The translations under genes and the position numbers were made by a program. From Candidatus Latescibacterota bacterium (GTDB taxonomy: Bacteria > Latescibacterota > UBA2968 > UBA8231), in the NCBI GenBank assembly GCA_965203175.1, contig OZ241867.1:4928001-4992000 (forward strand): DNA of 64,000 nucleotides. The letters run 5' to 3'. The first letter of the stretch is position 1, and every line of letters starts with the position of its first letter. Below the pieces are notes generated by a model. The model was not told the origin of the DNA. It searched no databases and was given only the letters and a program-made list of their open reading frames with translations. Below, in pieces: positions 1 to 64,000 of the stretch.

Positions 1-592
1 AGATTTCGTGGCGTTGATCGCATTGGCTGCACAGGTAATAGCTCATGTTTTCGACGACTCCGAGGATATCCACCTCGACCTTGGAAAACATGGCGATACC
101 CCGTTCCACATCCTCTAGCGCCACGCTCTGCGGAGTGGTCACGATCAAGGCACCGGACAGCGCCACGGCTTGGCTCAAGGTAAGCGGCACATCTCCGGTG
201 CCGGGCGGCAGATCGATCAACAAATAGTCGAGCGGGCCCCACTCTACTTGGTTCAAAAACTGCTGCAACGCCCGGGCCAACAGCGGCCCACGCCAGACCA
301 CGGGCGCGTCCTCGCCGGCAATAAAACCAATCGACATCAGGGCAACCCCGGCCTTGTAGACCGGACGCATAGTACCTTGCATCCCGGTTGCAGGCTGCTG
401 CCTGATACCCATCATCAAGGGAATACTCGGGCCGTAGATGTCGGCGTCGAGCAGGCCAACGCGAGCCCCTTGGGCCGCCAGACTCACGGCCAAGTTGATA
501 CTTACAGTCGATTTGCCCACGCCGCCCTTGGCGCTGGCAATGGCGACGGTATGGCGCACTTGGGCTAAGGGGCCGGTTCGGGGAACGGACAA
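1..592 (-). CDS. mrp: Mrp/NBP35 (ApbC) Fe-S carrier ATPase, 3'-truncated by window edge
   Basis: Not in ORF track; manual minus-strand translation from TTG at 592 gives VRHTVAIASAKGGVGKSTVSINLA...GALIVTTPQSVALEDVERGIAMF...GVVENMSYYLC, which are diagnostic Mrp motifs. Confidence 0.9.
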   Translation of the reverse strand, partial: MSVPRTGPLAQVRHTVAIASAKGGVGKSTVSINLAVSLAAQGARVGLLDADIYGPSIPLMMGIRQQPATGMQGTMRPVYKAGVALMSIGFIAGEDAPVVWRGPLLARALQQFLNQVEWGPLDYLLIDLPPGTGDVPLTLSQAVALSGALIVTTPQSVALEDVERGIAMFSKVEVDILGVVENMSYYLCSQCDQRHEI

Positions 593-604
593 TTGTACCT
601 GCTC

Positions 605-1744
605 TTAGGAGCGGAAGGCGTTGCGCACTTTGGCGAAGAAGCTTTCGCCCTCTTCGGCGACGCGCTCTTTTTCGAGCTCAGCTAGCTCGGTGAATAGTTC
701 GCGCTCTCGGCGGCTCAGGCCCTCGGGAGTCCACAAGACGATCTCGATTAGCTGGTCGCCGACACCGCGGCCATTGACGTCCGGGATGCCCCGCCCCCCC
801 ATGCGGAAGACGCGCCCGGATTGGGTGCCGGGGGGAATCTTCAACATAGCCTTGCCAGATAAGGTCGGAACTTCTACCTCCGTGCCTAGTGCAGCTTGGC
901 CAAAACCCAAGGGCAACTGGTAGATCACGTGATTGCCATCGCGGATAAAATAGTCGTGCTCTTTTTCCTCTATAAAGACCAAGCAATCTCCGGCTGGCCC
1001 ACCGCGCGGTCCGACTTCGCCTTGGCCGCGCAATGGAATGTAGTTGCCCTCTTGGACGCCAGCGGGAATCCGCACCGTCAGGGTCGTCCGGCCGCGCTCG
1101 CGGCCCTCGCCTCGGCATTCTGGACAGGGATTGGACACAATGTGGCCCTCCCCTTCGCAGGTCGGACACGTCACTATGGTCATCGACGGCCCGAAGAGGG
1201 TGCGTGCCATCTGTTGCACTTGACCCCGCCCGCCGCAAGTGCTGCAGGCCTTGCGGTCCGCTCCACGGGCCGCGCCGGTCCCCTCGCAGCTTTTGCAGCG
1301 CTGCAAGCGCGTCAGCGCGATGTTCTTTTCCACGCCCATGGCGATCTCCTCTAGGGTCAAAGCCACCTTGATCTTCAAATCGCGGCCTTTTGGCTTCACC
1401 GACCCTCGCGATCGCCGCCCCCCACCGAAGAAACTCTCAAAAATATCGCCGAAAATGTCTTGAAAATCGCCAGCGTGCGTAAAATCCGACCACTGAAAGC
1501 CACCGCTGCCGAAATTGCCCTCAATACCGGCGTGACCATAGCGATCGTACGTGGCCTTCTTCTCTGGATCCGAAAGCACCTCGTATGCTTCGGATGCCTC
1601 CTTGAATTGCTCCTCGGCTGCTGCGTCTCCAGGATTGCGATCGGGATGGTACTTCAGCGCCTTCTTGCGGTAGGCCCCTTTGATCGCGCTTTCGCTGGCG
1701 TCCCGCTCGACACCCAATACCTCATAGTAGTCCCTTTTGGACAT
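605..1744 (-). CDS. dnaJ: Chaperone DnaJ
   Basis: J-domain with HPD, G/F-rich region, four CxxCxGxG repeats. Confidence 0.98.
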   Translation of the reverse strand: MSKRDYYEVLGVERDASESAIKGAYRKKALKYHPDRNPGDAAAEEQFKEASEAYEVLSDPEKKATYDRYGHAGIEGNFGSGGFQWSDFTHAGDFQDIFGDIFESFFGGGRRSRGSVKPKGRDLKIKVALTLEEIAMGVEKNIALTRLQRCKSCEGTGAARGADRKACSTCGGRGQVQQMARTLFGPSMTIVTCPTCEGEGHIVSNPCPECRGEGRERGRTTLTVRIPAGVQEGNYIPLRGQGEVGPRGGPAGDCLVFIEEKEHDYFIRDGNHVIYQLPLGFGQAALGTEVEVPTLSGKAMLKIPPGTQSGRVFRMGGRGIPDVNGRGVGDQLIEIVLWTPEGLSRRERELFTELAELEKERVAEEGESFFAKVRNAFRS

Positions 1745-1753
1745 TTTGGTTCC

Positions 1754-2419
1754 TCAGCTCTCCTCACTCGCCTCGGTCGCCTTGCTGACGACGACGCGCG
1801 CGTAACGGACTACCTTGTCGTTGAGTTTGTAGCCCTTCTCCATCTCCTCGATGACCGTGCCGGGGACGTGTTCGTCGTCCGGGACTTCGGCTAGGGCCTC
1901 GTGGACTTCGGGGTCAAAAGGCTGTCCCACCGCCTCGATCTCAGCTAGCCCATAGCCTTTGAGAACGTCGTTAAATTGGCCGCATATCAACTCGACGCCC
2001 TGTTTGAGCAACTCGGCCTCTTGGGTTTCCTGACGGAGGGCGCGGCGCAAATTGTCCAAGATGGGTGCGACTTGCAACAAGACATCGCGCAAGGTCTCAT
2101 CTCGCGTTTCTGCGCGCATCCGCACCGTGCGCTTGCGATAGTTATCCAACTCGGCGACCGCCCGCACATAGCGATCGTAATTAACCGCCGCCTCAGCGCG
2201 AGCCGCTTCGAGCTCGGCTAGCCCATCGGCCTCTGGCTCCGCTTCTTCTTGCGACTCCGCTACTTCTTCTTCCTGCGGTTCCGCTACTACTTCTTCTTTC
2301 TGCGACTCTGCCGCTTGTTCTTCCTGTGACTCCGCTACTTCCGCCTGCGACTCGACAGCACCCTCCGTGCTCGCCTCGTCGTCCATTGCGACGCGGTCCT
2401 GGGTTTCGCGCTCGCTCAT
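1754..2419 (-). CDS. grpE: Nucleotide exchange factor GrpE
   Basis: AELDNYRKR, GQPFDPEVHEA, GYKLNDKVVRYARVVV; lies between hrcA and dnaJ. Confidence 0.97.
   Translation of the reverse strand: MSERETQDRVAMDDEASTEGAVESQAEVAESQEEQAAESQKEEVVAEPQEEEVAESQEEAEPEADGLAELEAARAEAAVNYDRYVRAVAELDNYRKRTVRMRAETRDETLRDVLLQVAPILDNLRRALRQETQEAELLKQGVELICGQFNDVLKGYGLAEIEAVGQPFDPEVHEALAEVPDDEHVPGTVIEEMEKGYKLNDKVVRYARVVVSKATEASEES
2241..2353 (-). repeat. Tandem ~24-27 bp coding repeat in the GrpE N-terminus (V/A)AESQEE
   Basis: VESQAE-VAESQEEQ-AAESQKEEV-VAEPQEEE-VAESQEE; repeats also visible at DNA level. Confidence 0.75.
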
Positions 2420-2465
2420 CGACGCTCCTTACTCTTACTGTGAATTAGATTGGTACAAAGACTCG

Positions 2466-3500
2466 TTAGCAGATCAGATTTGCCGCTCGGGAGGCCGCAC
2501 AATTGACCAAGTTCACTAAGGGCCTATAGGGCATGCGCGTCGGGCCGATCACGCCGAGTACGCCGACCACGCCTTTGGCCCCTGCGACCTCGTAGCTGGC
2601 CGTCACCATGCTGCACCGCCCCATCGCCTGCGGCCGGTGTTCGGAACCAATGGTGATGACCACGCCGCGACGCTCGCTCATAAGCTGGGCGAGGGTGTCC
2701 TTTTTCTCCACCAGATCGATTAAACCGGCCACTTCGCTCGGATCGTCAAACTCGGGCTTCAGGCAGAGATTGCGGGTCCCCGAGACGTGGAGATCGGCAC
2801 CGCGCGTGGTAGCTAAACCCTCGATCTGCCGCACGACGGCTTCCACAACCGGCCGCGGGACTGTCCCCAACTCGACCATTCGCACCTCGACCGCATGTTG
2901 GATCTCAGCCATCGTCAACCCGTGCAAGCGCTCGTTAAAAAGCCGACTCAACGCCTCTAAATCGCGCTGCAACACTGCACAATTTACTTCGACCACCAAG
3001 CTCTTTGTCAGGCCTCCGCGGATCGTGACGATGAGCAACAGGCGACGCCCCCCCAAGCGCCAAAGCTCCAGTTTGTGAAAGATGCCCTGATTAAAGCGCG
3101 GAGCCAAAACCAATCCGAGTTGGTTCGACAGATCGCCAATGGTCTTAGCCAGTTGATGCAGGATCTCTTCGTAATCACCTTCCTGCTGTGCGGCCTCTAG
3201 CTGCTGCCGCAGGGTGATCTCAGCCTCGTCCAAGCCTGCGTCTGTCGTCGCCATGCAGCGCTGCACGTAGAATCTGTATCCCTTTTCAGAGGGAATGCGA
3301 CCTGCCGAGACATGGGGCTGGGAGATGTAGCCCTTTTCCTCTAAAGAGGCCAAGGTGTTGCGTATGGTAGCCGGACTAACGCCCAGATTCTCGCGCTGGT
3401 TCAACGTCTGTGAGCCAACCGGAACACCGAGGGCAACGTGGACTTTGACCAAGGCGAGAAGAACTTGGATTTCGCGTTTGGATAGCGGGCTAGTGGGCAT
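2466..3500 (-). CDS. hrcA: Heat-inducible repressor HrcA
   Basis: PVGS..L, VSPATIRN, QPHVSAGRIPS, GVIGPTRMPY. Confidence 0.96.
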   Translation of the reverse strand: MPTSPLSKREIQVLLALVKVHVALGVPVGSQTLNQRENLGVSPATIRNTLASLEEKGYISQPHVSAGRIPSEKGYRFYVQRCMATTDAGLDEAEITLRQQLEAAQQEGDYEEILHQLAKTIGDLSNQLGLVLAPRFNQGIFHKLELWRLGGRRLLLIVTIRGGLTKSLVVEVNCAVLQRDLEALSRLFNERLHGLTMAEIQHAVEVRMVELGTVPRPVVEAVVRQIEGLATTRGADLHVSGTRNLCLKPEFDDPSEVAGLIDLVEKKDTLAQLMSERRGVVITIGSEHRPQAMGRCSMVTASYEVAGAKGVVGVLGVIGPTRMPYRPLVNLVNCAASRAANLIC

Positions 3501-3554
3501 GGCCGGAAAGCATCTCCAGCGGCATAAACGCCAGATAAATAGAGGTTCTGAGAT

Positions 3555-3582
3555 ATAATAAAAGCCGCCGATTGCTTGTCAA
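3555..3582 (-). promoter_or_regulatory. Putative sigma70 promoter of the hrcA operon
   Basis: Minus strand TTGACA-N16-TATTAT. Confidence 0.5.
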
Positions 3583-3601
3583 GGCTCGCTTACCAGCTTG
3601 C

Positions 3602-3630
3602 TTGACAGCCGATTTGCAGGATCGTACTAT
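3602..3630 (+). promoter_or_regulatory. Putative sigma70 promoter of glnA
   Basis: TTGACA-N17-TACTAT. Confidence 0.65.
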
Positions 3631-3690
3631 TGCATCTTTGTTTTTTTCTAACCACCCTAAAGCATTATTCGACGCGAGAAAGGATCTCTC

Positions 3691-5172
3691 ATGGCCAAAG
3701 CCAAAGCCAAAGCTAAAGCCAAAACGAAAGCCAAAGCCAAAACGAAGTCATCCGGGTCCAGCGCGGTCTCGTCGGCGCTGGCCTTAGCACGCCAGCACAA
3801 CGCGCAGATGGTCGATTTCAAGTTCGTCGATCTGCCCGGCATTTGGCAGCACTTCACCATGCCCATCGCCGATTTGGAACCCGACGTGTTCGAAGAAGGC
3901 CTCGGCTTCGACGGCTCCTCCATTCGCGGCTGGCAGGAAATCAACGAATCCGACATGCTCGTCGTACCCGATCCGACCACCGCGGTGATGGATCCGTTCA
4001 CCCAGGTGCCGACTCTGTCGCTGATCTGCTCGATTGAAGACCCCATCACCCGCCAGCCCTATGCCCGCGATCCCCGCGGCGTCGCCCAGCGCGCCCAAGC
4101 CTATCTGCAACGCACCCAGCTAGCCGACACGGCATTCTTTGGACCGGAAGCGGAGTTTTTCATCTTTGACAACATCCGCTTCGACCAGCAAGCCCATCTG
4201 GGATTCTACGAGATCGACTCGCAGGAAGGCCGCTGGAACTCCGGCTCCGCCGACGGCCCCAACTTAGGCTACAAGCCCGACTACAAGGGCGGCTACTTCC
4301 CCGTGCCGCCGACGGATTCGCTGCAAGACATTCGCACCGAGATGGTGCAGACGATGCTCGACTGCGGCATTGACACGGAGATCCACCACCACGAGGTGGG
4401 CACCGCCGGCCAAGGCGAGATCGACATTCGCTTTTGTCCGCTGCTTATCTGCGGCGATCGGATGATGCTGTACAAATACATCGTCAAGAATGTGGCGCAT
4501 CGGCACGGCAAGACGGCCACGTTCATGCCCAAGCCGCTGTTTGAGGACAACGGCACGGGCATGCACACCCACCAGAGTCTGTGGCAGGGCGATACGCCGT
4601 TGTTTGCCGGTAGTGGCTACGCCGGGCTGAGCCAGATGGCGTTGCACTACATCGGCGGACTGTTGCACCACGCGCCGGCGCTGTTGGCGTTTACCAATCC
4701 GACGACCAACTCCTACAAGCGGCTGGTGCCCGGCTACGAGGCGCCGGTGAACTTGGCCTATTCGCAGCGCAACCGCAGTGCGTCGGTGCGCATTCCGATG
4801 TATTCACCTTCACCCAAGAGCAAGCGGGTGGAGTTCCGTTGTCCGGATCCGTCGTGCAACATCTACTTGGCGCTGTCGGCGATGCTGATGGCGGGGTTGG
4901 ACGGGATCGAGCGTCAGTTGGATCCGGGTGAACCTTTGGACAAGAATCTGTATGATCTGTCGGCGGAGGAGCGGGCGGGTGTTCCGCAGACGGCCGGTTC
5001 GTTGGAGGCGTCGTTGGACAACTTGGAGCAGGACCGGGACTTTCTGTTGCAGGGGGATGTGTTTTCTGACGATCTGATCGACGCGTGGATTGACTACAAG
5101 CGCACCGAGGAAGTCGATGCCATCCGCTTGCGGCCTCATCCCTATGAGTTCGCACTCTACTACGACGTGTAG
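3691..5172 (+). CDS. glnA: Type I glutamine synthetase
   Basis: [46 protein letters not shown], adenylylation-type NLYDL, C-terminal [12 protein letters not shown]. Confidence 0.98.
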
Positions 5173-5197
5173 ACAACTATAACTACGGGGTACTCGG

Positions 5198-5236
5198 GGC
5201 AAGGGAAGATTTCCACTGGGGGAATCTTCCCTTGCC
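5198..5236 (+). terminator. Strong hairpin after glnA (possible terminator)
   Basis: GGCAAGGGAAGATT...AATCTTCCCTTGCC inverted repeat; no clear U-tract. Confidence 0.6.
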
Positions 5237-5262
5237 TATATATACCCTAACGGCCACCCCTC

Positions 5263-6168
5263 GTGAAACTCGTCATCGGCAGCCGCGGCAGCCAACTCGC
5301 CCTCGTCCAAGCCCACGAGGTCCGCAACCGCCTGCTAGCGCTGCACGACGGGCTGGACGTTGAGATCTCGACCATCCGCACCACCGGCGACGCGACGACG
5401 GGTTCACTGCGCAGCTTGGGAGGCACGGGCGTTTTTACCCAAGCCCTCGAACGCGCCCTGCTAGTCGATGACATTGACCTAGCGGTCCACAGCCTAAAAG
5501 ACCTACCTACCCAGATGCACCCCGACCTCGCCCTCGTTGCCACGCCCGAACGCGAAGATGTGCGCGACGCCCTCGTCGGCTCCGGCATATCCTCGCTGGC
5601 CGACTTGCCGGACGGCGCGCGGGTGGGAACGGGGAGCCTGCGCCGCTGCGCCCAACTCAAAGCCCTGCGGGCCGACCTGAACATTGTAGATATCCGTGGC
5701 AACCTAGACACCCGCATCGACAAGACCACGCGCGGTGAGTGCGATGCCGTCGTCTTGGCCGTTGCCGGACTCAACCGCCTCGGCTGGCAGGAGCACATCG
5801 GCTACTACCTGTCTCTAGATCAGGTTCTGCCCGCACCCGGCCAAGGCGCTTTAGGGCTGCAAATGCGTGCTGATCACCCTGCGCGTGCCTCCGTCGCAGC
5901 CCTCAACCACGCCCCAACCCTAATCTCGGTGCAAGCCGAGCGTCACCTGCTATACACCCTGAGTGCTGGGTGTCACGCGCCGGTCGGCGCTTGGGGCCGC
6001 ATCGAGAGAGACCTCCTCGTACTCGACGGCTTGGTCGGCCATCCCGAAGGCACCCAGTTGCTGCGCGCCAAACTGCGTGCTCCCCGCGCTCGTGGGGAAT
6101 CCCTAGCCGAATCCCTTGCAGACGACCTACGCGCCCAAGGTGCCGACGATCTCTTGCAGGTCTCCTGA
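5263..6168 (+). CDS. hemC: Hydroxymethylbilane synthase
   Basis: GSRGSQLAL, AVHSLKDLP, GTGSLRR, IRGNLDTR, PAPGQGAL, GCHAPVG. Confidence 0.97.
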   Translation: MKLVIGSRGSQLALVQAHEVRNRLLALHDGLDVEISTIRTTGDATTGSLRSLGGTGVFTQALERALLVDDIDLAVHSLKDLPTQMHPDLALVATPEREDVRDALVGSGISSLADLPDGARVGTGSLRRCAQLKALRADLNIVDIRGNLDTRIDKTTRGECDAVVLAVAGLNRLGWQEHIGYYLSLDQVLPAPGQGALGLQMRADHPARASVAALNHAPTLISVQAERHLLYTLSAGCHAPVGAWGRIERDLLVLDGLVGHPEGTQLLRAKLRAPRARGESLAESLADDLRAQGADDLLQVS

Positions 6169-7697
6169 TGTCCGCTGAATACACCACTCTAGGCACCGTG
6201 TACATCGTCGGAGCCGGCCCCGGCGATCCCGGCCTGCTGACCCTCAAGGGTCTGCGCTATCTCCGCGAGGCCGACGTCGTCCTCTATGACGACCTCCTCG
6301 ACAGCCGTTTGCTCGACCTAGTGCCCAGCACGTGTGAGCAAATCGCGGTCGGCAAACGCGGTGGCCGCAAAAATCCCTCTCAAGACGCGATCCATGCGCT
6401 CCTCGTCGATCGCGCTCGTCAAGGCCATGTAGTCGTCCGCCTCAAAGGCGGTGATCCTTTCATCTTCGGTCGCGGTGGCGAAGAGGCCCTGCACCTGCAC
6501 CAAGCCGGCATCCCCTTTGAAATCGTCTCTGGCGTCTCTGCGGCCTCTGGCGTCTTGGCCTACGCAGGCATTCCCCTGACCCATCGCGGCACCGCCTCGG
6601 CCGCGCTGCTAGTCACCGGCAACGAGGATCCAGCTAAACCCGACGCGACTATCGACTGGGATCAGCTAGCAGCCTTTGACGGCACCCTCGTCATCTTCAT
6701 GGCCGTCCGCAAGCTCGCCAGCATATGCCAGCATCTCGTCGCTCGGGGCCGGCCAGCTTCGACTCCGGCCGCAGCCATCGAATGGGGCACTTGGCCCGAC
6801 CAGCGCACGGTCGTCGCCGATCTCCAACACCTGCCGGACCGCGCCACTGTCGAGCAAATCCGCCCGCCAGCCCTCATTGTGGTCGGCCCAGTCGTCGCGC
6901 TGCGCCAAGAACTCAACTGGTTTGAGAGCAAACCGCTCTTTGGCCGCCGCCTGCTCGTCACCCGCAGCCGCGAACAGGCCGGCCCTCTCCAGCAGCGCCT
7001 CGAAACCGAAGGAGCGGCCGTATCGACGCTACCCCTTTTGCACATCGGTCCACCCGACGATTGGACGGCTGTAGATGCGGCCCAAGACCGGCTCGGAAAC
7101 GTTGCTTGGGTCGTCTTCACCAGCCCGAACAGCGTGACCTTTTTCTGCGATCGGCTCTACCAGCGCGGCCTCGACGCCCGGGCCTTTGCCCACACGCGCA
7201 TAGCGGCCGTCGGCTTGGCTACAGCCGCGGCGCTGCACCAACAGGGTTTAGTCCCCGACCTCGTGCCTCCGAGCCAATCGCAGGCCTCGCTAGCGAGTGC
7301 CTTTGCTGCATTCGATGTGACTGGCCAAGAAATCCTCTTGCCAGCCTCTTCCATTGGACGCACCGAACTCGCCGATACGCTCGCCGCACGCGGTGCCCAA
7401 GTTCACCATCTAACGACGTATGTGAATCGCCTACCGGACCAGATTGAGCTCCCCGCCGCATTAGCCGAGAACAAACTCGACCTCATCGTCTTCGCCAGCC
7501 CCTCCAGCGTCCACAATTTTCATCAGGTACTAGGGCCCAAACGCGCGGAGGCCGTATTCGCCCGCACCCACATCTCCTGCATTGGCCCCACCACAGCCGA
7601 GGCCGTGCGCCAACTCGGGTTTGCCGTTCACGTACAGCCCAGCGAAAGCAGTATTCCCGCCCTCGTCCAAGCCATCATCTCCTTCTACGCCCCGTGA
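6168..7697 (+). CDS. cobA: Fused uroporphyrinogen-III C-methyltransferase / uroporphyrinogen-III synthase (CobA-HemD)
   Basis: VGAGPGDPGLLT, RLKGGDPFIFGRGGEE, then HemD-like LVTRSREQA...FTSPNSV...FASPSSV; ATG at 6168 overlaps the hemC stop (TGATG). Confidence 0.95.
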   Translation: MSAEYTTLGTVYIVGAGPGDPGLLTLKGLRYLREADVVLYDDLLDSRLLDLVPSTCEQIAVGKRGGRKNPSQDAIHALLVDRARQGHVVVRLKGGDPFIFGRGGEEALHLHQAGIPFEIVSGVSAASGVLAYAGIPLTHRGTASAALLVTGNEDPAKPDATIDWDQLAAFDGTLVIFMAVRKLASICQHLVARGRPASTPAAAIEWGTWPDQRTVVADLQHLPDRATVEQIRPPALIVVGPVVALRQELNWFESKPLFGRRLLVTRSREQAGPLQQRLETEGAAVSTLPLLHIGPPDDWTAVDAAQDRLGNVAWVVFTSPNSVTFFCDRLYQRGLDARAFAHTRIAAVGLATAAALHQQGLVPDLVPPSQSQASLASAFAAFDVTGQEILLPASSIGRTELADTLAARGAQVHHLTTYVNRLPDQIELPAALAENKLDLIVFASPSSVHNFHQVLGPKRAEAVFARTHISCIGPTTAEAVRQLGFAVHVQPSESSIPALVQAIISFYAP

Positions 7698-8707
7698 AGA
7701 CCTACCCCGCTGGCAAGCTGCCTCCCACTGAACTAAGCCGTTTGCTCGCGGCCTATACCCACAGCCACGAACGCCTACTCGTGCCGCCGACCGTGGGCGA
7801 GGACGCAGCGGTCATCGACTGCGGCGACCGCTTGCTAGTGGCCAAGACCGACCCGATCACTTTCGCCAGCGACGAGATTGGTTGGTACGCAGTTCACGTC
7901 AATGCCAACGACATTGCCGCCATGGGAGCGACGCCCCGCTTCTTCCTCAGCACCATCCTCCTCCCCGAAGAACGCGCCACGCCCGAGTTGGCGGAATCCA
8001 TTTTTCGCTCCATCCACCAAGCAGCCGAGGATTTGGACATCGCCGTCTGCGGCGGCCACACAGAGGTGACCTACGGACTCGACCGCCCCTTAGTCATAGG
8101 CCAAATGCTCGGGGAAACCACGCGCGATCACTTGGTGCGCTCCTCGGGCTTGCAGCCCGGCCACGCCCTGCTTCTGACCAAGGGCTTGGGCATTGAAGCC
8201 ACCGCCATCATCGCCCGCGAAAAACGCGCGCAACTGCGCGAGCTCGGCTGTACGCCCGCCTTTTTGGACACCTGCGCCAACTTCCTCCACACGCCCGGCA
8301 TCAGCGTCGTGCGCGATGCCCAAGTCGCCGTCCAGGCCGGACGAGTCACCGCCATGCACGACCCGACCGAAGGCGGGGTCGCCACGGGGCTGTGGGAATT
8401 GGTCACCGCATCCGCTGTGGGTGCAGAAATCGACTACCATGCGCTGCCCATCGATCCAGCCACAACGCGCCTCTGCACAGCCTTTGAACTCGATCCCCTC
8501 GGCGTGATTTCCTCGGGTGCGTTGCTAATCGGTTGCACAGCCGATTCCGCCGACACCATACTCGCGGCCCTGCACGACGCCAACATAGCCGCAGCCTGCA
8601 TCGGCACGGTGCGCCCTCCTTCTTTCGGGCTTCAGCTACGCCGCGACGGTCACCTGATGCCATTGCCCACTTTCCCGGTGGACGAGATCGCACGCCTCTT
8701 TACCTAA
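7694..8707 (+). CDS. AIR synthase/HypE-like (PurM superfamily) protein
   Basis: GKLP, GEDAAV, KTDPIT, NANDIAAMGA, GGHTEV, MHDPTEGG. Confidence 0.85.
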   Translation: MKTYPAGKLPPTELSRLLAAYTHSHERLLVPPTVGEDAAVIDCGDRLLVAKTDPITFASDEIGWYAVHVNANDIAAMGATPRFFLSTILLPEERATPELAESIFRSIHQAAEDLDIAVCGGHTEVTYGLDRPLVIGQMLGETTRDHLVRSSGLQPGHALLLTKGLGIEATAIIAREKRAQLRELGCTPAFLDTCANFLHTPGISVVRDAQVAVQAGRVTAMHDPTEGGVATGLWELVTASAVGAEIDYHALPIDPATTRLCTAFELDPLGVISSGALLIGCTADSADTILAALHDANIAAACIGTVRPPSFGLQLRRDGHLMPLPTFPVDEIARLFT

Positions 8708-8718
8708 AGCCGCGGTCT

Positions 8719-8747
8719 CGCCGGTTATCTTGACATCCGGCGACGAG
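8719..8747 (+). repeat. Truncated copy 1 of the iron-ADH promoter repeat (left island boundary)
   Basis: CGCCGGTTATCTTGACATCCGGCGACGAG resembles 30120- and 31445- copies. Confidence 0.6.
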
Positions 8748-8830
8748 GGCGGGAACGCGGTGGTAGGTTTGCGGTGATGGGTCGGGAGACGTTTTTTTTC
8801 GGATGAATAGACTCTTCTAGGTCACGGAGC

Positions 8831-8920
8831 ATGATGATGAAATTTATTCTTTTGCTTTTGACCTTATACTTAGGCACATCACCTGTGTTAGGAAAAAGAC
8901 TCCAAGTTGAAGGGCCATGA
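8831..8920 (+). pseudogene. Orphan signal-peptide-like micro-ORF (5' gene remnant)
   Basis: GGAG RBS; MMMKFILLLLTLYLGTSPVLGKRLQVEGP*. Confidence 0.4.
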
Positions 8921-8960
8921 GCAAGATGCCGTTAATGTATGCGTCGAAGGAGGAGCCGAC

Positions 8961-10184
8961 ATGAAAATTACCGATGTAAAGAGTGCAATCATCGGCAGTA
9001 ACATCGTAATCCGCGTAGTGACCGATAAGGGAATCGATGGATACGGCGAAGTGGAGGAAGGTAAAGATTTTGTACAGCCCTTGGTTTCCTATTACAAAGA
9101 TCTGATCCTTGGCTGCGATCCGACAAACGTGGAATTCGTCATGCGCCGCATCCGGCGAGCAGGCGCGTTCAAGCCGTGGGGAAAAATCGTCAGCACGATT
9201 GAAATGGCCCTTTGGGACATCGCGGGCAAAGACGCGGGCATTCCGGTGTACAAGCTGCTCGGTGGGAAGGTGCGCAACAGGGTCCGAGTGTACAACGGGA
9301 GCTTTGGCAATCCGAATCCCCCCCACCCCGTGGCCGATACACCGGAAAAACAGGGTGAGAACATTCTCGCCCTGCGCGAGCTGCCCGAGGGCTTTACGAT
9401 TGTCAAAAACGCCGGCGTGTTCCACGGCTCGAGTTTTTTCCAATCGGTCGGCCTCGACGAACCCGCGTACAACACCTATCCGCAGGTGCCAGAGGCCTCT
9501 TGGATGTTAGACAACGGGAGCTTGCTCACAGAAGAGGCACTCGACGCGTACATCGACCATGTCGCTAGGATAAAGAGCGTGGTGAAGAACCGGGTAGGCC
9601 TCGCCTTAGACTGCGGACCGGGCATGACTGCAGTGGATGCCCTGAAGCTCGCCAAAGCGCTCGAGCCGTTCAACATCGTGTGGCTGGAGGACACGATCGC
9701 GGGTGACTATACACCGTTTACGCTGGCACACGTCTATCGGGATATTACAATCAATACGACCACTCCCATCCACACCGGAGAGCAGATCTACCTGCGCCAG
9801 AACTTCCGCGAACTGATCGAAAACCGAGCAGTGAACGTGATTGGGCCGGATCCGGCCGACGTAGGTGGCATCGCGGAACTGAAGTGGATTGCCGAATACG
9901 CGGATTTGCACGGAATCCTCATGGCACCGCACGGCACGATCGACGGCGTGTTCGGCATGGCAGCGCTCACTCACGTATGCTCCACAATGCCGCAAAACTT
10001 CATCGCCTACGAGTACCCGGCCGCCCATCCCGATTGGTGGTACGACATCGTAGATGGTCTGCCCGATCCGCTGCTGCGGGACGGCCACGTAACCGTATGG
10101 GATAAGCCCGGCTTTGGCGTCGAGTTCAACGTGAACAAGGCGTCCGAATACCTCCGAGAAGAGGACAAGGATTTCTTCAAATAA
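8961..10184 (+). CDS. Mandelate racemase/muconate lactonizing enzyme family protein
   Basis: MKITDVK start with AGGAGG RBS; IEMALWDIAGK..GIPVYKLLGG, WLED, TGE, PDPADVGGI, KPGFGV. Confidence 0.9.
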   Translation: MKITDVKSAIIGSNIVIRVVTDKGIDGYGEVEEGKDFVQPLVSYYKDLILGCDPTNVEFVMRRIRRAGAFKPWGKIVSTIEMALWDIAGKDAGIPVYKLLGGKVRNRVRVYNGSFGNPNPPHPVADTPEKQGENILALRELPEGFTIVKNAGVFHGSSFFQSVGLDEPAYNTYPQVPEASWMLDNGSLLTEEALDAYIDHVARIKSVVKNRVGLALDCGPGMTAVDALKLAKALEPFNIVWLEDTIAGDYTPFTLAHVYRDITINTTTPIHTGEQIYLRQNFRELIENRAVNVIGPDPADVGGIAELKWIAEYADLHGILMAPHGTIDGVFGMAALTHVCSTMPQNFIAYEYPAAHPDWWYDIVDGLPDPLLRDGHVTVWDKPGFGVEFNVNKASEYLREEDKDFFK

Positions 10185-10205
10185 TCGAAATATCCAATAA
10201 ATCCC

Positions 10206-11204
10206 ATGACACAAGTAATCTCCACTGTCGACCTTGACCGCGATGGCAAGCAAATCGGCTGGCTGCATGTGCCGCATTCGGTCACTCGCAGCGCCTACGG
10301 GGTACTGCCCATCCCCATCGCCGTCATTCGCAATGGTCCCGGGCCGCAGGTCCTGCTGACAGCCGGCAATCACGGCGACGAGTACGAGGGCCAGGTGGTC
10401 CTGACGCGCTTGATCCAAGAGTTGCAGCCCGAACAAATCCGAGGCAGCCTCATCATCATACCAGCGCTGAATCAACCAGCCGTGCTAGCGGCAGCGCGGG
10501 TCAGTCCGCTGGACGCAGGGAATCTGAACAGAGTCTTCCCAGGCGACCCCGAGGGCGGACCGACGTGGAAAATTGCAGACTACGTCGAACAGCATCTACT
10601 GCCGAGAGTTGAAGTAGTGGCCGACTTCCACGGCGGCGGGGCCTCCCTAGAATACCGACCACACGCCAGCACCCACTTCGGTCCCGACACATCCTCTGAG
10701 CACAAGCACCTAAGCCTGGATTTGGTTTCCAAGTTGGGTGTGCCACACGTAATGGTTTTCGAGAATCATACTGATAAGGGAGGACTACCCGATGCCGCCA
10801 TTCGGCAGGGCGTGATCTCTCTAGGCGGGGAATACGGTGGAACGGGTAGCGTATCGCGGTCCGGGGTAAAGCTGGTGCAACAGGCGGTTGATCGATTGCT
10901 GGCAGCTCTGGGAATTAAGGGCGCGCTGCCGGATGACCTCGATACGCCTCAGGTTCTATACATCTTCGGCCCCGACGCGTACGCTTATGCACCGGAGCCA
11001 GGCCTGTTCGACCCGGCTACCGATCTGGGCGATGAGGTGAGTGTCGGCGATCTGTGCGGTCAGGTTCTGTTTCCGGAGAATCCTGTGCGCCCCCCCGTGC
11101 CCGTTACTTTCCGCGGCGAGGGTACGGTAGTCTGCAAACGGCACCCAGGCAGGGTGGAAGCCGGAGACTGCGTCGCCCACCTAGCAACCCCGGTAAGCGA
11201 TTGA
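10206..11204 (+). CDS. Succinylglutamate desuccinylase/aspartoacylase (M14, DoeB-like) family
   Basis: AGNHGDEYEG, NLNRVFPG, DFHGGG, GEYGG. Confidence 0.88.
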   Translation: MTQVISTVDLDRDGKQIGWLHVPHSVTRSAYGVLPIPIAVIRNGPGPQVLLTAGNHGDEYEGQVVLTRLIQELQPEQIRGSLIIIPALNQPAVLAAARVSPLDAGNLNRVFPGDPEGGPTWKIADYVEQHLLPRVEVVADFHGGGASLEYRPHASTHFGPDTSSEHKHLSLDLVSKLGVPHVMVFENHTDKGGLPDAAIRQGVISLGGEYGGTGSVSRSGVKLVQQAVDRLLAALGIKGALPDDLDTPQVLYIFGPDAYAYAPEPGLFDPATDLGDEVSVGDLCGQVLFPENPVRPPVPVTFRGEGTVVCKRHPGRVEAGDCVAHLATPVSD

Positions 11205-11222
11205 CCACTTCCCGGCAATCCC

Positions 11223-11966
11223 TCACTCAATTTCATATACCACCGTGACATTCACGGTGACAGCGAGCTCACCTGGGGCAATGGGAGTGGAAGTACGCGC
11301 GGCATTATCGAAGGCGGCTTCCGCCGTCCTCGCAAACGGAATTGGAGGACCTTCGAAATAGGTACTCTCAGTGATGTTAATAGGTTCTCCTAGCCTTACA
11401 CCGCTCGCTTTCGCTAAGGTTTGTGCTTTCGCTTCAGCATCTTCTACCGCCAAACTACGCGCCTGGGTTTGCAATGGTGCAGTATCATCAATCATAAATT
11501 GAATGGTGTTAATGACGATGCTGTTTCCTCCCGCTGCGGCGGCATCATCTATGACATCACTGAGGGTTTCCAATTCTCGAACCTTCACCCGAACGGTGTT
11601 GCTTACCATGTAACCACGAAGTATGCGGTTGTTTCCTGAATAGTCGTACTGGGGATAGATACTGAAATTCTCAGTTTTAATATCTTTTTCAGCAATGTTG
11701 TTCTCTTTTAGCGAAGCTATTAACGCGGTCATCGCACTCGCGGCTTCTTCACGTGCCTCTACGACAGTCTCCTTCTCAACAGACACACCTACATTGAGCA
11801 ATGCAATATCTGGTTCACCAGTAACTGAACCACTCCCGGTCACATGGATAGTTCTGTCCGTTGCTGAGGATGATAACACCTCCGAAGCAATATTCACATC
11901 ACAAGCAGTGAGGGCTAAAATCAGCAATGTGCCGATCGTTAAAGACCAATAATTACACCTTTTCAT
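11223..11966 (-). CDS. SIMPL/DUF541 domain lipoprotein
   Basis: Start MKRCNYW with GGAGG RBS, lipobox LTAC, IHVTGSGSV..EPDIA, FSIYPQYDY, AVEDAEAKAQTLA. Confidence 0.88.
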   Translation of the reverse strand: MKRCNYWSLTIGTLLILALTACDVNIASEVLSSSATDRTIHVTGSGSVTGEPDIALLNVGVSVEKETVVEAREEAASAMTALIASLKENNIAEKDIKTENFSIYPQYDYSGNNRILRGYMVSNTVRVKVRELETLSDVIDDAAAAGGNSIVINTIQFMIDDTAPLQTQARSLAVEDAEAKAQTLAKASGVRLGEPINITESTYFEGPPIPFARTAEAAFDNAARTSTPIAPGELAVTVNVTVVYEIE

Positions 11967-12484
11967 AGATACCTCCCGTGAGACGGCCGACTTGAGTCGG
12001 CAGAGGGATAGGGATTGAAACGGCGATGAAGCCGAAACGCACAAGGCGTTTTGGCTTGCTGAGTAGGTTCAAACTTGACGCGGTTCCATGAGGACGGTAT
12101 CCCTTTTGGCAGGTTGAGCACCCGACCTTCAGCGCCTGCTCGGCTCAACCTTCGGGGCGGGTGGTACGCAACGTCTGTTGCCTCTACCGCTCCTGGCGTT
12201 CGCCGAGCAGTACCCATCCCCAATGCCAGACGGTGCTGCGGCAGGATGGGGAGGAGGCCAGTAGAGACGGCGACGGTCTCTACGCCAAGCAGCCAGTGCG
12301 GTTGTAATGGGTCTCGTATACTCTTCCGGTTCGTCCCAGGCCGGGTCGCGGCGGTAGGGCCGGAGAGGGTAAAGCCGATTGCTTTAGCTATCGGTGGCAT
12401 TACTTTTCCTCCTATGAATCTCGACGAAAACAAGCCCTGGCCGCCAGTGGGCCGCCCTCTAGCAGGACCAACGCCTGAACCAAG

Positions 12485-12567
12485 AGCGCCGCAACGCACA
12501 GCCAAGCCGCTCCAAAGACGCCGACACCGCTTGACCTGTTCCCTGAAAGGCCCTTTATAATTCCTAT
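12485..12567 (+). promoter_or_regulatory. Duplicated ~85 bp promoter element, copy A
   Basis: Homologous to 21278-21359; TTGACC-N19-TATAAT. Confidence 0.65.
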
Positions 12568-12673
12568 ACAATTCCGAGATCTGTTGCAAGCTTTCTCGAA
12601 TTAGGATCCGACTACTTTTTAGAAACCGCTTAGACGGCAATGTTCCGCGCCCAGCCAGTGCACGAGGTGACCT

Positions 12674-14236
12674 CTGGTACGCAAAGATAGAAAAATCATC
12701 AGCAACGACGACGGCTGGATCATGAGCAACATGACCGGTCCCGTAACGCCGCAGACCATCAAGGAGCGCATGATCGACACCTATGCCGGTGCGCCCATTG
12801 GCGCGGTCTCGTGGTGCGTCGGCAATAGCGAGACCTACGAATACGAAACAGAAGTAGGCGAGCGCACGGGGGACGGCTACACCCATTTTGCCGACGAGCG
12901 CCACGCCTGGCTGCAGCGAAACCTCCACAGTCTAATCGCCTCGTGCGGCGGCCCCTTGACCGAAATCGCGCGCCAGTTCCACGCGGCCAAGATCGACGTA
13001 CTGCCTTCGGTGCGTATGAACAGCCACTACGATATTCCCTATGACTCGCCATCCCACGGCCAGTTCCGCCGCGACCACCCCGACTGGCTCATCGGCCGCC
13101 CCCACGAGTACATCCCCCATCCCACCCTCGAACACGCCATCGCCAGGGGCCTTGACTACAAGTATCCCGGCGTCCGCGCGCACATGGAAAAAATCATCTT
13201 TGAACTCTGCGAAAAATTCGCCGTGGACGGGGTCGAACTCGACTATTTCCGCCACCCGGCATTCTTCCGGATCGAAGAAGCCTATACCAATCGCTATCTT
13301 ATGACCGACTTTATCCGGCGCATTCGCCAGCGCTTGGACGAGGTCGGCGCGCAGCGCGGCAAACACCTCGACCTGCTGGTCCGCGTCCCGCCGACGCTCT
13401 ACGACTCGCGGCGCATCGGCCTAGACGTCGAGGCCTGGATCGGCGAAGGGCTGGTGGACATTGTCGCGGCGGGCGGCGGCTTTATGCCCTTCGAGCAACC
13501 CATTGGCGAATTTGTCGCCGCAGCCGCGGGCACCGGCTGCCAGATCTACGGCAGCTTCGAGGCGCTGCGCTGGACCCTCGACGAAGAGGTGCTGTACGCC
13601 CTGGCAGCGCGGTTCTGGGACGCTGGCGTCGACGGCCTCTACCTGTTCAACTATTTCAATACGCCCAATGAGTGGAAGAAGCGCGTACTCGGCAATATGG
13701 TCGACCGGGACCGGCTGCCGCGTCTGCCCAAGCGCTACGAACTCGATCATTCAGACCGCATCAACAGCAAGGAACACCATATCGGCGCATTCAGATACGC
13801 CGTGCCCTGGGCTTCCTTGCCGGTGTTCATGGAAGAAACGCAGCGCGGCGGTGGCTCCGCGCTTTTTATGGACATCGCCGACGATGTGGACGGTGCGCGT
13901 TCCGCAGGGGCCTTAGGCGGCTGCACCCTGAGCCTCGGGTTCGACCACATCAATGACGATGACGAATTAGACGTCCACATCAATGGCGCGCCCGTACCTT
14001 GGGACAAACGCCAGGTTTCCCAAGACGGCTGGGGCTATACCGTCTTCGACGGCGTAGTCTATCACACGACCATGGCAACGGAGCGCGTCGAGGGTACTCT
14101 GATACAGTTTGATGTGACCGATCTGCCGATCAAGACGGGGAACAACGAATTGCTCGTGCGGCTCATCAAGGGTGCCGGACCACATTTTGCACCGGTGACC
14201 CTGACCGAGGTGCGGTTGGCGATCGACTATCGCTGA
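12674..14236 (+). CDS. Glycoside hydrolase-like TIM-barrel protein (GHL10/DUF187-like)
   Basis: KIISNDDG, PSVRMN, LDY..PGVR, DGVELDYFR, GVDGLYLFN; frame open back to CTG at 12674 behind GAGGTGA (first ATG 12722). Confidence 0.7.
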   Translation: MVRKDRKIISNDDGWIMSNMTGPVTPQTIKERMIDTYAGAPIGAVSWCVGNSETYEYETEVGERTGDGYTHFADERHAWLQRNLHSLIASCGGPLTEIARQFHAAKIDVLPSVRMNSHYDIPYDSPSHGQFRRDHPDWLIGRPHEYIPHPTLEHAIARGLDYKYPGVRAHMEKIIFELCEKFAVDGVELDYFRHPAFFRIEEAYTNRYLMTDFIRRIRQRLDEVGAQRGKHLDLLVRVPPTLYDSRRIGLDVEAWIGEGLVDIVAAGGGFMPFEQPIGEFVAAAAGTGCQIYGSFEALRWTLDEEVLYALAARFWDAGVDGLYLFNYFNTPNEWKKRVLGNMVDRDRLPRLPKRYELDHSDRINSKEHHIGAFRYAVPWASLPVFMEETQRGGGSALFMDIADDVDGARSAGALGGCTLSLGFDHINDDDELDVHINGAPVPWDKRQVSQDGWGYTVFDGVVYHTTMATERVEGTLIQFDVTDLPIKTGNNELLVRLIKGAGPHFAPVTLTEVRLAIDYR

Positions 14237-14373
14237 TACCGCATTCAGTCTCTAGCATCGAATAAGCTCGTTCATGGCCAAGTACATATTGGCAAAGTAT
14301 GAAGAGTTCGCTAGATTCTTACTATAAAGTTGGAGTCTTCAAAAAAAGTAGGAACCAACGAAAGGAGCACGCG

Positions 14374-14616
14374 ATGGCCGTCGCCAAACTAACCTCCAAA
14401 GGACAACTGGTCATTCCCCAAGCCATACGCCAGCACCTGCACCTACAGCAGGGCGACAGCGTGGATTTTATCATCCAAGACAATGGCGAAGTGGTCGTCA
14501 AACCGGCCACCCGGGATGTGCGAGCCCTAAAGAATATCCTGCCGAAACCCAAGAAGGCCGTATCGCTAGAGAAAATGGATCGCGCGGTGCGCGAGGGTGC
14601 GGCAAAAGCGCTGTGA
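14374..14616 (+). CDS. AbrB/MazE/SpoVT family antitoxin (VapB-like)
   Basis: AKLTSKGQLVIPQAIR.HL.LQQGD; AAGGAG RBS. Confidence 0.9.
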   Translation: MAVAKLTSKGQLVIPQAIRQHLHLQQGDSVDFIIQDNGEVVVKPATRDVRALKNILPKPKKAVSLEKMDRAVREGAAKAL

Positions 14617-15008
14617 GGGGGCTGGATACCAATGTGCTGGTGCGCTATCTAGTGCAGGACGATGCGGCACAGGCGCGGCGCGCGGCAAAAGAGATCGAAG
14701 CGGGATCGGATGCGGGCGAGATCTATTTTATTGCCGATGTCGTCGTCTGCGAGCTAGTATGGGTGCTCGATCGGGCCTATGGATACAGCCGGGCGCAGAT
14801 TGGCGACGCGCTGGAGGGCATTTTGCAGACGCGCTCATTTCATTTTGTGGACAAAGACCTGCTCTGGCAGGGGCTGGGCGATTACAAAAAGGGTAGGGGC
14901 GACTTTGCCGACTATGTGATTGGGCGCGTGGGCGAAAAGTCTGGGTGCGAAAAAACGCTCAGTTTTGATCGTGCCTTAAAAAGCGATGTACGATTTGAAG
15001 TGCTTTAG
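14613..15008 (+). CDS. vapC: PIN-domain toxin VapC
   Basis: GLDTNVLVRYL, ELVWVL, DFADY, SFDRAL; GTGA overlap with antitoxin. Confidence 0.9.
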   Translation: MRGLDTNVLVRYLVQDDAAQARRAAKEIEAGSDAGEIYFIADVVVCELVWVLDRAYGYSRAQIGDALEGILQTRSFHFVDKDLLWQGLGDYKKGRGDFADYVIGRVGEKSGCEKTLSFDRALKSDVRFEVL

Positions 15009-15147
15009 GGAAGTCCGCATGGTATGGTATGCGAGTGATTAATCGGCAAGTAATCCAAATGAAAGTCTCTGAATTGGAAGCGGCACCTGACGAGCTTCGT
15101 GCTCATTGGTTGTTGAGAAGCAAACTAGCTATAGCGAGGAATATCCC

Positions 15148-15969
15148 ATGTCACTGCACAAACCCTTTACAGAAGAAGAACTAGCGCCAATTCTCGAAGA
15201 TTTTTACAAAAACGGCGCGACCATCATCCGCAACGTCTTATCCCGAGAAGAATGCGAGCAAATATGCAGCCGCGTCGACCAGATCTTCGCCGAACCTTAT
15301 TTCACCGAAATGCGGAATGTAAAAATAAGGCCAGAGCTCGATGGCAAAGCGCCCATCGTTGTCCATCGGCTATTTGAATGCGACCGGATGTTCCGCGACC
15401 TGCTCGTGCGCGAGCCTATCATATCTATTGCCGAAACAGTCCTCGGCCCACAGTGCCATTGCATGGCGCAGGGATGCATCTTGAACCGCAGGGATATGGG
15501 CATTAACCGCTTTCACCTAGATGACAGCCTGGAATTTCCAATTGCGGACGACAATATCAGCAGTCACGACCGGCGTCTGCAGATGCCCGTTTTTCGCATG
15601 TCGTTCCAGATCGCCCTGACAGACCAAGACGAAGACCAATATGGCCCCAGCCAATTCGTGCCGGGCAGCCACTATGCGGGCAGACACCCCGACGATCCAG
15701 AAAATCCAACCTTCGACGGCCAAGGCCCCACGTCCCTGCTCATGCAAGCGGGAGACCTCTACCTCCTCAGCAGCCAAACCTGGCATCGCGGTGCCCCCAA
15801 TACATCGGATCGCGTCCGCTACCTCTTTCACCAAGTCTATGGTCAGCGCTTCGTCGCCCAGCGATTCTGGCCCTATCTCAACTATCACATGCCCGATTAC
15901 GTCCTCGAAGGCGCCGACGAACGCCTCCTGCGCGTCCTTGGCAAACACCCCGAAATGGCCTATGGATAA
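15148..15969 (+). CDS. Phytanoyl-CoA dioxygenase (PhyH) family protein
   Basis: HxD (FHLD), VPGSH, AGDL...WHRG..N. Confidence 0.85.
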   Translation: MSLHKPFTEEELAPILEDFYKNGATIIRNVLSREECEQICSRVDQIFAEPYFTEMRNVKIRPELDGKAPIVVHRLFECDRMFRDLLVREPIISIAETVLGPQCHCMAQGCILNRRDMGINRFHLDDSLEFPIADDNISSHDRRLQMPVFRMSFQIALTDQDEDQYGPSQFVPGSHYAGRHPDDPENPTFDGQGPTSLLMQAGDLYLLSSQTWHRGAPNTSDRVRYLFHQVYGQRFVAQRFWPYLNYHMPDYVLEGADERLLRVLGKHPEMAYG

Positions 15970-15995
15970 GCCGCCACGCAACATTAGGCGTAAAA

Positions 15996-17378
15996 ATGAC
16001 CGGTAAGCGACCAAATGTAGTCGTGTTTTTGACCGACGACCAAGGCTATGGCGATCTGGGAATCTATGGAAACCCGGACCTGAACACGCCCCACATCGAC
16101 CGCATCGGGCGAGAGGGGTTGTGTCTGAATCAGCATTATTCCGCATCGCCGATCTGTGCACCGGCCCGGGCAGCTTTTTTAACCGGCCGCTACAATCACC
16201 GCGTAGGCGCATTGAGCGTAGAGTCAAACCGCGGACTGGACCGAATCGCACTCGGAGAATCCACCATCGCGGATTTATTCAAAGCAAACGGCTATACAAC
16301 GGGAATGATAGGAAAGTGGCACAACGGACTACACGACATGCGCTATCATCCGAATAATCGGGGATTCGATGAATTTGCGGGATTTTTAAACGGAGGAATG
16401 AATTACTGGAACTGGATCATCGAATACAACGGGCAGCCAAAATGGTCAGACGGGCGCTATCTGACCGATGTATTTACGCAGGACGCCATCGAATTTATCA
16501 AACGGCACAAAACAGAGCCGTTTTTTCTCTATGTGGCCTACAACGCACCGCACGGTCCACTCGAAGCACCAGAAGAAGATGTCCGACCCTTTGCAGAAAT
16601 GGAAAAATTCACCCAGGCCGTGTGTCTGACCTACGGAATGATCCGGCGGATGGACACCGGAGTCGGACAGATCCTGGATACACTGGAACAACAGGGCCTG
16701 GCGGAAGATACAATAGTACTTTACACCAGCGACAATGGGCCTGTCCACTTCGGCAAGGGTGAAAGAGACCAGACGCGCTACAACGGGCCATTTCGAGGCG
16801 TGAAATACGATGTACTCGAAGGCGGAATCCGCGTGCCGGGCCTGATCCGCTGGCCGACGGGCCTGCCGCAGGGCCAGACCTATGACGGAATGCTGCATTT
16901 TACAGACTGGATGCCCACCCTATTAAAGGCGTGTGGAATCGACATGCAAACGCCCACAGACGGGATGGATGTCCTATCCGCATTACAGGGAAACAATGGA
17001 ACGCTTCCCACCAAACGATTCTGGCAATTCAACCGCTATGACCCCATCGGCACATGTAATGCCGCGATGAGAGACGGAGAATGGAAACTCTACTGCCCCC
17101 CCATTGAAGAGGCAATGCAAAAATTGAACTCGGATAATCTGTCATACGAGAAAAATCTCGAAGGACCGCATTTTCTGCTGGATGTGGAAAATCCACCTGT
17201 GGAACGGACCCTGTCACCGCCCAGCAACCCAGAACTTTACAATATTGAAAACGATCCGCACGAAAACATCGACCTCGCACAACAACAACCAGACCGCGTC
17301 CAGCGCATGAAACGCGAATTGGAAACGTGGTTTGAAACAGTAGAAGTGGACCGGCGGCGTATCGCGCCAAACAGGTGA
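15996..17378 (+). CDS. Cys-type sulfatase (arylsulfatase family)
   Basis: PNVVVFLTDDQGYGD, CAPARAAFLTGR, GKWH, SDNG, EGGIRVP. Confidence 0.93.
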   Translation: MTGKRPNVVVFLTDDQGYGDLGIYGNPDLNTPHIDRIGREGLCLNQHYSASPICAPARAAFLTGRYNHRVGALSVESNRGLDRIALGESTIADLFKANGYTTGMIGKWHNGLHDMRYHPNNRGFDEFAGFLNGGMNYWNWIIEYNGQPKWSDGRYLTDVFTQDAIEFIKRHKTEPFFLYVAYNAPHGPLEAPEEDVRPFAEMEKFTQAVCLTYGMIRRMDTGVGQILDTLEQQGLAEDTIVLYTSDNGPVHFGKGERDQTRYNGPFRGVKYDVLEGGIRVPGLIRWPTGLPQGQTYDGMLHFTDWMPTLLKACGIDMQTPTDGMDVLSALQGNNGTLPTKRFWQFNRYDPIGTCNAAMRDGEWKLYCPPIEEAMQKLNSDNLSYEKNLEGPHFLLDVENPPVERTLSPPSNPELYNIENDPHENIDLAQQQPDRVQRMKRELETWFETVEVDRRRIAPNR

Positions 17379-17441
17379 GCTGCCCTATTCGACCGCCAAC
17401 AGCCGGTTGCGCACCGGGAGACTTACGAGAGGAGACCATTA

Positions 17442-18287
17442 ATGACGTACCAATTTCAGCCGGGCGTGATGTACCTCATGCCCACTCACTTCGGACCAAT
17501 GACGGGACCGCGGCGCGCCCCCGACGGCAAGGGGTATGCCTGCATCGACACCCCCAAGTCCACCAGCTACTCAGTCAGCTTCCTGACCAACGCCGAACAG
17601 CTCGAGGAGCTGTTGCCGGAGGAATTCGCGCTGCACGGCGAGCCAGTGGTGACGGTGTACCAGATCCACATGAAGGAGATCGAGTGGTTGGCCGGGCGCG
17701 GCTACAACATTATGGGCGTGACCTTTCCGGCGACCTACACCGGCAAGCGCGACCGCGCAATGGGACCGTTTCTGACCGTCCTGTGGGAGAACATGACCGA
17801 GCCGATCCTCACCGGCCGGGAACAACTCGGGTTCGCGAAGATCTACTGTGAGATGCCGGATCCGGCCGTGTGCCGGGGCGAGACCCACGTCACAGCGCAC
17901 TGGCAGGGATTTCGCTTCCTAGACATGAAGCTGACCAACATGCGCGAAGTGGCACCCGACGACTATCCGGCACCGGCAGCGCCGCGCACCGACGGCGTGC
18001 TGACCGGGCTACTCCATTACAAGTACATCCCCCGCACCGGCCACTGGGGCGAAGCGGACGCGGCCTACGCCTGCCTGACCCCTGAGGAGGGCAGCAACAG
18101 CCGCCTGACTGAGTTGTGGCAGGGCGACGGGACGGTCGAGTTTCACCCCGCGCGCTGGGAGGACATGCCGACCCAGTACATGATCGTCAACGCGTTCCAC
18201 AACCTAGAGATCAAGGAATTCCGCGGCGGCACCATCAGCAAGACCATAGGCAGCAAGGATCTCAGCGATCAGCGCATGCTGGTGTAG
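17442..18287 (+). CDS. Acetoacetate decarboxylase-like family protein
   Basis: MPTHFGP, ILTGREQLGFAK (Schiff-base Lys motif), HYKYIP. Confidence 0.8.
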   Translation: MTYQFQPGVMYLMPTHFGPMTGPRRAPDGKGYACIDTPKSTSYSVSFLTNAEQLEELLPEEFALHGEPVVTVYQIHMKEIEWLAGRGYNIMGVTFPATYTGKRDRAMGPFLTVLWENMTEPILTGREQLGFAKIYCEMPDPAVCRGETHVTAHWQGFRFLDMKLTNMREVAPDDYPAPAAPRTDGVLTGLLHYKYIPRTGHWGEADAAYACLTPEEGSNSRLTELWQGDGTVEFHPARWEDMPTQYMIVNAFHNLEIKEFRGGTISKTIGSKDLSDQRMLV

Positions 18288-18302
18288 GGATTGAGCCAAT
18301 AT

Positions 18303-19625
18303 TCACGGCACCTGAACCGATTCTTCGGTGGGCACGTACCGGTTGAGCGCGTCGAGTGGTTGCTTGACATCACTCCACGCAACCTGATGAGGAAGCACAC
18401 CGGTCAGAGCTGCTCGGGCCGCACAGATGCCCGCCGCTTGGCCCATAGCCACGGCATTGCCGGTGACCCGATAGCTCGAATGAGCGATGAAATCCCCGCT
18501 GATGCAGCGCCCGGCCATGAGGAGCCCGTCCACGTCTCGGGCGATCAGTGACCTCAGGGGAATGTCGTAGGGCTGTGACCGATGCGGCTTGGCTTCGACC
18601 GCCTTGGTCTTTGCCGGATCGGTCGAATGCACATCGATCCCCATGGTCACGCGGCAGACAGCGTCGTCGAAACGCGCGCCCTCAAGCAGATCCTTTCCCG
18701 TCACTTCATAGCGACCGTGTATGCGACGCCCTTCCCGCACGCCGATCTGCGCCGCAGTGGATACAATGCGGATACCGGACCAGACCCCGCCTAGCTGCCG
18801 CAGCGCGGCCACCTGCTGGTGGACTTCGCGTCGGCCGCTGATGGTCGCCTGTGTAATTCGGTCCGGATCGTCGCAGGCCACACCGTATTGATGGTTCGAC
18901 ATCAACGCGAACAGGTCGTCGCGGATGCGGAACAGCGTCGGGTGGCCATACGACGGTGCCACGCCAATTTCGCTCATCAGCGCCCCCAAGCGCTCTTTGG
19001 GCTCGCGCAGAGACCCGCCCACATAGGGCTCCACCTCGTTAAAGCGAATGCCCCCGATCAGGGCCATCAGACTCATGGGTTGAACTGCACCTGTTTCCGG
19101 ATGGCCCATGTCGAACCCACAGCCGGCTTGCGCGCCCAGATCGCCGTCGCCGGTCGCATCGATAAAGGCTTTGGCATGCCAGGCTTCTCGCCCTGCCTTC
19201 GACTCCGTGATGACGACTGAAAGCCGATTATCCGAATCGCGTCCCGCTGCCACGACCCGCGTCAGCAGCCGAACATCGACGTCGGCCTCCAGACACATAT
19301 CGTCGAGCAGCCGCTTCATCTCCTCCACATCATAAGCGTAGTTCTTGCCGCCGTCGTGCCGCAGTCGCCTGGCATCGCGCTGATCCAACCGCGCCGTGAT
19401 CTCAGCCATGATCCCCGGCTTATTCGCCGAGTCGATAATCCAGCTAAGCGCTCCCGTGGTCCAAACACCGCCCAAGCAGCCGTGCAACTCGATCAGCCGC
19501 GTCTTTACCCCTTGGCGGGCAGCAGCAAGCGCCGCGGCTACACCCGCAGGTCCCCCACCACAGACGACCACGTCTGTTTCCTCAACGATGGGAACATCCT
19601 GGGCCGGTTCCCGATGCGATCTCAA
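18303..19625 (-). CDS. FAD-dependent oxidoreductase (FAD_oxidored family)
   Basis: DVVVCGGGPAG, IDATGDGDL, GVREGRRI, YDIPLRSL, AGRCISGD; AGGAGG RBS before TTG. Confidence 0.88.
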   Translation of the reverse strand: MRSHREPAQDVPIVEETDVVVCGGGPAGVAAALAAARQGVKTRLIELHGCLGGVWTTGALSWIIDSANKPGIMAEITARLDQRDARRLRHDGGKNYAYDVEEMKRLLDDMCLEADVDVRLLTRVVAAGRDSDNRLSVVITESKAGREAWHAKAFIDATGDGDLGAQAGCGFDMGHPETGAVQPMSLMALIGGIRFNEVEPYVGGSLREPKERLGALMSEIGVAPSYGHPTLFRIRDDLFALMSNHQYGVACDDPDRITQATISGRREVHQQVAALRQLGGVWSGIRIVSTAAQIGVREGRRIHGRYEVTGKDLLEGARFDDAVCRVTMGIDVHSTDPAKTKAVEAKPHRSQPYDIPLRSLIARDVDGLLMAGRCISGDFIAHSSYRVTGNAVAMGQAAGICAARAALTGVLPHQVAWSDVKQPLDALNRYVPTEESVQVP

Positions 19626-19678
19626 GCTCTGTCCTCCTACTTCTGTCCCTGAATTGAATACCTAAGGCCACAGGAGAA

Positions 19679-21139
19679 TCACTGCGGCGTCGCGTTTCCC
19701 GCAAAGGGTCCGTACATGCCCTTCCCCCATTCGATCCGAGCCGTTTCCACCTTTGCGACGACTTTGGGGTCGGCCGGCGCTGATGCGATCTCTGCACCAT
19801 CTTGGGCGATCGCAATCCGGTCACCATCAGCGATGAATTCCAGTGTGGTTTCCCCTGCTCGCCAGGCCACTGGACCCGCGGCGCATCCCAGCTTGCGTAT
19901 CCGGTGCACCGTCCGATACTCGTTCCAGACCTCGTCGTGCAAAAACTCCATTCTCATGTCCCGTTCCGGACAACCCTTCGCACTTGTCGAGATGAAGAGC
20001 GAATCACCCATCGGGGCCAGGCCCGTGGTTCGATTGCCCCAGCCGTTCCAGACGAGCTCTGCGCCGTGCATCTCGTTGTAGCCAGTAACCCGATCTTCCC
20101 AAGGGTGGTTCATCTCGTCCGTGATTGCGGGATGCTCGAACATCCTGCGAACAAAGTGCCATTCGTCGCCGGGGTGGTCGTAGCGCCATAACTCAGCCCA
20201 CGGCCAGACCCCTACGTACACATCTCCCCCGAACAGGCAGGTTGTCTGCGCCTCGCGTACGGCAGTCGAAACACCGGGCATCACCGGCGGCCAATCCTCC
20301 AAGTGACGCAGCGCCGTCCCCTTTTTCACGTATTCCAGCAGGTTCCCAGTCGGATAGTGGCCGATCAGCATCCGATCATACCAGTTCAGCATCGAATAGA
20401 GTTGGTGGCTGACGCCCGTCTGAGACTGGCGAATGATCCTCCATGCCGCGCCGTCAAAGGCGTAGACTCCTCCAACATTCGAGGACTGAATGATCTCGTC
20501 GCCCAACTGCCCGGCGGCGAACGAGGTTTCGCCCGCATAGCGCAGATCCAGCGTAATCGCCTTGTCCAGATCGAGCGGACCGTCGCCCGGCCGCCACGGA
20601 ACCGCATGCAGCTTGCTCCATGCGGGGTCGTTGTTCTGATAGAAAACGAGGTGGCCGTGGGAGTAATAGAAATGGTGGTAATGGCCCTCGTCGGGCTGCA
20701 TCAGGATCTTCGCGCCGTCGCACCATGCCTCGCCGCCCTTGAACTGGAGCAGTTTTCCGGCCAGACGCATCATCCCTTCGCCGCTTGTCGTCTCCTTAAT
20801 GCCAAACCTTTCATCGACAACCCAAGCCTTGGATTCGTCATCGTACCATCGCGCAGTGCGATCGAGCTGACCGCTAAACTGGTAAACCTTGCCGTCGAGG
20901 TCGAACAGATAGTTGCCACCGTCGTCGGATGGAAACGGCAGCTTCTCGTACGTCACCTCTCCGCTGTCGTGACGCACGAAGAACTGCAGCGTCCAACGGT
21001 CCATGCGGAAGTGCGTATTGAAAAGCCCCATGAACCCCGCACCAAACAGCACCCGACCGTCGCTGTCTCGGGCTTCAAACACGGTACCTAGGTTCTGCCC
21101 TAGATCTTCCCCGAAGTTCACCTTTGCAGTAATCTGCAT
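19679..21139 (-). CDS. Hypothetical protein (aromatic-rich, possibly beta-propeller)
   Basis: 486-aa ORF with GAGGA RBS; no family recognised. Confidence 0.7.
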   Translation of the reverse strand: MQITAKVNFGEDLGQNLGTVFEARDSDGRVLFGAGFMGLFNTHFRMDRWTLQFFVRHDSGEVTYEKLPFPSDDGGNYLFDLDGKVYQFSGQLDRTARWYDDESKAWVVDERFGIKETTSGEGMMRLAGKLLQFKGGEAWCDGAKILMQPDEGHYHHFYYSHGHLVFYQNNDPAWSKLHAVPWRPGDGPLDLDKAITLDLRYAGETSFAAGQLGDEIIQSSNVGGVYAFDGAAWRIIRQSQTGVSHQLYSMLNWYDRMLIGHYPTGNLLEYVKKGTALRHLEDWPPVMPGVSTAVREAQTTCLFGGDVYVGVWPWAELWRYDHPGDEWHFVRRMFEHPAITDEMNHPWEDRVTGYNEMHGAELVWNGWGNRTTGLAPMGDSLFISTSAKGCPERDMRMEFLHDEVWNEYRTVHRIRKLGCAAGPVAWRAGETTLEFIADGDRIAIAQDGAEIASAPADPKVVAKVETARIEWGKGMYGPFAGNATPQ

Positions 21140-21277
21140 GCCTATCCTCGTCTTGGTCTAGCTTTTGATTGTTATCCTGGGTGAAGAGGAATGACCTCTA
21201 CGACCTTGGTACGGATTGTTAAGAATAGGTGGGATTATAAAAGGCCTTTAGATGTGTGTCCAGCGGTGTGATTCCCT

Positions 21278-21359
21278 AGCGCCCCAACACAAGCGAGGCC
21301 GTCTCAAAGACACCTACACTGCTTGACCTGACCTCTCAAAGGTCCTTTATAATCCCTAT
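21278..21359 (+). promoter_or_regulatory. Duplicated ~85 bp promoter element, copy B
   Basis: Homologous to 12485-12567; TTGACC-N19-TATAAT with GACCT-N5-AGGTC dyad in the spacer. Confidence 0.65.
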
Positions 21360-21379
21360 CCATAAGGGAGATAGGTAAC

Positions 21380-22381
21380 ATGATTAAACTGGGTATGATC
21401 GGCTGTGGCGGCATGGGGGGTGCTCACATGCGGCGGTTTCACACTCTGAGCGATCGGGTCGCATTGACCGCGGTGGTCGATGTTGTTCCCGAGCGTGCAG
21501 AGGCCGTCGCGCAGCAATTTCCGGGAGCCTGTGTGGCGACAGATTATCGCGAGATTTTAGACTCGGTAGATGCCGTATTGCTCGCGCTACCCCACCATTT
21601 GCACGCTTCCGTAGGACAGGCGTGTCTCAATGCGGGCGTCCATGTCTTGCTCGAAAAACCCATGGCCAATAGTGAAGCCGCCTGCCAAGAACTGATGGAA
21701 GCATCTGCAACCTCGGGCAAGGTGCTGATGATTGCGTATTGCATGCGCTTTCATCCCATTGTCCAGCGTTTGCAAGCACTATTAGATGAAGGCGCGTACG
21801 GCGATGTATTTCAAGTGTCGATCTGGACCGAGCAACTCACTCGCTACCCCCCCGATCACTGGGCTTCGAGCCAAGAGCGCTTGGGCGGCGGGCAGTTGTT
21901 TAGTCACGGCTGTCATTACATCGATTTGCTGCTCTGGTTTTTGGGCCGACCCGTGCAGGGCATGCACATGGGTACCAATTTTGGCACGCCGTGGATGGAG
22001 CGCGAAGGCACGAGCAATGTGACGATGGAATTTGCCGATGGCCGCCTAGGGTATCACTTCGGCACTTGGGGCGCGCGGGGCACCCGATTGCGCTACTCAA
22101 TCCACGCGCATTGCACCGAAGGTATGCTCGACGCCGATATCTCCGGCGGCAAACTCGTGCATATCCTACGCGGTCAAGAGGAAGTTTTGTTCGAAGCAGA
22201 GCCGGGCAAACACACGGAAAACGAGATGGCCCATTTCCTCGATTGCATTGAAACCGGTCAAACGCCGCTGACCGATGGCAAAAGCAGCTTGCAGGGCCTG
22301 CGCGTGATCTGGCGGCTATACGAAGCCGAGCAAGCAGGGCATATTGCAGATTTGACGGGCTTGGGTTTGGACGAGGCCTGA
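21380..22381 (+). CDS. Gfo/Idh/MocA family oxidoreductase
   Basis: GMIGCGGMG, HVLLEKPM, GGGQL..GCHYID. Confidence 0.92.
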   Translation: MIKLGMIGCGGMGGAHMRRFHTLSDRVALTAVVDVVPERAEAVAQQFPGACVATDYREILDSVDAVLLALPHHLHASVGQACLNAGVHVLLEKPMANSEAACQELMEASATSGKVLMIAYCMRFHPIVQRLQALLDEGAYGDVFQVSIWTEQLTRYPPDHWASSQERLGGGQLFSHGCHYIDLLLWFLGRPVQGMHMGTNFGTPWMEREGTSNVTMEFADGRLGYHFGTWGARGTRLRYSIHAHCTEGMLDADISGGKLVHILRGQEEVLFEAEPGKHTENEMAHFLDCIETGQTPLTDGKSSLQGLRVIWRLYEAEQAGHIADLTGLGLDEA

Positions 22382-22388
22382 CCTGCGA

Positions 22389-23456
22389 CTACGCACTGTA
22401 TTGCTCAATCTTTGCTTCGTCCACTTCAACGCCCAATCCCGGTCCCAACGGCACGCGGATGCGTCCATTTTCAAACTGCAACGGTTTGGCCAGCACATCA
22501 TCCGTCAGGCCGTGGTAGCAGGTGTCGTTTGGTCCAGAAAAATTGGGGGTTGCTGCCGCGATATGCGTAATAGCGGCGGTCTTGAGTCCAAGGTCGTGCG
22601 AACAGTGCATCAGGCATGGCACGTCATACGCCCCTGCGACAGTAGCGACTTTCTTGACAGGTAGCACTCCACCCGCCGCTGGGGTGTCTGGCATCAGCAT
22701 ATCAGCGACCTCGTTGGCGAGCAGGTTCACAACGGCGTCCGCAGTGCTAACGCCCGTGTTCACCAAGATTCCCATGCCGATTTCCGTCCGGCACCGGATT
22801 AGCGCGTCGGGGTACTCGGGCGAGCACGGGTCTTCAAAATAGCGAATCCCAAGGTCTTTCATTTTTCGCATTGTAACTTCTGCCTCTTCGGGGGAATACC
22901 CGCTGTTTGCATCTGGGCGGAGTATGGCTTGGTCGCCAACAGCGGCTTGTATCGCCTCGGCTATCTGCAGGTCCTGTTCGGAGTCGTCCCCCGCTTTTGT
23001 TTTTAAGAAGCGAAACCCCCACCGCTCCATGTACTCGCGGGCGGTTGCCGCGGACTCCGATGGGGCCTTGAGTCCCATGCAGGCGCAGAAGTCCACTTCC
23101 TCCCGCACCACACCGCCGAGCAGTTTACAGACCGGCAAATCCGCTCCCTTGCCCATGGCATCCCAAAGTGCCATCTCAATACCAGACATCGGGCCTTTGC
23201 TGATGCCCCCTGCTTCCAGCGCTGCGATGGCCCCTTCGATATTGGCCACATCTTTGCCCGCCAGAATTGCGTTTGGGTCCGTTTCGAACCTGCCCGTTCC
23301 TTCGCCCCAACCCACTACATCCGCGTCTGTTTCTATTTTCACAATGAGTCCCGCTGCGCCCAAAGTGCCGCTACCACCACCGCGCCCGACGTAAGGGCCA
23401 ACGGGAGAAGCGTATGGGATTGTGACGCTGGTTCCTATAATCCGCTTGATCTTCAT
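22389..23456 (-). CDS. Mandelate racemase/muconate lactonizing enzyme family protein
   Basis: IEMALWDAMGK, KTK, PDANSGY, FEDP, GPGLGVEVD; start MKIK with GAGG RBS. Confidence 0.88.
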   Translation of the reverse strand: MKIKRIIGTSVTIPYASPVGPYVGRGGGSGTLGAAGLIVKIETDADVVGWGEGTGRFETDPNAILAGKDVANIEGAIAALEAGGISKGPMSGIEMALWDAMGKGADLPVCKLLGGVVREEVDFCACMGLKAPSESAATAREYMERWGFRFLKTKAGDDSEQDLQIAEAIQAAVGDQAILRPDANSGYSPEEAEVTMRKMKDLGIRYFEDPCSPEYPDALIRCRTEIGMGILVNTGVSTADAVVNLLANEVADMLMPDTPAAGGVLPVKKVATVAGAYDVPCLMHCSHDLGLKTAAITHIAAATPNFSGPNDTCYHGLTDDVLAKPLQFENGRIRVPLGPGLGVEVDEAKIEQYSA

Positions 23457-23642
23457 TTTCGCACCTCGAAATAAGATTTGTGGTTTCCGCTTGGCGTAGC
23501 CTAACACCCTTCGTGCCTTGTTGTCAATGTTTGGCTGGTTCCTGTTGACGAGTGTTCGGGGGGCGTTACCTTACGGGAAGACTTCACGGGTGCATCGAAC
23601 GCAGCGCAAAACCAACCTTCTACGGAGGTCGATCCGCCGGTA

Positions 23643-24458
23643 ATGATGATCTCGGAAAAAGACAAAGAGACGTACGCCGAGCAAGGGTTTCTCGTTCTGC
23701 GTCAAGCCTTTACTCAAACTCGCATCGCGACACTGCTCGAAGGGATCGAACGCCTGATCGACAAGGGGCTTGCGGGAGAGTGCGAGATAGGCTGGATTGA
23801 CCGCGAGCGCCGTCTGCCGTCCCGCACTGGCCACCTGCTCAACCCCGATAAGTACCACCCTGCCTTCGCCGATTGGATCGACGCGGATCTCGCACCCCAT
23901 CTCGAAGCCCTCGTCTCCGGCCCGAGAGTGCGTCACAGCCTGTTCGGCATGCTCGCCAGCGGCGGCGAGAAGCCCTACACCCAGAATTGGCACCGCGACC
24001 TCTGCAAACCGGGCGACGAGGAAGAAACCGCGTACCTGCGCCGACACGAGGGCACCTTCGTACAGTTCAACGCCCCGCTCGTTTCCGGAGACCGCTTCCT
24101 CAATATCGTCCCCGGGAGTCACCTGCGAGCGTCGACTGCCGCGGAAATCGAAGCGTCCCGCAACGAATCGGGAGACATGCCCAACGCCCACGTCGTCGAA
24201 CTGGAACCGGGCGACATCGCCTACTACAACGCCAACCTCTGGCACCGAGGCTGGAACCCAGAGGGACGCAAGCGCTGGACCATGCACTGCGCCTTCTGGA
24301 GCGCTGGGACGAAGGTGATGACGCACGAGTACGGACAGCGCGAACAACTGACCCAACAGGGGCATCTAGAGCAAATGCCCCCCATTACGCGGCAGTACAT
24401 ACAGAGCTACCTCGACAACTATCCCGAGGCAGACCCGCCCTCCATGTTCGACCTGTAG
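23643..24458 (+). CDS. PhyH family dioxygenase
   Basis: WHRD, VPGSH, PGDI...WHRG. Confidence 0.85.
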   Translation: MMISEKDKETYAEQGFLVLRQAFTQTRIATLLEGIERLIDKGLAGECEIGWIDRERRLPSRTGHLLNPDKYHPAFADWIDADLAPHLEALVSGPRVRHSLFGMLASGGEKPYTQNWHRDLCKPGDEEETAYLRRHEGTFVQFNAPLVSGDRFLNIVPGSHLRASTAAEIEASRNESGDMPNAHVVELEPGDIAYYNANLWHRGWNPEGRKRWTMHCAFWSAGTKVMTHEYGQREQLTQQGHLEQMPPITRQYIQSYLDNYPEADPPSMFDL

Positions 24459-24517
24459 CCATAGCTTGATCGTCCAACCAGGTCTTGCTTCGTCCGCGAT
24501 GAGTTCGGGATTTGGTT

Positions 24518-25639
24518 CTATGTAGGCCCCTCCTGTGGCGGCGCTTCCGTTCCTTTGGCTTTCAAATGGTGTTTGATATGAACGTCTCTCTGGTTGTCGG
24601 TCTTCCTGATACTTTGCGTTGCGTCAACGTTAACTGAGTAACCCAACCCCACCATCTCAGCTTCATCGAGAATCACTCTCGCCGCCTTCGCCAACGCAAA
24701 TGCTCTTTCCGTGTCGATCATCGCGCTCATGCCGCGTCCGCCAACGTTCGCCTCGAAGTATCTCCACTTGTTGAAGGTGTGACGTCCATTCCTGAGCACT
24801 TCTTTAACTTCGGTGAAGTCGGCTTCGATCCGCACTCTACTGTCTAAGGGTAAGTCGCGGTACAATCGGAATAGGTCGTGGCTCTTCCTAGCTTCATCCT
24901 TCCGGGTCAAGCGTATGGCTTTCATCGCCAACTCGCACGCAAAGGCGGCCATCATTGCAACCGTCATCGTGGAACCCATCCTCTTCATCAGTTCGTATTC
25001 GTGGGTCTTGGAATGTTCGCCTAGCTCTTTCTCAGACAGGTAAATCGTTGCACTACCATCGTCGTTCACATCAAAGTCCGAGAAACGGGCTACGGACATC
25101 TCTCTCGGTAGCCGCTCTACTCCCGACATCAAGACTCTAGCCTGCAGAAAGAAGAATCCCGCCGACCCGGCTGGAAAGTCACTTCGAGTCAGCCATCCGT
25201 CCTTGTTTCCCTCGGACGCCTGTACCTCGACACGTTGAAGAAACTCCTCACGTGTTTGACGATCCATGTGATGGAAGACCTTTTGGACGAACGTTGAGTC
25301 ATCGCTGTACTTAGGGGCGTGTCCCCAGCCCATATTCAACATATTTAATCCACTCTCTTTTGACATTCGCTCATATTCGTCCTTGGCGTCGTCCCCTTCC
25401 AGGAGCAAACCGCATACGCGACACCGAATTCCCGTCAGTAAGTGCTCATCATCTTTCCTACCGATTAGCCCTCCCCAGCAGCGCTTGCACCGCCCCTTCA
25501 ACCTAGCTCTCCTTTCGTTTCCAGGCCTAAAACTCCCTAAATTCATCCACATATCATCCAAGTCCCAGTTCCATTCGATCTTTATCGGTCCGAGGGGCCT
25601 CGGCGCGTCAGTCTGCTCACTGGAGTCCTTATCCATCAT
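24518..25639 (-). CDS. Putative Zn-ribbon + HEPN-like domain protein
   Basis: CKRC...CRVC; FACELAMKA...RKSHDLFRLY...WRYF. Confidence 0.6.
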   Translation of the reverse strand: MMDKDSSEQTDAPRPLGPIKIEWNWDLDDMWMNLGSFRPGNERRARLKGRCKRCWGGLIGRKDDEHLLTGIRCRVCGLLLEGDDAKDEYERMSKESGLNMLNMGWGHAPKYSDDSTFVQKVFHHMDRQTREEFLQRVEVQASEGNKDGWLTRSDFPAGSAGFFFLQARVLMSGVERLPREMSVARFSDFDVNDDGSATIYLSEKELGEHSKTHEYELMKRMGSTMTVAMMAAFACELAMKAIRLTRKDEARKSHDLFRLYRDLPLDSRVRIEADFTEVKEVLRNGRHTFNKWRYFEANVGGRGMSAMIDTERAFALAKAARVILDEAEMVGLGYSVNVDATQSIRKTDNQRDVHIKHHLKAKGTEAPPQEGPT

Positions 25640-25901
25640 TGTTGCTTCCTTTCCTAATTCGGTTGAATGTTGGCTTACTCGCCCTGCCTAGTTGTACCGG
25701 CAGATGTTGATCAGCGCTTGGCTCGGCTGCTGCGAGCCCTATCGAAAAACAGGGAGCCTACCCTGCCCTTCGGGTGCGTTCAGCACCTTGAGAGAAGCCC
25801 CCAAAAGCTCCTTATTTTACCTACACGCTATAAAAATTGATGCGGCAGATTTTGTTTGCAAACCCGATGCAGTAGTGATATGCGATACTGTGATGGCATA
25901 A

Positions 25902-26046
25902 GAAGCTGTCTGAAAACTAGGGTTTCGGTCTCTCACTCGGCTCAAAGTATCTAGGACCGAGGGCGTTTCGCCCTATGAAAAACGCTTGGCACCAGGGCCG
26001 GTCGACAGCCCGAAAAGCAGCCCGAGGGGAGTCTTCAGACGGCTTC
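25902..26046. mobile_element. MITE (145 bp, non-autonomous)
   Basis: TIR GAAGCTGTCTGAAAACT / AGTCTTCAGACGGCTTC (15/17 match), flanked by TAA...TAA direct repeat. Confidence 0.75.
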
Positions 26047-26105
26047 TAAGAGGCTTCGGCATTTTAGTATTATTATTTTGCACGGTGAAACGGAGATAGA
26101 CGGCA

Positions 26106-27047
26106 ATGAGTGCAAAATACGAATGGATCTGCGTCACTGAGAGCGCGGCCTTCGCGGCGCGCGATGGTGCTGGCGCACTGGTGTTCCAAGATAAAATGTG
26201 GCTACTGGGCGGCTGGAATCCCGGCGATAAAGTCCACTTCCCGCTGATCTGCAACAGCGAGGTCTGGTCGTCGGTCGATGGCACCTCCTGGACGCTTGAG
26301 AATCCCCAAGCGCCCTGGGAAGGAAGGCATACAGCCGGATATGTGGTGCACAACGACCGGATGTGGATCGTGGGCGGCGATTGCAATCAAGGCCATTATC
26401 AGAACGATGTCTGGAGCAGTGCGGACGGTATTCATTGGGCTCTAGCTAATGATCACGTGCCGTGGGCTCCCCGAGTGCTTCATTATACCCTGGCCTTCGA
26501 CGGCAGAATCTGGGTTATGGGTGGGCAAACCATTCCCAATTTTGCCGACGCTGACGAGGTCTTCCACAACGACGTGTGGAGTTCGGAAGATGGGGTAAAC
26601 TGGACCCGAGTTACCGAGAGTGCTCCGTGGGTGCCCAGAGGGATGATCGGCGGAGCCGCTGTGCACGACAACAGGATGTGGATTCTGGGTGGAGGCACAT
26701 ACGATACGCCTGCAACTCCCATGCGCAATTTCTACAATGATGTGTGGAGTTCGGACGACGGGATTAACTGGAAACAGCACACAGCGCACGCCCCGTGGAC
26801 GCCCAGACAATACCACGAGGTGGCCGCGTTCGATGACCATCTGTGGGTGTTAGAAGGCTACGCGGCAGAGAGCGGTAATCGTCGCGATGTGTGGTATTCA
26901 CCCGATGGCGTAAACTGGACCGAATTGCCCGATACCCCTTGGGCACCTCGCCATGCCGGGAGCGTGTTCGTGTACGACGGGTCGCTGTGGATGGTGGCGG
27001 GGAATAATATGGAGCCAGATGCTTGGAGGCTTACGCGCAGGAAATAG
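26106..27047 (+). CDS. Kelch-like beta-propeller protein
   Basis: Repeats of APW.PR...MW..GG...NDVWSS.DG..W. Confidence 0.85.
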   Translation: MSAKYEWICVTESAAFAARDGAGALVFQDKMWLLGGWNPGDKVHFPLICNSEVWSSVDGTSWTLENPQAPWEGRHTAGYVVHNDRMWIVGGDCNQGHYQNDVWSSADGIHWALANDHVPWAPRVLHYTLAFDGRIWVMGGQTIPNFADADEVFHNDVWSSEDGVNWTRVTESAPWVPRGMIGGAAVHDNRMWILGGGTYDTPATPMRNFYNDVWSSDDGINWKQHTAHAPWTPRQYHEVAAFDDHLWVLEGYAAESGNRRDVWYSPDGVNWTELPDTPWAPRHAGSVFVYDGSLWMVAGNNMEPDAWRLTRRK

Positions 27048-27054
27048 GTGTCTT

Positions 27055-27900
27055 ATGGACCGCAGAATGGAAGAATACCGCGCTCAGGGTTATACCGTAT
27101 TCGAGGGGCTGTACGACGAAGCCACCATGCAGGCCTGGCGCGCCGAGCAGGATCGGCTACAAACCATCTCCACGAAGGGACCCGGCGTGCAAGAACCGAC
27201 CACTTGGTTCGGCAATATGCTCGAACGAGCGCCGCAATTGATGTGGCCAGCAGTGGCTCATCCGGCCATTCTCGACTTTGCCGAGCAAGTGGTGGGACCT
27301 TTCGTGCAACTCGACAACCTCACCTTAGCCGCCTTTCCCTCCATGGATCCGGAAGAAGCCGCTGGCAAGGTCAGTGCTTGGCACCGAGATCGCTGGGCTC
27401 GCATGCCCAACGGCGCGTACGAACGCCCGCTGGCCTTTAATGCTATCTGCTATCTGCAGGACCTGGACGACGAGTACGGCCCACTCAGAGTGCTGCCCGG
27501 TTCTCACGTCGAACCCATCGCCTTAGCCGAAGAAGAAATCCGCAAGCCGCACCAAGACGAACTGTTGATCTACATGAAAGCCGGCGATGTGGTTTTGACC
27601 CACAATGGCCTGCTGCACTCGGGGACGCCCAATACCTCGGGACGCAAGCGCTACTTCTTCAGTGTGTACTACAATATCTCCTGGCTCAAACACACGGATA
27701 CGTTCACCGGACCCAACTGCCAACAACTCATCAATTGGGCCCGGAGCCGACAGGACCACCGGGCCCTACGCTTGCTGGGTCAAGACGAGCACTTGCAGAG
27801 CCGCGCCAACAGCGGTTTCCAGCAACCCGACGAAGCGCGCTGGCGTCAGTGGGCCCAAGCCGACCAACAAGCAATGGAAGAGGCCACCATGCAAGAATAG
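27055..27900 (+). CDS. PhyH family dioxygenase
   Basis: WHRD, GPLRVLPGSH, AGDV...LHSG. Confidence 0.85.
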   Translation: MDRRMEEYRAQGYTVFEGLYDEATMQAWRAEQDRLQTISTKGPGVQEPTTWFGNMLERAPQLMWPAVAHPAILDFAEQVVGPFVQLDNLTLAAFPSMDPEEAAGKVSAWHRDRWARMPNGAYERPLAFNAICYLQDLDDEYGPLRVLPGSHVEPIALAEEEIRKPHQDELLIYMKAGDVVLTHNGLLHSGTPNTSGRKRYFFSVYYNISWLKHTDTFTGPNCQQLINWARSRQDHRALRLLGQDEHLQSRANSGFQQPDEARWRQWAQADQQAMEEATMQE

Positions 27901-27936
27901 TTCGGTTTCGGTCTCCCGTCAAAACGACGGAGGACA

Positions 27937-27973
27937 CGATGTTAGCTTTCAAACTACCTAAACCGAGTGTGAC
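27937..27973 (+). repeat. Duplicated 5' end of the acyltransferase gene (MLAFKLPKPSVT)
   Basis: Near-identical to 30206-30242; preceded by GGAGG RBS. Confidence 0.8.
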
Positions 27974-28061
27974 AGCGCGGCGGTTGTCGCCGAAAGCGGG
28001 AACGCGGTGGCAGTATAGGAAGGGGAGAGTTGGCTCGTCAGCCAATACCTCTTTATCCTCC

Positions 28062-29384
28062 TTATTTTGACGAGTACGTTTTAATCGCATTTCGGAAAGC
28101 AGCACCACAAAGCCATATCCAAACTAATCGAAAAATACCTATTATGTTTAATCCAACTTCACCCAACAAAAATTCTCTCTCAATGATCGTATACGTACAA
28201 TTGTCAAGAACATCCTTTAAGCTATCTGCATAAAAAAATATCTTAGCAGGTGTATATGTACAGAAATTCAAATACGTCTCCCAAGATACCTCTCTCATTC
28301 CACCAAACCTAGCCCAAATAAGTGGTATAGAATTAATAATGAAATATCCCAAAAGCAACAAGCTAATAGGCCGAATCCAAGACATATAAAAACGAGACGA
28401 TGTCCAACGCCATCCCAATAAAAGCCAATTTTGTAACCCTCGCCAACTCTTGTACCATTTGCTGTTTTTCACTTCTGCATATTCAACCAATGAAATATAG
28501 CTAGCAATAGTATTCTCTTGATCTATATCATTTCTCATATGTGCTAAATTTTTCAACCTAACAAACAGATCCTTCATATAATAAAATTCTCCAACATATG
28601 TTCTTACATAACAAGTATCCAGTAATCTCCATCCTATTTTCTCATTGCGATCAAAAGATATACTTAACAAAGTATACTCCTGAACATCATCATATTTCAC
28701 AACATCACCGTGATGATCAAATTTTCTACGATTAACCATCTGATCCCACTTCAAAACATTCACTTCATTACCACCAATAAAACGACAGCTTATTGGATAC
28801 CTAAACGGAAAAGGAAAATCTAAATTCAACTCCATAAATCTATTTTCTTTAAATTCCAAAGATATCCACTTTCTTTTGTCAATATCATTACTCTTAATAG
28901 TAACATGCGAAAAATTATTTTTTTCAAAAACTACACTGCTGCGACCTGGAAAAGAAAACGAACAATTTCCTGTGCTTCTTGCAAAACTCAATGATTCTCC
29001 AATATAAGGATCATCAAATTCAGGAATAAATTTTATACCAGTCTCCCCAATATTACTCTTAAAAAAACGACAACTATCGAAATGTAAACTCGCTGACATA
29101 TTCGAAACTCCATATCTTATCTCAACCTCATGATTAGAACAACTTTCGTCGCGACTATCAGTGATTTCAATATCAAGATTTTTTATATGGAGAACTACAA
29201 CATCCCAACCTCTTTCATTATTACTACCACTTGCTAAACTCCATCGAACATACCCTTCTAATACACTTCCCTCACCTGGTATTACTTGCTTACTCAAAAT
29301 ACGGGATAACTCATCACTCAAAGCACGAGACAACTCATCGCAAGGCACCTCTTTTCTTGTCTTAACGGATTCTTGTTCGGACAT
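28062..29384 (-). CDS. AT-rich orphan membrane protein
   Basis: 440-aa ORF, visibly AT-rich; C-terminal hydrophobic helices (PISLLLLGYFIINSIPLIW; LNIIGIFRLVWIWLCGAAF). Confidence 0.75.
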   Translation of the reverse strand: MSEQESVKTRKEVPCDELSRALSDELSRILSKQVIPGEGSVLEGYVRWSLASGSNNERGWDVVVLHIKNLDIEITDSRDESCSNHEVEIRYGVSNMSASLHFDSCRFFKSNIGETGIKFIPEFDDPYIGESLSFARSTGNCSFSFPGRSSVVFEKNNFSHVTIKSNDIDKRKWISLEFKENRFMELNLDFPFPFRYPISCRFIGGNEVNVLKWDQMVNRRKFDHHGDVVKYDDVQEYTLLSISFDRNEKIGWRLLDTCYVRTYVGEFYYMKDLFVRLKNLAHMRNDIDQENTIASYISLVEYAEVKNSKWYKSWRGLQNWLLLGWRWTSSRFYMSWIRPISLLLLGYFIINSIPLIWARFGGMREVSWETYLNFCTYTPAKIFFYADSLKDVLDNCTYTIIEREFLLGEVGLNIIGIFRLVWIWLCGAAFRNAIKTYSSK

Positions 29385-29445
29385 TCCATAGATCCTTTAA
29401 AAAAATTGATAATACTCGTCCTATAACCATATAACCAAAGCGAAT

Positions 29446-29814
29446 TTAAGACATCTCTAGGGCGCGTTTGACCGATCTGGGGTCACGGGCGATTAGGCGC
29501 AGGAGCGTGCGGGCCGCCTGATCCGGTTGATAGCGCCCCTGTTCCCAGTCTCGCACCGTCGCCAAAGAAAGCTGAAACGTAGTGGCGAATTCGCGCTGAG
29601 TTAAACGCAGGGCCTTGCGGATCGCCTTAGTGTCGGGAACGCGCTCAAATGCTTCGAGCTCCTCATCCGTCAAAGGTGTATTGTCGGGATCGGACAACGC
29701 GGCCTTCTCAATATCCTCGTCGCTCATGGCATCGAGACGTTGCGCCTGGGCCTTGCTCAGACGCGGTAGGTTCTTTTCATCCAGCCTAAATTTCGTGGTA
29801 TTTTCTTCGCTCAT
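29446..29814 (-). CDS. HTH (Xre/HigA-like) antitoxin
   Basis: MSDEDIEKAALSDPD, IRKALRLTQREFA, TVRDWEQGR..PD. Confidence 0.88.
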   Translation of the reverse strand: MSEENTTKFRLDEKNLPRLSKAQAQRLDAMSDEDIEKAALSDPDNTPLTDEELEAFERVPDTKAIRKALRLTQREFATTFQLSLATVRDWEQGRYQPDQAARTLLRLIARDPRSVKRALEMS

Positions 29815-30056
29815 GACGCGTTGCTCTCCGGGCAGAGATGATTCGAGTTCGTGAAAAACGTTCTGTAATAGACTACGAGCAACACGCGATCATCGACCAT
29901 GCCAATGACGCGACGGCGCACTTCCCCCTCGTATTCTATCAGCTCCTCTTCTTCTAATCAGTAGGGATCAAGGAACACTCGCGCGGCGTATTCAAACGGA
30001 ATCCCATGCTTGGCCAGATTCATCGCCGCTTTGTCCTCATCCCATTCGAATTCCAT
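29786..30056 (-). pseudogene. brnT: BrnT-family toxin pseudogene
   Basis: MEFEWDEDKAAMNLAKHGIPFE...LDPY*LEE...LLVVY, frameshift, then TERFSRTRIISARRATRHERRKY. Confidence 0.85.
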
Positions 30057-30119
30057 GAGACTAATATACGGGATTCCCGTAGTTCTATCAATGAAGGCGT
30101 GGACTGCCAACCCAGCCCT

Positions 30120-30201
30120 CGCCGATTACCTTGACGTCGGCGACGAGCACTAACTACTTTCTCTGCTGTACACAGGATTGTCCATGCCCTTCCAAACATG
30201 A
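30120..30201 (+). repeat. Copy 2 of iron-ADH promoter + RBS + first codons (MPFQT*)
   Basis: Colinear with 31445-31524 including ATGCCCTTCCAAAC. Confidence 0.85.
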
Positions 30202-30207
30202 GACGCG

Positions 30208-31425
30208 ATGTTAGCTTTCAAACCACCGAAACCGAGTGTGACGACGATTCAAACTATACAAGCCCTGATACCGCTTGTGAATCGCTTGTATTTGAAAGGG
30301 CTAACGCTGGATGTCGATGCAGAGTCCATTGCTCGGTTGGAGGCCATACGCGGGCATTCTACGGTCTTAGCCCCTAACCATCCGGCGCACGAAGATCCTA
30401 TGGTTATGTTCCTCTTGTCAAAGCGGTTATCGCAACCGTTCTACTACATGGCAGCTCGGGAAGCCTTCGACAGGGGTAGATTCGGGACTATCCGATGCTA
30501 TCTGATGCAGCGGTGCGGTGTGTACTCGGTTGTGCGCGGCACTGTAGATAGAGATGCCTTTCGCATGACGCGGGCGCTTTTGTTTAAGGGCGATTGGCCG
30601 ATTGTCATCTTCGGCGAAGGGGAAATTTCGCGCCAAAATGATACCGTCATGCGCTTTGAGAGAGGCATTGTCCAGATGTGCTTCTGGGCTTTGGACGATA
30701 TGGAAAAAGCGCAAGTCGGCAAATCGCTCTACGCTGTGCCCGTCGGCATCAAATATCACTATCCACGCGACATGTGGAATTCTATTGATGTTGCTCTCAC
30801 GAGGTTAGAACGGTATATCCTCCCGCCTGCCGAACAGATGCCAGTAGAGCGCTACGATCGATTGCGCCGCATCGGTGTCGCGATAGTCAGGACACTCGCA
30901 GCGGAATATCAGTATAAGATGGACGAAACCGTGTCCCTTGATGTCCATATCGAAAGGCTGAAAGATGCGATCCTGTCCCATGCCGAAGGGATTATGGGCA
31001 TCCAAACTGAATCCGACATACTCACAAGGACGCGTGCGTTGAAAAACATAGTCGATGCCGAAATTTATAAGGACATTGAGCAGATGACGGAGTACGAGCA
31101 GAAAATACACGGAGAGCAGCTCCAGAAATTTCAACAATTCTATCCCGATCTGGAGCGGTTGATCAATTTTATATCAATCTCTGACGGGTATGTTGCTGAA
31201 GAACCGTCGCCAGAGCGATTTCTCGATGTGATTCTCCGTCTTGAAAGAGAAGTCTTTGGTAGGTCAGAAATGCGCGGGCCGCGAGTGGCATCCGTCCGCG
31301 TCGGCGAACCGAAAGATCTTCGGGAACGTTACGACACCTACAGAACTCAAAAAAGAGAAACAGTAGAACAGATAACCCATGAACTTGAAACATCGGTTCA
31401 GAGTTTGGTCGGCGGGTCATCCTAA
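30208..31425 (+). CDS. 1-acyl-sn-glycerol-3-phosphate acyltransferase family protein
   Basis: PNHPAHED (HxxxxD), YMAARE, IFGEGE, VPVGIKY. Confidence 0.85.
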   Translation: MLAFKPPKPSVTTIQTIQALIPLVNRLYLKGLTLDVDAESIARLEAIRGHSTVLAPNHPAHEDPMVMFLLSKRLSQPFYYMAAREAFDRGRFGTIRCYLMQRCGVYSVVRGTVDRDAFRMTRALLFKGDWPIVIFGEGEISRQNDTVMRFERGIVQMCFWALDDMEKAQVGKSLYAVPVGIKYHYPRDMWNSIDVALTRLERYILPPAEQMPVERYDRLRRIGVAIVRTLAAEYQYKMDETVSLDVHIERLKDAILSHAEGIMGIQTESDILTRTRALKNIVDAEIYKDIEQMTEYEQKIHGEQLQKFQQFYPDLERLINFISISDGYVAEEPSPERFLDVILRLEREVFGRSEMRGPRVASVRVGEPKDLRERYDTYRTQKRETVEQITHELETSVQSLVGGSS

Positions 31426-31444
31426 CCTTATGCAGATAGCGCCC

Positions 31445-31524
31445 CGCCAGTTACCTTGACATCGACGACAAGCGCTAGCTACTTTCCCTCTTGTACATAG
31501 AGGATCGTCCATGCCCTTCCAAAC
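31445..31524 (+). promoter_or_regulatory. Iron-ADH promoter/5' end (copy 3, intact)
   Basis: TTGACA-N18-TACTTT, GAGGA RBS. Confidence 0.65.
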
Positions 31525-32662
31525 CCACTTCGACTTCCGCCATCCCACCCGTATCGTCCACGGCCCCGGGTCTATCGCCTGCTTGGCGGATTGTTTCTCA
31601 CCGGCCGACAAGGTACTGATCGTCTCCGATCAGGTCTTAGGAGAAATCGGCACCGTGGAAGCCGTCACCGCCGCTCTCGGCAACATCCCCCATGCCGTCT
31701 ATCTCAAAGACGGTTCGAGCGAGCCGACCCAAGAAGCCGTCGAAGATGGAGTCCAAGCTTACCGACAAGAACGCTGTACCGCCATCATCGGCCTCGGCGG
31801 TGGCTCGCCCATGGACGTGGCCAAGATGATCGGCGTCCTCGCATCCAATAACGGACGCATCACCCAGTATCTGGGCAGTGACAAAGTCGCAAACGATCTA
31901 CCCTATCTCGCCTGCGTTCCCACGACCTACGGCACCGCCAGCGAAGTCACGCCCTTCGCCGTACTGGACAATCCCGCCAGCGGCAACAAAGACCCAGTCA
32001 TTAGCTGGAAGATTGCGCCCCAACTCGGAGTCCTCGATCCCGATCTGTCGGTCGCCCTGCCCGCCCTCGTCGGCGCAGCTACCGGCATGGACGCCCTAAC
32101 CCACGCGCTCGAATCCTATATCAACTTAGCGGCCACGCCCCTCACCGAAGGCATCGCGCTGCACGCCATCCGCCTCATCGGCGACAACCTGCGCCTGGCC
32201 TGCGCCAACGACCACGCGCTAGCCGCCACCGAAAACATGCTCATCGCCAGCATGCTGGCCGGCGTCGCCTTTTCGCAAACGCGCCTCGGCAATGTCCACG
32301 CCATGTCCCACCCGGTCGGTGCCCACTACCACGTGCATCACGGGCTGCTCAACGCCATCTTGCTGCCCTACGTCATGGAGTTCAATTGGTTCGCCTGCCC
32401 CGGCAAATTCGCCGCCATTGCCGAAGCACTCGGCGCGCACACTGCCGGATTAGACCAACGCCAAGCCGCGCACGCCGCCATCTCCGCAGTGCGACACATC
32501 AACGCCGACTTAGGCATCCCCGTCAAGCTAGGGGATGTCGGCGTCGATACGGCCCGCATCCGCACTATGGCACAAACCGCCATGCAGAGCGGCAACATCT
32601 CCGTCAACCCGCGCAAGACCAGCCAGCGCGACCTTGAAGTTCTATTCCAACAAGCCATTTAG
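31511..32662 (+). CDS. Iron-containing alcohol dehydrogenase
   Basis: GLGGGSPMD, VPTTYGTASEVT, GMDALTHALE, HAMSH, HGLLN. Confidence 0.93.
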   Translation: MPFQTHFDFRHPTRIVHGPGSIACLADCFSPADKVLIVSDQVLGEIGTVEAVTAALGNIPHAVYLKDGSSEPTQEAVEDGVQAYRQERCTAIIGLGGGSPMDVAKMIGVLASNNGRITQYLGSDKVANDLPYLACVPTTYGTASEVTPFAVLDNPASGNKDPVISWKIAPQLGVLDPDLSVALPALVGAATGMDALTHALESYINLAATPLTEGIALHAIRLIGDNLRLACANDHALAATENMLIASMLAGVAFSQTRLGNVHAMSHPVGAHYHVHHGLLNAILLPYVMEFNWFACPGKFAAIAEALGAHTAGLDQRQAAHAAISAVRHINADLGIPVKLGDVGVDTARIRTMAQTAMQSGNISVNPRKTSQRDLEVLFQQAI

Positions 32663-32672
32663 GAGGTCCACC

Positions 32673-33932
32673 ATGTCTCTGCCCCGCATGCTCCGCGTCC
32701 GCCAGATTTTTTCCGCGCCCACCGTCGAAGACATTCCCGCGGCCGTGCGAGCCGAAGTCCAGCGCCTCGACTTAGGCCCCAAAATCAATCCCGGTGAGAC
32801 CATCGCCATCTCGGTCGGCAGCCGCGGCATTGCCAACATCGCGCTCGTGATCAAAAGCCTCGTGGACGAGTTCAAGGACCTCGGTCTCCAGCCCTTCCTC
32901 GTTCCCGCCATGGGCAGCCACGGCGGCGGCATCGCCGAGGCCCAGCAGGAAATCATTGAAGGCTACGGCGTCACCGAAGAGTACACCGGCGTGCCCATAA
33001 AGTCATCTATGGAAACCGTACAGGTAGGTGCAACCGAAGACGGCGTTCCCGTCTTTTTCGACAAATACGCCTTTGAAGCCGATCACGTAGCCGTCGTCGG
33101 CCGCGTCAAGCCGCACACTAACTTTGTCGGCGAGATCGAAAGCGGCCTGCACAAGATGATGCTCATCGGCTTGGGCAAGCACAAAGGCGCGGCCCTGTAC
33201 CACCAAGCCATTGTCCACTACAGCTTCGACCGCATCATCCGCTCGGTCGGCCAAGCCGTCATTGACCAGTGCGGCGTGCTCATGGGGCTGGGCTTAGTCG
33301 AAAACCAGTACGACCAAACCGCGCTCATCAAGGGTGTAGGAGCCGACGAGTTCGTGGAACGCGAAAAGGAACTGCTAGTCCTCGCCAAGGAATGGATGCC
33401 GCGCCTGCCTTTCGACGAAGTCGATCTGCTCATCGTCGATGCGATCGGCAAAAACATCTCCGGCGCCGGCATGGACACCAACGTCGTCGGCCGCAAGTTC
33501 CACGACAACCACGCCGCCGACAAGGAATACCCCAAGGTCACCCGCATCCTAGTCCGCAACCTGACCGAAGAAACCCACGGCAACGCCTCGGGTATCGGCA
33601 TCGCCGAGTACGCCCACAGGCGCGCCATCGAGGAGATGGACCGCGAGATCACCTACATCAACTGCATGACCGGCAACCACCCCTCGGGCGCACACATCCC
33701 GCTCTACTTCGACACGGACCGCATCTGCATTGAAAAGGCCCTGGAGACCGTCGGCCTAGTCGCGCCTGAAAACGCCAAGGTCCTGCGCATCCACAACACC
33801 CTAGAGCTAGGCGAGCTCCTCGTCTCGGAAGCCTATCGAGCCGAAGTCGAACAGCGCGAGGACTTGGAAATCATCGCCGAGGCCGAGGGAATGCCCTTCG
33901 ACGAAAACGGCGATTTGCCGCTTGCGTTCTAA
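32673..33932 (+). CDS. LarA-like (DUF2088/DUF362) protein
   Basis: VGSRGIANI, PAMGSHGGG, RVKPHT, IGLGKH, GKNISGAGMD. Confidence 0.82.
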   Translation: MSLPRMLRVRQIFSAPTVEDIPAAVRAEVQRLDLGPKINPGETIAISVGSRGIANIALVIKSLVDEFKDLGLQPFLVPAMGSHGGGIAEAQQEIIEGYGVTEEYTGVPIKSSMETVQVGATEDGVPVFFDKYAFEADHVAVVGRVKPHTNFVGEIESGLHKMMLIGLGKHKGAALYHQAIVHYSFDRIIRSVGQAVIDQCGVLMGLGLVENQYDQTALIKGVGADEFVEREKELLVLAKEWMPRLPFDEVDLLIVDAIGKNISGAGMDTNVVGRKFHDNHAADKEYPKVTRILVRNLTEETHGNASGIGIAEYAHRRAIEEMDREITYINCMTGNHPSGAHIPLYFDTDRICIEKALETVGLVAPENAKVLRIHNTLELGELLVSEAYRAEVEQREDLEIIAEAEGMPFDENGDLPLAF

Positions 33933-33962
33933 AAGTTGCGTGACTGCAAGTCAAGAGAAAAA

Positions 33963-34817
33963 ATGGACAACGACGTCCAAGACTATCTATTCGACCTCCA
34001 AGGTTATCTGGTCTTAAAAAACGCAATCTCGGCGGCAGATTTGCGCGAGATGAACCAGTGGATAGACGATCACGAATCGTATGTACAAGAGCCGTGGTCA
34101 ACCGATGGTGATCCAAAGAAAAAAGGCCGCTGGATCGGCCACATAGAAACGCACACCTACAATGAAGAAAATGGCGTCAACTTCCAAAGCATCATCGAGG
34201 GCGGCCCCGTTTTCGAGAAACTAATAGATCATCCCGCTTGGATTGACTTGGTCAAAAAGTACATTCACTCCTCAGTAAACGGCCTTTCCATCCACGAGAA
34301 CTTTCTCAACGTCCGCGGTCCGGGTGGTTACCTCCACATCCACTGCGGTGGCCATGTTCCGCTCAGTTATCTGACATTTCGCCAGAACAACACTGGAGAA
34401 TGGCTGGTCGGACAGATTAACGTATTGATGGCCCTCAACGACATCGGCGAGGGCGATGGCCCACCCGTCCTAATTCCGGGCAGCCACAAGTGCACCGAAA
34501 TCCACCCTCGGCTAGAGGTAGATGGCCGAGGCCTGATTTACGACGACGTGAGCGGCAAACCCGCCGGAACAGCCATCGCCATGCAAGAAATGTATCTAAA
34601 GGCGGGAGACGTTTTGTTATTCACCGATGCGATAACACACGGCTCGGCGGAACGCACCAATCCCGGCTATCGGCGAACGATTGTTTACCGCTATTCCCCA
34701 AAATACGTGCGCGAGCGACTCAACTATCAAATTTCAGAAGAACTGTTACAACGTTTGACTCCAGAAAGACGGGCCATTATTGTGCCCAATGCACCGCGGC
34801 GACCTCCATCCGCGTAG
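33963..34817 (+). CDS. PhyH family dioxygenase
   Basis: YLFDLQGYLVLKN, IPGSHK, KAGDVLLF...HG; HCG in place of HxD. Confidence 0.82.
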   Translation: MDNDVQDYLFDLQGYLVLKNAISAADLREMNQWIDDHESYVQEPWSTDGDPKKKGRWIGHIETHTYNEENGVNFQSIIEGGPVFEKLIDHPAWIDLVKKYIHSSVNGLSIHENFLNVRGPGGYLHIHCGGHVPLSYLTFRQNNTGEWLVGQINVLMALNDIGEGDGPPVLIPGSHKCTEIHPRLEVDGRGLIYDDVSGKPAGTAIAMQEMYLKAGDVLLFTDAITHGSAERTNPGYRRTIVYRYSPKYVRERLNYQISEELLQRLTPERRAIIVPNAPRRPPSA

Positions 34818-34832
34818 CGTGCAAGCTGCCAA

Positions 34833-36923
34833 TTAGTAAACCACCGCTACACACGCCATCCGCTCCTCGCGCTGCCGATCCGTCTCCACCGCCACCCGGA
34901 CCAAATACAAACCCGGCCCCACCAACCGGCCCGATCGATCGCGGCCATCCCATAGCACCGCATGGCGACCCGCCTCCTGTCCACTTGGACCGGTGCGCCA
35001 TAAACAACGACCGCGCAGATCGAACACCTCCACTGACACTTCGGACGCATCCAACACCTTCAGCAGCGTATAGCCGATCCGCACCTCGTCGTTCACCGCG
35101 TCTCCCTGCGGCGTAAAAGCATTCGGCTCTACTTCCATTGCGGCCAATACCGACCCCTGCGCTGTGGCCACGATCCGCAACTGATTAGTTCCCATTTCCT
35201 CGCTCACATCCCCGGCCACTACCAACTGGGGAAAACCCGCTTGGCCGCGCGCAAAGACCTCGGCGGCAATTTCTCCGGCCGCGTTGTAGAGTGCCGTCTC
35301 CAGCCGCAACCGCAGCCGCTTGACACCGTCCCCCTGGATCGGTTGCGGCAAGTACACCACAAAACCTCCGGCCTCGTCCACGACGCTATCGGGCGTGACA
35401 GCTTCCCAAGGCGCACCCATCTCCAATCCACGCAACATCCCCTCGGCCGGCGTAAGAACCCGCACGGCATCAAAGCCTGCCTGCGCATCCTCGGTAAAAC
35501 GCGCCCCAATGTCGCAGACCAGATCGACGAGATCTCCAGCGTGTACCTCGGCAACAGTTCCCTCGGGGTGCAGATCTCCGACTGCGGCCACTTCGCCTAG
35601 CACGCGTTCGGCCAACAGCGGCGCAAACTCCAACGCCAGCGAGTCGAGACGGGTAAATTCCCACAAACGCTCGGTCTCAAAGCGCACTTGGACTTGGACG
35701 AAGCGCCCCGGTGGTACCCGTGGACGGTCTCCACCCTCGCGCAGCGGAGCCGTCCAAAAACTCCAGTTGTCCGTATCGTCTATGATCGGCCCCTGCCAGC
35801 CGAGGGCTAGTGGGTCACTAGTGAATCGGCGCACCTTCAGAAACTCGTACTCAGAAAGCGGCACTTCTATCGCCTGCCCCAAATCGTCGAAGGTGTAATA
35901 GATCGTGGGCGTGTCGTCTCGGCCACTCTTGATCGCGACCTTGACCGCAGCCGGTGCCTGCGGGGCTGGCACCAGTTCGCCCGCTTCGCGCCGCCAAGTA
36001 CTCGTCCTAAACGACACCCGGCCCACATTGGCCACCTGCTCTAAGTCTATGACCCGCGATTCCCAGCGCGCCCGAGGGACAAAACCGCGACCGTAAACCT
36101 CCATTTCCGCGATGGCAAAGCGAGAGTAGAAACCAGAGCCGAGCGGCGGCCCGGCCTGCGGGGACGAACCGAGTGTCATGTCGGCCTCGCCGTCAGGGAA
36201 GGGCCGGAAGCGAAAAAAGCGCAGATAGCTCAGCGGAAATTCCACCTCAATAATCGGATCGAAATTTTGCTCCTCATCGGCCAAGACGATATCCAGCGGC
36301 GCGACCGATTTGGCAAATCCGGCGATGGGGAACACCTGACCGAGATAGGTGTACGAAGAGAGGAATTTCGGCTCTTGCGTATTGACCAGTTGCTCATCGT
36401 TGCTGGCCGTCAGCGCATAGCCTTCAAAGGCCCAGAAGGGACGATAGGGTATCTGAGTTCCCGGATCCACCCCCTCCGGCGGTACGACCACAAAGCGCTC
36501 CGCTGGTATCTGGAGTCCCATATCGAGCGTAAAAAAGACCTCTCCAGCCGGCATGATGACAGCGACAAAAGCGGTACTAATGTCGCCGTCTATGAACTTC
36601 ATGAAGTTTTGAAACTGCAACCCCCGCGATGATGTGCCCGTGCCCTGCCATATCCGGGGCATGTCGGAACGCCAGAGCGGATCAACGGGCCGCCGATAGA
36701 GCGAGCGCTCCCAGTAGGGCAATTGGGTGATTACATTCTCGTCGGGCCTTAATTCCAGCGGCTGCAGCGCTGGGGTCGCATCCTCCACCATCAGATCCAA
36801 CAACGTCCATTCCGACCACGGCGCGCCGCCGGTGCCGCCAAAGTGCAATGTGGACACTTCGGCCGCGACTTCAACGGATGATCCCAGCAATCCTATTATG
36901 GCCAAGCGGCGCCACAAGCCCAT
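34833..36923 (-). CDS. Secreted protein with C-terminal FlgD-Ig-like domain
   Basis: Signal peptide MGLWRRLAIIGLLGSSVEVAA; PNAFTPQGD...VFDLRGR...WDGRD..G..V.PGLY. Confidence 0.8.
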   Translation of the reverse strand: MGLWRRLAIIGLLGSSVEVAAEVSTLHFGGTGGAPWSEWTLLDLMVEDATPALQPLELRPDENVITQLPYWERSLYRRPVDPLWRSDMPRIWQGTGTSSRGLQFQNFMKFIDGDISTAFVAVIMPAGEVFFTLDMGLQIPAERFVVVPPEGVDPGTQIPYRPFWAFEGYALTASNDEQLVNTQEPKFLSSYTYLGQVFPIAGFAKSVAPLDIVLADEEQNFDPIIEVEFPLSYLRFFRFRPFPDGEADMTLGSSPQAGPPLGSGFYSRFAIAEMEVYGRGFVPRARWESRVIDLEQVANVGRVSFRTSTWRREAGELVPAPQAPAAVKVAIKSGRDDTPTIYYTFDDLGQAIEVPLSEYEFLKVRRFTSDPLALGWQGPIIDDTDNWSFWTAPLREGGDRPRVPPGRFVQVQVRFETERLWEFTRLDSLALEFAPLLAERVLGEVAAVGDLHPEGTVAEVHAGDLVDLVCDIGARFTEDAQAGFDAVRVLTPAEGMLRGLEMGAPWEAVTPDSVVDEAGGFVVYLPQPIQGDGVKRLRLRLETALYNAAGEIAAEVFARGQAGFPQLVVAGDVSEEMGTNQLRIVATAQGSVLAAMEVEPNAFTPQGDAVNDEVRIGYTLLKVLDASEVSVEVFDLRGRCLWRTGPSGQEAGRHAVLWDGRDRSGRLVGPGLYLVRVAVETDRQREERMACVAVVY

Positions 36924-37077
36924 ACACTTGCCTCCGGCAAATCGACGCTGCGCTGTGTCGATAATAACGATTTTGCCGCGTAGTCGTCCACGCGAAGCGC
37001 AAGCACTGGACAAGAAGCAGACAGCCCGGTTTCTTTAATTCGCAAGCAATGTCCACCTAACCCACAAAGCCCTGATC

Positions 37078-38172
37078 ATGACTACCGAACACATCGGCAT
37101 GACCCGCGACGCCATCGACACCCCTGTCCTCTTGGTCGATCTCGACGCGCTCGAATACAACATTGACCTACTCGCCGAGCACTTCCAAGCCGCGGGCAAA
37201 AATCTCCGGCCGCACACTAAGTCGCACAAAACCCCGGCCATCGCCCACCTCCAACTCACGGCTGGCGCGCAGGGGATCACCTGCGCCAAGGTCGGAGAGG
37301 CCGAGGTCATGGCCGACGCCGGCATCCAAGACGTTCTCATTGCCAACGAAGTCGTCGGCCGCCGCAAAATCGAGCGCCTCATGGCGCTGGCCGCTCGTTG
37401 CGACATCATGGTCGCGGTCGATGACCCGCAAAACCTCGCCGACCTCAACGAGGCCGCCCAAGCCTACAAGGTCAGCCCCCGCGTACTAGTGGAGGTCAAC
37501 ATCGGCCACAACCGCTGCGGCGTCGCGCCCGCCACCGTCGTCGGTCTCGCCCGCTCAGCAGCCCAAGCACCGCACCTGCGCTTCTGCGGTCTGATGGGCT
37601 ACGAAGGCCACATCATCGACCTCGAAGATAAAGACGCCCGCGACGACGGTGCCCGCACCTGCCTACAGCGCCTCGTCGATGCTCGCGACGACGTAGAGCG
37701 CGCCGGCCTCGACTGTCTAATTTGCAGCGCCTCGGGCACGGGCGATTACTACATCAGCACTTCCTTCGACGGCATCACCGAGGTCCAAGCTGGCTCGTAC
37801 GCGCTGATGGACGCGGCGTACGCCAAGCTAAGCTTGGGCTTCAAAAACGCCCTCAGCGTGCTGACCACCGTTACCAGCCGCCCTGCGCCCGAGCAGGTCA
37901 TCACCGATGCCGGCCTCAAGAGCCTGACGCCCGAGCACGGCTTCCCCCTCGTCAAAGATCGCCCCGACTTGGAATGCCATGCCCTCTCCGAAGAGCACGG
38001 CCGCCTCAAGACCGTAGCCGGCTCCTGCACCGACCTCCATCCCGGCGACCTGCTCGAATTTATCCCCGGCCACGGCTGCACCACTGTCAACCTCCACGAC
38101 CACCTCTACGCGCTGCGCGCCAATCGACTGGAGGCGATTTGGGAGATCGCCGGTCGCGGCAAAGTCCGCTGA
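37078..38172 (+). CDS. DSD1/D-threonine aldolase family PLP enzyme
   Basis: DTPVLLVD, RPHTKSHK, GLMGYEGH, QAGSY, DAGLKS, SEEHG, PGHGC. Confidence 0.9.
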   Translation: MTTEHIGMTRDAIDTPVLLVDLDALEYNIDLLAEHFQAAGKNLRPHTKSHKTPAIAHLQLTAGAQGITCAKVGEAEVMADAGIQDVLIANEVVGRRKIERLMALAARCDIMVAVDDPQNLADLNEAAQAYKVSPRVLVEVNIGHNRCGVAPATVVGLARSAAQAPHLRFCGLMGYEGHIIDLEDKDARDDGARTCLQRLVDARDDVERAGLDCLICSASGTGDYYISTSFDGITEVQAGSYALMDAAYAKLSLGFKNALSVLTTVTSRPAPEQVITDAGLKSLTPEHGFPLVKDRPDLECHALSEEHGRLKTVAGSCTDLHPGDLLEFIPGHGCTTVNLHDHLYALRANRLEAIWEIAGRGKVR

Positions 38173-38209
38173 CTGCCAAAGTTTCGCCATGCCCTCCTCG
38201 TCGCTGCCA

Positions 38210-39178
38210 TTAACGGGCACCTGTTGAAAGCAGCGCTTTGATCCGGCCCCACGACTGGGACTCGACGCTCGTCGAAGCAGCAGAAGGGGAAACCGGTTGC
38301 CAAGCAGGATAATCTCCGCCCAAGCCGTCGGTCAGATTGACCAAGTTGCTCCCGTCTATATCAACAACCCAAACCTCCTGGTCCCCCTGCTCGTTAGCGC
38401 CAGAGAAGGCAATTCTCATGCTGTCGGGCGACCAAGTAGGCTCAGGGGTGGCCGGTATAAACTGGCCGGGTTCAAGTTCAGCTTGTTGATAGGGTAGATC
38501 AGGAAGAGGAATCACCCGGAAATCTATCCGGTTCAGGAGATCTTCTATCGGCTCAGAAGGCTGCGGGACCTCACCGGGAGCGAAGATAGCTAGATATAGG
38601 TAGGCATCGCCCTCAGAGTCCTGCAATACGACATCTGCTAGTTTGGTTCCGTCTGGAGAAAGACCGCGATTATCGAGGGAACCTTTGACTATCCAAGCCG
38701 CTTCCCTCCAATCCATAAGTGAGGATCCACTGCCGTCCAGCGCCACAACGAACACTTCAGGGTTCCCTATGCGGTGCTTTATGAAGTAAATGAGACTTCC
38801 GTCTTCAGCCCAAACAAAATCCTCCGCATTTCCATATCCGGGATTTGTTAGAGATCCCATCTGTTGCGGATTGCCGCCGTCGGCGTCCATCACCCAGACG
38901 TCACCAATGGAATAATCGACCCCGACGGAAACGGGATCTTTACTAAAGGCGAGATAGGCGATCTTCGTGCCATCTGGAGACCAAGCAGGGTTAACGCAAC
39001 GCCCATGCCGACCTTGGGTTAAATTGACGGGATCGCTACCATCCGCATTCATAATCCACACGTCACCGGCCCCCTCGCGCCACGAAGCAAATGCGATTTT
39101 ACCGTCGGCTTGCCCCCAGCCAGCGACGGCCAGCCCCAGCGTTGCCAAGCAGACGAGCAGTAGGGATCGATAGGTCAT
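38210..39178 (-). CDS. Secreted TolB-like (PD40) paralogue T1
   Basis: Signal peptide, KIAF, PAWSPDGTKIAY, C-terminal SVESQSWGRIKALL. Confidence 0.85.
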   Translation of the reverse strand: MTYRSLLLVCLATLGLAVAGWGQADGKIAFASWREGAGDVWIMNADGSDPVNLTQGRHGRCVNPAWSPDGTKIAYLAFSKDPVSVGVDYSIGDVWVMDADGGNPQQMGSLTNPGYGNAEDFVWAEDGSLIYFIKHRIGNPEVFVVALDGSGSSLMDWREAAWIVKGSLDNRGLSPDGTKLADVVLQDSEGDAYLYLAIFAPGEVPQPSEPIEDLLNRIDFRVIPLPDLPYQQAELEPGQFIPATPEPTWSPDSMRIAFSGANEQGDQEVWVVDIDGSNLVNLTDGLGGDYPAWQPVSPSAASTSVESQSWGRIKALLSTGAR

Positions 39179-39240
39179 AACGTAACTCCTTTCATGGATT
39201 AATCGGTTTTTTCCTTTTTAATATATAGAAAAACCTCTGA

Positions 39241-39537
39241 CTACTCATCATCTATCCACGCCTGTAAGCCCCAGCTTTCCAACGACCTCTGTATAGAAGG
39301 AGCGAGTTGCTGGAAGCGCAAAGTCAGGCCCAGTTGCCCCAAACCGATTACGTCGCGTTCAAGCAATGGACTGATGCTCCGCACTTCGTTAGCCACTATA
39401 CAGACCTCCCTTACCCCCTCCCCGACATACGATTCCATGCAGTCGTGCAGGATATCGAACTCCGTCTTATTGATATACCCCATGAGTTCGATGGTTAAGG
39501 TTCGACCGCAGCGATTCAATGTGTTAATACGCACCAT
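39241..39537 (-). CDS. Small STAS-like protein
   Basis: 98 aa, GAGG RBS; beta/alpha pattern TIELMGYI...VRSIS...LRFQQLAPSIQRSLESWGL. Confidence 0.55.
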   Translation of the reverse strand: MVRINTLNRCGRTLTIELMGYINKTEFDILHDCMESYVGEGVREVCIVANEVRSISPLLERDVIGLGQLGLTLRFQQLAPSIQRSLESWGLQAWIDDE

Positions 39538-39571
39538 GCTGATGCCTCTAATCTCAGCCCGCAGCGGTTCT

Positions 39572-41692
39572 TCATGGGAGCTTAGTCGTCTTCTTGGCTT
39601 CTACCTGTCCGTCCACCTCGACCCGATAGAGATACACCCCGGCGGCCACGGCCTTGCCCGCCTCGTCGCGGCCATCCCAAGAAAAACGATGGCTGCCCGC
39701 CCCAAGCGGCCCCTGCCACAACTGCCGCACCCGACGACCCAACACATCATACACCGTCAACGACATCTGCGCCGCGTCTGTCGCCAAATCAAGGGGGAGC
39801 ACGACTGCCGGATTGAACGGATTGGGATAGCTGTCGCCCAGCCGATACTGGACCGGCCGCGCTGCCGTCGACGTCATCACCGCGGTCGCTGGCGCTCCCA
39901 CCGAACTCTTGAGCACCTGCACGCCGCCCAAGACGCTATTTAACACCACCAAGTCCACATCGCCGTCGCCATCCACATCCCCCGGTAGCACCTGTACCCC
40001 CTCGCCGACCAAACGATGCTGCTCCACCTCCTTAGTCGGATTCGCACCCCCACCCCATTCTACGAACACTCCAAAGCCCGAGGCGCGGTCCCCGCCGATA
40101 AATGCCCAATCCTCTACTCCATCGGCGTTCAGGTCGCGCACTACCACCGGTGAGCGCATAAACAGCCCATCATACAGCACCTTCTCCTCTACACCGCCCC
40201 CTAATCGGCTGCTCTGGACGGCAAGGCCCTTGGACCCTTCCCACCTGTTGCGTTCGAGCGGCGTGAGTAGGTCCACCTGCCCGTCGCCATCAAAATCACC
40301 CACTTGTAAAAGAGAAAAAAGAATGCCCGCCATATCGGCTGCGAAATCAAAGACTACCTCGCCCACCTCCGGCGCGTCGCCCAAGCGCCCTACCACCCAC
40401 CTGCCCACCCGGCCTCTCGGTGACCACAGCACGTCCAACTGCCCATCGCCGGTAAAGTCGCCCATCCGCGAGGGAAAATAGTTTTCGGTGACCGCCAACT
40501 GGGTGGCCGTCCACCCCTCCTGCTCGACCTCCCAGACCTCTAACGCTCTTTCTTCCTCCACCGTAAAGTCGGTTGTAAACAGTTCGACCCGGCCATCGCC
40601 ATCCCAATCCACCATATCCACCAGCCCGCGATCATTAATCTGCGTGAGCACCTCCATTTGCAGCTCCGGCCCAATAGACCAGACCGTTATTTCCCAATCT
40701 TTTCTTGTCGCGATCTCGTCTTGGCCATCGCCGGTCAAATCGCCGACGTGCAGATAATCGATCCCTTCTCCGATCCTCTTCTCGGTGTGCACCGTTTCAA
40801 AGGTCCCCCTCCCATCATTGAGGGCCATGACCCAGATGTTTACAAACGGAGGCGAGTGATAATTCTCCCAAGTGGAGAACAGGTCGAGATCGCCGTCCCC
40901 ATCTAAGTCCGTCAAGGCGGCAGCGCTCCTTCCTTTTAAGAAGGCGTCTAGTTCCGATATCAGGGGAGAGAAGACTGGGGGGGCGAAAAGTCCGGCTCCC
41001 TCAAAGCGGAAATACGCTACCGACGGCGGGACTAATTCCCCCGCTAACAGCTCTTCCTCGCCGGTCAACTCGATCCAGTCGATCTCAAACCACCCGACTA
41101 GCTCGTCCACCGGCCGGGACGCCCCCATCTCGCCCCACTCCAAGCGAAAATTCAGCCGAATATCTTGTAAAAGCCCCTCCCAAACCTCCCTGTCGTCCGG
41201 TGCGATCTCCCCGTCCGATTCGGGCAGTGTGAACTCCACTTCCTGCCATTCGGTGGTATAGACGAAGCCTCTTTGTCCTAAAATCCTAAACCGGCCCCCT
41301 AAACCCCAATACTCTGGATCATGACCCGGCTTCGTGAGGTTGTGCTCATTGGTCCAAGCCAGAGAAAAGGAACCGACCGTAGGACCATGATGGACCGTGC
41401 GGACCCGAGCCCGGACCCGGTCGAACAGGCCCGAATCATGGCCTATGATAGGCGAAATTACTTCGACACTCGGGCTAGGAAGCGCATCTCCGGCCATCGA
41501 GGGCGATACATCAATCGTCCATACGCCGTCTTCGACTACCCCCGGAAACAGGTTAAATTCAAACGTGCCGCCCCATCCATTGCCTGTTTTGGCGGCCCAT
41601 CCTTGCGTCGTCCCATCCTCGAAATCCCACGTCATCGCCTCGGCGAAACTGCTCCACAGCACAACGCATGCAATGCTAGCGAACCTCAACAT
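39572..41692 (-). CDS. Secreted FG-GAP/VCBS-repeat protein with FlgD-Ig C-terminal domain, paralogue F1
   Basis: Start MLRF behind GGAGG; signal peptide; DLDGDGDLDL-type repeats; SYPNPFNP...WDGRD..GK.VAAGVY. Confidence 0.88.
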   Translation of the reverse strand: MLRFASIACVVLWSSFAEAMTWDFEDGTTQGWAAKTGNGWGGTFEFNLFPGVVEDGVWTIDVSPSMAGDALPSPSVEVISPIIGHDSGLFDRVRARVRTVHHGPTVGSFSLAWTNEHNLTKPGHDPEYWGLGGRFRILGQRGFVYTTEWQEVEFTLPESDGEIAPDDREVWEGLLQDIRLNFRLEWGEMGASRPVDELVGWFEIDWIELTGEEELLAGELVPPSVAYFRFEGAGLFAPPVFSPLISELDAFLKGRSAAALTDLDGDGDLDLFSTWENYHSPPFVNIWVMALNDGRGTFETVHTEKRIGEGIDYLHVGDLTGDGQDEIATRKDWEITVWSIGPELQMEVLTQINDRGLVDMVDWDGDGRVELFTTDFTVEEERALEVWEVEQEGWTATQLAVTENYFPSRMGDFTGDGQLDVLWSPRGRVGRWVVGRLGDAPEVGEVVFDFAADMAGILFSLLQVGDFDGDGQVDLLTPLERNRWEGSKGLAVQSSRLGGGVEEKVLYDGLFMRSPVVVRDLNADGVEDWAFIGGDRASGFGVFVEWGGGANPTKEVEQHRLVGEGVQVLPGDVDGDGDVDLVVLNSVLGGVQVLKSSVGAPATAVMTSTAARPVQYRLGDSYPNPFNPAVVLPLDLATDAAQMSLTVYDVLGRRVRQLWQGPLGAGSHRFSWDGRDEAGKAVAAGVYLYRVEVDGQVEAKKTTKLP

Positions 41693-41759
41693 GACATTAC
41701 CTCCATATTCCCCGCGATAGTCGCGGCGTGTGGTGATTGTGAGAGCTTGGACGACTCCC

Positions 41760-43823
41760 TCACAGGTTTTCCTCGATTTTCGCCACAACCTCATCAACGT
41801 CAAATACTCTCAAACGATCCTCCACAATCAGCCCTTGGGAATCCACCAGATAATACCGAGGAATGCCGCTCACATTATAGGCTTGCGCGACTTGCTCCGA
41901 GCGCACATGGACGCCTTTGATCTCGTGTTTGGCAATGGCCTGTTTCCAGGCTGCTTCATTCGCGTCTAACGAGATATTGAGGAAGACGACCGGCTGAGCG
42001 GCCACTTGCTCTTTGATCTTGCGGAGAGTCCCCAAATCGGCGATGCACGGTCCGCACCAACTCGCCCAGAAGTCCAGCAAGACCACTTTGCCTTTGAACT
42101 GGCTCAGCGATACAGATTGGCCATCGAGGTCATGGAGGGTGAAATCGGGCGCGGGTTGCCCCGGTTTCAGCATCGAGAGCTTGTTCAGTTCCGCTTGGAG
42201 AGCCTCGGTGTATTCGGGGAAGGGGTTGCTCTCTACAAAGGACCGCCAGCGGGCATCCACAAAGGCTTCGTTGTCGAAGCTAATTCCAAGCATCAAGTCT
42301 CTGGCCAGAGACCAATAGAGCACTCGCCCTTGCAGTCTTTGCTGGGCTAGGTCGTATCGTTCTGGAGTCCTGCGAAAAATTGGAAAACTCGGTCCGGCAA
42401 AGATGGAGTCGAGTTGGGCTTGGACGGCCTCCGATAGACCCAAGGCCGCTAAATCAATCCTCTCGGACAGTTTGGGCGGTGGACTGTTTTGGTACGCGAA
42501 GTACATGGAGTCGAGTTGGGCTTGGACGGCCTCCGATAACTCCAAATCCGACAAGTCAATCCATGCCGACAGCGGGCGATTATTTACGTATTCGTACCAC
42601 TCTCTATTTTTTGCCAGTGGCAAATGGAAGGTCAACTTCCCGTCCGTCGTATCGATCCTCGTGGTATCTTCCATGCCGAAGGTCATGTGATGATCCTCAT
42701 AAGAGTCGAGTTCGGCTAAGGCGGCTGGCGATAACTCCAAACCCAACCAAGCGGCCTTTTCGGACGCACTGATCTCTTTGTGGTTTTCGTACATGGAGTC
42801 GAGGCGGGCGTAGGCACTCTCCGCTAATCCCAGCCCCGCCAGATCAATCATCTGCGATAGTTTAGGGTGGGCGTGGGGTTGGATGTCCGCGTTGTACATG
42901 GAGTCGAGGCGGACGTGGACAGCGGGCGACAAACCCAACCCCGACAGCTTGTACCTATCGGCAAGCCTAGATGGCCTGTCCTCCTCCGCGTTATCCACCT
43001 CCAAGTCTAGCGCGTTCACCACAAACCAGCGATACTCCTGCACGCCAATAGCCTTTTCATTTATCAAGGGGATTTCTTGCAGGAAATCGTAGTAGTCCGG
43101 AGGAACTTCTCTTCTCTCGGAGGGTTTGACGTGGAATCGGCGCATCCAATGGCCGTCTCTAAACGCAAACATCGGATAGGAAATCATCAGATCGGCCCAC
43201 TTGTAGTTGAAAAAGGCCGTCATATAGTCGATGAATCCCGGAGAAAGCGCGTATTGCTCGCGCCCCTCGGCTAGCAAGGCAAATTCATCCTGCCGCCGCT
43301 GTTTGACTTGGCGCGTAAACGCCTCGGGCTCCAGCCCATTGTCTGGGTCGAAGGCATTGTGTTGCGGCCAGAACTCCGCTAAAAAGCGATTGTTATCCGC
43401 TCCCCGGCCGCTAAAAGCCAGGGTATAGGCGGGCGGGGCCTCCTCTTCGGCCGTGTCCAAACTGTCAGATTCCACTGCCGCCGCAGAATCGGTCTCCGTC
43501 ACCTCGGCGAAGGCTACGACCGCGTGTAGGCTGTCGCCGGGTTCGACAAAGAAGGGGATGCGGAAGTATCGCTCACCTCTGTAATACCCGGTGACGAAAG
43601 TTCCTTTGGCAATGTTCAAGTGCAGGGCAAAGCGGTTTTGCTCGTCCAAGACGATGTGGTGTTCGGACGGTCCGGGAGCGAGTAGGGGTTCGTGGTGGAA
43701 CGCGACATCCCGCGACGGAGGGTTGTGGACTTCGCCGGTGACGATTGCGGCGCGTGATGATTGGGCTAGCCCTACACTCGCTGTACTGAGCAGGGCGACG
43801 AGGATGCGAAGGTATCGATTCAT
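41760..43823 (-). CDS. Secreted TlpA/ResA-like redoxin with internal repeats
   Basis: Start MNRYL behind AAGGAAA; signal peptide; APDFTL, GKVVLLDFWASWCGPC, GIPRYYLVD. Confidence 0.88.
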   Translation of the reverse strand: MNRYLRILVALLSTASVGLAQSSRAAIVTGEVHNPPSRDVAFHHEPLLAPGPSEHHIVLDEQNRFALHLNIAKGTFVTGYYRGERYFRIPFFVEPGDSLHAVVAFAEVTETDSAAAVESDSLDTAEEEAPPAYTLAFSGRGADNNRFLAEFWPQHNAFDPDNGLEPEAFTRQVKQRRQDEFALLAEGREQYALSPGFIDYMTAFFNYKWADLMISYPMFAFRDGHWMRRFHVKPSERREVPPDYYDFLQEIPLINEKAIGVQEYRWFVVNALDLEVDNAEEDRPSRLADRYKLSGLGLSPAVHVRLDSMYNADIQPHAHPKLSQMIDLAGLGLAESAYARLDSMYENHKEISASEKAAWLGLELSPAALAELDSYEDHHMTFGMEDTTRIDTTDGKLTFHLPLAKNREWYEYVNNRPLSAWIDLSDLELSEAVQAQLDSMYFAYQNSPPPKLSERIDLAALGLSEAVQAQLDSIFAGPSFPIFRRTPERYDLAQQRLQGRVLYWSLARDLMLGISFDNEAFVDARWRSFVESNPFPEYTEALQAELNKLSMLKPGQPAPDFTLHDLDGQSVSLSQFKGKVVLLDFWASWCGPCIADLGTLRKIKEQVAAQPVVFLNISLDANEAAWKQAIAKHEIKGVHVRSEQVAQAYNVSGIPRYYLVDSQGLIVEDRLRVFDVDEVVAKIEENL

Positions 43824-43864
43824 TGGTCTTTTCCTTTCTAATGGTCTGTGAAAGACCTCCTCCC

Positions 43865-45961
43865 TCATGGGAGTCTGGTCGTCTTCTTGGCTTCTATCTG
43901 TCCGTCCACTTCGACCTTGTAGATATACACCCCGGCGGCTACCCCCTTGCCCACCTCGTCGCGGCCATCCCAAGTAAAACGATGCGCACCCGCTCCGAGT
44001 GCCCCTTGCCACAACTGCCGCACCCGCCGTCCCAACACATCGTACACGGTCAACGACACCCCCGCCGCGTCCATCGCCAAATCAAGGGGGATCACTACAG
44101 CCGGATTGAACGGATTGGGATAGCTGTCGCCGAGCTGATATTCCGCCGGTCGAACTATCGTCGGCGTCTGCACTGCTGTCGGCTGCCCGCCCAGCGAACT
44201 TTTGAGCACATGCACCCCACCCAACAGCGGATCTAACACGACCAAGTCGAGATCGCCGTCGCTATCGACATCCCCGGAGAGCACTTCTACCCCATGGCCC
44301 TCTAGGCGATGCCTTTCCACGGCTCGCGTTGGATTCACGCCTCCGCCCCATTCGACAAATACCCCAAAGCCCGAGGCGCGGTCCCCACCGACAAACACCC
44401 AATCCTCTACCCCGTCGGCGTCCAAGTCGCGCACCATCACCGGCGAGCGCAGAAATAGCCGCTCGTCGTATAGTACTTCCTCTTCTACTACGCCCCCGGC
44501 TCCTCCTAGCTGTACGACCAAGCCCTTGAGGCCTTCGTATTGGACGCGGACGAGCGGCGTGAGCATATCTACTTGCCCATCGCCATCGAAATCGCCTACT
44601 CCTAACACCTCCTTCTCCGCATCGAATTCAAATATCTCACCTCTTTGAAGCTCGTCGCCCAAGGCCCCCACGATCCGCGTGTTCGCCTGCCCGTGGATCG
44701 GTAGCCACAGCACTTCCAGCATTCCATCACCCGTAAAGTCGCCGATCTGAGCGACCACATGGTTTTCAGCGGTAGCCACCTCGGAAGCGGTCCACATCCC
44801 GTTCTCTATATCCCAGACATCTAACGTGCTTCCTTCTAACGTAGCATGCCCTACAAACAACTCGACATCGCCATCGCCATCCCAATCCGCCATATCCCTC
44901 AACCAACGATCATCTATCTCGGTGAGCACTTCCAGTTGGAGGTCCGACTCAATGGACCAAACCTCGATCACGGCAATGATACGCCTATTCCCATGTTCAT
45001 CCTGCGTCACCTTGGCGAGTCGATACATCACTATTTCGTCCTTGCCATCGCCGGTCAAATCGCCGGCAAGCATCTCTATCGTCCCAGGATGGCCGACCTC
45101 CTCTGTGAGCACGGCCTCAAAGGTACCCTCGCCGTTATTGAGGGCCATGGTCCAGCCGCTTTCTTCTGTAACACTATCCCAAACACTATCCCAAGAGGCA
45201 AAAAGGTCTGCGTCGCCATCGCCATCCAAGTCCGTCAAGATGCCGGCCCTCTCTCCATAAGCTCCTACTCCCGGCGTAATCGGATAGAAAACCGGCGGGG
45301 CAAAAAATCCAGTCCCATCAAAGCGAAAGTACTCTACGTGCGGCGGGGGGAGTTCACCCTGTAGGAATTCTTCAACGCCGCTCAACTCAATCCAGTCAAT
45401 CTCAATCTCCCCAACCACATCGTCCTCGTTCCGATCTAGGATAAAATTCAGCCGAATATCCCTTAATAGACCCTCCCACATGACCTCGTCTTGGCCGATA
45501 AATGAAAACTCTATTTCCTGCCACTCAGTGGTGTAAACGAAATCTGTTTGTCCTGAAAGCTCAAATCGACTTTTGAACCGATTATCTGGGTCCTCACCCG
45601 GAGATATAAGGTTGTGCTCATTGGTCCAGGTGAGCCAAAAGGAACCGACCGTAGAGCTGTGATGTACGGTGCGGAATCGGATCCAGATCTGGTCGAACAG
45701 ATGCGAATCGTGCCCTATGGTGGGAGAAATCAATTTGACATTCGGCTTAGACCAATGCCCGGTGACTGAGGACGAGACATCGATCTTCCACACGCCGTCT
45801 GCGACTATACCGGGAAAAACGTCAAATTCACGCGGCCCACCCAATGTAAGAGTTTCTTTAGCGACCCATCCTTGCGTCATCCCATCGTCGAACTCCCAAA
45901 CGATCGCCTCGGCGAGGCTAGGCCACAGCGCAATCCACACAACAACGGCCAGCTTCAGCAT
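43865..45961 (-). CDS. Secreted FG-GAP/FlgD protein, paralogue F2
   Basis: Same architecture as F1; start MLKL behind GGAGG. Confidence 0.88.
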   Translation of the reverse strand: MLKLAVVVWIALWPSLAEAIVWEFDDGMTQGWVAKETLTLGGPREFDVFPGIVADGVWKIDVSSSVTGHWSKPNVKLISPTIGHDSHLFDQIWIRFRTVHHSSTVGSFWLTWTNEHNLISPGEDPDNRFKSRFELSGQTDFVYTTEWQEIEFSFIGQDEVMWEGLLRDIRLNFILDRNEDDVVGEIEIDWIELSGVEEFLQGELPPPHVEYFRFDGTGFFAPPVFYPITPGVGAYGERAGILTDLDGDGDADLFASWDSVWDSVTEESGWTMALNNGEGTFEAVLTEEVGHPGTIEMLAGDLTGDGKDEIVMYRLAKVTQDEHGNRRIIAVIEVWSIESDLQLEVLTEIDDRWLRDMADWDGDGDVELFVGHATLEGSTLDVWDIENGMWTASEVATAENHVVAQIGDFTGDGMLEVLWLPIHGQANTRIVGALGDELQRGEIFEFDAEKEVLGVGDFDGDGQVDMLTPLVRVQYEGLKGLVVQLGGAGGVVEEEVLYDERLFLRSPVMVRDLDADGVEDWVFVGGDRASGFGVFVEWGGGVNPTRAVERHRLEGHGVEVLSGDVDSDGDLDLVVLDPLLGGVHVLKSSLGGQPTAVQTPTIVRPAEYQLGDSYPNPFNPAVVIPLDLAMDAAGVSLTVYDVLGRRVRQLWQGALGAGAHRFTWDGRDEVGKGVAAGVYIYKVEVDGQIEAKKTTRLP

Positions 45962-45999
45962 GACAGCACCTCCATACCGAACTCCGCAGGACGACTTCC

Positions 46000-46035
46000 T
46001 CACAGATTCTCCTCGATTTTGGCCACAACCTCATC
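46000..46035 (-). pseudogene. 3' remnant of a deleted TlpA paralogue (DEVVAKIEENL*)
   Basis: Matches the last 11 codons, stop and downstream spacer of 41760-43823. Confidence 0.75.
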
Positions 46036-46087
46036 ATCCCGTTGGGGTTTGGGAAGGACCGTGCGGTGCACGGTTTGAGAAGACATA

Positions 46088-46103
46088 TGCACATTCCGTG
46101 CCA
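46088..46103 (-). promoter_or_regulatory. Sigma54 -24/-12 promoter
   Basis: TGGCACGGAATGTGCA (GG-N10-GC). Confidence 0.85.
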
Positions 46104-46125
46104 GATACTACGCCTCGAACAAAAA

Positions 46126-46152
46126 AACCCTTTAGGATCAACCTAAAGGGTT
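46126..46152. promoter_or_regulatory. Dyad AACCCTTTAGG-N5-CCTAAAGGGTT
   Basis: Perfect 11-bp inverted repeat; core conserved at 55982-56000 at the same distance from the sigma54 box. Confidence 0.65.
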
Positions 46153-46226
46153 ATAAAAAAGACACTTAAAATAATGTTGGGAGAGCTTTCCCGGTGCGCA
46201 GCCTCAGCCGTCAGCCCAAAACTTCC

Positions 46227-46281
46227 CACGACTTTCCGTGGACCGCGCACGACTTTTCGTGTTTTTCCACGACTTTTCGTG
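46227..46281. promoter_or_regulatory. Putative enhancer (UAS) array: 3 x CACGA-N4-TCGTG
   Basis: Sites at 46227, 46248, 46268 (21/20 bp period), ~125 bp upstream of the -24 box. Confidence 0.7.
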
Positions 46282-46335
46282 TTGACCGCCTACGACTTCT
46301 CCGGTCAGTTCTTAAGACTCAGAGTATCCTGCGGA

Positions 46336-49300
46336 TTACTTCTTCGGGCGACGCAACCCATACTTCCGCAGGCGATAGCGCAGCTTCTCCGGATTCATGC
46401 CCAACAAACGCGCCGCACCCCGCTCCCCATAGATCATCCAGTTAGTCGCTTGCAGCGCCTCCACAAGCTGCTGCTTCTCGTCCAAGCCTTCGCTAGCCGC
46501 TGGCGCGGGTGGCACTGCATCTCCAGACCGCCGACCAACCGACGGCAGCAGTAAATCACCAACGCGGATCACCCCGTCCTCGCATAGCAAGACCGCCCTG
46601 TTGATCAAGTGCTCCAACTCGCGCACATTCCCCGGCCAAGCATACCCCTGCAAGTGCCCGATCACTCCCTCGTCTAGCGTTGGCGCTGGACGCCGCAGAT
46701 GCTGGGCATACCGCTCGGCAAAATGTGCCGCCAAAGCCGGGATATCCTCTTGCCGCTGCCGCAACGGCGGAAGCTCTAGCGTAAAAACGCTCAGGCGGTA
46801 GAACAGGTCTTCGCGGAACGTGCCTTCCTGGATCGCCTGTCGCAAGTCGCGGTTCGTCGCCGCAATGACCCGCACGTCCACGCGCACAGGCTGCTCGCCA
46901 CCGACGCGGGTCAGGGCATTCTCCTCCAAGATGTGCAGCAGCACCCGCTGAGACTCCAACGGCAAATCGCCGATCTCGTCCAGAAAGAGGGTGCCGCCAT
47001 TGGCCAGTTCAAAGCGGCCAAGCTGACGGCTCGCCGCCCCGGTAAAGGCCCCCTTCTCGTGGCCGAATAACTCGCTTTCGACCAATCCGGCTGGCAACGC
47101 CCCGCAATTGACTTGGATAAAGGGCCGCTTGCGGCGAGTGCTTGTCTCGTGGATGGTCTGCGCCAATAAGCCCTTGCCCGTGCCCGTCTCGCCCAGTACC
47201 AACACCGTCATTGCCGTCTCGGCGACGCGCACGGTCTGCTCCATCACTTGCCGCATAGCCCAACTCTGACTGTGCACCACGTGGTCGGTCGCGCGCAATA
47301 CGCTTTCAAGAGCGTGGATGCGTTCGGTTTTGGCGTCGGGGAGAATTTGAATCTCTAGGCTGGCGACCTCCGACAGCAAACCATCGCGGTCCATCGTCCT
47401 CACCTCAAAGTGGTACTCGCCCACCGACAGGGTACTATACGCGACCGCATCGGCAGCCGTAAACGCGCTCCATTGTTCCGTCGGATCGTGGCCTACCAAG
47501 CGATGACTATAGCGCATTTGTCCAGCACCAGTGCGAAAACTGATGCCCTGGAAGTGAATGCGGATCTCAGGCGTGCTCTCTGGGCAGGATACGGCTTCGG
47601 GCGCGGCCAAGGGCGTACCGGCCATCACCTCGCGGATGACCAAACACGGCGGCGTGTGTCCCGGCTCGTAGGCGACTAGCCCTGCCCGCGTGCCAAACCA
47701 CAGCCGGCCGCGACGGTCGCACAGGACGGCTTCGACCATGTTTTCAAGGGCAGATGGCCCCAAGCGGATGCTTTGGAAGGTCTGGCCGTCGTAGCGGAGG
47801 ACGCCGCCGCCGCTGGTGCCCATCCAGATATGGCCTTGCGAATCGGCTGTCAGCGCCAAGATGCCATTGGCCGACAACCCGAACTGTTCGGCGGTAAAGT
47901 GGCGGATCTGCCGAGACGAGAGATCAAGGGTGAAAAGCCCCTTAGCCGTGCCTATCCACAGGGTGTTTTGGTGCTCCCACAAGACGTTGACATAGGCGAT
48001 GGACTCCGCTACGGCTATATCTGCCGGGCGCAAGTGCCCATCCTCGTAGCAGTAGAGTGATGGTATTAGTCCAACTGAACCGATCCATAGTACACCGTCT
48101 CGGTCTCGCAGCAGCACTCCGGCACAGAATACCCCGTCTTTGTCTTGTATCACGGCACTGCATTCACCAAGATAGATAAAGCGATTTTTCTCAATCCAAC
48201 CGAAGCGGCCCTCGGACGTGCCGACCCAGATACGCCCTTGCCCATCTTCACATAGCCCAGCGATTTCTTCGGGATGGGTCTCTTCGGCCACCGGGATCGC
48301 TTGTGGCGTTTGGCCCTCCCACTTGTACACCTTGCCCGCCCCCCCACCACTCCAGACCTGACCTTGGCCATCTACCACCATCGCTTCGACAATTTCCCCT
48401 GTCTCGACCAGGTGAACTTGGCCTTCTTCCATGCAGGCCATGCCCGCCATCGTGCCAATCCACATCCGACCCTCATGGTCCTCTCCTAAGTGGCGAATCT
48501 CGCGGTCTGGTAGGCCATCGGCTTCCGTGTAGCACCGGATGCTGATTGGATCGCAAAAAATCAATCCGCCGCCCCAAAGCCCGATCCAGATATTGCCCTC
48601 GCGGTCCTCGTACGTCAGCCGCGTAGCCGAAAAGTCAATATCCGGCAAGGAAGCAGAAAAGGGATGCCACGCCTGCCCGTCGTGTACCACCACGCCCCGG
48701 TGAGTCAGCCAGAGCCAGCCCCTCTCGTCAGCCCGCACGTGCCGCGTCCCGTGATTCACCACCCCCTCGTCGCCCTTGCCCACGTTAATGCACGCAATCT
48801 GTTGGTCCCGTGGATCGTAGCGGCCGATTAAGACTTCGGTACCCGTGTAATGGAAACTAATCCACAGGTGGCCGGAGGGATCTTGGGCGAATTTCCAGGG
48901 CCATTGGCTCACCCGGTCACCGAAACCCATGCGCCGCCCAGCCAAGCTGATGACGCCTCCCCACGCTGCCAGCCAAGTAGTGCCGCTCGCGTCGGTAGCC
49001 ATGTCGTACACGCGCCCCAATGGTTGGCCGTCAATATGGGTTATGCACTTTATACAGCGGCCCTCGGCAAACCACGCCACGCCCGCGCTAGTCAGCACCA
49101 AAATCGATCCATCCGGCTGAGCTTGCAGGCCCACAATCTCATTGGAAGGCAAACCGTGCTCAGTGGTGTACACCTGAAAGCCGCGCCCGTCATACGCGGC
49201 AAGTCCCCCGCCGAACGTGCCGAACAAAAGCCGCCCATCCGCATCCTCGGCAATGGCCATGACCGTCAGATTGGGCAAACCGTCCTTGAGGCCAAACGTA

Positions 49301-49461
49301 TCAAACCGGGCGCTGTCGAACCGGCTGACGCCGCCATCGGCCGTGGCAATCCAGAGAAAGCCCTGGCGGTCTTGGTAGATGTCTTCCACGTGCATCCCGG
49401 CTAGCCCATCAAAGACGGTGTATTGGCTGCTCAACACGTGCTCAAAGGATATGTCGCTCAT
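46336..49461 (-). CDS. Sigma54 enhancer-binding protein with Reg_prop beta-propeller + Y_Y_Y sensor, paralogue R1
   Basis: DGLP/D..G.LW.GT repeats; YHFEVRTMDRDG; GETGTGK, ESELFGHEKGAFTGA, GTLFLDEIG, WPGNVREL, Fis-HTH. Confidence 0.93.
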   Translation of the reverse strand: MSDISFEHVLSSQYTVFDGLAGMHVEDIYQDRQGFLWIATADGGVSRFDSARFDTFGLKDGLPNLTVMAIAEDADGRLLFGTFGGGLAAYDGRGFQVYTTEHGLPSNEIVGLQAQPDGSILVLTSAGVAWFAEGRCIKCITHIDGQPLGRVYDMATDASGTTWLAAWGGVISLAGRRMGFGDRVSQWPWKFAQDPSGHLWISFHYTGTEVLIGRYDPRDQQIACINVGKGDEGVVNHGTRHVRADERGWLWLTHRGVVVHDGQAWHPFSASLPDIDFSATRLTYEDREGNIWIGLWGGGLIFCDPISIRCYTEADGLPDREIRHLGEDHEGRMWIGTMAGMACMEEGQVHLVETGEIVEAMVVDGQGQVWSGGGAGKVYKWEGQTPQAIPVAEETHPEEIAGLCEDGQGRIWVGTSEGRFGWIEKNRFIYLGECSAVIQDKDGVFCAGVLLRDRDGVLWIGSVGLIPSLYCYEDGHLRPADIAVAESIAYVNVLWEHQNTLWIGTAKGLFTLDLSSRQIRHFTAEQFGLSANGILALTADSQGHIWMGTSGGGVLRYDGQTFQSIRLGPSALENMVEAVLCDRRGRLWFGTRAGLVAYEPGHTPPCLVIREVMAGTPLAAPEAVSCPESTPEIRIHFQGISFRTGAGQMRYSHRLVGHDPTEQWSAFTAADAVAYSTLSVGEYHFEVRTMDRDGLLSEVASLEIQILPDAKTERIHALESVLRATDHVVHSQSWAMRQVMEQTVRVAETAMTVLVLGETGTGKGLLAQTIHETSTRRKRPFIQVNCGALPAGLVESELFGHEKGAFTGAASRQLGRFELANGGTLFLDEIGDLPLESQRVLLHILEENALTRVGGEQPVRVDVRVIAATNRDLRQAIQEGTFREDLFYRLSVFTLELPPLRQRQEDIPALAAHFAERYAQHLRRPAPTLDEGVIGHLQGYAWPGNVRELEHLINRAVLLCEDGVIRVGDLLLPSVGRRSGDAVPPAPAASEGLDEKQQLVEALQATNWMIYGERGAARLLGMNPEKLRYRLRKYGLRRPKK

Positions 49462-49528
49462 AATCGTCCTTCCGGCGATAGGGAGGTCCCAGTCTTTAAT
49501 ACAGGACCCACCCCTGAGGTACGACTGC

Positions 49529-49580
49529 CGACATCCTAAATCTGATTCTAGGCTAGGATTGCCTCAAGTTGAATTTCACC
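49529..49580 (-). promoter_or_regulatory. Conserved upstream element of R1
   Basis: 52-bp near-copy of 59319-59370. Confidence 0.65.
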
Positions 49581-49737
49581 AGCAGCGCACGAGAGGACGG
49601 AAGGATGCGCAGCTTCAGCCGTCAGCGCAAGGATTCCCACGACTGTGCTGTGTTGGCCGCCTACGACTTTTTCGGGTAGGATTACTTTTGGATTCTGAGC
49701 TTGTGGACCGATAAGGAAGGATTAGTGCGGAAGGGCG

Positions 49738-49774
49738 CGTAGGGGGCGGTGCGGAGCACAATCCGCCCCCTACG
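49738..49774. repeat. GTAG-type REP-like palindrome
   Basis: CGTAGGGGGCGG-loop-CCGCCCCCTACG; right arm recurs at ~51863-51873. Confidence 0.6.
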
Positions 49775-49786
49775 GATGAGGCGAGA

Positions 49787-50755
49787 TTAATGAATACCCG
49801 TTGAAAGCAGCGATTTGATCCGTCCCCACGACTGGACTTCGACGCTTGTCGCGGTAGCGGAAGGGACGACAGGTTGCCAAATGGGATATTCTCCGCCCAA
49901 ACCATTGGTCAGATTGACCAAGTTGCTCCCGTCTATATCCACAACCCAAATCTCTCCATCGCCGGTGAAGGAATAAGAAGTGTCAGTGCTGCTGAGAATG
50001 GTGTATGAAGTGAAGGCTACCCTCGTGCCGTTGGGTGCCCAAGTGAGGGGAAAACTAGTAAGGATCCAAGAATCGCCGTAATCCCGAAAAAAGAGATCGA
50101 CAGGTTGACTAGACAGGAGAAGGGCCGGGACCCTGTCTTTACTGGTCCTTTTCCAGTCTTCGCTGTTCATAACGAGGAGAGCTTGTTCATATTCGTCACC
50201 ACGTAGCAAGACGGTGGAAGCTCGTTTGGTTCCGTCCGGAGAAAAATCACGGCTATCCCGGAAGCGGCGGAGTAGCAAAGCCGCCTCTGTCCATTCCATA
50301 ATTGAGGAGCCGCTGCCATCCAGTGCCACGGCGAACAGCTCAGAGCGGTCCCACACATGGTAGTAAATACTACTTCCGTCTTCAGACCAAAACAGGTCAT
50401 CTGCACTGTTAGGGCCTACTTTCTCAATATCGTCTGTTAGCTGCTTTCGATTGCCGCCGTCGGCATCTACTACCCAAATGTACCTACCGGAATAATCGTC
50501 TCCAGTGGCCATATAGGCGATCTTCGTGCCATCTGGGGACCAAATCGGACTAGCGCAATACTGTCCTTGGGTTAGGTTCACCGGGTCGCTCCCATCCGCA
50601 TTCACAATCCACACATCCCGGACCCATATATCTCGGGGATTCTCGTAGTTCTCGCGGTAGGAGAGAAATGCGATTTTGCCATCGGCTTGTCCCCATCCAG
50701 CGACGGCCAGCCCCAGCGTTGCCAAGCAGGCGAGCAGTAGGGATCGATAGCTCAT
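49787..50755 (-). CDS. Secreted TolB-like paralogue T2
   Basis: Same framework as T1; SVEVQSWGRIKSLL tail. Confidence 0.85.
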   Translation of the reverse strand: MSYRSLLLACLATLGLAVAGWGQADGKIAFLSYRENYENPRDIWVRDVWIVNADGSDPVNLTQGQYCASPIWSPDGTKIAYMATGDDYSGRYIWVVDADGGNRKQLTDDIEKVGPNSADDLFWSEDGSSIYYHVWDRSELFAVALDGSGSSIMEWTEAALLLRRFRDSRDFSPDGTKRASTVLLRGDEYEQALLVMNSEDWKRTSKDRVPALLLSSQPVDLFFRDYGDSWILTSFPLTWAPNGTRVAFTSYTILSSTDTSYSFTGDGEIWVVDIDGSNLVNLTNGLGGEYPIWQPVVPSATATSVEVQSWGRIKSLLSTGIH

Positions 50756-50802
50756 AACGTAGCTCCTTTCATAAGGTTATGAATAAGACGGTTAGATGTA
50801 TG

Positions 50803-51741
50803 TCATGGGACTGCAAGCAGCGCTTTGATCTGTCCCCACGACTGGACTTCGACGCTCGTCGCAGCCGGGGTCGTCGGCTGCCAAGAGGGTTTGCGTCCAC
50901 CTAAACCGTTGGTCAAATTGACCAAGTTGCTCCCGTCTATATCAACAACCCAAATCTCATCGCCCCCTTGCTCGCTAGCAGCAGAGAAGGCGATTCTCAT
51001 GCTATCAGGCGACCAAGTAGTTGGGTCAGACATTCTCTCCCAGCCGGGTTCAAGTTCAGCTTGTTGATAGGGTAGATCGGGAAGGAGGATCTCCGAGAAA
51101 TCTTCTATCTGTTTAGAAGGCTGCGGCCCCTCACTGGGAGCGTAGCTAACTAGGCGTAGGTAGGCATTGCCCTCGTCGTCCTGCAACACGACTTCTGCTT
51201 GTTTGGTTCCGTCTGGAGAACGATTATCGCGGAAACGGCGGGCTATCCCAGCTCCCTCCTTCCAATCCACGGGTGAGGAGCCACTGCCGTCCAACTCCAC
51301 CGCGAACAGTTCATTGGGGGACCCCCTCCTATAGTAGTAAATGCGACTCCCGTCTTCAGCCCAAAAGATCTCTTCAAATCCGGATTCGGATCCGGGATCT
51401 ACTAGATATCCCACTTGTTGCGGATTGCCGCCATCGGCGTCCATCACCCAGATGGCACCTTGGGAATAATCGACATAGAGGACCCCATCGGAATCGAAAA
51501 GATCGTCAAAGGCGAGATAGGCGATCTTCGTGCCATCTGGAGACCAAGCCGGGCTAACGCACTGCAGATGTCGTCCTGGGGTTAAGTTGACGGGGACGCT
51601 CCCATCCGCATTCATAATCCACACGTCAGAACGCCCCTCGTGTCTGGAGAGAAATGCTATTTTACCGTCGGCTTGCCCCCAGCCAGCGACGGCTAGCCCC
51701 AGTGTTGCCAAGCAGACGATCATTAGGGAGCGATAGTTCAT
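50803..51741 (-). CDS. Secreted TolB-like paralogue T3
   Basis: Start MNYRSL behind AAGGAGG; SVEVQSWGQIKALL tail. Confidence 0.85.
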   Translation of the reverse strand: MNYRSLMIVCLATLGLAVAGWGQADGKIAFLSRHEGRSDVWIMNADGSVPVNLTPGRHLQCVSPAWSPDGTKIAYLAFDDLFDSDGVLYVDYSQGAIWVMDADGGNPQQVGYLVDPGSESGFEEIFWAEDGSRIYYYRRGSPNELFAVELDGSGSSPVDWKEGAGIARRFRDNRSPDGTKQAEVVLQDDEGNAYLRLVSYAPSEGPQPSKQIEDFSEILLPDLPYQQAELEPGWERMSDPTTWSPDSMRIAFSAASEQGGDEIWVVDIDGSNLVNLTNGLGGRKPSWQPTTPAATSVEVQSWGQIKALLAVP

Positions 51742-51803
51742 AACGTGCCTCCTTGCATAAGGTGTATGAATAGAATGTACTACTAACAGTAAATCTATAT
51801 GCC

Positions 51804-51819
51804 TGCACATTCCGTGCCA
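51804..51819 (-). promoter_or_regulatory. Sigma54 -24/-12 promoter (no adjacent UAS array)
   Basis: TGGCACGGAATGTGCA identical to the 46088 copy. Confidence 0.8.
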
Positions 51820-51868
51820 AAAATTCGAGCACCGACAAAAAATCCTTAAGGACTAGTGCGAACCGCCC

Positions 51869-52870
51869 CTACGGACGAGGCGAGATTGACGGGGAACCCG
51901 TTGAAAGCAGCGATTTGATCCGGCCCCACGACTGGGACTCGACGCTCGTAGAGGAAGGAACGACAGGTTGCCAAGCGGGAGAATGTCCACCTAAACCGTT
52001 AGTCAATTCGACTAGGTTGCTCCCGTCTATATCAACGGCCCAAATGAAATCGGTGAAATCAGAGAAGGCTATTCTCATGCTGTTGGGTGCCCAAGTATGG
52101 AAAAACAGCCATGTGTCGTCGGACACGCACACACCGTCCTGGCCATACCAAGTGCGAAACGAGTCTGGGGACTCGCGCACGCACAGACCACTCTGGTCTA
52201 GGTCCGGTAGAGGGATAACCGAAAGCTCGGCTCTGATACGCTGAAGAAAAACCGAGGCATCGACTCCTCTGCTGGTAGGCTCATGAAAAATAGAGAAAAC
52301 CGAGGGCTCATTTTCTCTAACATCGCTGACGTAGAAGCGGGCGAGGTTCACTTCGTCTCCTTTTTCCCGCAGCACGACAACGGCTTCTTTAGTCCCGTCC
52401 GGGGAACGATTGTGGCCGTTGTAGGGCGCCTCTCTCCAGTCCACGGGCGAGGAGCCACTGCCGTCTAGCGCCATGACAAACGTACTAGTACTAGTAGTCC
52501 ACTCGGTATAGTAAATGCTACTTCCATCTGCAGACCACGAAAGACGTATTCTATCGACTGAATCGTCTGTTAGCTGCTGTGGATTGCCGCCATCGGCATC
52601 CATCAACCAAATCTCTCCACCATACTGATCATCGTCAAAAACATCGCTGATATAGGCGATCTTCGCGCCATCCGGGGACCAAGCCGGGCTAATGCAATCC
52701 CGTCCTTGGGTTAGATTTACGGGATCGCTCCCATCCGCATTCATAATCCACACGTCACCGTGCCCCTCGCGGTCGGAGATAAATGCTATTTTACTGTCGG
52801 CTTGCCCCCAGCCAGCGACGGCCAGCCCCAGCATTGCCAAGCAGACGAGCAGTAGGGATCGATAGCTCAT
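51869..52870 (-). CDS. Secreted TolB-like paralogue T4
   Basis: Start MSYRSL behind AAGGAG; SVESQSWGRIKSLL tail. Confidence 0.85.
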   Translation of the reverse strand: MSYRSLLLVCLAMLGLAVAGWGQADSKIAFISDREGHGDVWIMNADGSDPVNLTQGRDCISPAWSPDGAKIAYISDVFDDDQYGGEIWLMDADGGNPQQLTDDSVDRIRLSWSADGSSIYYTEWTTSTSTFVMALDGSGSSPVDWREAPYNGHNRSPDGTKEAVVVLREKGDEVNLARFYVSDVRENEPSVFSIFHEPTSRGVDASVFLQRIRAELSVIPLPDLDQSGLCVRESPDSFRTWYGQDGVCVSDDTWLFFHTWAPNSMRIAFSDFTDFIWAVDIDGSNLVELTNGLGGHSPAWQPVVPSSTSVESQSWGRIKSLLSTGSPSISPRP

Positions 52871-52939
52871 AACGTAGCTCCTTTCACAATATGGATTCAT
52901 CGGTCTTTCCTTTTTAATAATGCTAAAAAACCTCCCTCC

Positions 52940-54940
52940 TTATGGGAGCTTGGTCGTCTTTTTCGCTTCCACCTGTCCGTCCACCTCGACCCGATAGATA
53001 TACACCCCAGCGGCTACTGCCTTCCCCGCCTCATCGCGGCCATTCCAAGCAAGACGATGGCTACCCGCCCCAAGCGGCCCCTGCCACAACTGCCGCACCC
53101 GACGACCCAACACATCGTACACCGTCAACGACATCTGCGCCGCGTCTGTTGCCAAATCAAGGGGGATCACGACAGCCGGATTGAACGGATTGGGATAGCT
53201 GTCGCCGAGCCGATACTGCGTCGGTCGAACCATCGTCGGCGTCTGCACGGCCGTCGGCTGCCCGCTCAGCGAATTCTTGAGCACATGCACCCCGCCCAGT
53301 ATCGGATCTAACACCACCAAATCGAGATCGCCGTCGCTATCTATATCCCCGGAGAGCACGTGGGTACCACTTCCCTGCAGACGATGCCGCTCCCCTGCTT
53401 GGGTAGGATGGCCCCCCCCACTCCATTCGACAAACACCCCAAAGCCCGACGCGCGGTCTCCACCGATAAACACCCAGTCCTCAACCCCATCGGCGTTTAG
53501 ATCGCGTACCATCACCGACGAGCGGAGGAACAGCCGATCATCATATAATACCTCTGCGACTTCTAGGCCGCCTCCGGCGCTCTTACTCTTCAAGACCAGC
53601 CCCTTACGACCTTCAAATTGATCGTGTGTGAACTCTGTGACGAAATCCATCTGCCCATCGCCGTCAAAATCTACCATTTCTTCGCCCCCCACAATCAGCG
53701 TGTTCGGCCACAATATGTCTAGTAATGACCCATCGCCGATAAGGTCGTCGGTCTCCACCTCCTCGTAAGTCCGCACGCCCTGTTCTATATACCATATCTC
53801 GCCTTCTTCAAAAGCAATATCTTTTACATATAATTCACCCCGTCCGTCGTCATTCCAATCAACCACAGCCACGAGCCATCTATCCTCGATCTGTACCAGC
53901 ACCTCGACTTGGAGTGCCGGCCCGATAGACCAAACTTCTATCATCTGCTCTTCTTCCCCATTCCAGCGGGGATATATCACGATTTCGTCTTGACCATCGC
54001 CGGTCAAGTCAGCACCTACCACACCTAAGTATGACCTAGCGACCACCGTTGAGTAATCACCTGTGGCCTCTACCTCTATAGGTCCCAGTTCCAACGCACC
54101 TTGTCCGTCATTGAGTGCCATCAGCCATCCAGCTTTATCCTCAGGCCACCCTCCGTTGTAATCTTTAAAATAAAAGAAGGCGAAAAGGTCTAGTGCCCCA
54201 TCGCCATCCAAATCCGTCAAGACACCAGCCACATCACTCGCCTTTTCTCCCCCTATGCCCCGCGCAATCGGATAGAAAACCGGCGGGGCAAAAAGTCCGA
54301 CCTCATCAAAGCGAAAGTACTCCACGGGTGGAGGAGGCAGGTCTCCCTGTGCGAGCTCTTCCTCACCGGTCAACTCAATCCAGTCAATCTCCAACCATTC
54401 GACCGTCTCTGCCGACGGGTCCCCATCATCCAGTGAAAAACTGAGCTGAATATCTTTTAACCAGCCCTCCCAATCGTCTTGACCTGCTAACGAGAACACT
54501 ACTTCCTTCCACTCAGTGGTATAGACTGGTGCTTCTCGAGAGACGATTCTAAACGGGTATCTAGATAGCTGTTCGAAATCCCGCATGTTGTGCTCGTTGG
54601 CCCACTCCATCGTAAAACCACCACTACCAACCGTAGGGCGGTCGGTGCGGAACCGGATGCGGACTTGGTCGAACAGACCCGAATCGTACCCAATGGTAGG
54701 AGAAACCAACTCGACAGTCGTCCAAGAGTAGTAACTCTTGGTGACGGAGGGCGCGACCGCAATCCTCCACACGCCATCTTCGACCTCCCCTGGAAACAGG
54801 TGCAATTCACGCTTACCACCCCACAAAAAAGCCTCTTTGGCAGACCACCCCTGCGCCGTCCCATCGTCGAACTCCCACGTGATCGCCACGGCAGGACCGC
54901 TCCATAGCATCGCGCATACAACAACGGAGAATTTCAACAT
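52940..54940 (-). CDS. Secreted FG-GAP/FlgD protein, paralogue F3
   Basis: Same architecture as F1/F2, shorter in the central FG-GAP region. Confidence 0.88.
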   Translation of the reverse strand: MLKFSVVVCAMLWSGPAVAITWEFDDGTAQGWSAKEAFLWGGKRELHLFPGEVEDGVWRIAVAPSVTKSYYSWTTVELVSPTIGYDSGLFDQVRIRFRTDRPTVGSGGFTMEWANEHNMRDFEQLSRYPFRIVSREAPVYTTEWKEVVFSLAGQDDWEGWLKDIQLSFSLDDGDPSAETVEWLEIDWIELTGEEELAQGDLPPPPVEYFRFDEVGLFAPPVFYPIARGIGGEKASDVAGVLTDLDGDGALDLFAFFYFKDYNGGWPEDKAGWLMALNDGQGALELGPIEVEATGDYSTVVARSYLGVVGADLTGDGQDEIVIYPRWNGEEEQMIEVWSIGPALQVEVLVQIEDRWLVAVVDWNDDGRGELYVKDIAFEEGEIWYIEQGVRTYEEVETDDLIGDGSLLDILWPNTLIVGGEEMVDFDGDGQMDFVTEFTHDQFEGRKGLVLKSKSAGGGLEVAEVLYDDRLFLRSSVMVRDLNADGVEDWVFIGGDRASGFGVFVEWSGGGHPTQAGERHRLQGSGTHVLSGDIDSDGDLDLVVLDPILGGVHVLKNSLSGQPTAVQTPTMVRPTQYRLGDSYPNPFNPAVVIPLDLATDAAQMSLTVYDVLGRRVRQLWQGPLGAGSHRLAWNGRDEAGKAVAAGVYIYRVEVDGQVEAKKTTKLP

Positions 54941-54956
54941 GACATCACCTCCCAAC

Positions 54957-55898
54957 CTAACGGGTACCCGTTGAAAGCAGCGCTTTGATCCGTCCCCATG
55001 ACTGGACTTCGACGCTCGTGGCAGTAGCAGAAGGAGAAACTGGTTGCCAAGCGGGACTAGCTCCGTCCAAGCCGTTGGTCAGATTGACCAAGTTACTCCC
55101 GTCTATATTAACAACCCAAACTCCCCGGTACCCTTGCTCGTCATTGGCAGTGAAGGCGATTCTCATGCTGTCAGGCGACCAAGTAGGGTCGCGATCCATT
55201 CTCTCGTAGCCGGGTTCAAGTTCAGCTTGTTGATAGGGTAGATCAGGAAGGAGAATCTCCGAGAAATCCTCTATCTGGTTGGAAGGATACGGCCCCTCAG
55301 TGGGAGCGAAGACAACTAGGCGTAGGTAGGCATTGCCCTCTCCGTCCTGCAACACGACGGTTGCTCGTTTGGTTCCGTCTGGAGAGCGATCGAGGGAACG
55401 ACGGACTATCCCAGCCGCATCCCTCCAGTCCATAAGTGAGGAGCCACTGCCGTCCAGCGGCACAACGAACAGTTCATAGCGGGGATGCTGCACGTAGTAG
55501 TAAATGTTACTTCCGTCTTCAGCCCAAAAAAGCTCCTTAGACATGGTCTCTCCTATACTGGTCTCTGGTAGAGATGCCACTTGTTGCGGATTGCCGCCAT
55601 CGGCGTCCATCACCCAGATATCGGCAACGGAATAATCGGCCCAGGCGGAATCGGGATCGGCACTAAAGGCGAAATAGGCGATCTTCGTGCCATCTGGAGA
55701 CCAAGACTGTCTAATGCAATGGGCATGCCGACCTTGGGTTAAGTTGACGGGGGCGCTCCCATCCGCATTCATAATCCACACGTCACCGGCCCCCTCGCGC
55801 CACGAAGTAAATGCTATTTTACCGTCGGCTTGCCCCCAGCCAGCGACAGCCAGCCCCAGCGTTGCCAAGCAGACGATTAGTAGGGATCGATAGCTCAT
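54957..55898 (-). CDS. Secreted TolB-like paralogue T5
   Basis: Start MSYRSL behind AAGGAG; SVEVQSWGRIKALL tail. Confidence 0.85.
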   Translation of the reverse strand: MSYRSLLIVCLATLGLAVAGWGQADGKIAFTSWREGAGDVWIMNADGSAPVNLTQGRHAHCIRQSWSPDGTKIAYFAFSADPDSAWADYSVADIWVMDADGGNPQQVASLPETSIGETMSKELFWAEDGSNIYYYVQHPRYELFVVPLDGSGSSLMDWRDAAGIVRRSLDRSPDGTKRATVVLQDGEGNAYLRLVVFAPTEGPYPSNQIEDFSEILLPDLPYQQAELEPGYERMDRDPTWSPDSMRIAFTANDEQGYRGVWVVNIDGSNLVNLTNGLDGASPAWQPVSPSATATSVEVQSWGRIKALLSTGTR

Positions 55899-55939
55899 AA
55901 TGTGGCTCCTTGTATAAGGTTGTGAATAGGGTACATATA

Positions 55940-55955
55940 GGCACATTCCGTGCCA
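55940..55955 (-). promoter_or_regulatory. Sigma54 -24/-12 promoter
   Basis: TGGCACGGAATGTGCC. Confidence 0.85.
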
Positions 55956-56078
55956 AAAATTCGGCCGCCGACAAAAAAGTTCTTTAGGAATACCCTAAAG
56001 GATTGAAAAACATAATACTTAAAATATGAAACGAGTCTTTTTACGATGCGCGGCCTCAGCCCTCGGCATAAGCCTTTC

Positions 56079-56134
56079 CACGTTTTTTCGTGCAATCTGA
56101 ACGACTTTCCGTGCAATCTGAACGACTTTCCGTG
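56079..56134. promoter_or_regulatory. Putative enhancer (UAS) array: 3 x (C/A)ACG-N6-CGTG, 21-bp period
   Basis: Sites at 56079, 56100, 56121; same offset from the sigma54 box as 46227. Confidence 0.7.
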
Positions 56135-56142
56135 TTGGCCGC

Positions 56143-59100
56143 CTACGACTTCTTCGGTCGGCGCAACCCGTACTTCCTCATGCGATAGCGCAGCTTCTCT
56201 GGGCTCATCCCCAACAAATGCGCCGCACCCCGCTCGCCGTATATCATCCAGTTAGTCGCTTGCAGAGCCTCCACAAGCTGCTGCTTTTCATCCAAGCCTT
56301 CGCCAGCCGCTGGCGCGGGTGGCCCTGCATCTCCAGACCGCCGCGCAACCGACGGCAGCAGCAAATCACCAACGCGTATCACCCCACCCTCGCACAGCAA
56401 CACCGCCCGATGGATCAGGTGCTCCAACTCGCGCACATTCCCCGGCCAAGCATACCCCTGCAAGTGCGCGACCACCCCCTCGTCTAAGGTCGGTGCCGGA
56501 CGTCGCAGATGCTGGGCATACCGCTCGGCAAAATGTGCCGCCAAAGCCGGGATATCCTCTTGCCGCTGACGCAGAGGTGGAAGCTCTAGCGTGAAGACAC
56601 TCAGACGGTAGAACAGGTCTTCGCGGAACGTGCCCTCTTGGATGGCCTGTCGCAAGTCGCGGTTCGTCGCCGCGATGACCCGCACATCCACGCGCACAGG
56701 CTGCTCGCCGCCGACGCGGGTCAAGGCATTCTCCTCTAAGATGTGCAGCAGCACCCGCTGAGACTCCAACGGCAAATCGCCGATCTCGTCCAGAAAGAGG
56801 GTGCCGCCATCGGCCAGTTCAAAGCGGCCGAGTTGACGGCTCGCCGCCCCGGTAAAAGCCCCCTTCTCGTGGCCGAATAACTCGCTTTCGATCAACCCAG
56901 CCGGCAGTGCCCCGCAATTGACTTGGATGAAAGGCCGCTTGCGGCGAGTGCTTGTCTCGTGGATGGTCTGCGCCAATAAGCCCTTGCCCGTGCCGGTCTC
57001 GCCCAGCACCAGCACAGTCATCGCCGTCTCAGCGACGAGCACGGTCTGCTCCATCACTTGGCGCATCGCCCAACTCTCGCTATGTACGACGTGGTCGGCC
57101 GCACGCAGAAAGTTTTCAAAAGCGTGGATGCGTTCGGTTTTAGCGTCGGGGAGGATCTGAATCTCCAGGCTGGCGACCTCCGACAGCAAACCATCGCGGT
57201 CCATCGTCCTCACCTCAAAGTGGTACTCGCCCACCGGCAGGGAGCTATACACGACCTCATCGGCGACCGTAAACGCACTCCACTGTTCCGTCGGATCGTG
57301 CCCTAACAGCCGGTGGCTGTAGCGCATCTGTCCCGCGCCGGTGCGGAAACTGATGCCTTGGAAGTGAATGCGGATTTCCGGGGTGCTTTCTGGGCAGGAT
57401 ACAGCTTCGGGCGCGGTCAAGAGGGTGCCGGCCATGACCTCGCGGATGACCAAGCGCGGCGGCGTGTGTCCCGGCTGGTAGGCAACCAGCCCCGCCCGCG
57501 TGCCAAACCACAGCCGACCGCGCCGGTCGCACAGGACGGCTTCGACCATGTTGTCGAGGGCAGACGGCCCCAAGCGGATGCTTTGGAAGGTCTCGCCATC
57601 GTAGCGAAGGACGCCGCCGCCGCTGGTGCCCATCCAAATATGGCCCTCCGAGTCGGCCGTCAGCGCCAAGATGCCATTGGCTGACAGCCCAAACTGTTCG
57701 GCGGTAAAGTGGCGCACCTTCCGCGATGAGAGATCAAGGGCGAACAATCCCTTAGCCGTACCCACCCACAGGGTGTTTTGGTGCTCCCATAAGATGTTGA
57801 CATAGGCGATGGACTCCGCTTCGGCCATATCCGCTGGGCGCAAGCGATCATCCTCGTAACAGTAGAGTGCCGGGACTTCTCCGTATAAACCCATCCAGAG
57901 TACACCGTCTCGGTCTTGCAACAACGATCCGACCCAGAATACCCTGTCTTGATCTTGCAGCAAGGTGCCACATTCATCAAGGGGAATAAAGTGATTTTCC
58001 CCTATCCAGCCGAAGCGACCGGTGGACGTACCGACCCAGATACGCCCTTGTCCATCTCCGCATAGCCCAGTGATTGTTTCTGGATGGGTCTCTTCGGCCA
58101 CGGAGATCGCTTGTGGCGTTTGGCCCTCCCACTTGTACACCTTGCCCGTATCCCCGCTACTCCAGACCTGTCCCTGGCCATCCACCACCATCGCCCAGAC
58201 GGTTTCCCCCGTCTTGACCGGACGGACTTGCCCTTCTTCCATATAGGCCATGCCCCCCATCGTGCCAATCCACATCCGACCCTCATGGTCTTCTCCCAAG
58301 TGGCGAATCTCGCGGTCGGGCAGGCCATCGGCTTCCGTGTAGCGACGGATGCTAGTCGGGTCACAAAAAATCAGTCCACCACCCCAAAGTCCAATCCAGA
58401 TATTGCCCTCGCGGTCTTCGTACGTCAGACGCGTAAGCGAAAAGTCAATATCTGGCAAAGAAGCAGAAAAGGACTGCCACTCCTGCCCGTCGTGTACCAT
58501 CACGCCTCGGTGGGTCAGCCAGAGCCAGCCCCTCTCGTCAGTCCGCACGTGCCGCGTCCCGCTCTGCGCCACTCCTTCGTCGCCCTTGCCCGCATTAATG
58601 CACGCAACCTGTTGGTCCCGTGGATCATAGCGGCCGATCAAGACTTCGCTACTTGAGTAACCGAAGGCGATCCACAGATGGCCGGAGGAGTCTTGGGCAA
58701 ATTTCCAAGGCCATTGGCCCGCCTCCTCGCCGATACCCATACCCATATACCGCCCATCCAAGCTGAGGACGCCTTGACCCACCGTCGCCAGCCAAGTAGT
58801 ACCACTCGCGTCAGTAGCCATGTCGTACACGCGCCCCAACGGTTGGCCGCCAACATCGGTTATACTCCTTATGCAGCGGCCCTCGGCAAACCAAGCCACG
58901 CCCGCGCCCGTCAACGCCAAAATCGAGCCGTCCGGCTGAGCTTGCAGGCCCACAATCTCATTGGAAGGTAGGCCGTGCTCAGTGGTGTACACCTGAAAAT
59001 CGCGCCCGTCATAGGCGGCAATCCCACCGCCGAACGTGCCGAACAAAAGCCGACCGTCCGCGTCTTCGGCAATGGCCATGACCGTCAGATTGGGCAGACC

Positions 59101-59280
59101 GTCCTTGAGGCTAAACGTATCGAACCGGGCACTGTCGAACCGGCTGACGCCCCCGTCGGCCGTGGCGACCCAGAGAAAACCCTGGCGATCTTGGTAGATG
59201 TCTTCCACGTGCATCCCAGCCAGCCCATCAAAAACAGTGTACTGATTGCTCAACACGTGCTCAAAGGATAGGTCGCTCAT
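56143..59280 (-). CDS. Sigma54 enhancer-binding protein with beta-propeller + Y_Y_Y sensor, paralogue R2
   Basis: Colinear with R1; intact GAFTGA, Walker A/B and HTH. Confidence 0.93.
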   Translation of the reverse strand: MSDLSFEHVLSNQYTVFDGLAGMHVEDIYQDRQGFLWVATADGGVSRFDSARFDTFSLKDGLPNLTVMAIAEDADGRLLFGTFGGGIAAYDGRDFQVYTTEHGLPSNEIVGLQAQPDGSILALTGAGVAWFAEGRCIRSITDVGGQPLGRVYDMATDASGTTWLATVGQGVLSLDGRYMGMGIGEEAGQWPWKFAQDSSGHLWIAFGYSSSEVLIGRYDPRDQQVACINAGKGDEGVAQSGTRHVRTDERGWLWLTHRGVMVHDGQEWQSFSASLPDIDFSLTRLTYEDREGNIWIGLWGGGLIFCDPTSIRRYTEADGLPDREIRHLGEDHEGRMWIGTMGGMAYMEEGQVRPVKTGETVWAMVVDGQGQVWSSGDTGKVYKWEGQTPQAISVAEETHPETITGLCGDGQGRIWVGTSTGRFGWIGENHFIPLDECGTLLQDQDRVFWVGSLLQDRDGVLWMGLYGEVPALYCYEDDRLRPADMAEAESIAYVNILWEHQNTLWVGTAKGLFALDLSSRKVRHFTAEQFGLSANGILALTADSEGHIWMGTSGGGVLRYDGETFQSIRLGPSALDNMVEAVLCDRRGRLWFGTRAGLVAYQPGHTPPRLVIREVMAGTLLTAPEAVSCPESTPEIRIHFQGISFRTGAGQMRYSHRLLGHDPTEQWSAFTVADEVVYSSLPVGEYHFEVRTMDRDGLLSEVASLEIQILPDAKTERIHAFENFLRAADHVVHSESWAMRQVMEQTVLVAETAMTVLVLGETGTGKGLLAQTIHETSTRRKRPFIQVNCGALPAGLIESELFGHEKGAFTGAASRQLGRFELADGGTLFLDEIGDLPLESQRVLLHILEENALTRVGGEQPVRVDVRVIAATNRDLRQAIQEGTFREDLFYRLSVFTLELPPLRQRQEDIPALAAHFAERYAQHLRRPAPTLDEGVVAHLQGYAWPGNVRELEHLIHRAVLLCEGGVIRVGDLLLPSVARRSGDAGPPAPAAGEGLDEKQQLVEALQATNWMIYGERGAAHLLGMSPEKLRYRMRKYGLRRPKKS

Positions 59281-59318
59281 ACTCGCCTTTCCGACGATTG
59301 GGAGGTTTTTAATACATA

Positions 59319-59370
59319 CGACATCCTAAACCTGATCCTAGGCTGAGGTTGCCTCAAGTTGAATTTCACC
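59319..59370 (-). promoter_or_regulatory. Conserved upstream element of R2
   Basis: Near-copy of 49529-49580. Confidence 0.65.
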
Positions 59371-59396
59371 GGACGAATATGCTTCTTTATTATCCC

Positions 59397-60326
59397 ATGC
59401 AGTCCACTTCTTCTCCATCCTCGCCCCTCTTCCCCGGGTTTACCAAACACCGCCTCTCTCTCGCCGACCAAGTCGAAATGGCGTATATCGACAATGGCGG
59501 TAGCGGCGACCAACCCCCCTTAGTTCTGCTGCACGGCATCTTTGACAACAAGGCCACGTGGTTCCGCTTGGCCGCACGCCTGCCCGGCCACCGCATCATC
59601 GCACCCGACTTGATCGGCCACGGGCACAGCAGCAAGCCGACCTTTGCCGCACGCCCAGCGCACGAGCGCTACTCGCCGGACATGCAGGTCGGCTACCTCG
59701 CAGCCTTCATCGCCGCGCTGGATTCGGACGACGCAATCCTCGTGGGCAACTCGCTCGGCGGAGGCCTAGCCCTGCGCCTGTACCTCGACTTCCCTGCGCT
59801 CGCGACCAAAGTGCGCGGGCTGGTGCTCATCGACGCAGCCGGCTACCCGCACAAACTCCCCGTGCACGTGCGCACCCTCGGCAGCTATCCGGGCAAGCTG
59901 TTGACCTACGCTTCGGTCCACACCCTAGCGCGAACCTGCGGCCTGTTGCGCTTAGCCGCTTGGCGCACCTTCCGGCGCTGCTTCTACGACCGAGGCAAAA
60001 TCCCCCCCGAACTCGCAACGGTCGCCCGCGCCGCACTTGAGACGCCCAACGCCACGTATGCCTACCACTACTCCGCGCGGAACCTCATCCCCCCCGACAT
60101 AGCAACGTTCCACCAGCGCTTTGGCGACATCACCTGCCCGACCTTGGTCTTGTGGGGCCAGCAGGACCGCATCCTACCCGTGCGCTCGGCCCAGCTCTTC
60201 GCCGCTGCGCTGCCCCGCGCCGATCTACACGTCTTCCCCAATTGCGGACACGCGCCCCACCTCGAATACCCCGACGAGACAGCCGACTGCATAAAACGGT
60301 GGATAAAAGAGCGCGATATTGCATAA
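59397..60326 (+). CDS. Alpha/beta hydrolase (start uncertain; alternative 59478)
   Basis: LLHGI, PDLIGHGHS, GNSLGG, WGQQD, CGHAPHLE. Confidence 0.88.
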   Translation: MQSTSSPSSPLFPGFTKHRLSLADQVEMAYIDNGGSGDQPPLVLLHGIFDNKATWFRLAARLPGHRIIAPDLIGHGHSSKPTFAARPAHERYSPDMQVGYLAAFIAALDSDDAILVGNSLGGGLALRLYLDFPALATKVRGLVLIDAAGYPHKLPVHVRTLGSYPGKLLTYASVHTLARTCGLLRLAAWRTFRRCFYDRGKIPPELATVARAALETPNATYAYHYSARNLIPPDIATFHQRFGDITCPTLVLWGQQDRILPVRSAQLFAAALPRADLHVFPNCGHAPHLEYPDETADCIKRWIKERDIA

Positions 60327-60450
60327 GTACCTATATTTGAAGAAATAAAAATTTGCCCTCCCATTTTTTCCCTTCCCATAAATATGCCGGCAACTATTAT
60401 CTAGTACCGGCGTCTAAGCTACAGAAAACCTTTTGCCAAGGAGGGACAAC

Positions 60451-60660
60451 ATGCCACTCTATCGCCACGTAGAAGCTTCGGGAGGCCCAGACGATATCCT
60501 CGTGATTGAGGATCCGGGAATGCTCGGGCAGGACCAGCCTAGTTTCGAATTTATCGACTCGCGTACCATCAAGGCCCATCCCCTCATCATCGAGGCCCTA
60601 ATCGCTGACTCCGAGCGTTTGTGGACTCTCGAAGAAATACTCGCCGACGTAGAGGGATGA
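60451..60660 (+). CDS. Small hypothetical protein
   Basis: AAGGAGG RBS; 69 aa MPLYRHVEA... Confidence 0.55.
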   Translation: MPLYRHVEASGGPDDILVIEDPGMLGQDQPSFEFIDSRTIKAHPLIIEALIADSERLWTLEEILADVEG

Positions 60661-60844
60661 CGCGCTGCTCGCCCTAGCGCGTCACTTAGCAAAAAACACC
60701 TGTTAGTCCCTCCCCCCGACCTCTCCTTCTCTACGGCAAAAATTCAGTCCACCCCTAGCCATCTACGTTATTATAAGTAGGACGGCAATCTACGTTTGTA
60801 ATATATTGCCCTGCAGGATATCCACATCCAACGCATGAGGCCCC

Positions 60845-61060
60845 ATGAGTTCACCTGAGTTGCGCTTTGAGTGCCCCAAATGCCATCACACCTCCTGCGA
60901 GACCGGCGAAATCCGCGCCTCTGGCGGTTTTTGGTCCAAGATATTCGACGTGCAAAACCGCAAGCTGACAACCGTAACTTGTGAGCAGTGCCGCTACACC
61001 GAATTCTACGCAGCCGACAGCTCGCGCCTCGGCCACATCTTCGACCTCTTCACGGGATAG
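60845..61060 (+). CDS. Zinc-ribbon protein (DUF2082-like)
   Basis: CPKC...SKIFDVQNRK..VTCEQCRYTEFY. Confidence 0.85.
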   Translation: MSSPELRFECPKCHHTSCETGEIRASGGFWSKIFDVQNRKLTTVTCEQCRYTEFYAADSSRLGHIFDLFTG

Positions 61061-61069
61061 CGGCAGCGG

Positions 61070-62461
61070 TCAATTGTAATCCGGTCCACCGACCGGCCCC
61101 AGCAACGCGCGATTTTCCTCGGGCGTCTCCATTTCGTCGAGAAAGTCCGCCAAGGATTGCTGCATCCGCCGAGCTATCTCTGGATGCTCGCCGATCACAT
61201 TCGTCTGCTGCTGAGGGTCGGCCTGCATGTCGTACAGCTCGGGCGCACCGCCGTGCTCGCCATACGCCAAGTAAGTCCAGCGCTCGTCAGTCACCGTCGG
61301 CCCGCCATTGCGAATAAAGGTTGAACTGAAAGCGTACTGCCGCGGCCACGCGGCCAACCCGGCCAGCAGCGGCGCGAGCGAGTACCCGTGCACCGCGAGG
61401 TCGCTCTTTTCCACGCCAGCTAAAGCCAGCAGCGTCGGCAGCAAATCCACCGATTGCGTCAATGCGCTCACCCGCCGTCCGCCCACAACCTCGGGGGCGG
61501 CGATCATCAGCGGGATGTGGCTGATCTCTTCGTACAGGGGCCAGACGCGGTCGTCGTCGGGGTGGATGTTGGACTTGCCCGTACGATTGTGCTCGCCGAC
61601 GAACATGCCGTGATCCGAGGTAAAGATCACCACGCTGTTGTCGAATAGCCCGAGCTCTTCAATTTTGTCCAACACATAGCCGATCCACTTATTGACCAAG
61701 TAAACCTCAGCCGCGTAGTGCGCTTGGAGATTGGCCAGTTCCTCTTTGGTATAGGCGGTCGCTGGGCCGTAGTTGGGATGGATCATCGGCGAGCCGTCGT
61801 ACCCTGATGAGTCATAGCGGCCCACGAGATGTTCCGGCGGATCCCACGGCTCGTGCGCGTCGAAAAAATCCACCCACAGCAAAAACGGCTCGCAGCCGCG
61901 ATTTTCCTCCAGCCAGCGGCTCGCCGTCTGCGCCGTGCGCACGCAGAAGCGGTCTTCTTCCCAAGCCCAGTCGCGGTTGGTCCACGCGTGCAAAGTCGCC
62001 AAATTGCCAAAGCGCGACTGAGCCAAATGCGGATCGACGCGCGTCTTCGCCCCGTCAACCTCCATGCGCGGCGGCAGATTGCCCTTCAACAGCGGCTTGT
62101 CTCCTTCCTGCCCCCGAATCCAATATGCCCCGTCAAACCCCCGGTCAAAATGGTGGACGCCCTTCATCAGATGCGGCGTGTCGCAGATAAGCTGGCTGTG
62201 GTAGCCAACCGCGCCGAAAATCGTGCTCAGCACCGGGATGTCTGCGTCGAGAGGTTTCCAGCCGTGGAAGGGAAAACTGTAGCGGCCAGTAAAGAGATCA
62301 GTGCGGTTGGGAATGGTCGGAAAGCTCGACAAATAGTGCCGGTCGAAGCACACCGCCCGCTCGGCAAAGCGGTCGAGCGCCGCCGTGCCGATCCACGCAT
62401 TGCCGTTGCATCCCAAATAGTCGTAGCGAAAGGTGTCGCTGACCAATACGATGATGTTCAT
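61070..62461 (-). CDS. Sulfatase-like hydrolase (Thr at the nucleophile position)
   Basis: Start MNIIVLVSDTFR behind AAGGAG; PTIPNRTDLFTGR, FDAHEPWDPP, TSDHG. Confidence 0.88.
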   Translation of the reverse strand: MNIIVLVSDTFRYDYLGCNGNAWIGTAALDRFAERAVCFDRHYLSSFPTIPNRTDLFTGRYSFPFHGWKPLDADIPVLSTIFGAVGYHSQLICDTPHLMKGVHHFDRGFDGAYWIRGQEGDKPLLKGNLPPRMEVDGAKTRVDPHLAQSRFGNLATLHAWTNRDWAWEEDRFCVRTAQTASRWLEENRGCEPFLLWVDFFDAHEPWDPPEHLVGRYDSSGYDGSPMIHPNYGPATAYTKEELANLQAHYAAEVYLVNKWIGYVLDKIEELGLFDNSVVIFTSDHGMFVGEHNRTGKSNIHPDDDRVWPLYEEISHIPLMIAAPEVVGGRRVSALTQSVDLLPTLLALAGVEKSDLAVHGYSLAPLLAGLAAWPRQYAFSSTFIRNGGPTVTDERWTYLAYGEHGGAPELYDMQADPQQQTNVIGEHPEIARRMQQSLADFLDEMETPEENRALLGPVGGPDYN

Positions 62462-62501
62462 AGAAAATCTGCTCCTTGTGTTTACAATCTGCCGTGGCGC
62501 T

Positions 62502-63395
62502 TCACGACGACAGCGCGCGGCGCAACGCACCCTCCAATTCGGGATACGCAAACTCGAAACCCGCTTCCAATAGCCGCGTTGGTAGCACTCGCTGGCTAGC
62601 CAGCAATCCCTCCTCGGCCAACTCGCCCAAGAGCAGCTTGGCGGCAAACGCCGGCAGCGGCAACAGCGTCGGCCGCCGTAGCACGCGCCCCAACGTCCGC
62701 GTCAATTCGGCGTTAGTCACCTGCTGCGGTGCGGTCAGGTTCACCGGCCCGCGCAAGGCGTCGTTTTCCACCGCATAAACCAGCGCTGCTATCGCGTCTT
62801 CCAAGCTAATCCAACCAACGTACTGCCGCCCGTCGCCGATCTTGCCACCCACCCCCAAGCGGAAGGGCAACAGCATCTTGGCCAGCGCTCCGCCTCGGCG
62901 ACTGAGGACAATACCCAAGCGGGCCTGCACGACGCGGATACCAGCCTCAGATGCCACAGTACTCGCCCCCTCCCACGCTCGGCCCAACTCGGCCAAAAAC
63001 CCCTCGCCAGTGTCGCTTTCCTCGTCTAACTCCTCGTCGCGCCGATGGCCGTAAATGCCGATGGCCGACGCACAGACCAGCACCCTCGGCAGCGCAGCCA
63101 ATCCCGCCAAGCGCGTAGCGAGTAGCTGCGTCGTCTGCACCCTACTCTGGCGCAACTGCTCCTTGACGGCGGCAGTCCAGCGCCCGGCAGCTATGTTCCG
63201 GCCCCCTAAATGCACTGCCGCCTCTATTCCCTCTAGGGTCTCTTGCTCTAACTCGCCGGCTTCTGGATCCCAGCGCAACTCCCCTTGCGCCGGCTCCCGC
63301 CGCACCAAGCGCACTATCTCGTGCCCTTCGCGCTCCAACCGGCTACAGAGCGCCGTACCGATCAAGCCGCTACTGCCCGCTACCAATATTTTCAC
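62502..63395 (-). CDS. TIGR01777 family NAD-dependent epimerase-like protein (YfcH-like)
   Basis: AGSSGLIG, ASAIGIYG, GGKIGDGRQY, GPVNLTAP, SQRVLP. Confidence 0.92.
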   Translation of the reverse strand: MKILVAGSSGLIGTALCSRLEREGHEIVRLVRREPAQGELRWDPEAGELEQETLEGIEAAVHLGGRNIAAGRWTAAVKEQLRQSRVQTTQLLATRLAGLAALPRVLVCASAIGIYGHRRDEELDEESDTGEGFLAELGRAWEGASTVASEAGIRVVQARLGIVLSRRGGALAKMLLPFRLGVGGKIGDGRQYVGWISLEDAIAALVYAVENDALRGPVNLTAPQQVTNAELTRTLGRVLRRPTLLPLPAFAAKLLLGELAEEGLLASQRVLPTRLLEAGFEFAYPELEGALRRALSS

Positions 63396-63602
63396 CAGCC
63401 GATCTCCTTGGGAAAATCGAAGAATTAGTTGCTACTAAAACGCATTCTCGCATTCGACACAAGGCTGGCCTTGGGGCAGGTAGCGGCTCCACACTCGTGC
63501 GCTTGACCCGGTCTGTTCCCCTTGTTTTTCTCTTATAGAAACAAGCAGGCTGTCCCATTTGCCGGACCAACATCGGCCCCACTTTCACAGCAAGGATGCA
63601 TC

Positions 63603-64000
63603 ATGCCTGACGATTATGGAAGCACTACTGCAACTTGGGGCAACTCCACGGGACGCGTTTCTACCCGACATGGCAAACAAGCTAATGGCACAGCCTTTAA
63701 CGCAGCAGATTGGATCGGCCGGCTAGCAGCAGCACTTGAAGACGTTGCCGCGCAGGCGCGACCTGCTTTCCCCTTTTCACCAGAGACCCCACACTACGGC
63801 CCGCTAGACGAATACTGGCCGAGCATACACCAGCAATACCGAGATCTCGCCGCTCGCACAAAGCACGATCCCGACGCCGCGAAGCTCTTCGCAGAATCCC
63901 ACCTCTGGCTCAAGTCCGATCCTGCAGAAGCAAGAGCAATCCTGCGGGAGCATCCCTTGCTGCGACCGGGACTGATAGGTTTGAGCAAGCGCGAAGGGGT
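63603..64000 (+). CDS. Hypothetical protein, runs off window end
   Basis: AAGGA RBS, ATG at 63603, frame open to 64000 (MPDDYGST...WIGRLAAALED...). Confidence 0.55.
   Translation, partial: MPDDYGSTTATWGNSTGRVSTRHGKQANGTAFNAADWIGRLAAALEDVAAQARPAFPFSPETPHYGPLDEYWPSIHQQYRDLAARTKHDPDAAKLFAESHLWLKSDPAEARAILREHPLLRPGLIGLSKREG

Follow-up and report, generated by a model that had tools for sequence, protein, structure and literature searches.

A duplicating gene array with two propeller-sensor sigma54 activators and likely variable exported propellers in a Latescibacterota bacterium

What do two propeller-sensor sigma54 activators control within a run of repeated genes for exported proteins, and what might those proteins do? 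The locus that raises this question is an array of about 21 kb (positions 38210-59370) in a window of 64,000 nucleotides, the whole stretch of DNA analysed, from a Candidatus Latescibacterota bacterium. The reading favored here, with a probability of roughly 0.55, is that this is a duplicating array whose two activators, with propeller sensors in the cytoplasm, are predicted to turn on exported propellers, and that the latter likely serve as variable surface binders. The host is probably a sponge symbiont, as 5 of the 20 sequencing runs in which array sequence occurs carry a sponge-metagenome label.

The gene content and order given by the initial annotation were recovered in full, with all twelve genes in place on the minus strand in the order R2-T5-F3-T4-T3-T2-R1-F2-TlpA-F1-STAS-T1 (Table 1). 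The five TolB-like paralogues (T1-T5) match PD40, the three FG-GAP/FlgD paralogues (F1-F3) match FG-GAP and FlgD_ig, and the proposed secreted thiol-redoxin has a WCGPC motif behind a signal-like N-terminus. For F1, the redoxin, F2, T3, T4, F3, and T5, the upper coordinates in Table 1 are the likely starts, which are shorter than the longest open reading frames.

Table 1. Features of the array, with coordinates relative to the window.
Feature	Position	Strand	Description
T1	38210..39178	-	Secreted stand-alone TolB-like beta-propeller with C-terminal T[AS]VExx[ST]WGxIK tail
STAS-like protein	39241..39537	-	98 aa; sole array cargo without a signal peptide
F1	39572..41692	-	Signal peptide, unnamed beta-sandwich, FG-GAP propeller, FlgD/T9SS type A C-terminal domain
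TlpA/ResA-like redoxin	41760..43823	-	Exported; WCGPC; large unnamed N-terminal part with internal repeats; family D17
F2	43865..45961	-	FG-GAP, FlgD_ig, TIGR04183
Sigma54 -24/-12 box, R1 cassette	46089..46103	-	TGGCACGGAATGTGC
Hairpin then T run	46126..46152	-	Predicted intrinsic terminator of R1 transcript
Three CACG-N6-CGTG enhancer sites (C type)	46227..46281	-	Spacing 20-21 bp
R1	46336..49461	-	Predicted cytoplasmic double-propeller/Y_Y_Y sensor and sigma54 AAA+ activator; recognition helix NPEKLRYR
Enhancer-block remnant upstream of R1	49638..49670	-	Duplication scar
T2	49787..50755	-	PD40
T3	50803..51741	-	PD40
Truncated cassette	51805..51851	-	-24/-12 box at 51805-51819, half hairpin, no enhancer
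T4	51869..52870	-	PD40
F3	52940..54940	-	FG-GAP, FlgD_ig, TIGR04183
T5	54957..55898	-	PD40
Sigma54 -24/-12 box, R2 cassette	55941..55955	-	TGGCACGGAATGTGC
Terminator-like hairpin overlapped by IHF-like box	55981..56008	-	One mismatch to the IHF consensus
Three CACG-N6-CGT(T/G) enhancer sites	56079..56134	-	Spacing 21 bp
R2	56143..59280	-	Second activator; recognition helix SPEKLRYR

The two activators share 88% identity. In a Pfam profile scan both match Reg_prop, Y_Y_Y, Sigma54_activat, AAA lid, and HTH_8, with PF00158 scores of 234 and 232 bits; the Y_Y_Y score of R2 lies above the cut-off, while that of R1 is 25.0 bits against a cut-off of 26.6. The Walker A, GAFTGA, Walker B, sensor I, and sensor II motifs are intact in both proteins (GAFTGA loop at 804 in R1 and 807 in R2), so their description as propeller-sensor bEBPs holds. 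A C-terminal Fis-type HTH is followed on the DNA by the enhancer sites and then the -24/-12 box, and the genome contains rpoN. The sensor is homologous to those of the hybrid two-component sensors (HTCS) 3V9F (E 3e-48) and 4A2L (E 5e-40). It is predicted to be cytoplasmic because R1 and R2 possess neither a signal peptide nor a 19-residue hydrophobic window above 1.6. Two sensor blocks, 126-260 and 346-480, have a dN/dS of 0.35, compared to 0.07 for the AAA domain. The best 120 of 7785 homologue matches are close relatives only, the Atlas cluster of R is Latescibacterota wherever the taxon is known, and R falls below every NCBIfam equivalog cut-off among those listed.

Each of the three near-identical -24/-12 boxes that had been annotated is in fact the identical sequence TGGCACGGAATGTGC. 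A loose sigma54 pattern is barely above chance (10 matches against 5.1 expected, with 4 of 100 shuffles reaching 10); the full cassette is beyond chance, with 13 occurrences in the genome and none in either of two shuffles. The proposed pairing of upstream activator sites (UAS) with promoters stands for the first and third boxes, each preceded by three sites. The middle box, drawn without a UAS from the outset, is a truncated cassette copy, since it lacks the UAS and retains only half of the hairpin. Four matches to TGGCACGAAGATCGC were rejected as promoters, as they sit within the T coding repeats. The palindrome was likewise rejected as a pure protein site, for its substitutions favor a sense-strand RNA hairpin, with pairing kept in 46 of 66 deviating cells; the T-run count is no evidence in this matter because the search pattern partly required a T run. 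Scans stayed at chance level for sigma70 promoters (7 found, 7.0 expected) and overall near it for terminators (15 found, 12.3 expected). The IHF-like box of the R2 cassette departs from the IHF consensus at one position, and three HU/IHF-family genes occur in the genome.

Beyond the array, the cassette follows the activators closely. Nine of the 13 copies in the genome lie behind such activators and three are orphans. A cassette stands behind all nine close R paralogues in this genome, 43 of 49 full-length R homologues, and 20 of 26 further ones, leaving 6/49 and 6/26 activators without it. Together with rpoN, this distribution bears out the claim of sigma54 control by adjacent propeller-sensor activators. 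The cargo is tied to it as well, with 13 of 16 T genes and 9 of 10 F genes under a cassette, compared to 4 of 70 other WGxIK genes and 4 of 111 other genes with FlgD tails. A reading restricted to this array is too narrow: sister cassettes elsewhere drive WD40 proteins, thioredoxin pairs, Cys-rich peptides with an A24 peptidase, TonB receptors, and glycosidases, and the cassette is a general switch for varied exported cargo. In six congeneric Latescibacterota genomes, four of them single-contig, the orthologous site is built from the same parts, but their order and copy number differ. This indicates that the array is a real accordion locus, and the expandability proposed for it is confirmed.

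A new observation is that one recognition-helix residue, the third position of LR-x-R, tracks the outer base of the adjacent enhancer in two sets of activator homologues (49 and 26). All activators with Ser have T-type sites, TACG..CGTA (18/18 and 8/8, or 26/26), while 33 of 37 with Tyr have CACG or AACG sites (C type in 13 and 11, A type in 9, T type in 1, and no call in 3); the Tyr copy with T-type sites, under the site-calling rule used, is L019. On a tree of the sensor the Ser/Tyr state changes 8 times, and all informative independent pairs agree in direction, although with only 5 pairs p is 0.0625. When the tree is built from the HTH-flanking DNA, there are still 5 state changes, with weak support; all trees were built with FastTree. 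Counting against a residue code, about 50 bp separate the HTH from the UAS, and the two are passed on as one. As judged from these sequences, the residue appears to set the outer base, with Ser specifying T..A and Tyr specifying C..G, or A..T in the GPEK clade. The family may offer a natural one-residue, one-base enhancer code for a sigma54 activator that could be tested with a 60-residue domain and 14-bp sites and would be useful for orthogonal promoters.

The T proteins share 48-70% identity. The structure model of T1 (pLDDT 76) superimposes on TolB 7mx5 with Z 18.5 and rmsd 3.7 over 223 aligned residues, and in this model the signal peptide runs directly into the propeller, with no N-terminal TolB domain. 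Their top-face loops vary most among 20 sequences (entropy 1.13-1.20, compared to 0.17-0.60 elsewhere) and have a dN/dS of 0.79 against 0.35 (20 sequences, 9 pairs), for loop-face classes assigned by hand from model secondary structure and repeat register rather than coordinates. Four of five insertion sites are also on the top face, and bottom loops are conserved. A concentration of variation on one propeller face is thereby supported. Positive selection on T or R found no support at the level of regions or classes, none of which exceeds a dN/dS of 1, and relaxed constraint consequently explains the variation of T as well as selection for new binding does. In the favored reading, the T proteins likely act as variable surface binders.

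F1-F3 are 54-59% identical to each other and combine a signal peptide with a type A C-terminal domain, as expected of T9SS cargo. They score 30.5, 28.5, and 31.2 bits, respectively, against the TIGR04183 cut-off of 23. The genome encodes SprA, two PorV, and a PorU-like gene adjoining PorV, and the secretion claimed for the array products is upheld by these genes, the signal peptides, and the tails. The PorP and GldM models have no match in the genome, and no control genome passed their cut-offs either. Among F homologues, the best 120 of 319 all have the same layout. The N-terminal domain has no Pfam family above noise and Foldseek results for the F model are dominated by the propeller, which resembles those of integrin-alpha/CRTAC1. 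Galactose oxidase (AA5) has a Cys-Tyr cofactor at its site. An assignment of F to this enzyme was rejected, for the mature F proteins contain no cysteine, hence no such oxidase site, and only the domain order is alike. Additionally, 89 proteins share the C-terminal WGxIK tail, which suggests a second sorting signal in this uncultured phylum.

The redoxin had been proposed as the array's own folding helper. This was rejected on cysteine counts, as the mature chains of F1-F3 contain none, T1, T2, T3, and T5 one each, and T4 three; moreover, no cassette covers 12 of the 15 redoxin paralogues. The STAS label of the small gene is a lead: the protein matches no Pfam family at E 0.5, but STAS clusters at 0.87-0.89 in the Atlas provide leads, under 0.9, and its positional analogue L057 passes STAS_2. 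Comparison of its profile with the PDB gave nothing meaningful, and among 131 genomes of the class the profile matched only this genus, missing the distant forms. STAS-like genes occur in 21 of 26 congeneric genomes and distant forms lie directly behind activator promoters, so that the gene travels with the activators. By its position, the product is a candidate feedback partner of them. Small inhibitors are co-encoded with several activators, as in PspF/PspA, HrpS/HrpV, NifA/NifL, and FleQ/FleN, and by analogy the STAS-like protein may have a similar role through putative binding. Among the 17 papers listed for such pairs, none contains the term 'STAS domain'.

According to the favored reading, R would be expressed from its own promoter, with the transcript likely ending at the hairpin before the sigma54 box. 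Precedent among HTCS and bEBPs suggests that the double propeller may bind a ligand in the cytoplasm and thereby free the AAA+ domain; the likeliest candidates are an oligosaccharide taken up by the cell and a small protein partner, for instance the STAS-like protein of the same transcript. R dimers would then bind the three ACG-N6-CGT sites, consistent with the residue-base correlation. Because the LR-x-R residue appears to set the outer base, the paralogues fall into about three shared channels; R1 and R2 both carry Tyr, and each would therefore also act on the promoter of the other and on the three orphan cassettes of C type elsewhere in the genome. T, F, and the redoxin presumably cross the inner membrane by Sec. 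For F, the way out is probably a T9SS-like one that uses SprA/PorV/PorU and the type A tail, and the short TAVExxSWGxIK tail possibly serves T in export. In the patterns seen, cargo is likely gained, lost, and rearranged when near-identical gene ends recombine, and the fastest drift appears in the loops of one T face. An extension of this scheme to a lineage-wide recombining sense-and-display network, with two-block sensor diversification, three enhancer channels, STAS-like feedback, and a non-Bacteroidota T9SS exporting variable-loop propellers under two tags, the Ig tail and the short TAVExxSWGxIK tail, for recognition of the sponge host or community, is unlikely.

It is doubtful, although conceivable, that the activator cassette is simply an easily copied general-purpose switch and that T and F, without any role as a repertoire, are passengers that vary through gene conversion and neutral duplication. 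The diverse cargo of sister cassettes would fit this explanation, as would the broken copies, fragments, and enhancer-less promoter in this and other arrays, a dN/dS below 1 everywhere, and the occurrence of the T family at E 1e-60 in 13 of 18 genomes of this genus and 0 of 12 outside it. Yet the link to the cassette is far stronger for T and F than for other proteins with such tails, variation and indels favor one face of T while the bottom loops are conserved, and none of the eight T and F genes of the window is disrupted. A chimeric assembly of strain variants is scarcely credible. The genome has a contamination estimate of 6.5%, the runs hold many variant paralogue pieces, and no single aligned piece spans the whole stretch, but contigs of other runs bridge F1/Tlp, F2/promoter/R1, F3/T5 (X4), and UAS/R2 (X3), and run X1, possibly the source run, bridges Tlp/F2, F2/R1, and T3/T4 without difference. 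Furthermore, the paralogues are only 48-70% identical, and multi-copy arrays exist in four other single-contig genomes.

Two functional alternatives concern the cargo. A glycan-foraging unit, in which R would detect imported oligosaccharide in the manner of Bacteroides HTCS and both F and T would capture or process that glycan for nutrition, is improbable. The array encodes no glycosidase, sulfatase, or transporter in a Pfam scan, and F lacks both the mature cysteine of an oxidase site and an N-terminal Pfam match above noise, even though the sensors are homologous (PMC3243724), the distant activator L056 precedes a GH2-like gene, a glycan-binding protein, and a transporter, and the domains of F follow one another as in galactose oxidase and sialidases, with sandwich, propeller, and Ig in that order (TM about 0.3, rmsd 19). 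Quite improbable is an envelope or oxidative-stress regulon, in which the exported thioredoxin-fold product recurs and T is periplasmic like TolB propellers. Redoxins do recur under cassettes of three activator clades and a distant family, TolB is the closest fold to T, and five Cys positions of R are kept in at least 40 of 49 homologues. Against this stand the redoxin paralogues outside cassettes, the outer-membrane export tail of F, and the absence from T of the TolB N-terminal domain, with TIGR02800 scores of 83 (T1) and 43 bits (T2) against a cut-off of 343.

A search of openly accessible papers found no description of the activator or array, and the parts are best understood by comparison with known systems. 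R resembles the bEBPs NtrC, NifA, NorR, FhlA, and PspF (PF00158) in its R-C-D layout, GAFTGA loop, HTH, upstream sites, -24/-12 promoter, and IHF-like box (PMC7175178, in part). It differs in being multiplied as an activator-enhancer-terminator-promoter unit and in its Reg_prop/Y_Y_Y double propeller of about 700 aa, which is not among the RR/PRD, PAS/V4R/ACT, and GAF regulatory domains in the available portion of Table 1 of that source. With the Bacteroides HTCS (3V9F, 4A2L/4A2M, 3OTT/3VA6; PMC3243724, in part) it shares the Reg_prop and Y_Y_Y module and a position beside the controlled genes. In contrast, R is predicted to be cytoplasmic, with no transmembrane helix, kinase, receiver, or AraC domain, and the array has no glycan-degrading cargo. 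F shares the Sec signal and an Ig-like tail above cut-off with type A T9SS cargo (TIGR04183; PMC5445135, in part), and the SprA, PorV, and PorU-like genes are present, but the host belongs to the Latescibacterota and T bears its short tail instead of an Ig domain. Similarly, T shares PD40 repeats and fold with TolB (PDB 7MX5, 1C5K; TIGR02800) and departs from it in the missing N-terminal domain, low score, C-terminal tail, variable top loops, and multiple copies. Finally, propeller-repeat proteins are abundant among the eukaryote-like repeat proteins of sponge Latescibacterota; the available passages of PMC8163846 and PMC12993501 mention no PD40 array, no FG-GAP array, and no regulator, and PMC12993501 contains no match for 'sigma', 'T9SS', or 'secretion system'. 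The propeller-repeat proteins of sponge symbionts are thought to mediate host contact, and their control and export are open according to the available part of PMC8163846. For them, the array offers candidates for both a switch and an export route, along with paralogues ready for testing.

The reading we favor, with a probability of roughly 0.55, is that the array encodes a variable set of exported binders under signal-gated sigma54 activation, with activator paralogues assigned to a small number of enhancer channels. A ligand would be sensed by the R proteins, which would then activate sigma54 promoters, and the resulting cargo would be exported and act in binding. The window is part of one 6.58-Mb contig, on which there is one rpoN. 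Of the 20 runs containing the stretch, 5, from four studies, are labeled sponge metagenome, and contigs of one of these 5 were aligned to the stretch. Twelve minus-strand genes were found where the initial annotation had placed them, and the three -24/-12 boxes that it called near-identical are identical. A full cassette stands at the first and third boxes and comprises, in order, three ACG-N6-CGT enhancer sites, an IHF-like box, a hairpin with a T run, and the -24/-12 box. At the middle box the enhancer is lost and the hairpin is halved. Across 89 distinct cassettes, 46 of the 66 deviating stem cells still pair on the sense strand (29 G-U, 17 Watson-Crick), the rest being 11 A-C and 9 other mismatches. 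The hairpin is read as a putative terminator of the activator transcript that would insulate the cargo.

The activators R1 and R2 are 88% identical. As initially annotated, both are propeller-sensor bEBPs, in which Reg_prop repeats and a Y_Y_Y domain are joined to a sigma54 AAA+ domain and an HTH, with GAFTGA and all catalytic motifs intact. Because neither a signal peptide nor a hydrophobic segment was found in R1 or R2, their sensor is placed in the cytoplasm. The array belongs to a regulon and is not a single locus. Activator paralogues in the source genome comprise nine close ones, of which one is split, and two that are distant. A genome scan recovered 13 cassettes, whereas neither of two shuffles gave any. 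Of the 13, nine lie directly behind an activator, three are complete orphans with C-type sites (named, like the T and A types, for the outer base), and one is the truncated copy in this array; 13 of 16 T genes, encoding secreted propellers, and 9 of 10 F genes, encoding secreted FG-GAP proteins, lie under a cassette. The same holds for no more than 3 of 15 redoxins, 4 of 70 further WGxIK-tailed genes and 4 of 111 further FlgD-tailed ones. The activator is present in 17 of 18 congeners, and a query of sensor end, linker and AAA start matched 85 of 151 genomes of the phylum, these being query matches and not each a confirmed full fusion. A cassette lies 3' of 43 of the 49 full-length activator homologues fetched from the source genome and 13 relatives and of 20 of 26 from further genomes; several distant activators precede a sigma54 box too, while others have none. 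Elsewhere the cargo of the activators is almost always exported but diverse, comprising WD40 and FG-GAP proteins, TonB receptors, paired thioredoxins, a GH2-like gene, and Cys-rich peptides accompanied by an A24 peptidase and redoxins.

The activators carry the helix motif xPE(K/R)LR(Y/S)R. In two sets of loci, a Ser helix accompanies TACG..CGTA sites in 18/18 and 8/8 cassettes. A Tyr helix, found in both R1 and R2, accompanies CACG..CGTG in 13 and 11, A-type sites in 9 (all GPEK) and a T-type in 1, with no call for 3 of 37. The Tyr/Ser position, and not Lys/Arg, is the correlate of site type, because NPEKLRSR copies have T sites. Traced on trees, Tyr and Ser are exchanged 8 times for the sensor and 9 times for the AAA domain; the weakly supported tree of HTH-flanking DNA gives 5 changes. 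Supported branches yield only five independent pairs, which point in one direction (on average 4.9 concordant and 0 opposing; p 0.0625). This correlation suggests a one-residue enhancer code; tight linkage of helix and sites could also produce it. Among the fetched loci, 24 of 83 distinct cassettes have no adjacent activator, and C- or T-type sites are kept in 22 of them, which is what one would expect of activators that work in trans, channel by channel.

The proposal that the array is expandable is borne out at the orthologous site, defined by a neighboring 364-aa aldolase-like gene, where orders and copy numbers differ in six other genomes; among these, only G010 and G011 also have the upstream flank of the present array. 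Paralogue ends are 80-92% alike in DNA, which is sufficient for recombination, and its scars are the leftover enhancer piece preceding R1 and the promoter that has been truncated.

Gene order at the orthologous site in six related genomes (R, activator; Tlp, exported redoxin)
Genome	Order
G012	R-T-T-R-T-Tlp-F-STAS
G006	R-T-Tlp-F-STAS
G003	T-R-T-T-R-fragment-Tlp-STAS
G010	R-R-fragments-Tlp-other-STAS-Tlp-T
G013	R-F-T-Tlp-F-Tlp-STAS
G011	R-T-T-Tlp-F-Tlp-STAS

The T1 model is a TolB-type propeller (pLDDT 76; Z 18.5, rmsd 3.7, 223 aligned), and the F model combines a beta-sandwich, an FG-GAP propeller and an Ig tail (pLDDT 72). A strict pattern picked out 20 T sequences; with loop classes assigned by hand, entropy in their top-face loops is about double that of strands and bottom loops, 4 of 5 insertion sites fall in these loops, and their dN/dS is 0.79 versus 0.35. 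In no class or region does dN/dS exceed 1. T proteins end in T[AS]VExx[ST]WGxIK, which lies near the C-terminus in 89 of the 4646 genes of the source genome and is never internal; by a crude rule, 78 of the 89 have a signal-like start, versus 1428 of 4646 overall. TAV also occurs in F linkers, before the Ig tail, and may mark a cleavage site common to both tails. F proteins score above the T9SS type A cut-off, and the source genome encodes SprA, two PorV and a PorU-like gene adjoining PorV, a probable T9SS core in Latescibacterota that may provide the export route. The redoxin had been proposed as a folding helper, a role that is not supported: mature F chains have no cysteine and four T chains one each, so it has no disulfides to fold in the array and is better read as exported cargo.

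Coordinates of features in the window, the source genome (G000:C1) and relatives (L, activator loci)
Sequence	Positions	Feature
Window	28062-29814	Region of low GC content (0.405 over 28001-30000); carries an orphan gene of 440 aa and a small, antitoxin-like one
Window	34833-37013	Secreted FlgD-tailed protein with VAVVY end; C-terminal xxY is common among genes here
Window	42403-42965	Five 68-nt internal repeats (family D17) in the redoxin's unnamed N-terminal part
Window	49764-49773, 51864-51872	REP-like GTAGGGG-CG hairpin heads, immediately 3' of T genes
G000:C1	2481570-2487959	2,129-aa SprA-like gene
G000:C1	2958213-2963109	Adjacent PorU-like and PorV genes
G000:C1	3320614-3323455	Activator paralogue split into two ORFs; C-type cassette intact, before F and Tlp genes
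G000:C1	1061493	With L029-L036, activator clade with GAFTSA and GPEKLRYR; A-type sites; cargo mostly repeated pairs of exported thioredoxin-fold proteins
L019	3950-16737	As in L012 and L037, sister cassettes over short peptides that are rich in Cys and bear leaders (some with a fused FlgD tail), F genes, A24 peptidase, two redoxins, TPR protein, glycosyltransferase-transglutaminase fusion and GT2; resembles a cluster for peptide maturation

Activators apart, the 98-aa STAS-like protein is the sole array product without a signal peptide, and it is preferably read as a candidate feedback partner of the activators. Its gene occurs in 21 of 26 congeners, which as kin are not independent; where it is missing (five genomes), the activators are distant ones or, in the case of G137, a close but partial one. 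A close activator is present and the gene absent in G074. Copies lie mostly downstream of an activator; two of the others sit behind orphan cassettes. Outside the close set, 4 of 29 loci (L057, L143, L158 and L159) have a distant STAS-like gene in first place behind the activator; L143 was fetched because of its STAS-like match, and its propeller is not shown.

Several other explanations were weighed. That the paralogues are passengers of a neutral expansion is somewhat unlikely. Glycan foraging is improbable, and a response to redox or envelope stress marginally more so. Misassembly is very hard to credit; four gene junctions of the array are crossed by contigs of other runs and three by those of a possible source run, and no single contig among those aligned covers the array from end to end.

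No description of the activator fusion or of the array was found in the literature searched, including parts of PMC12993501, PMC5445135, PMC7175178, PMC3243724 and PMC8163846, whose supplements may list such genes. T1 resembles TolB in its propeller fold but lacks the TolB N-terminal domain and falls far under the TolB cut-off, and the T proteins are not TolB. Similarly, the R1 and R2 sensors are homologous to those of the Bacteroides HTCS, which are periplasmic whereas those of R1 and R2 are cytoplasmic; R1 and R2 are not HTCS and belong to the bEBP family.
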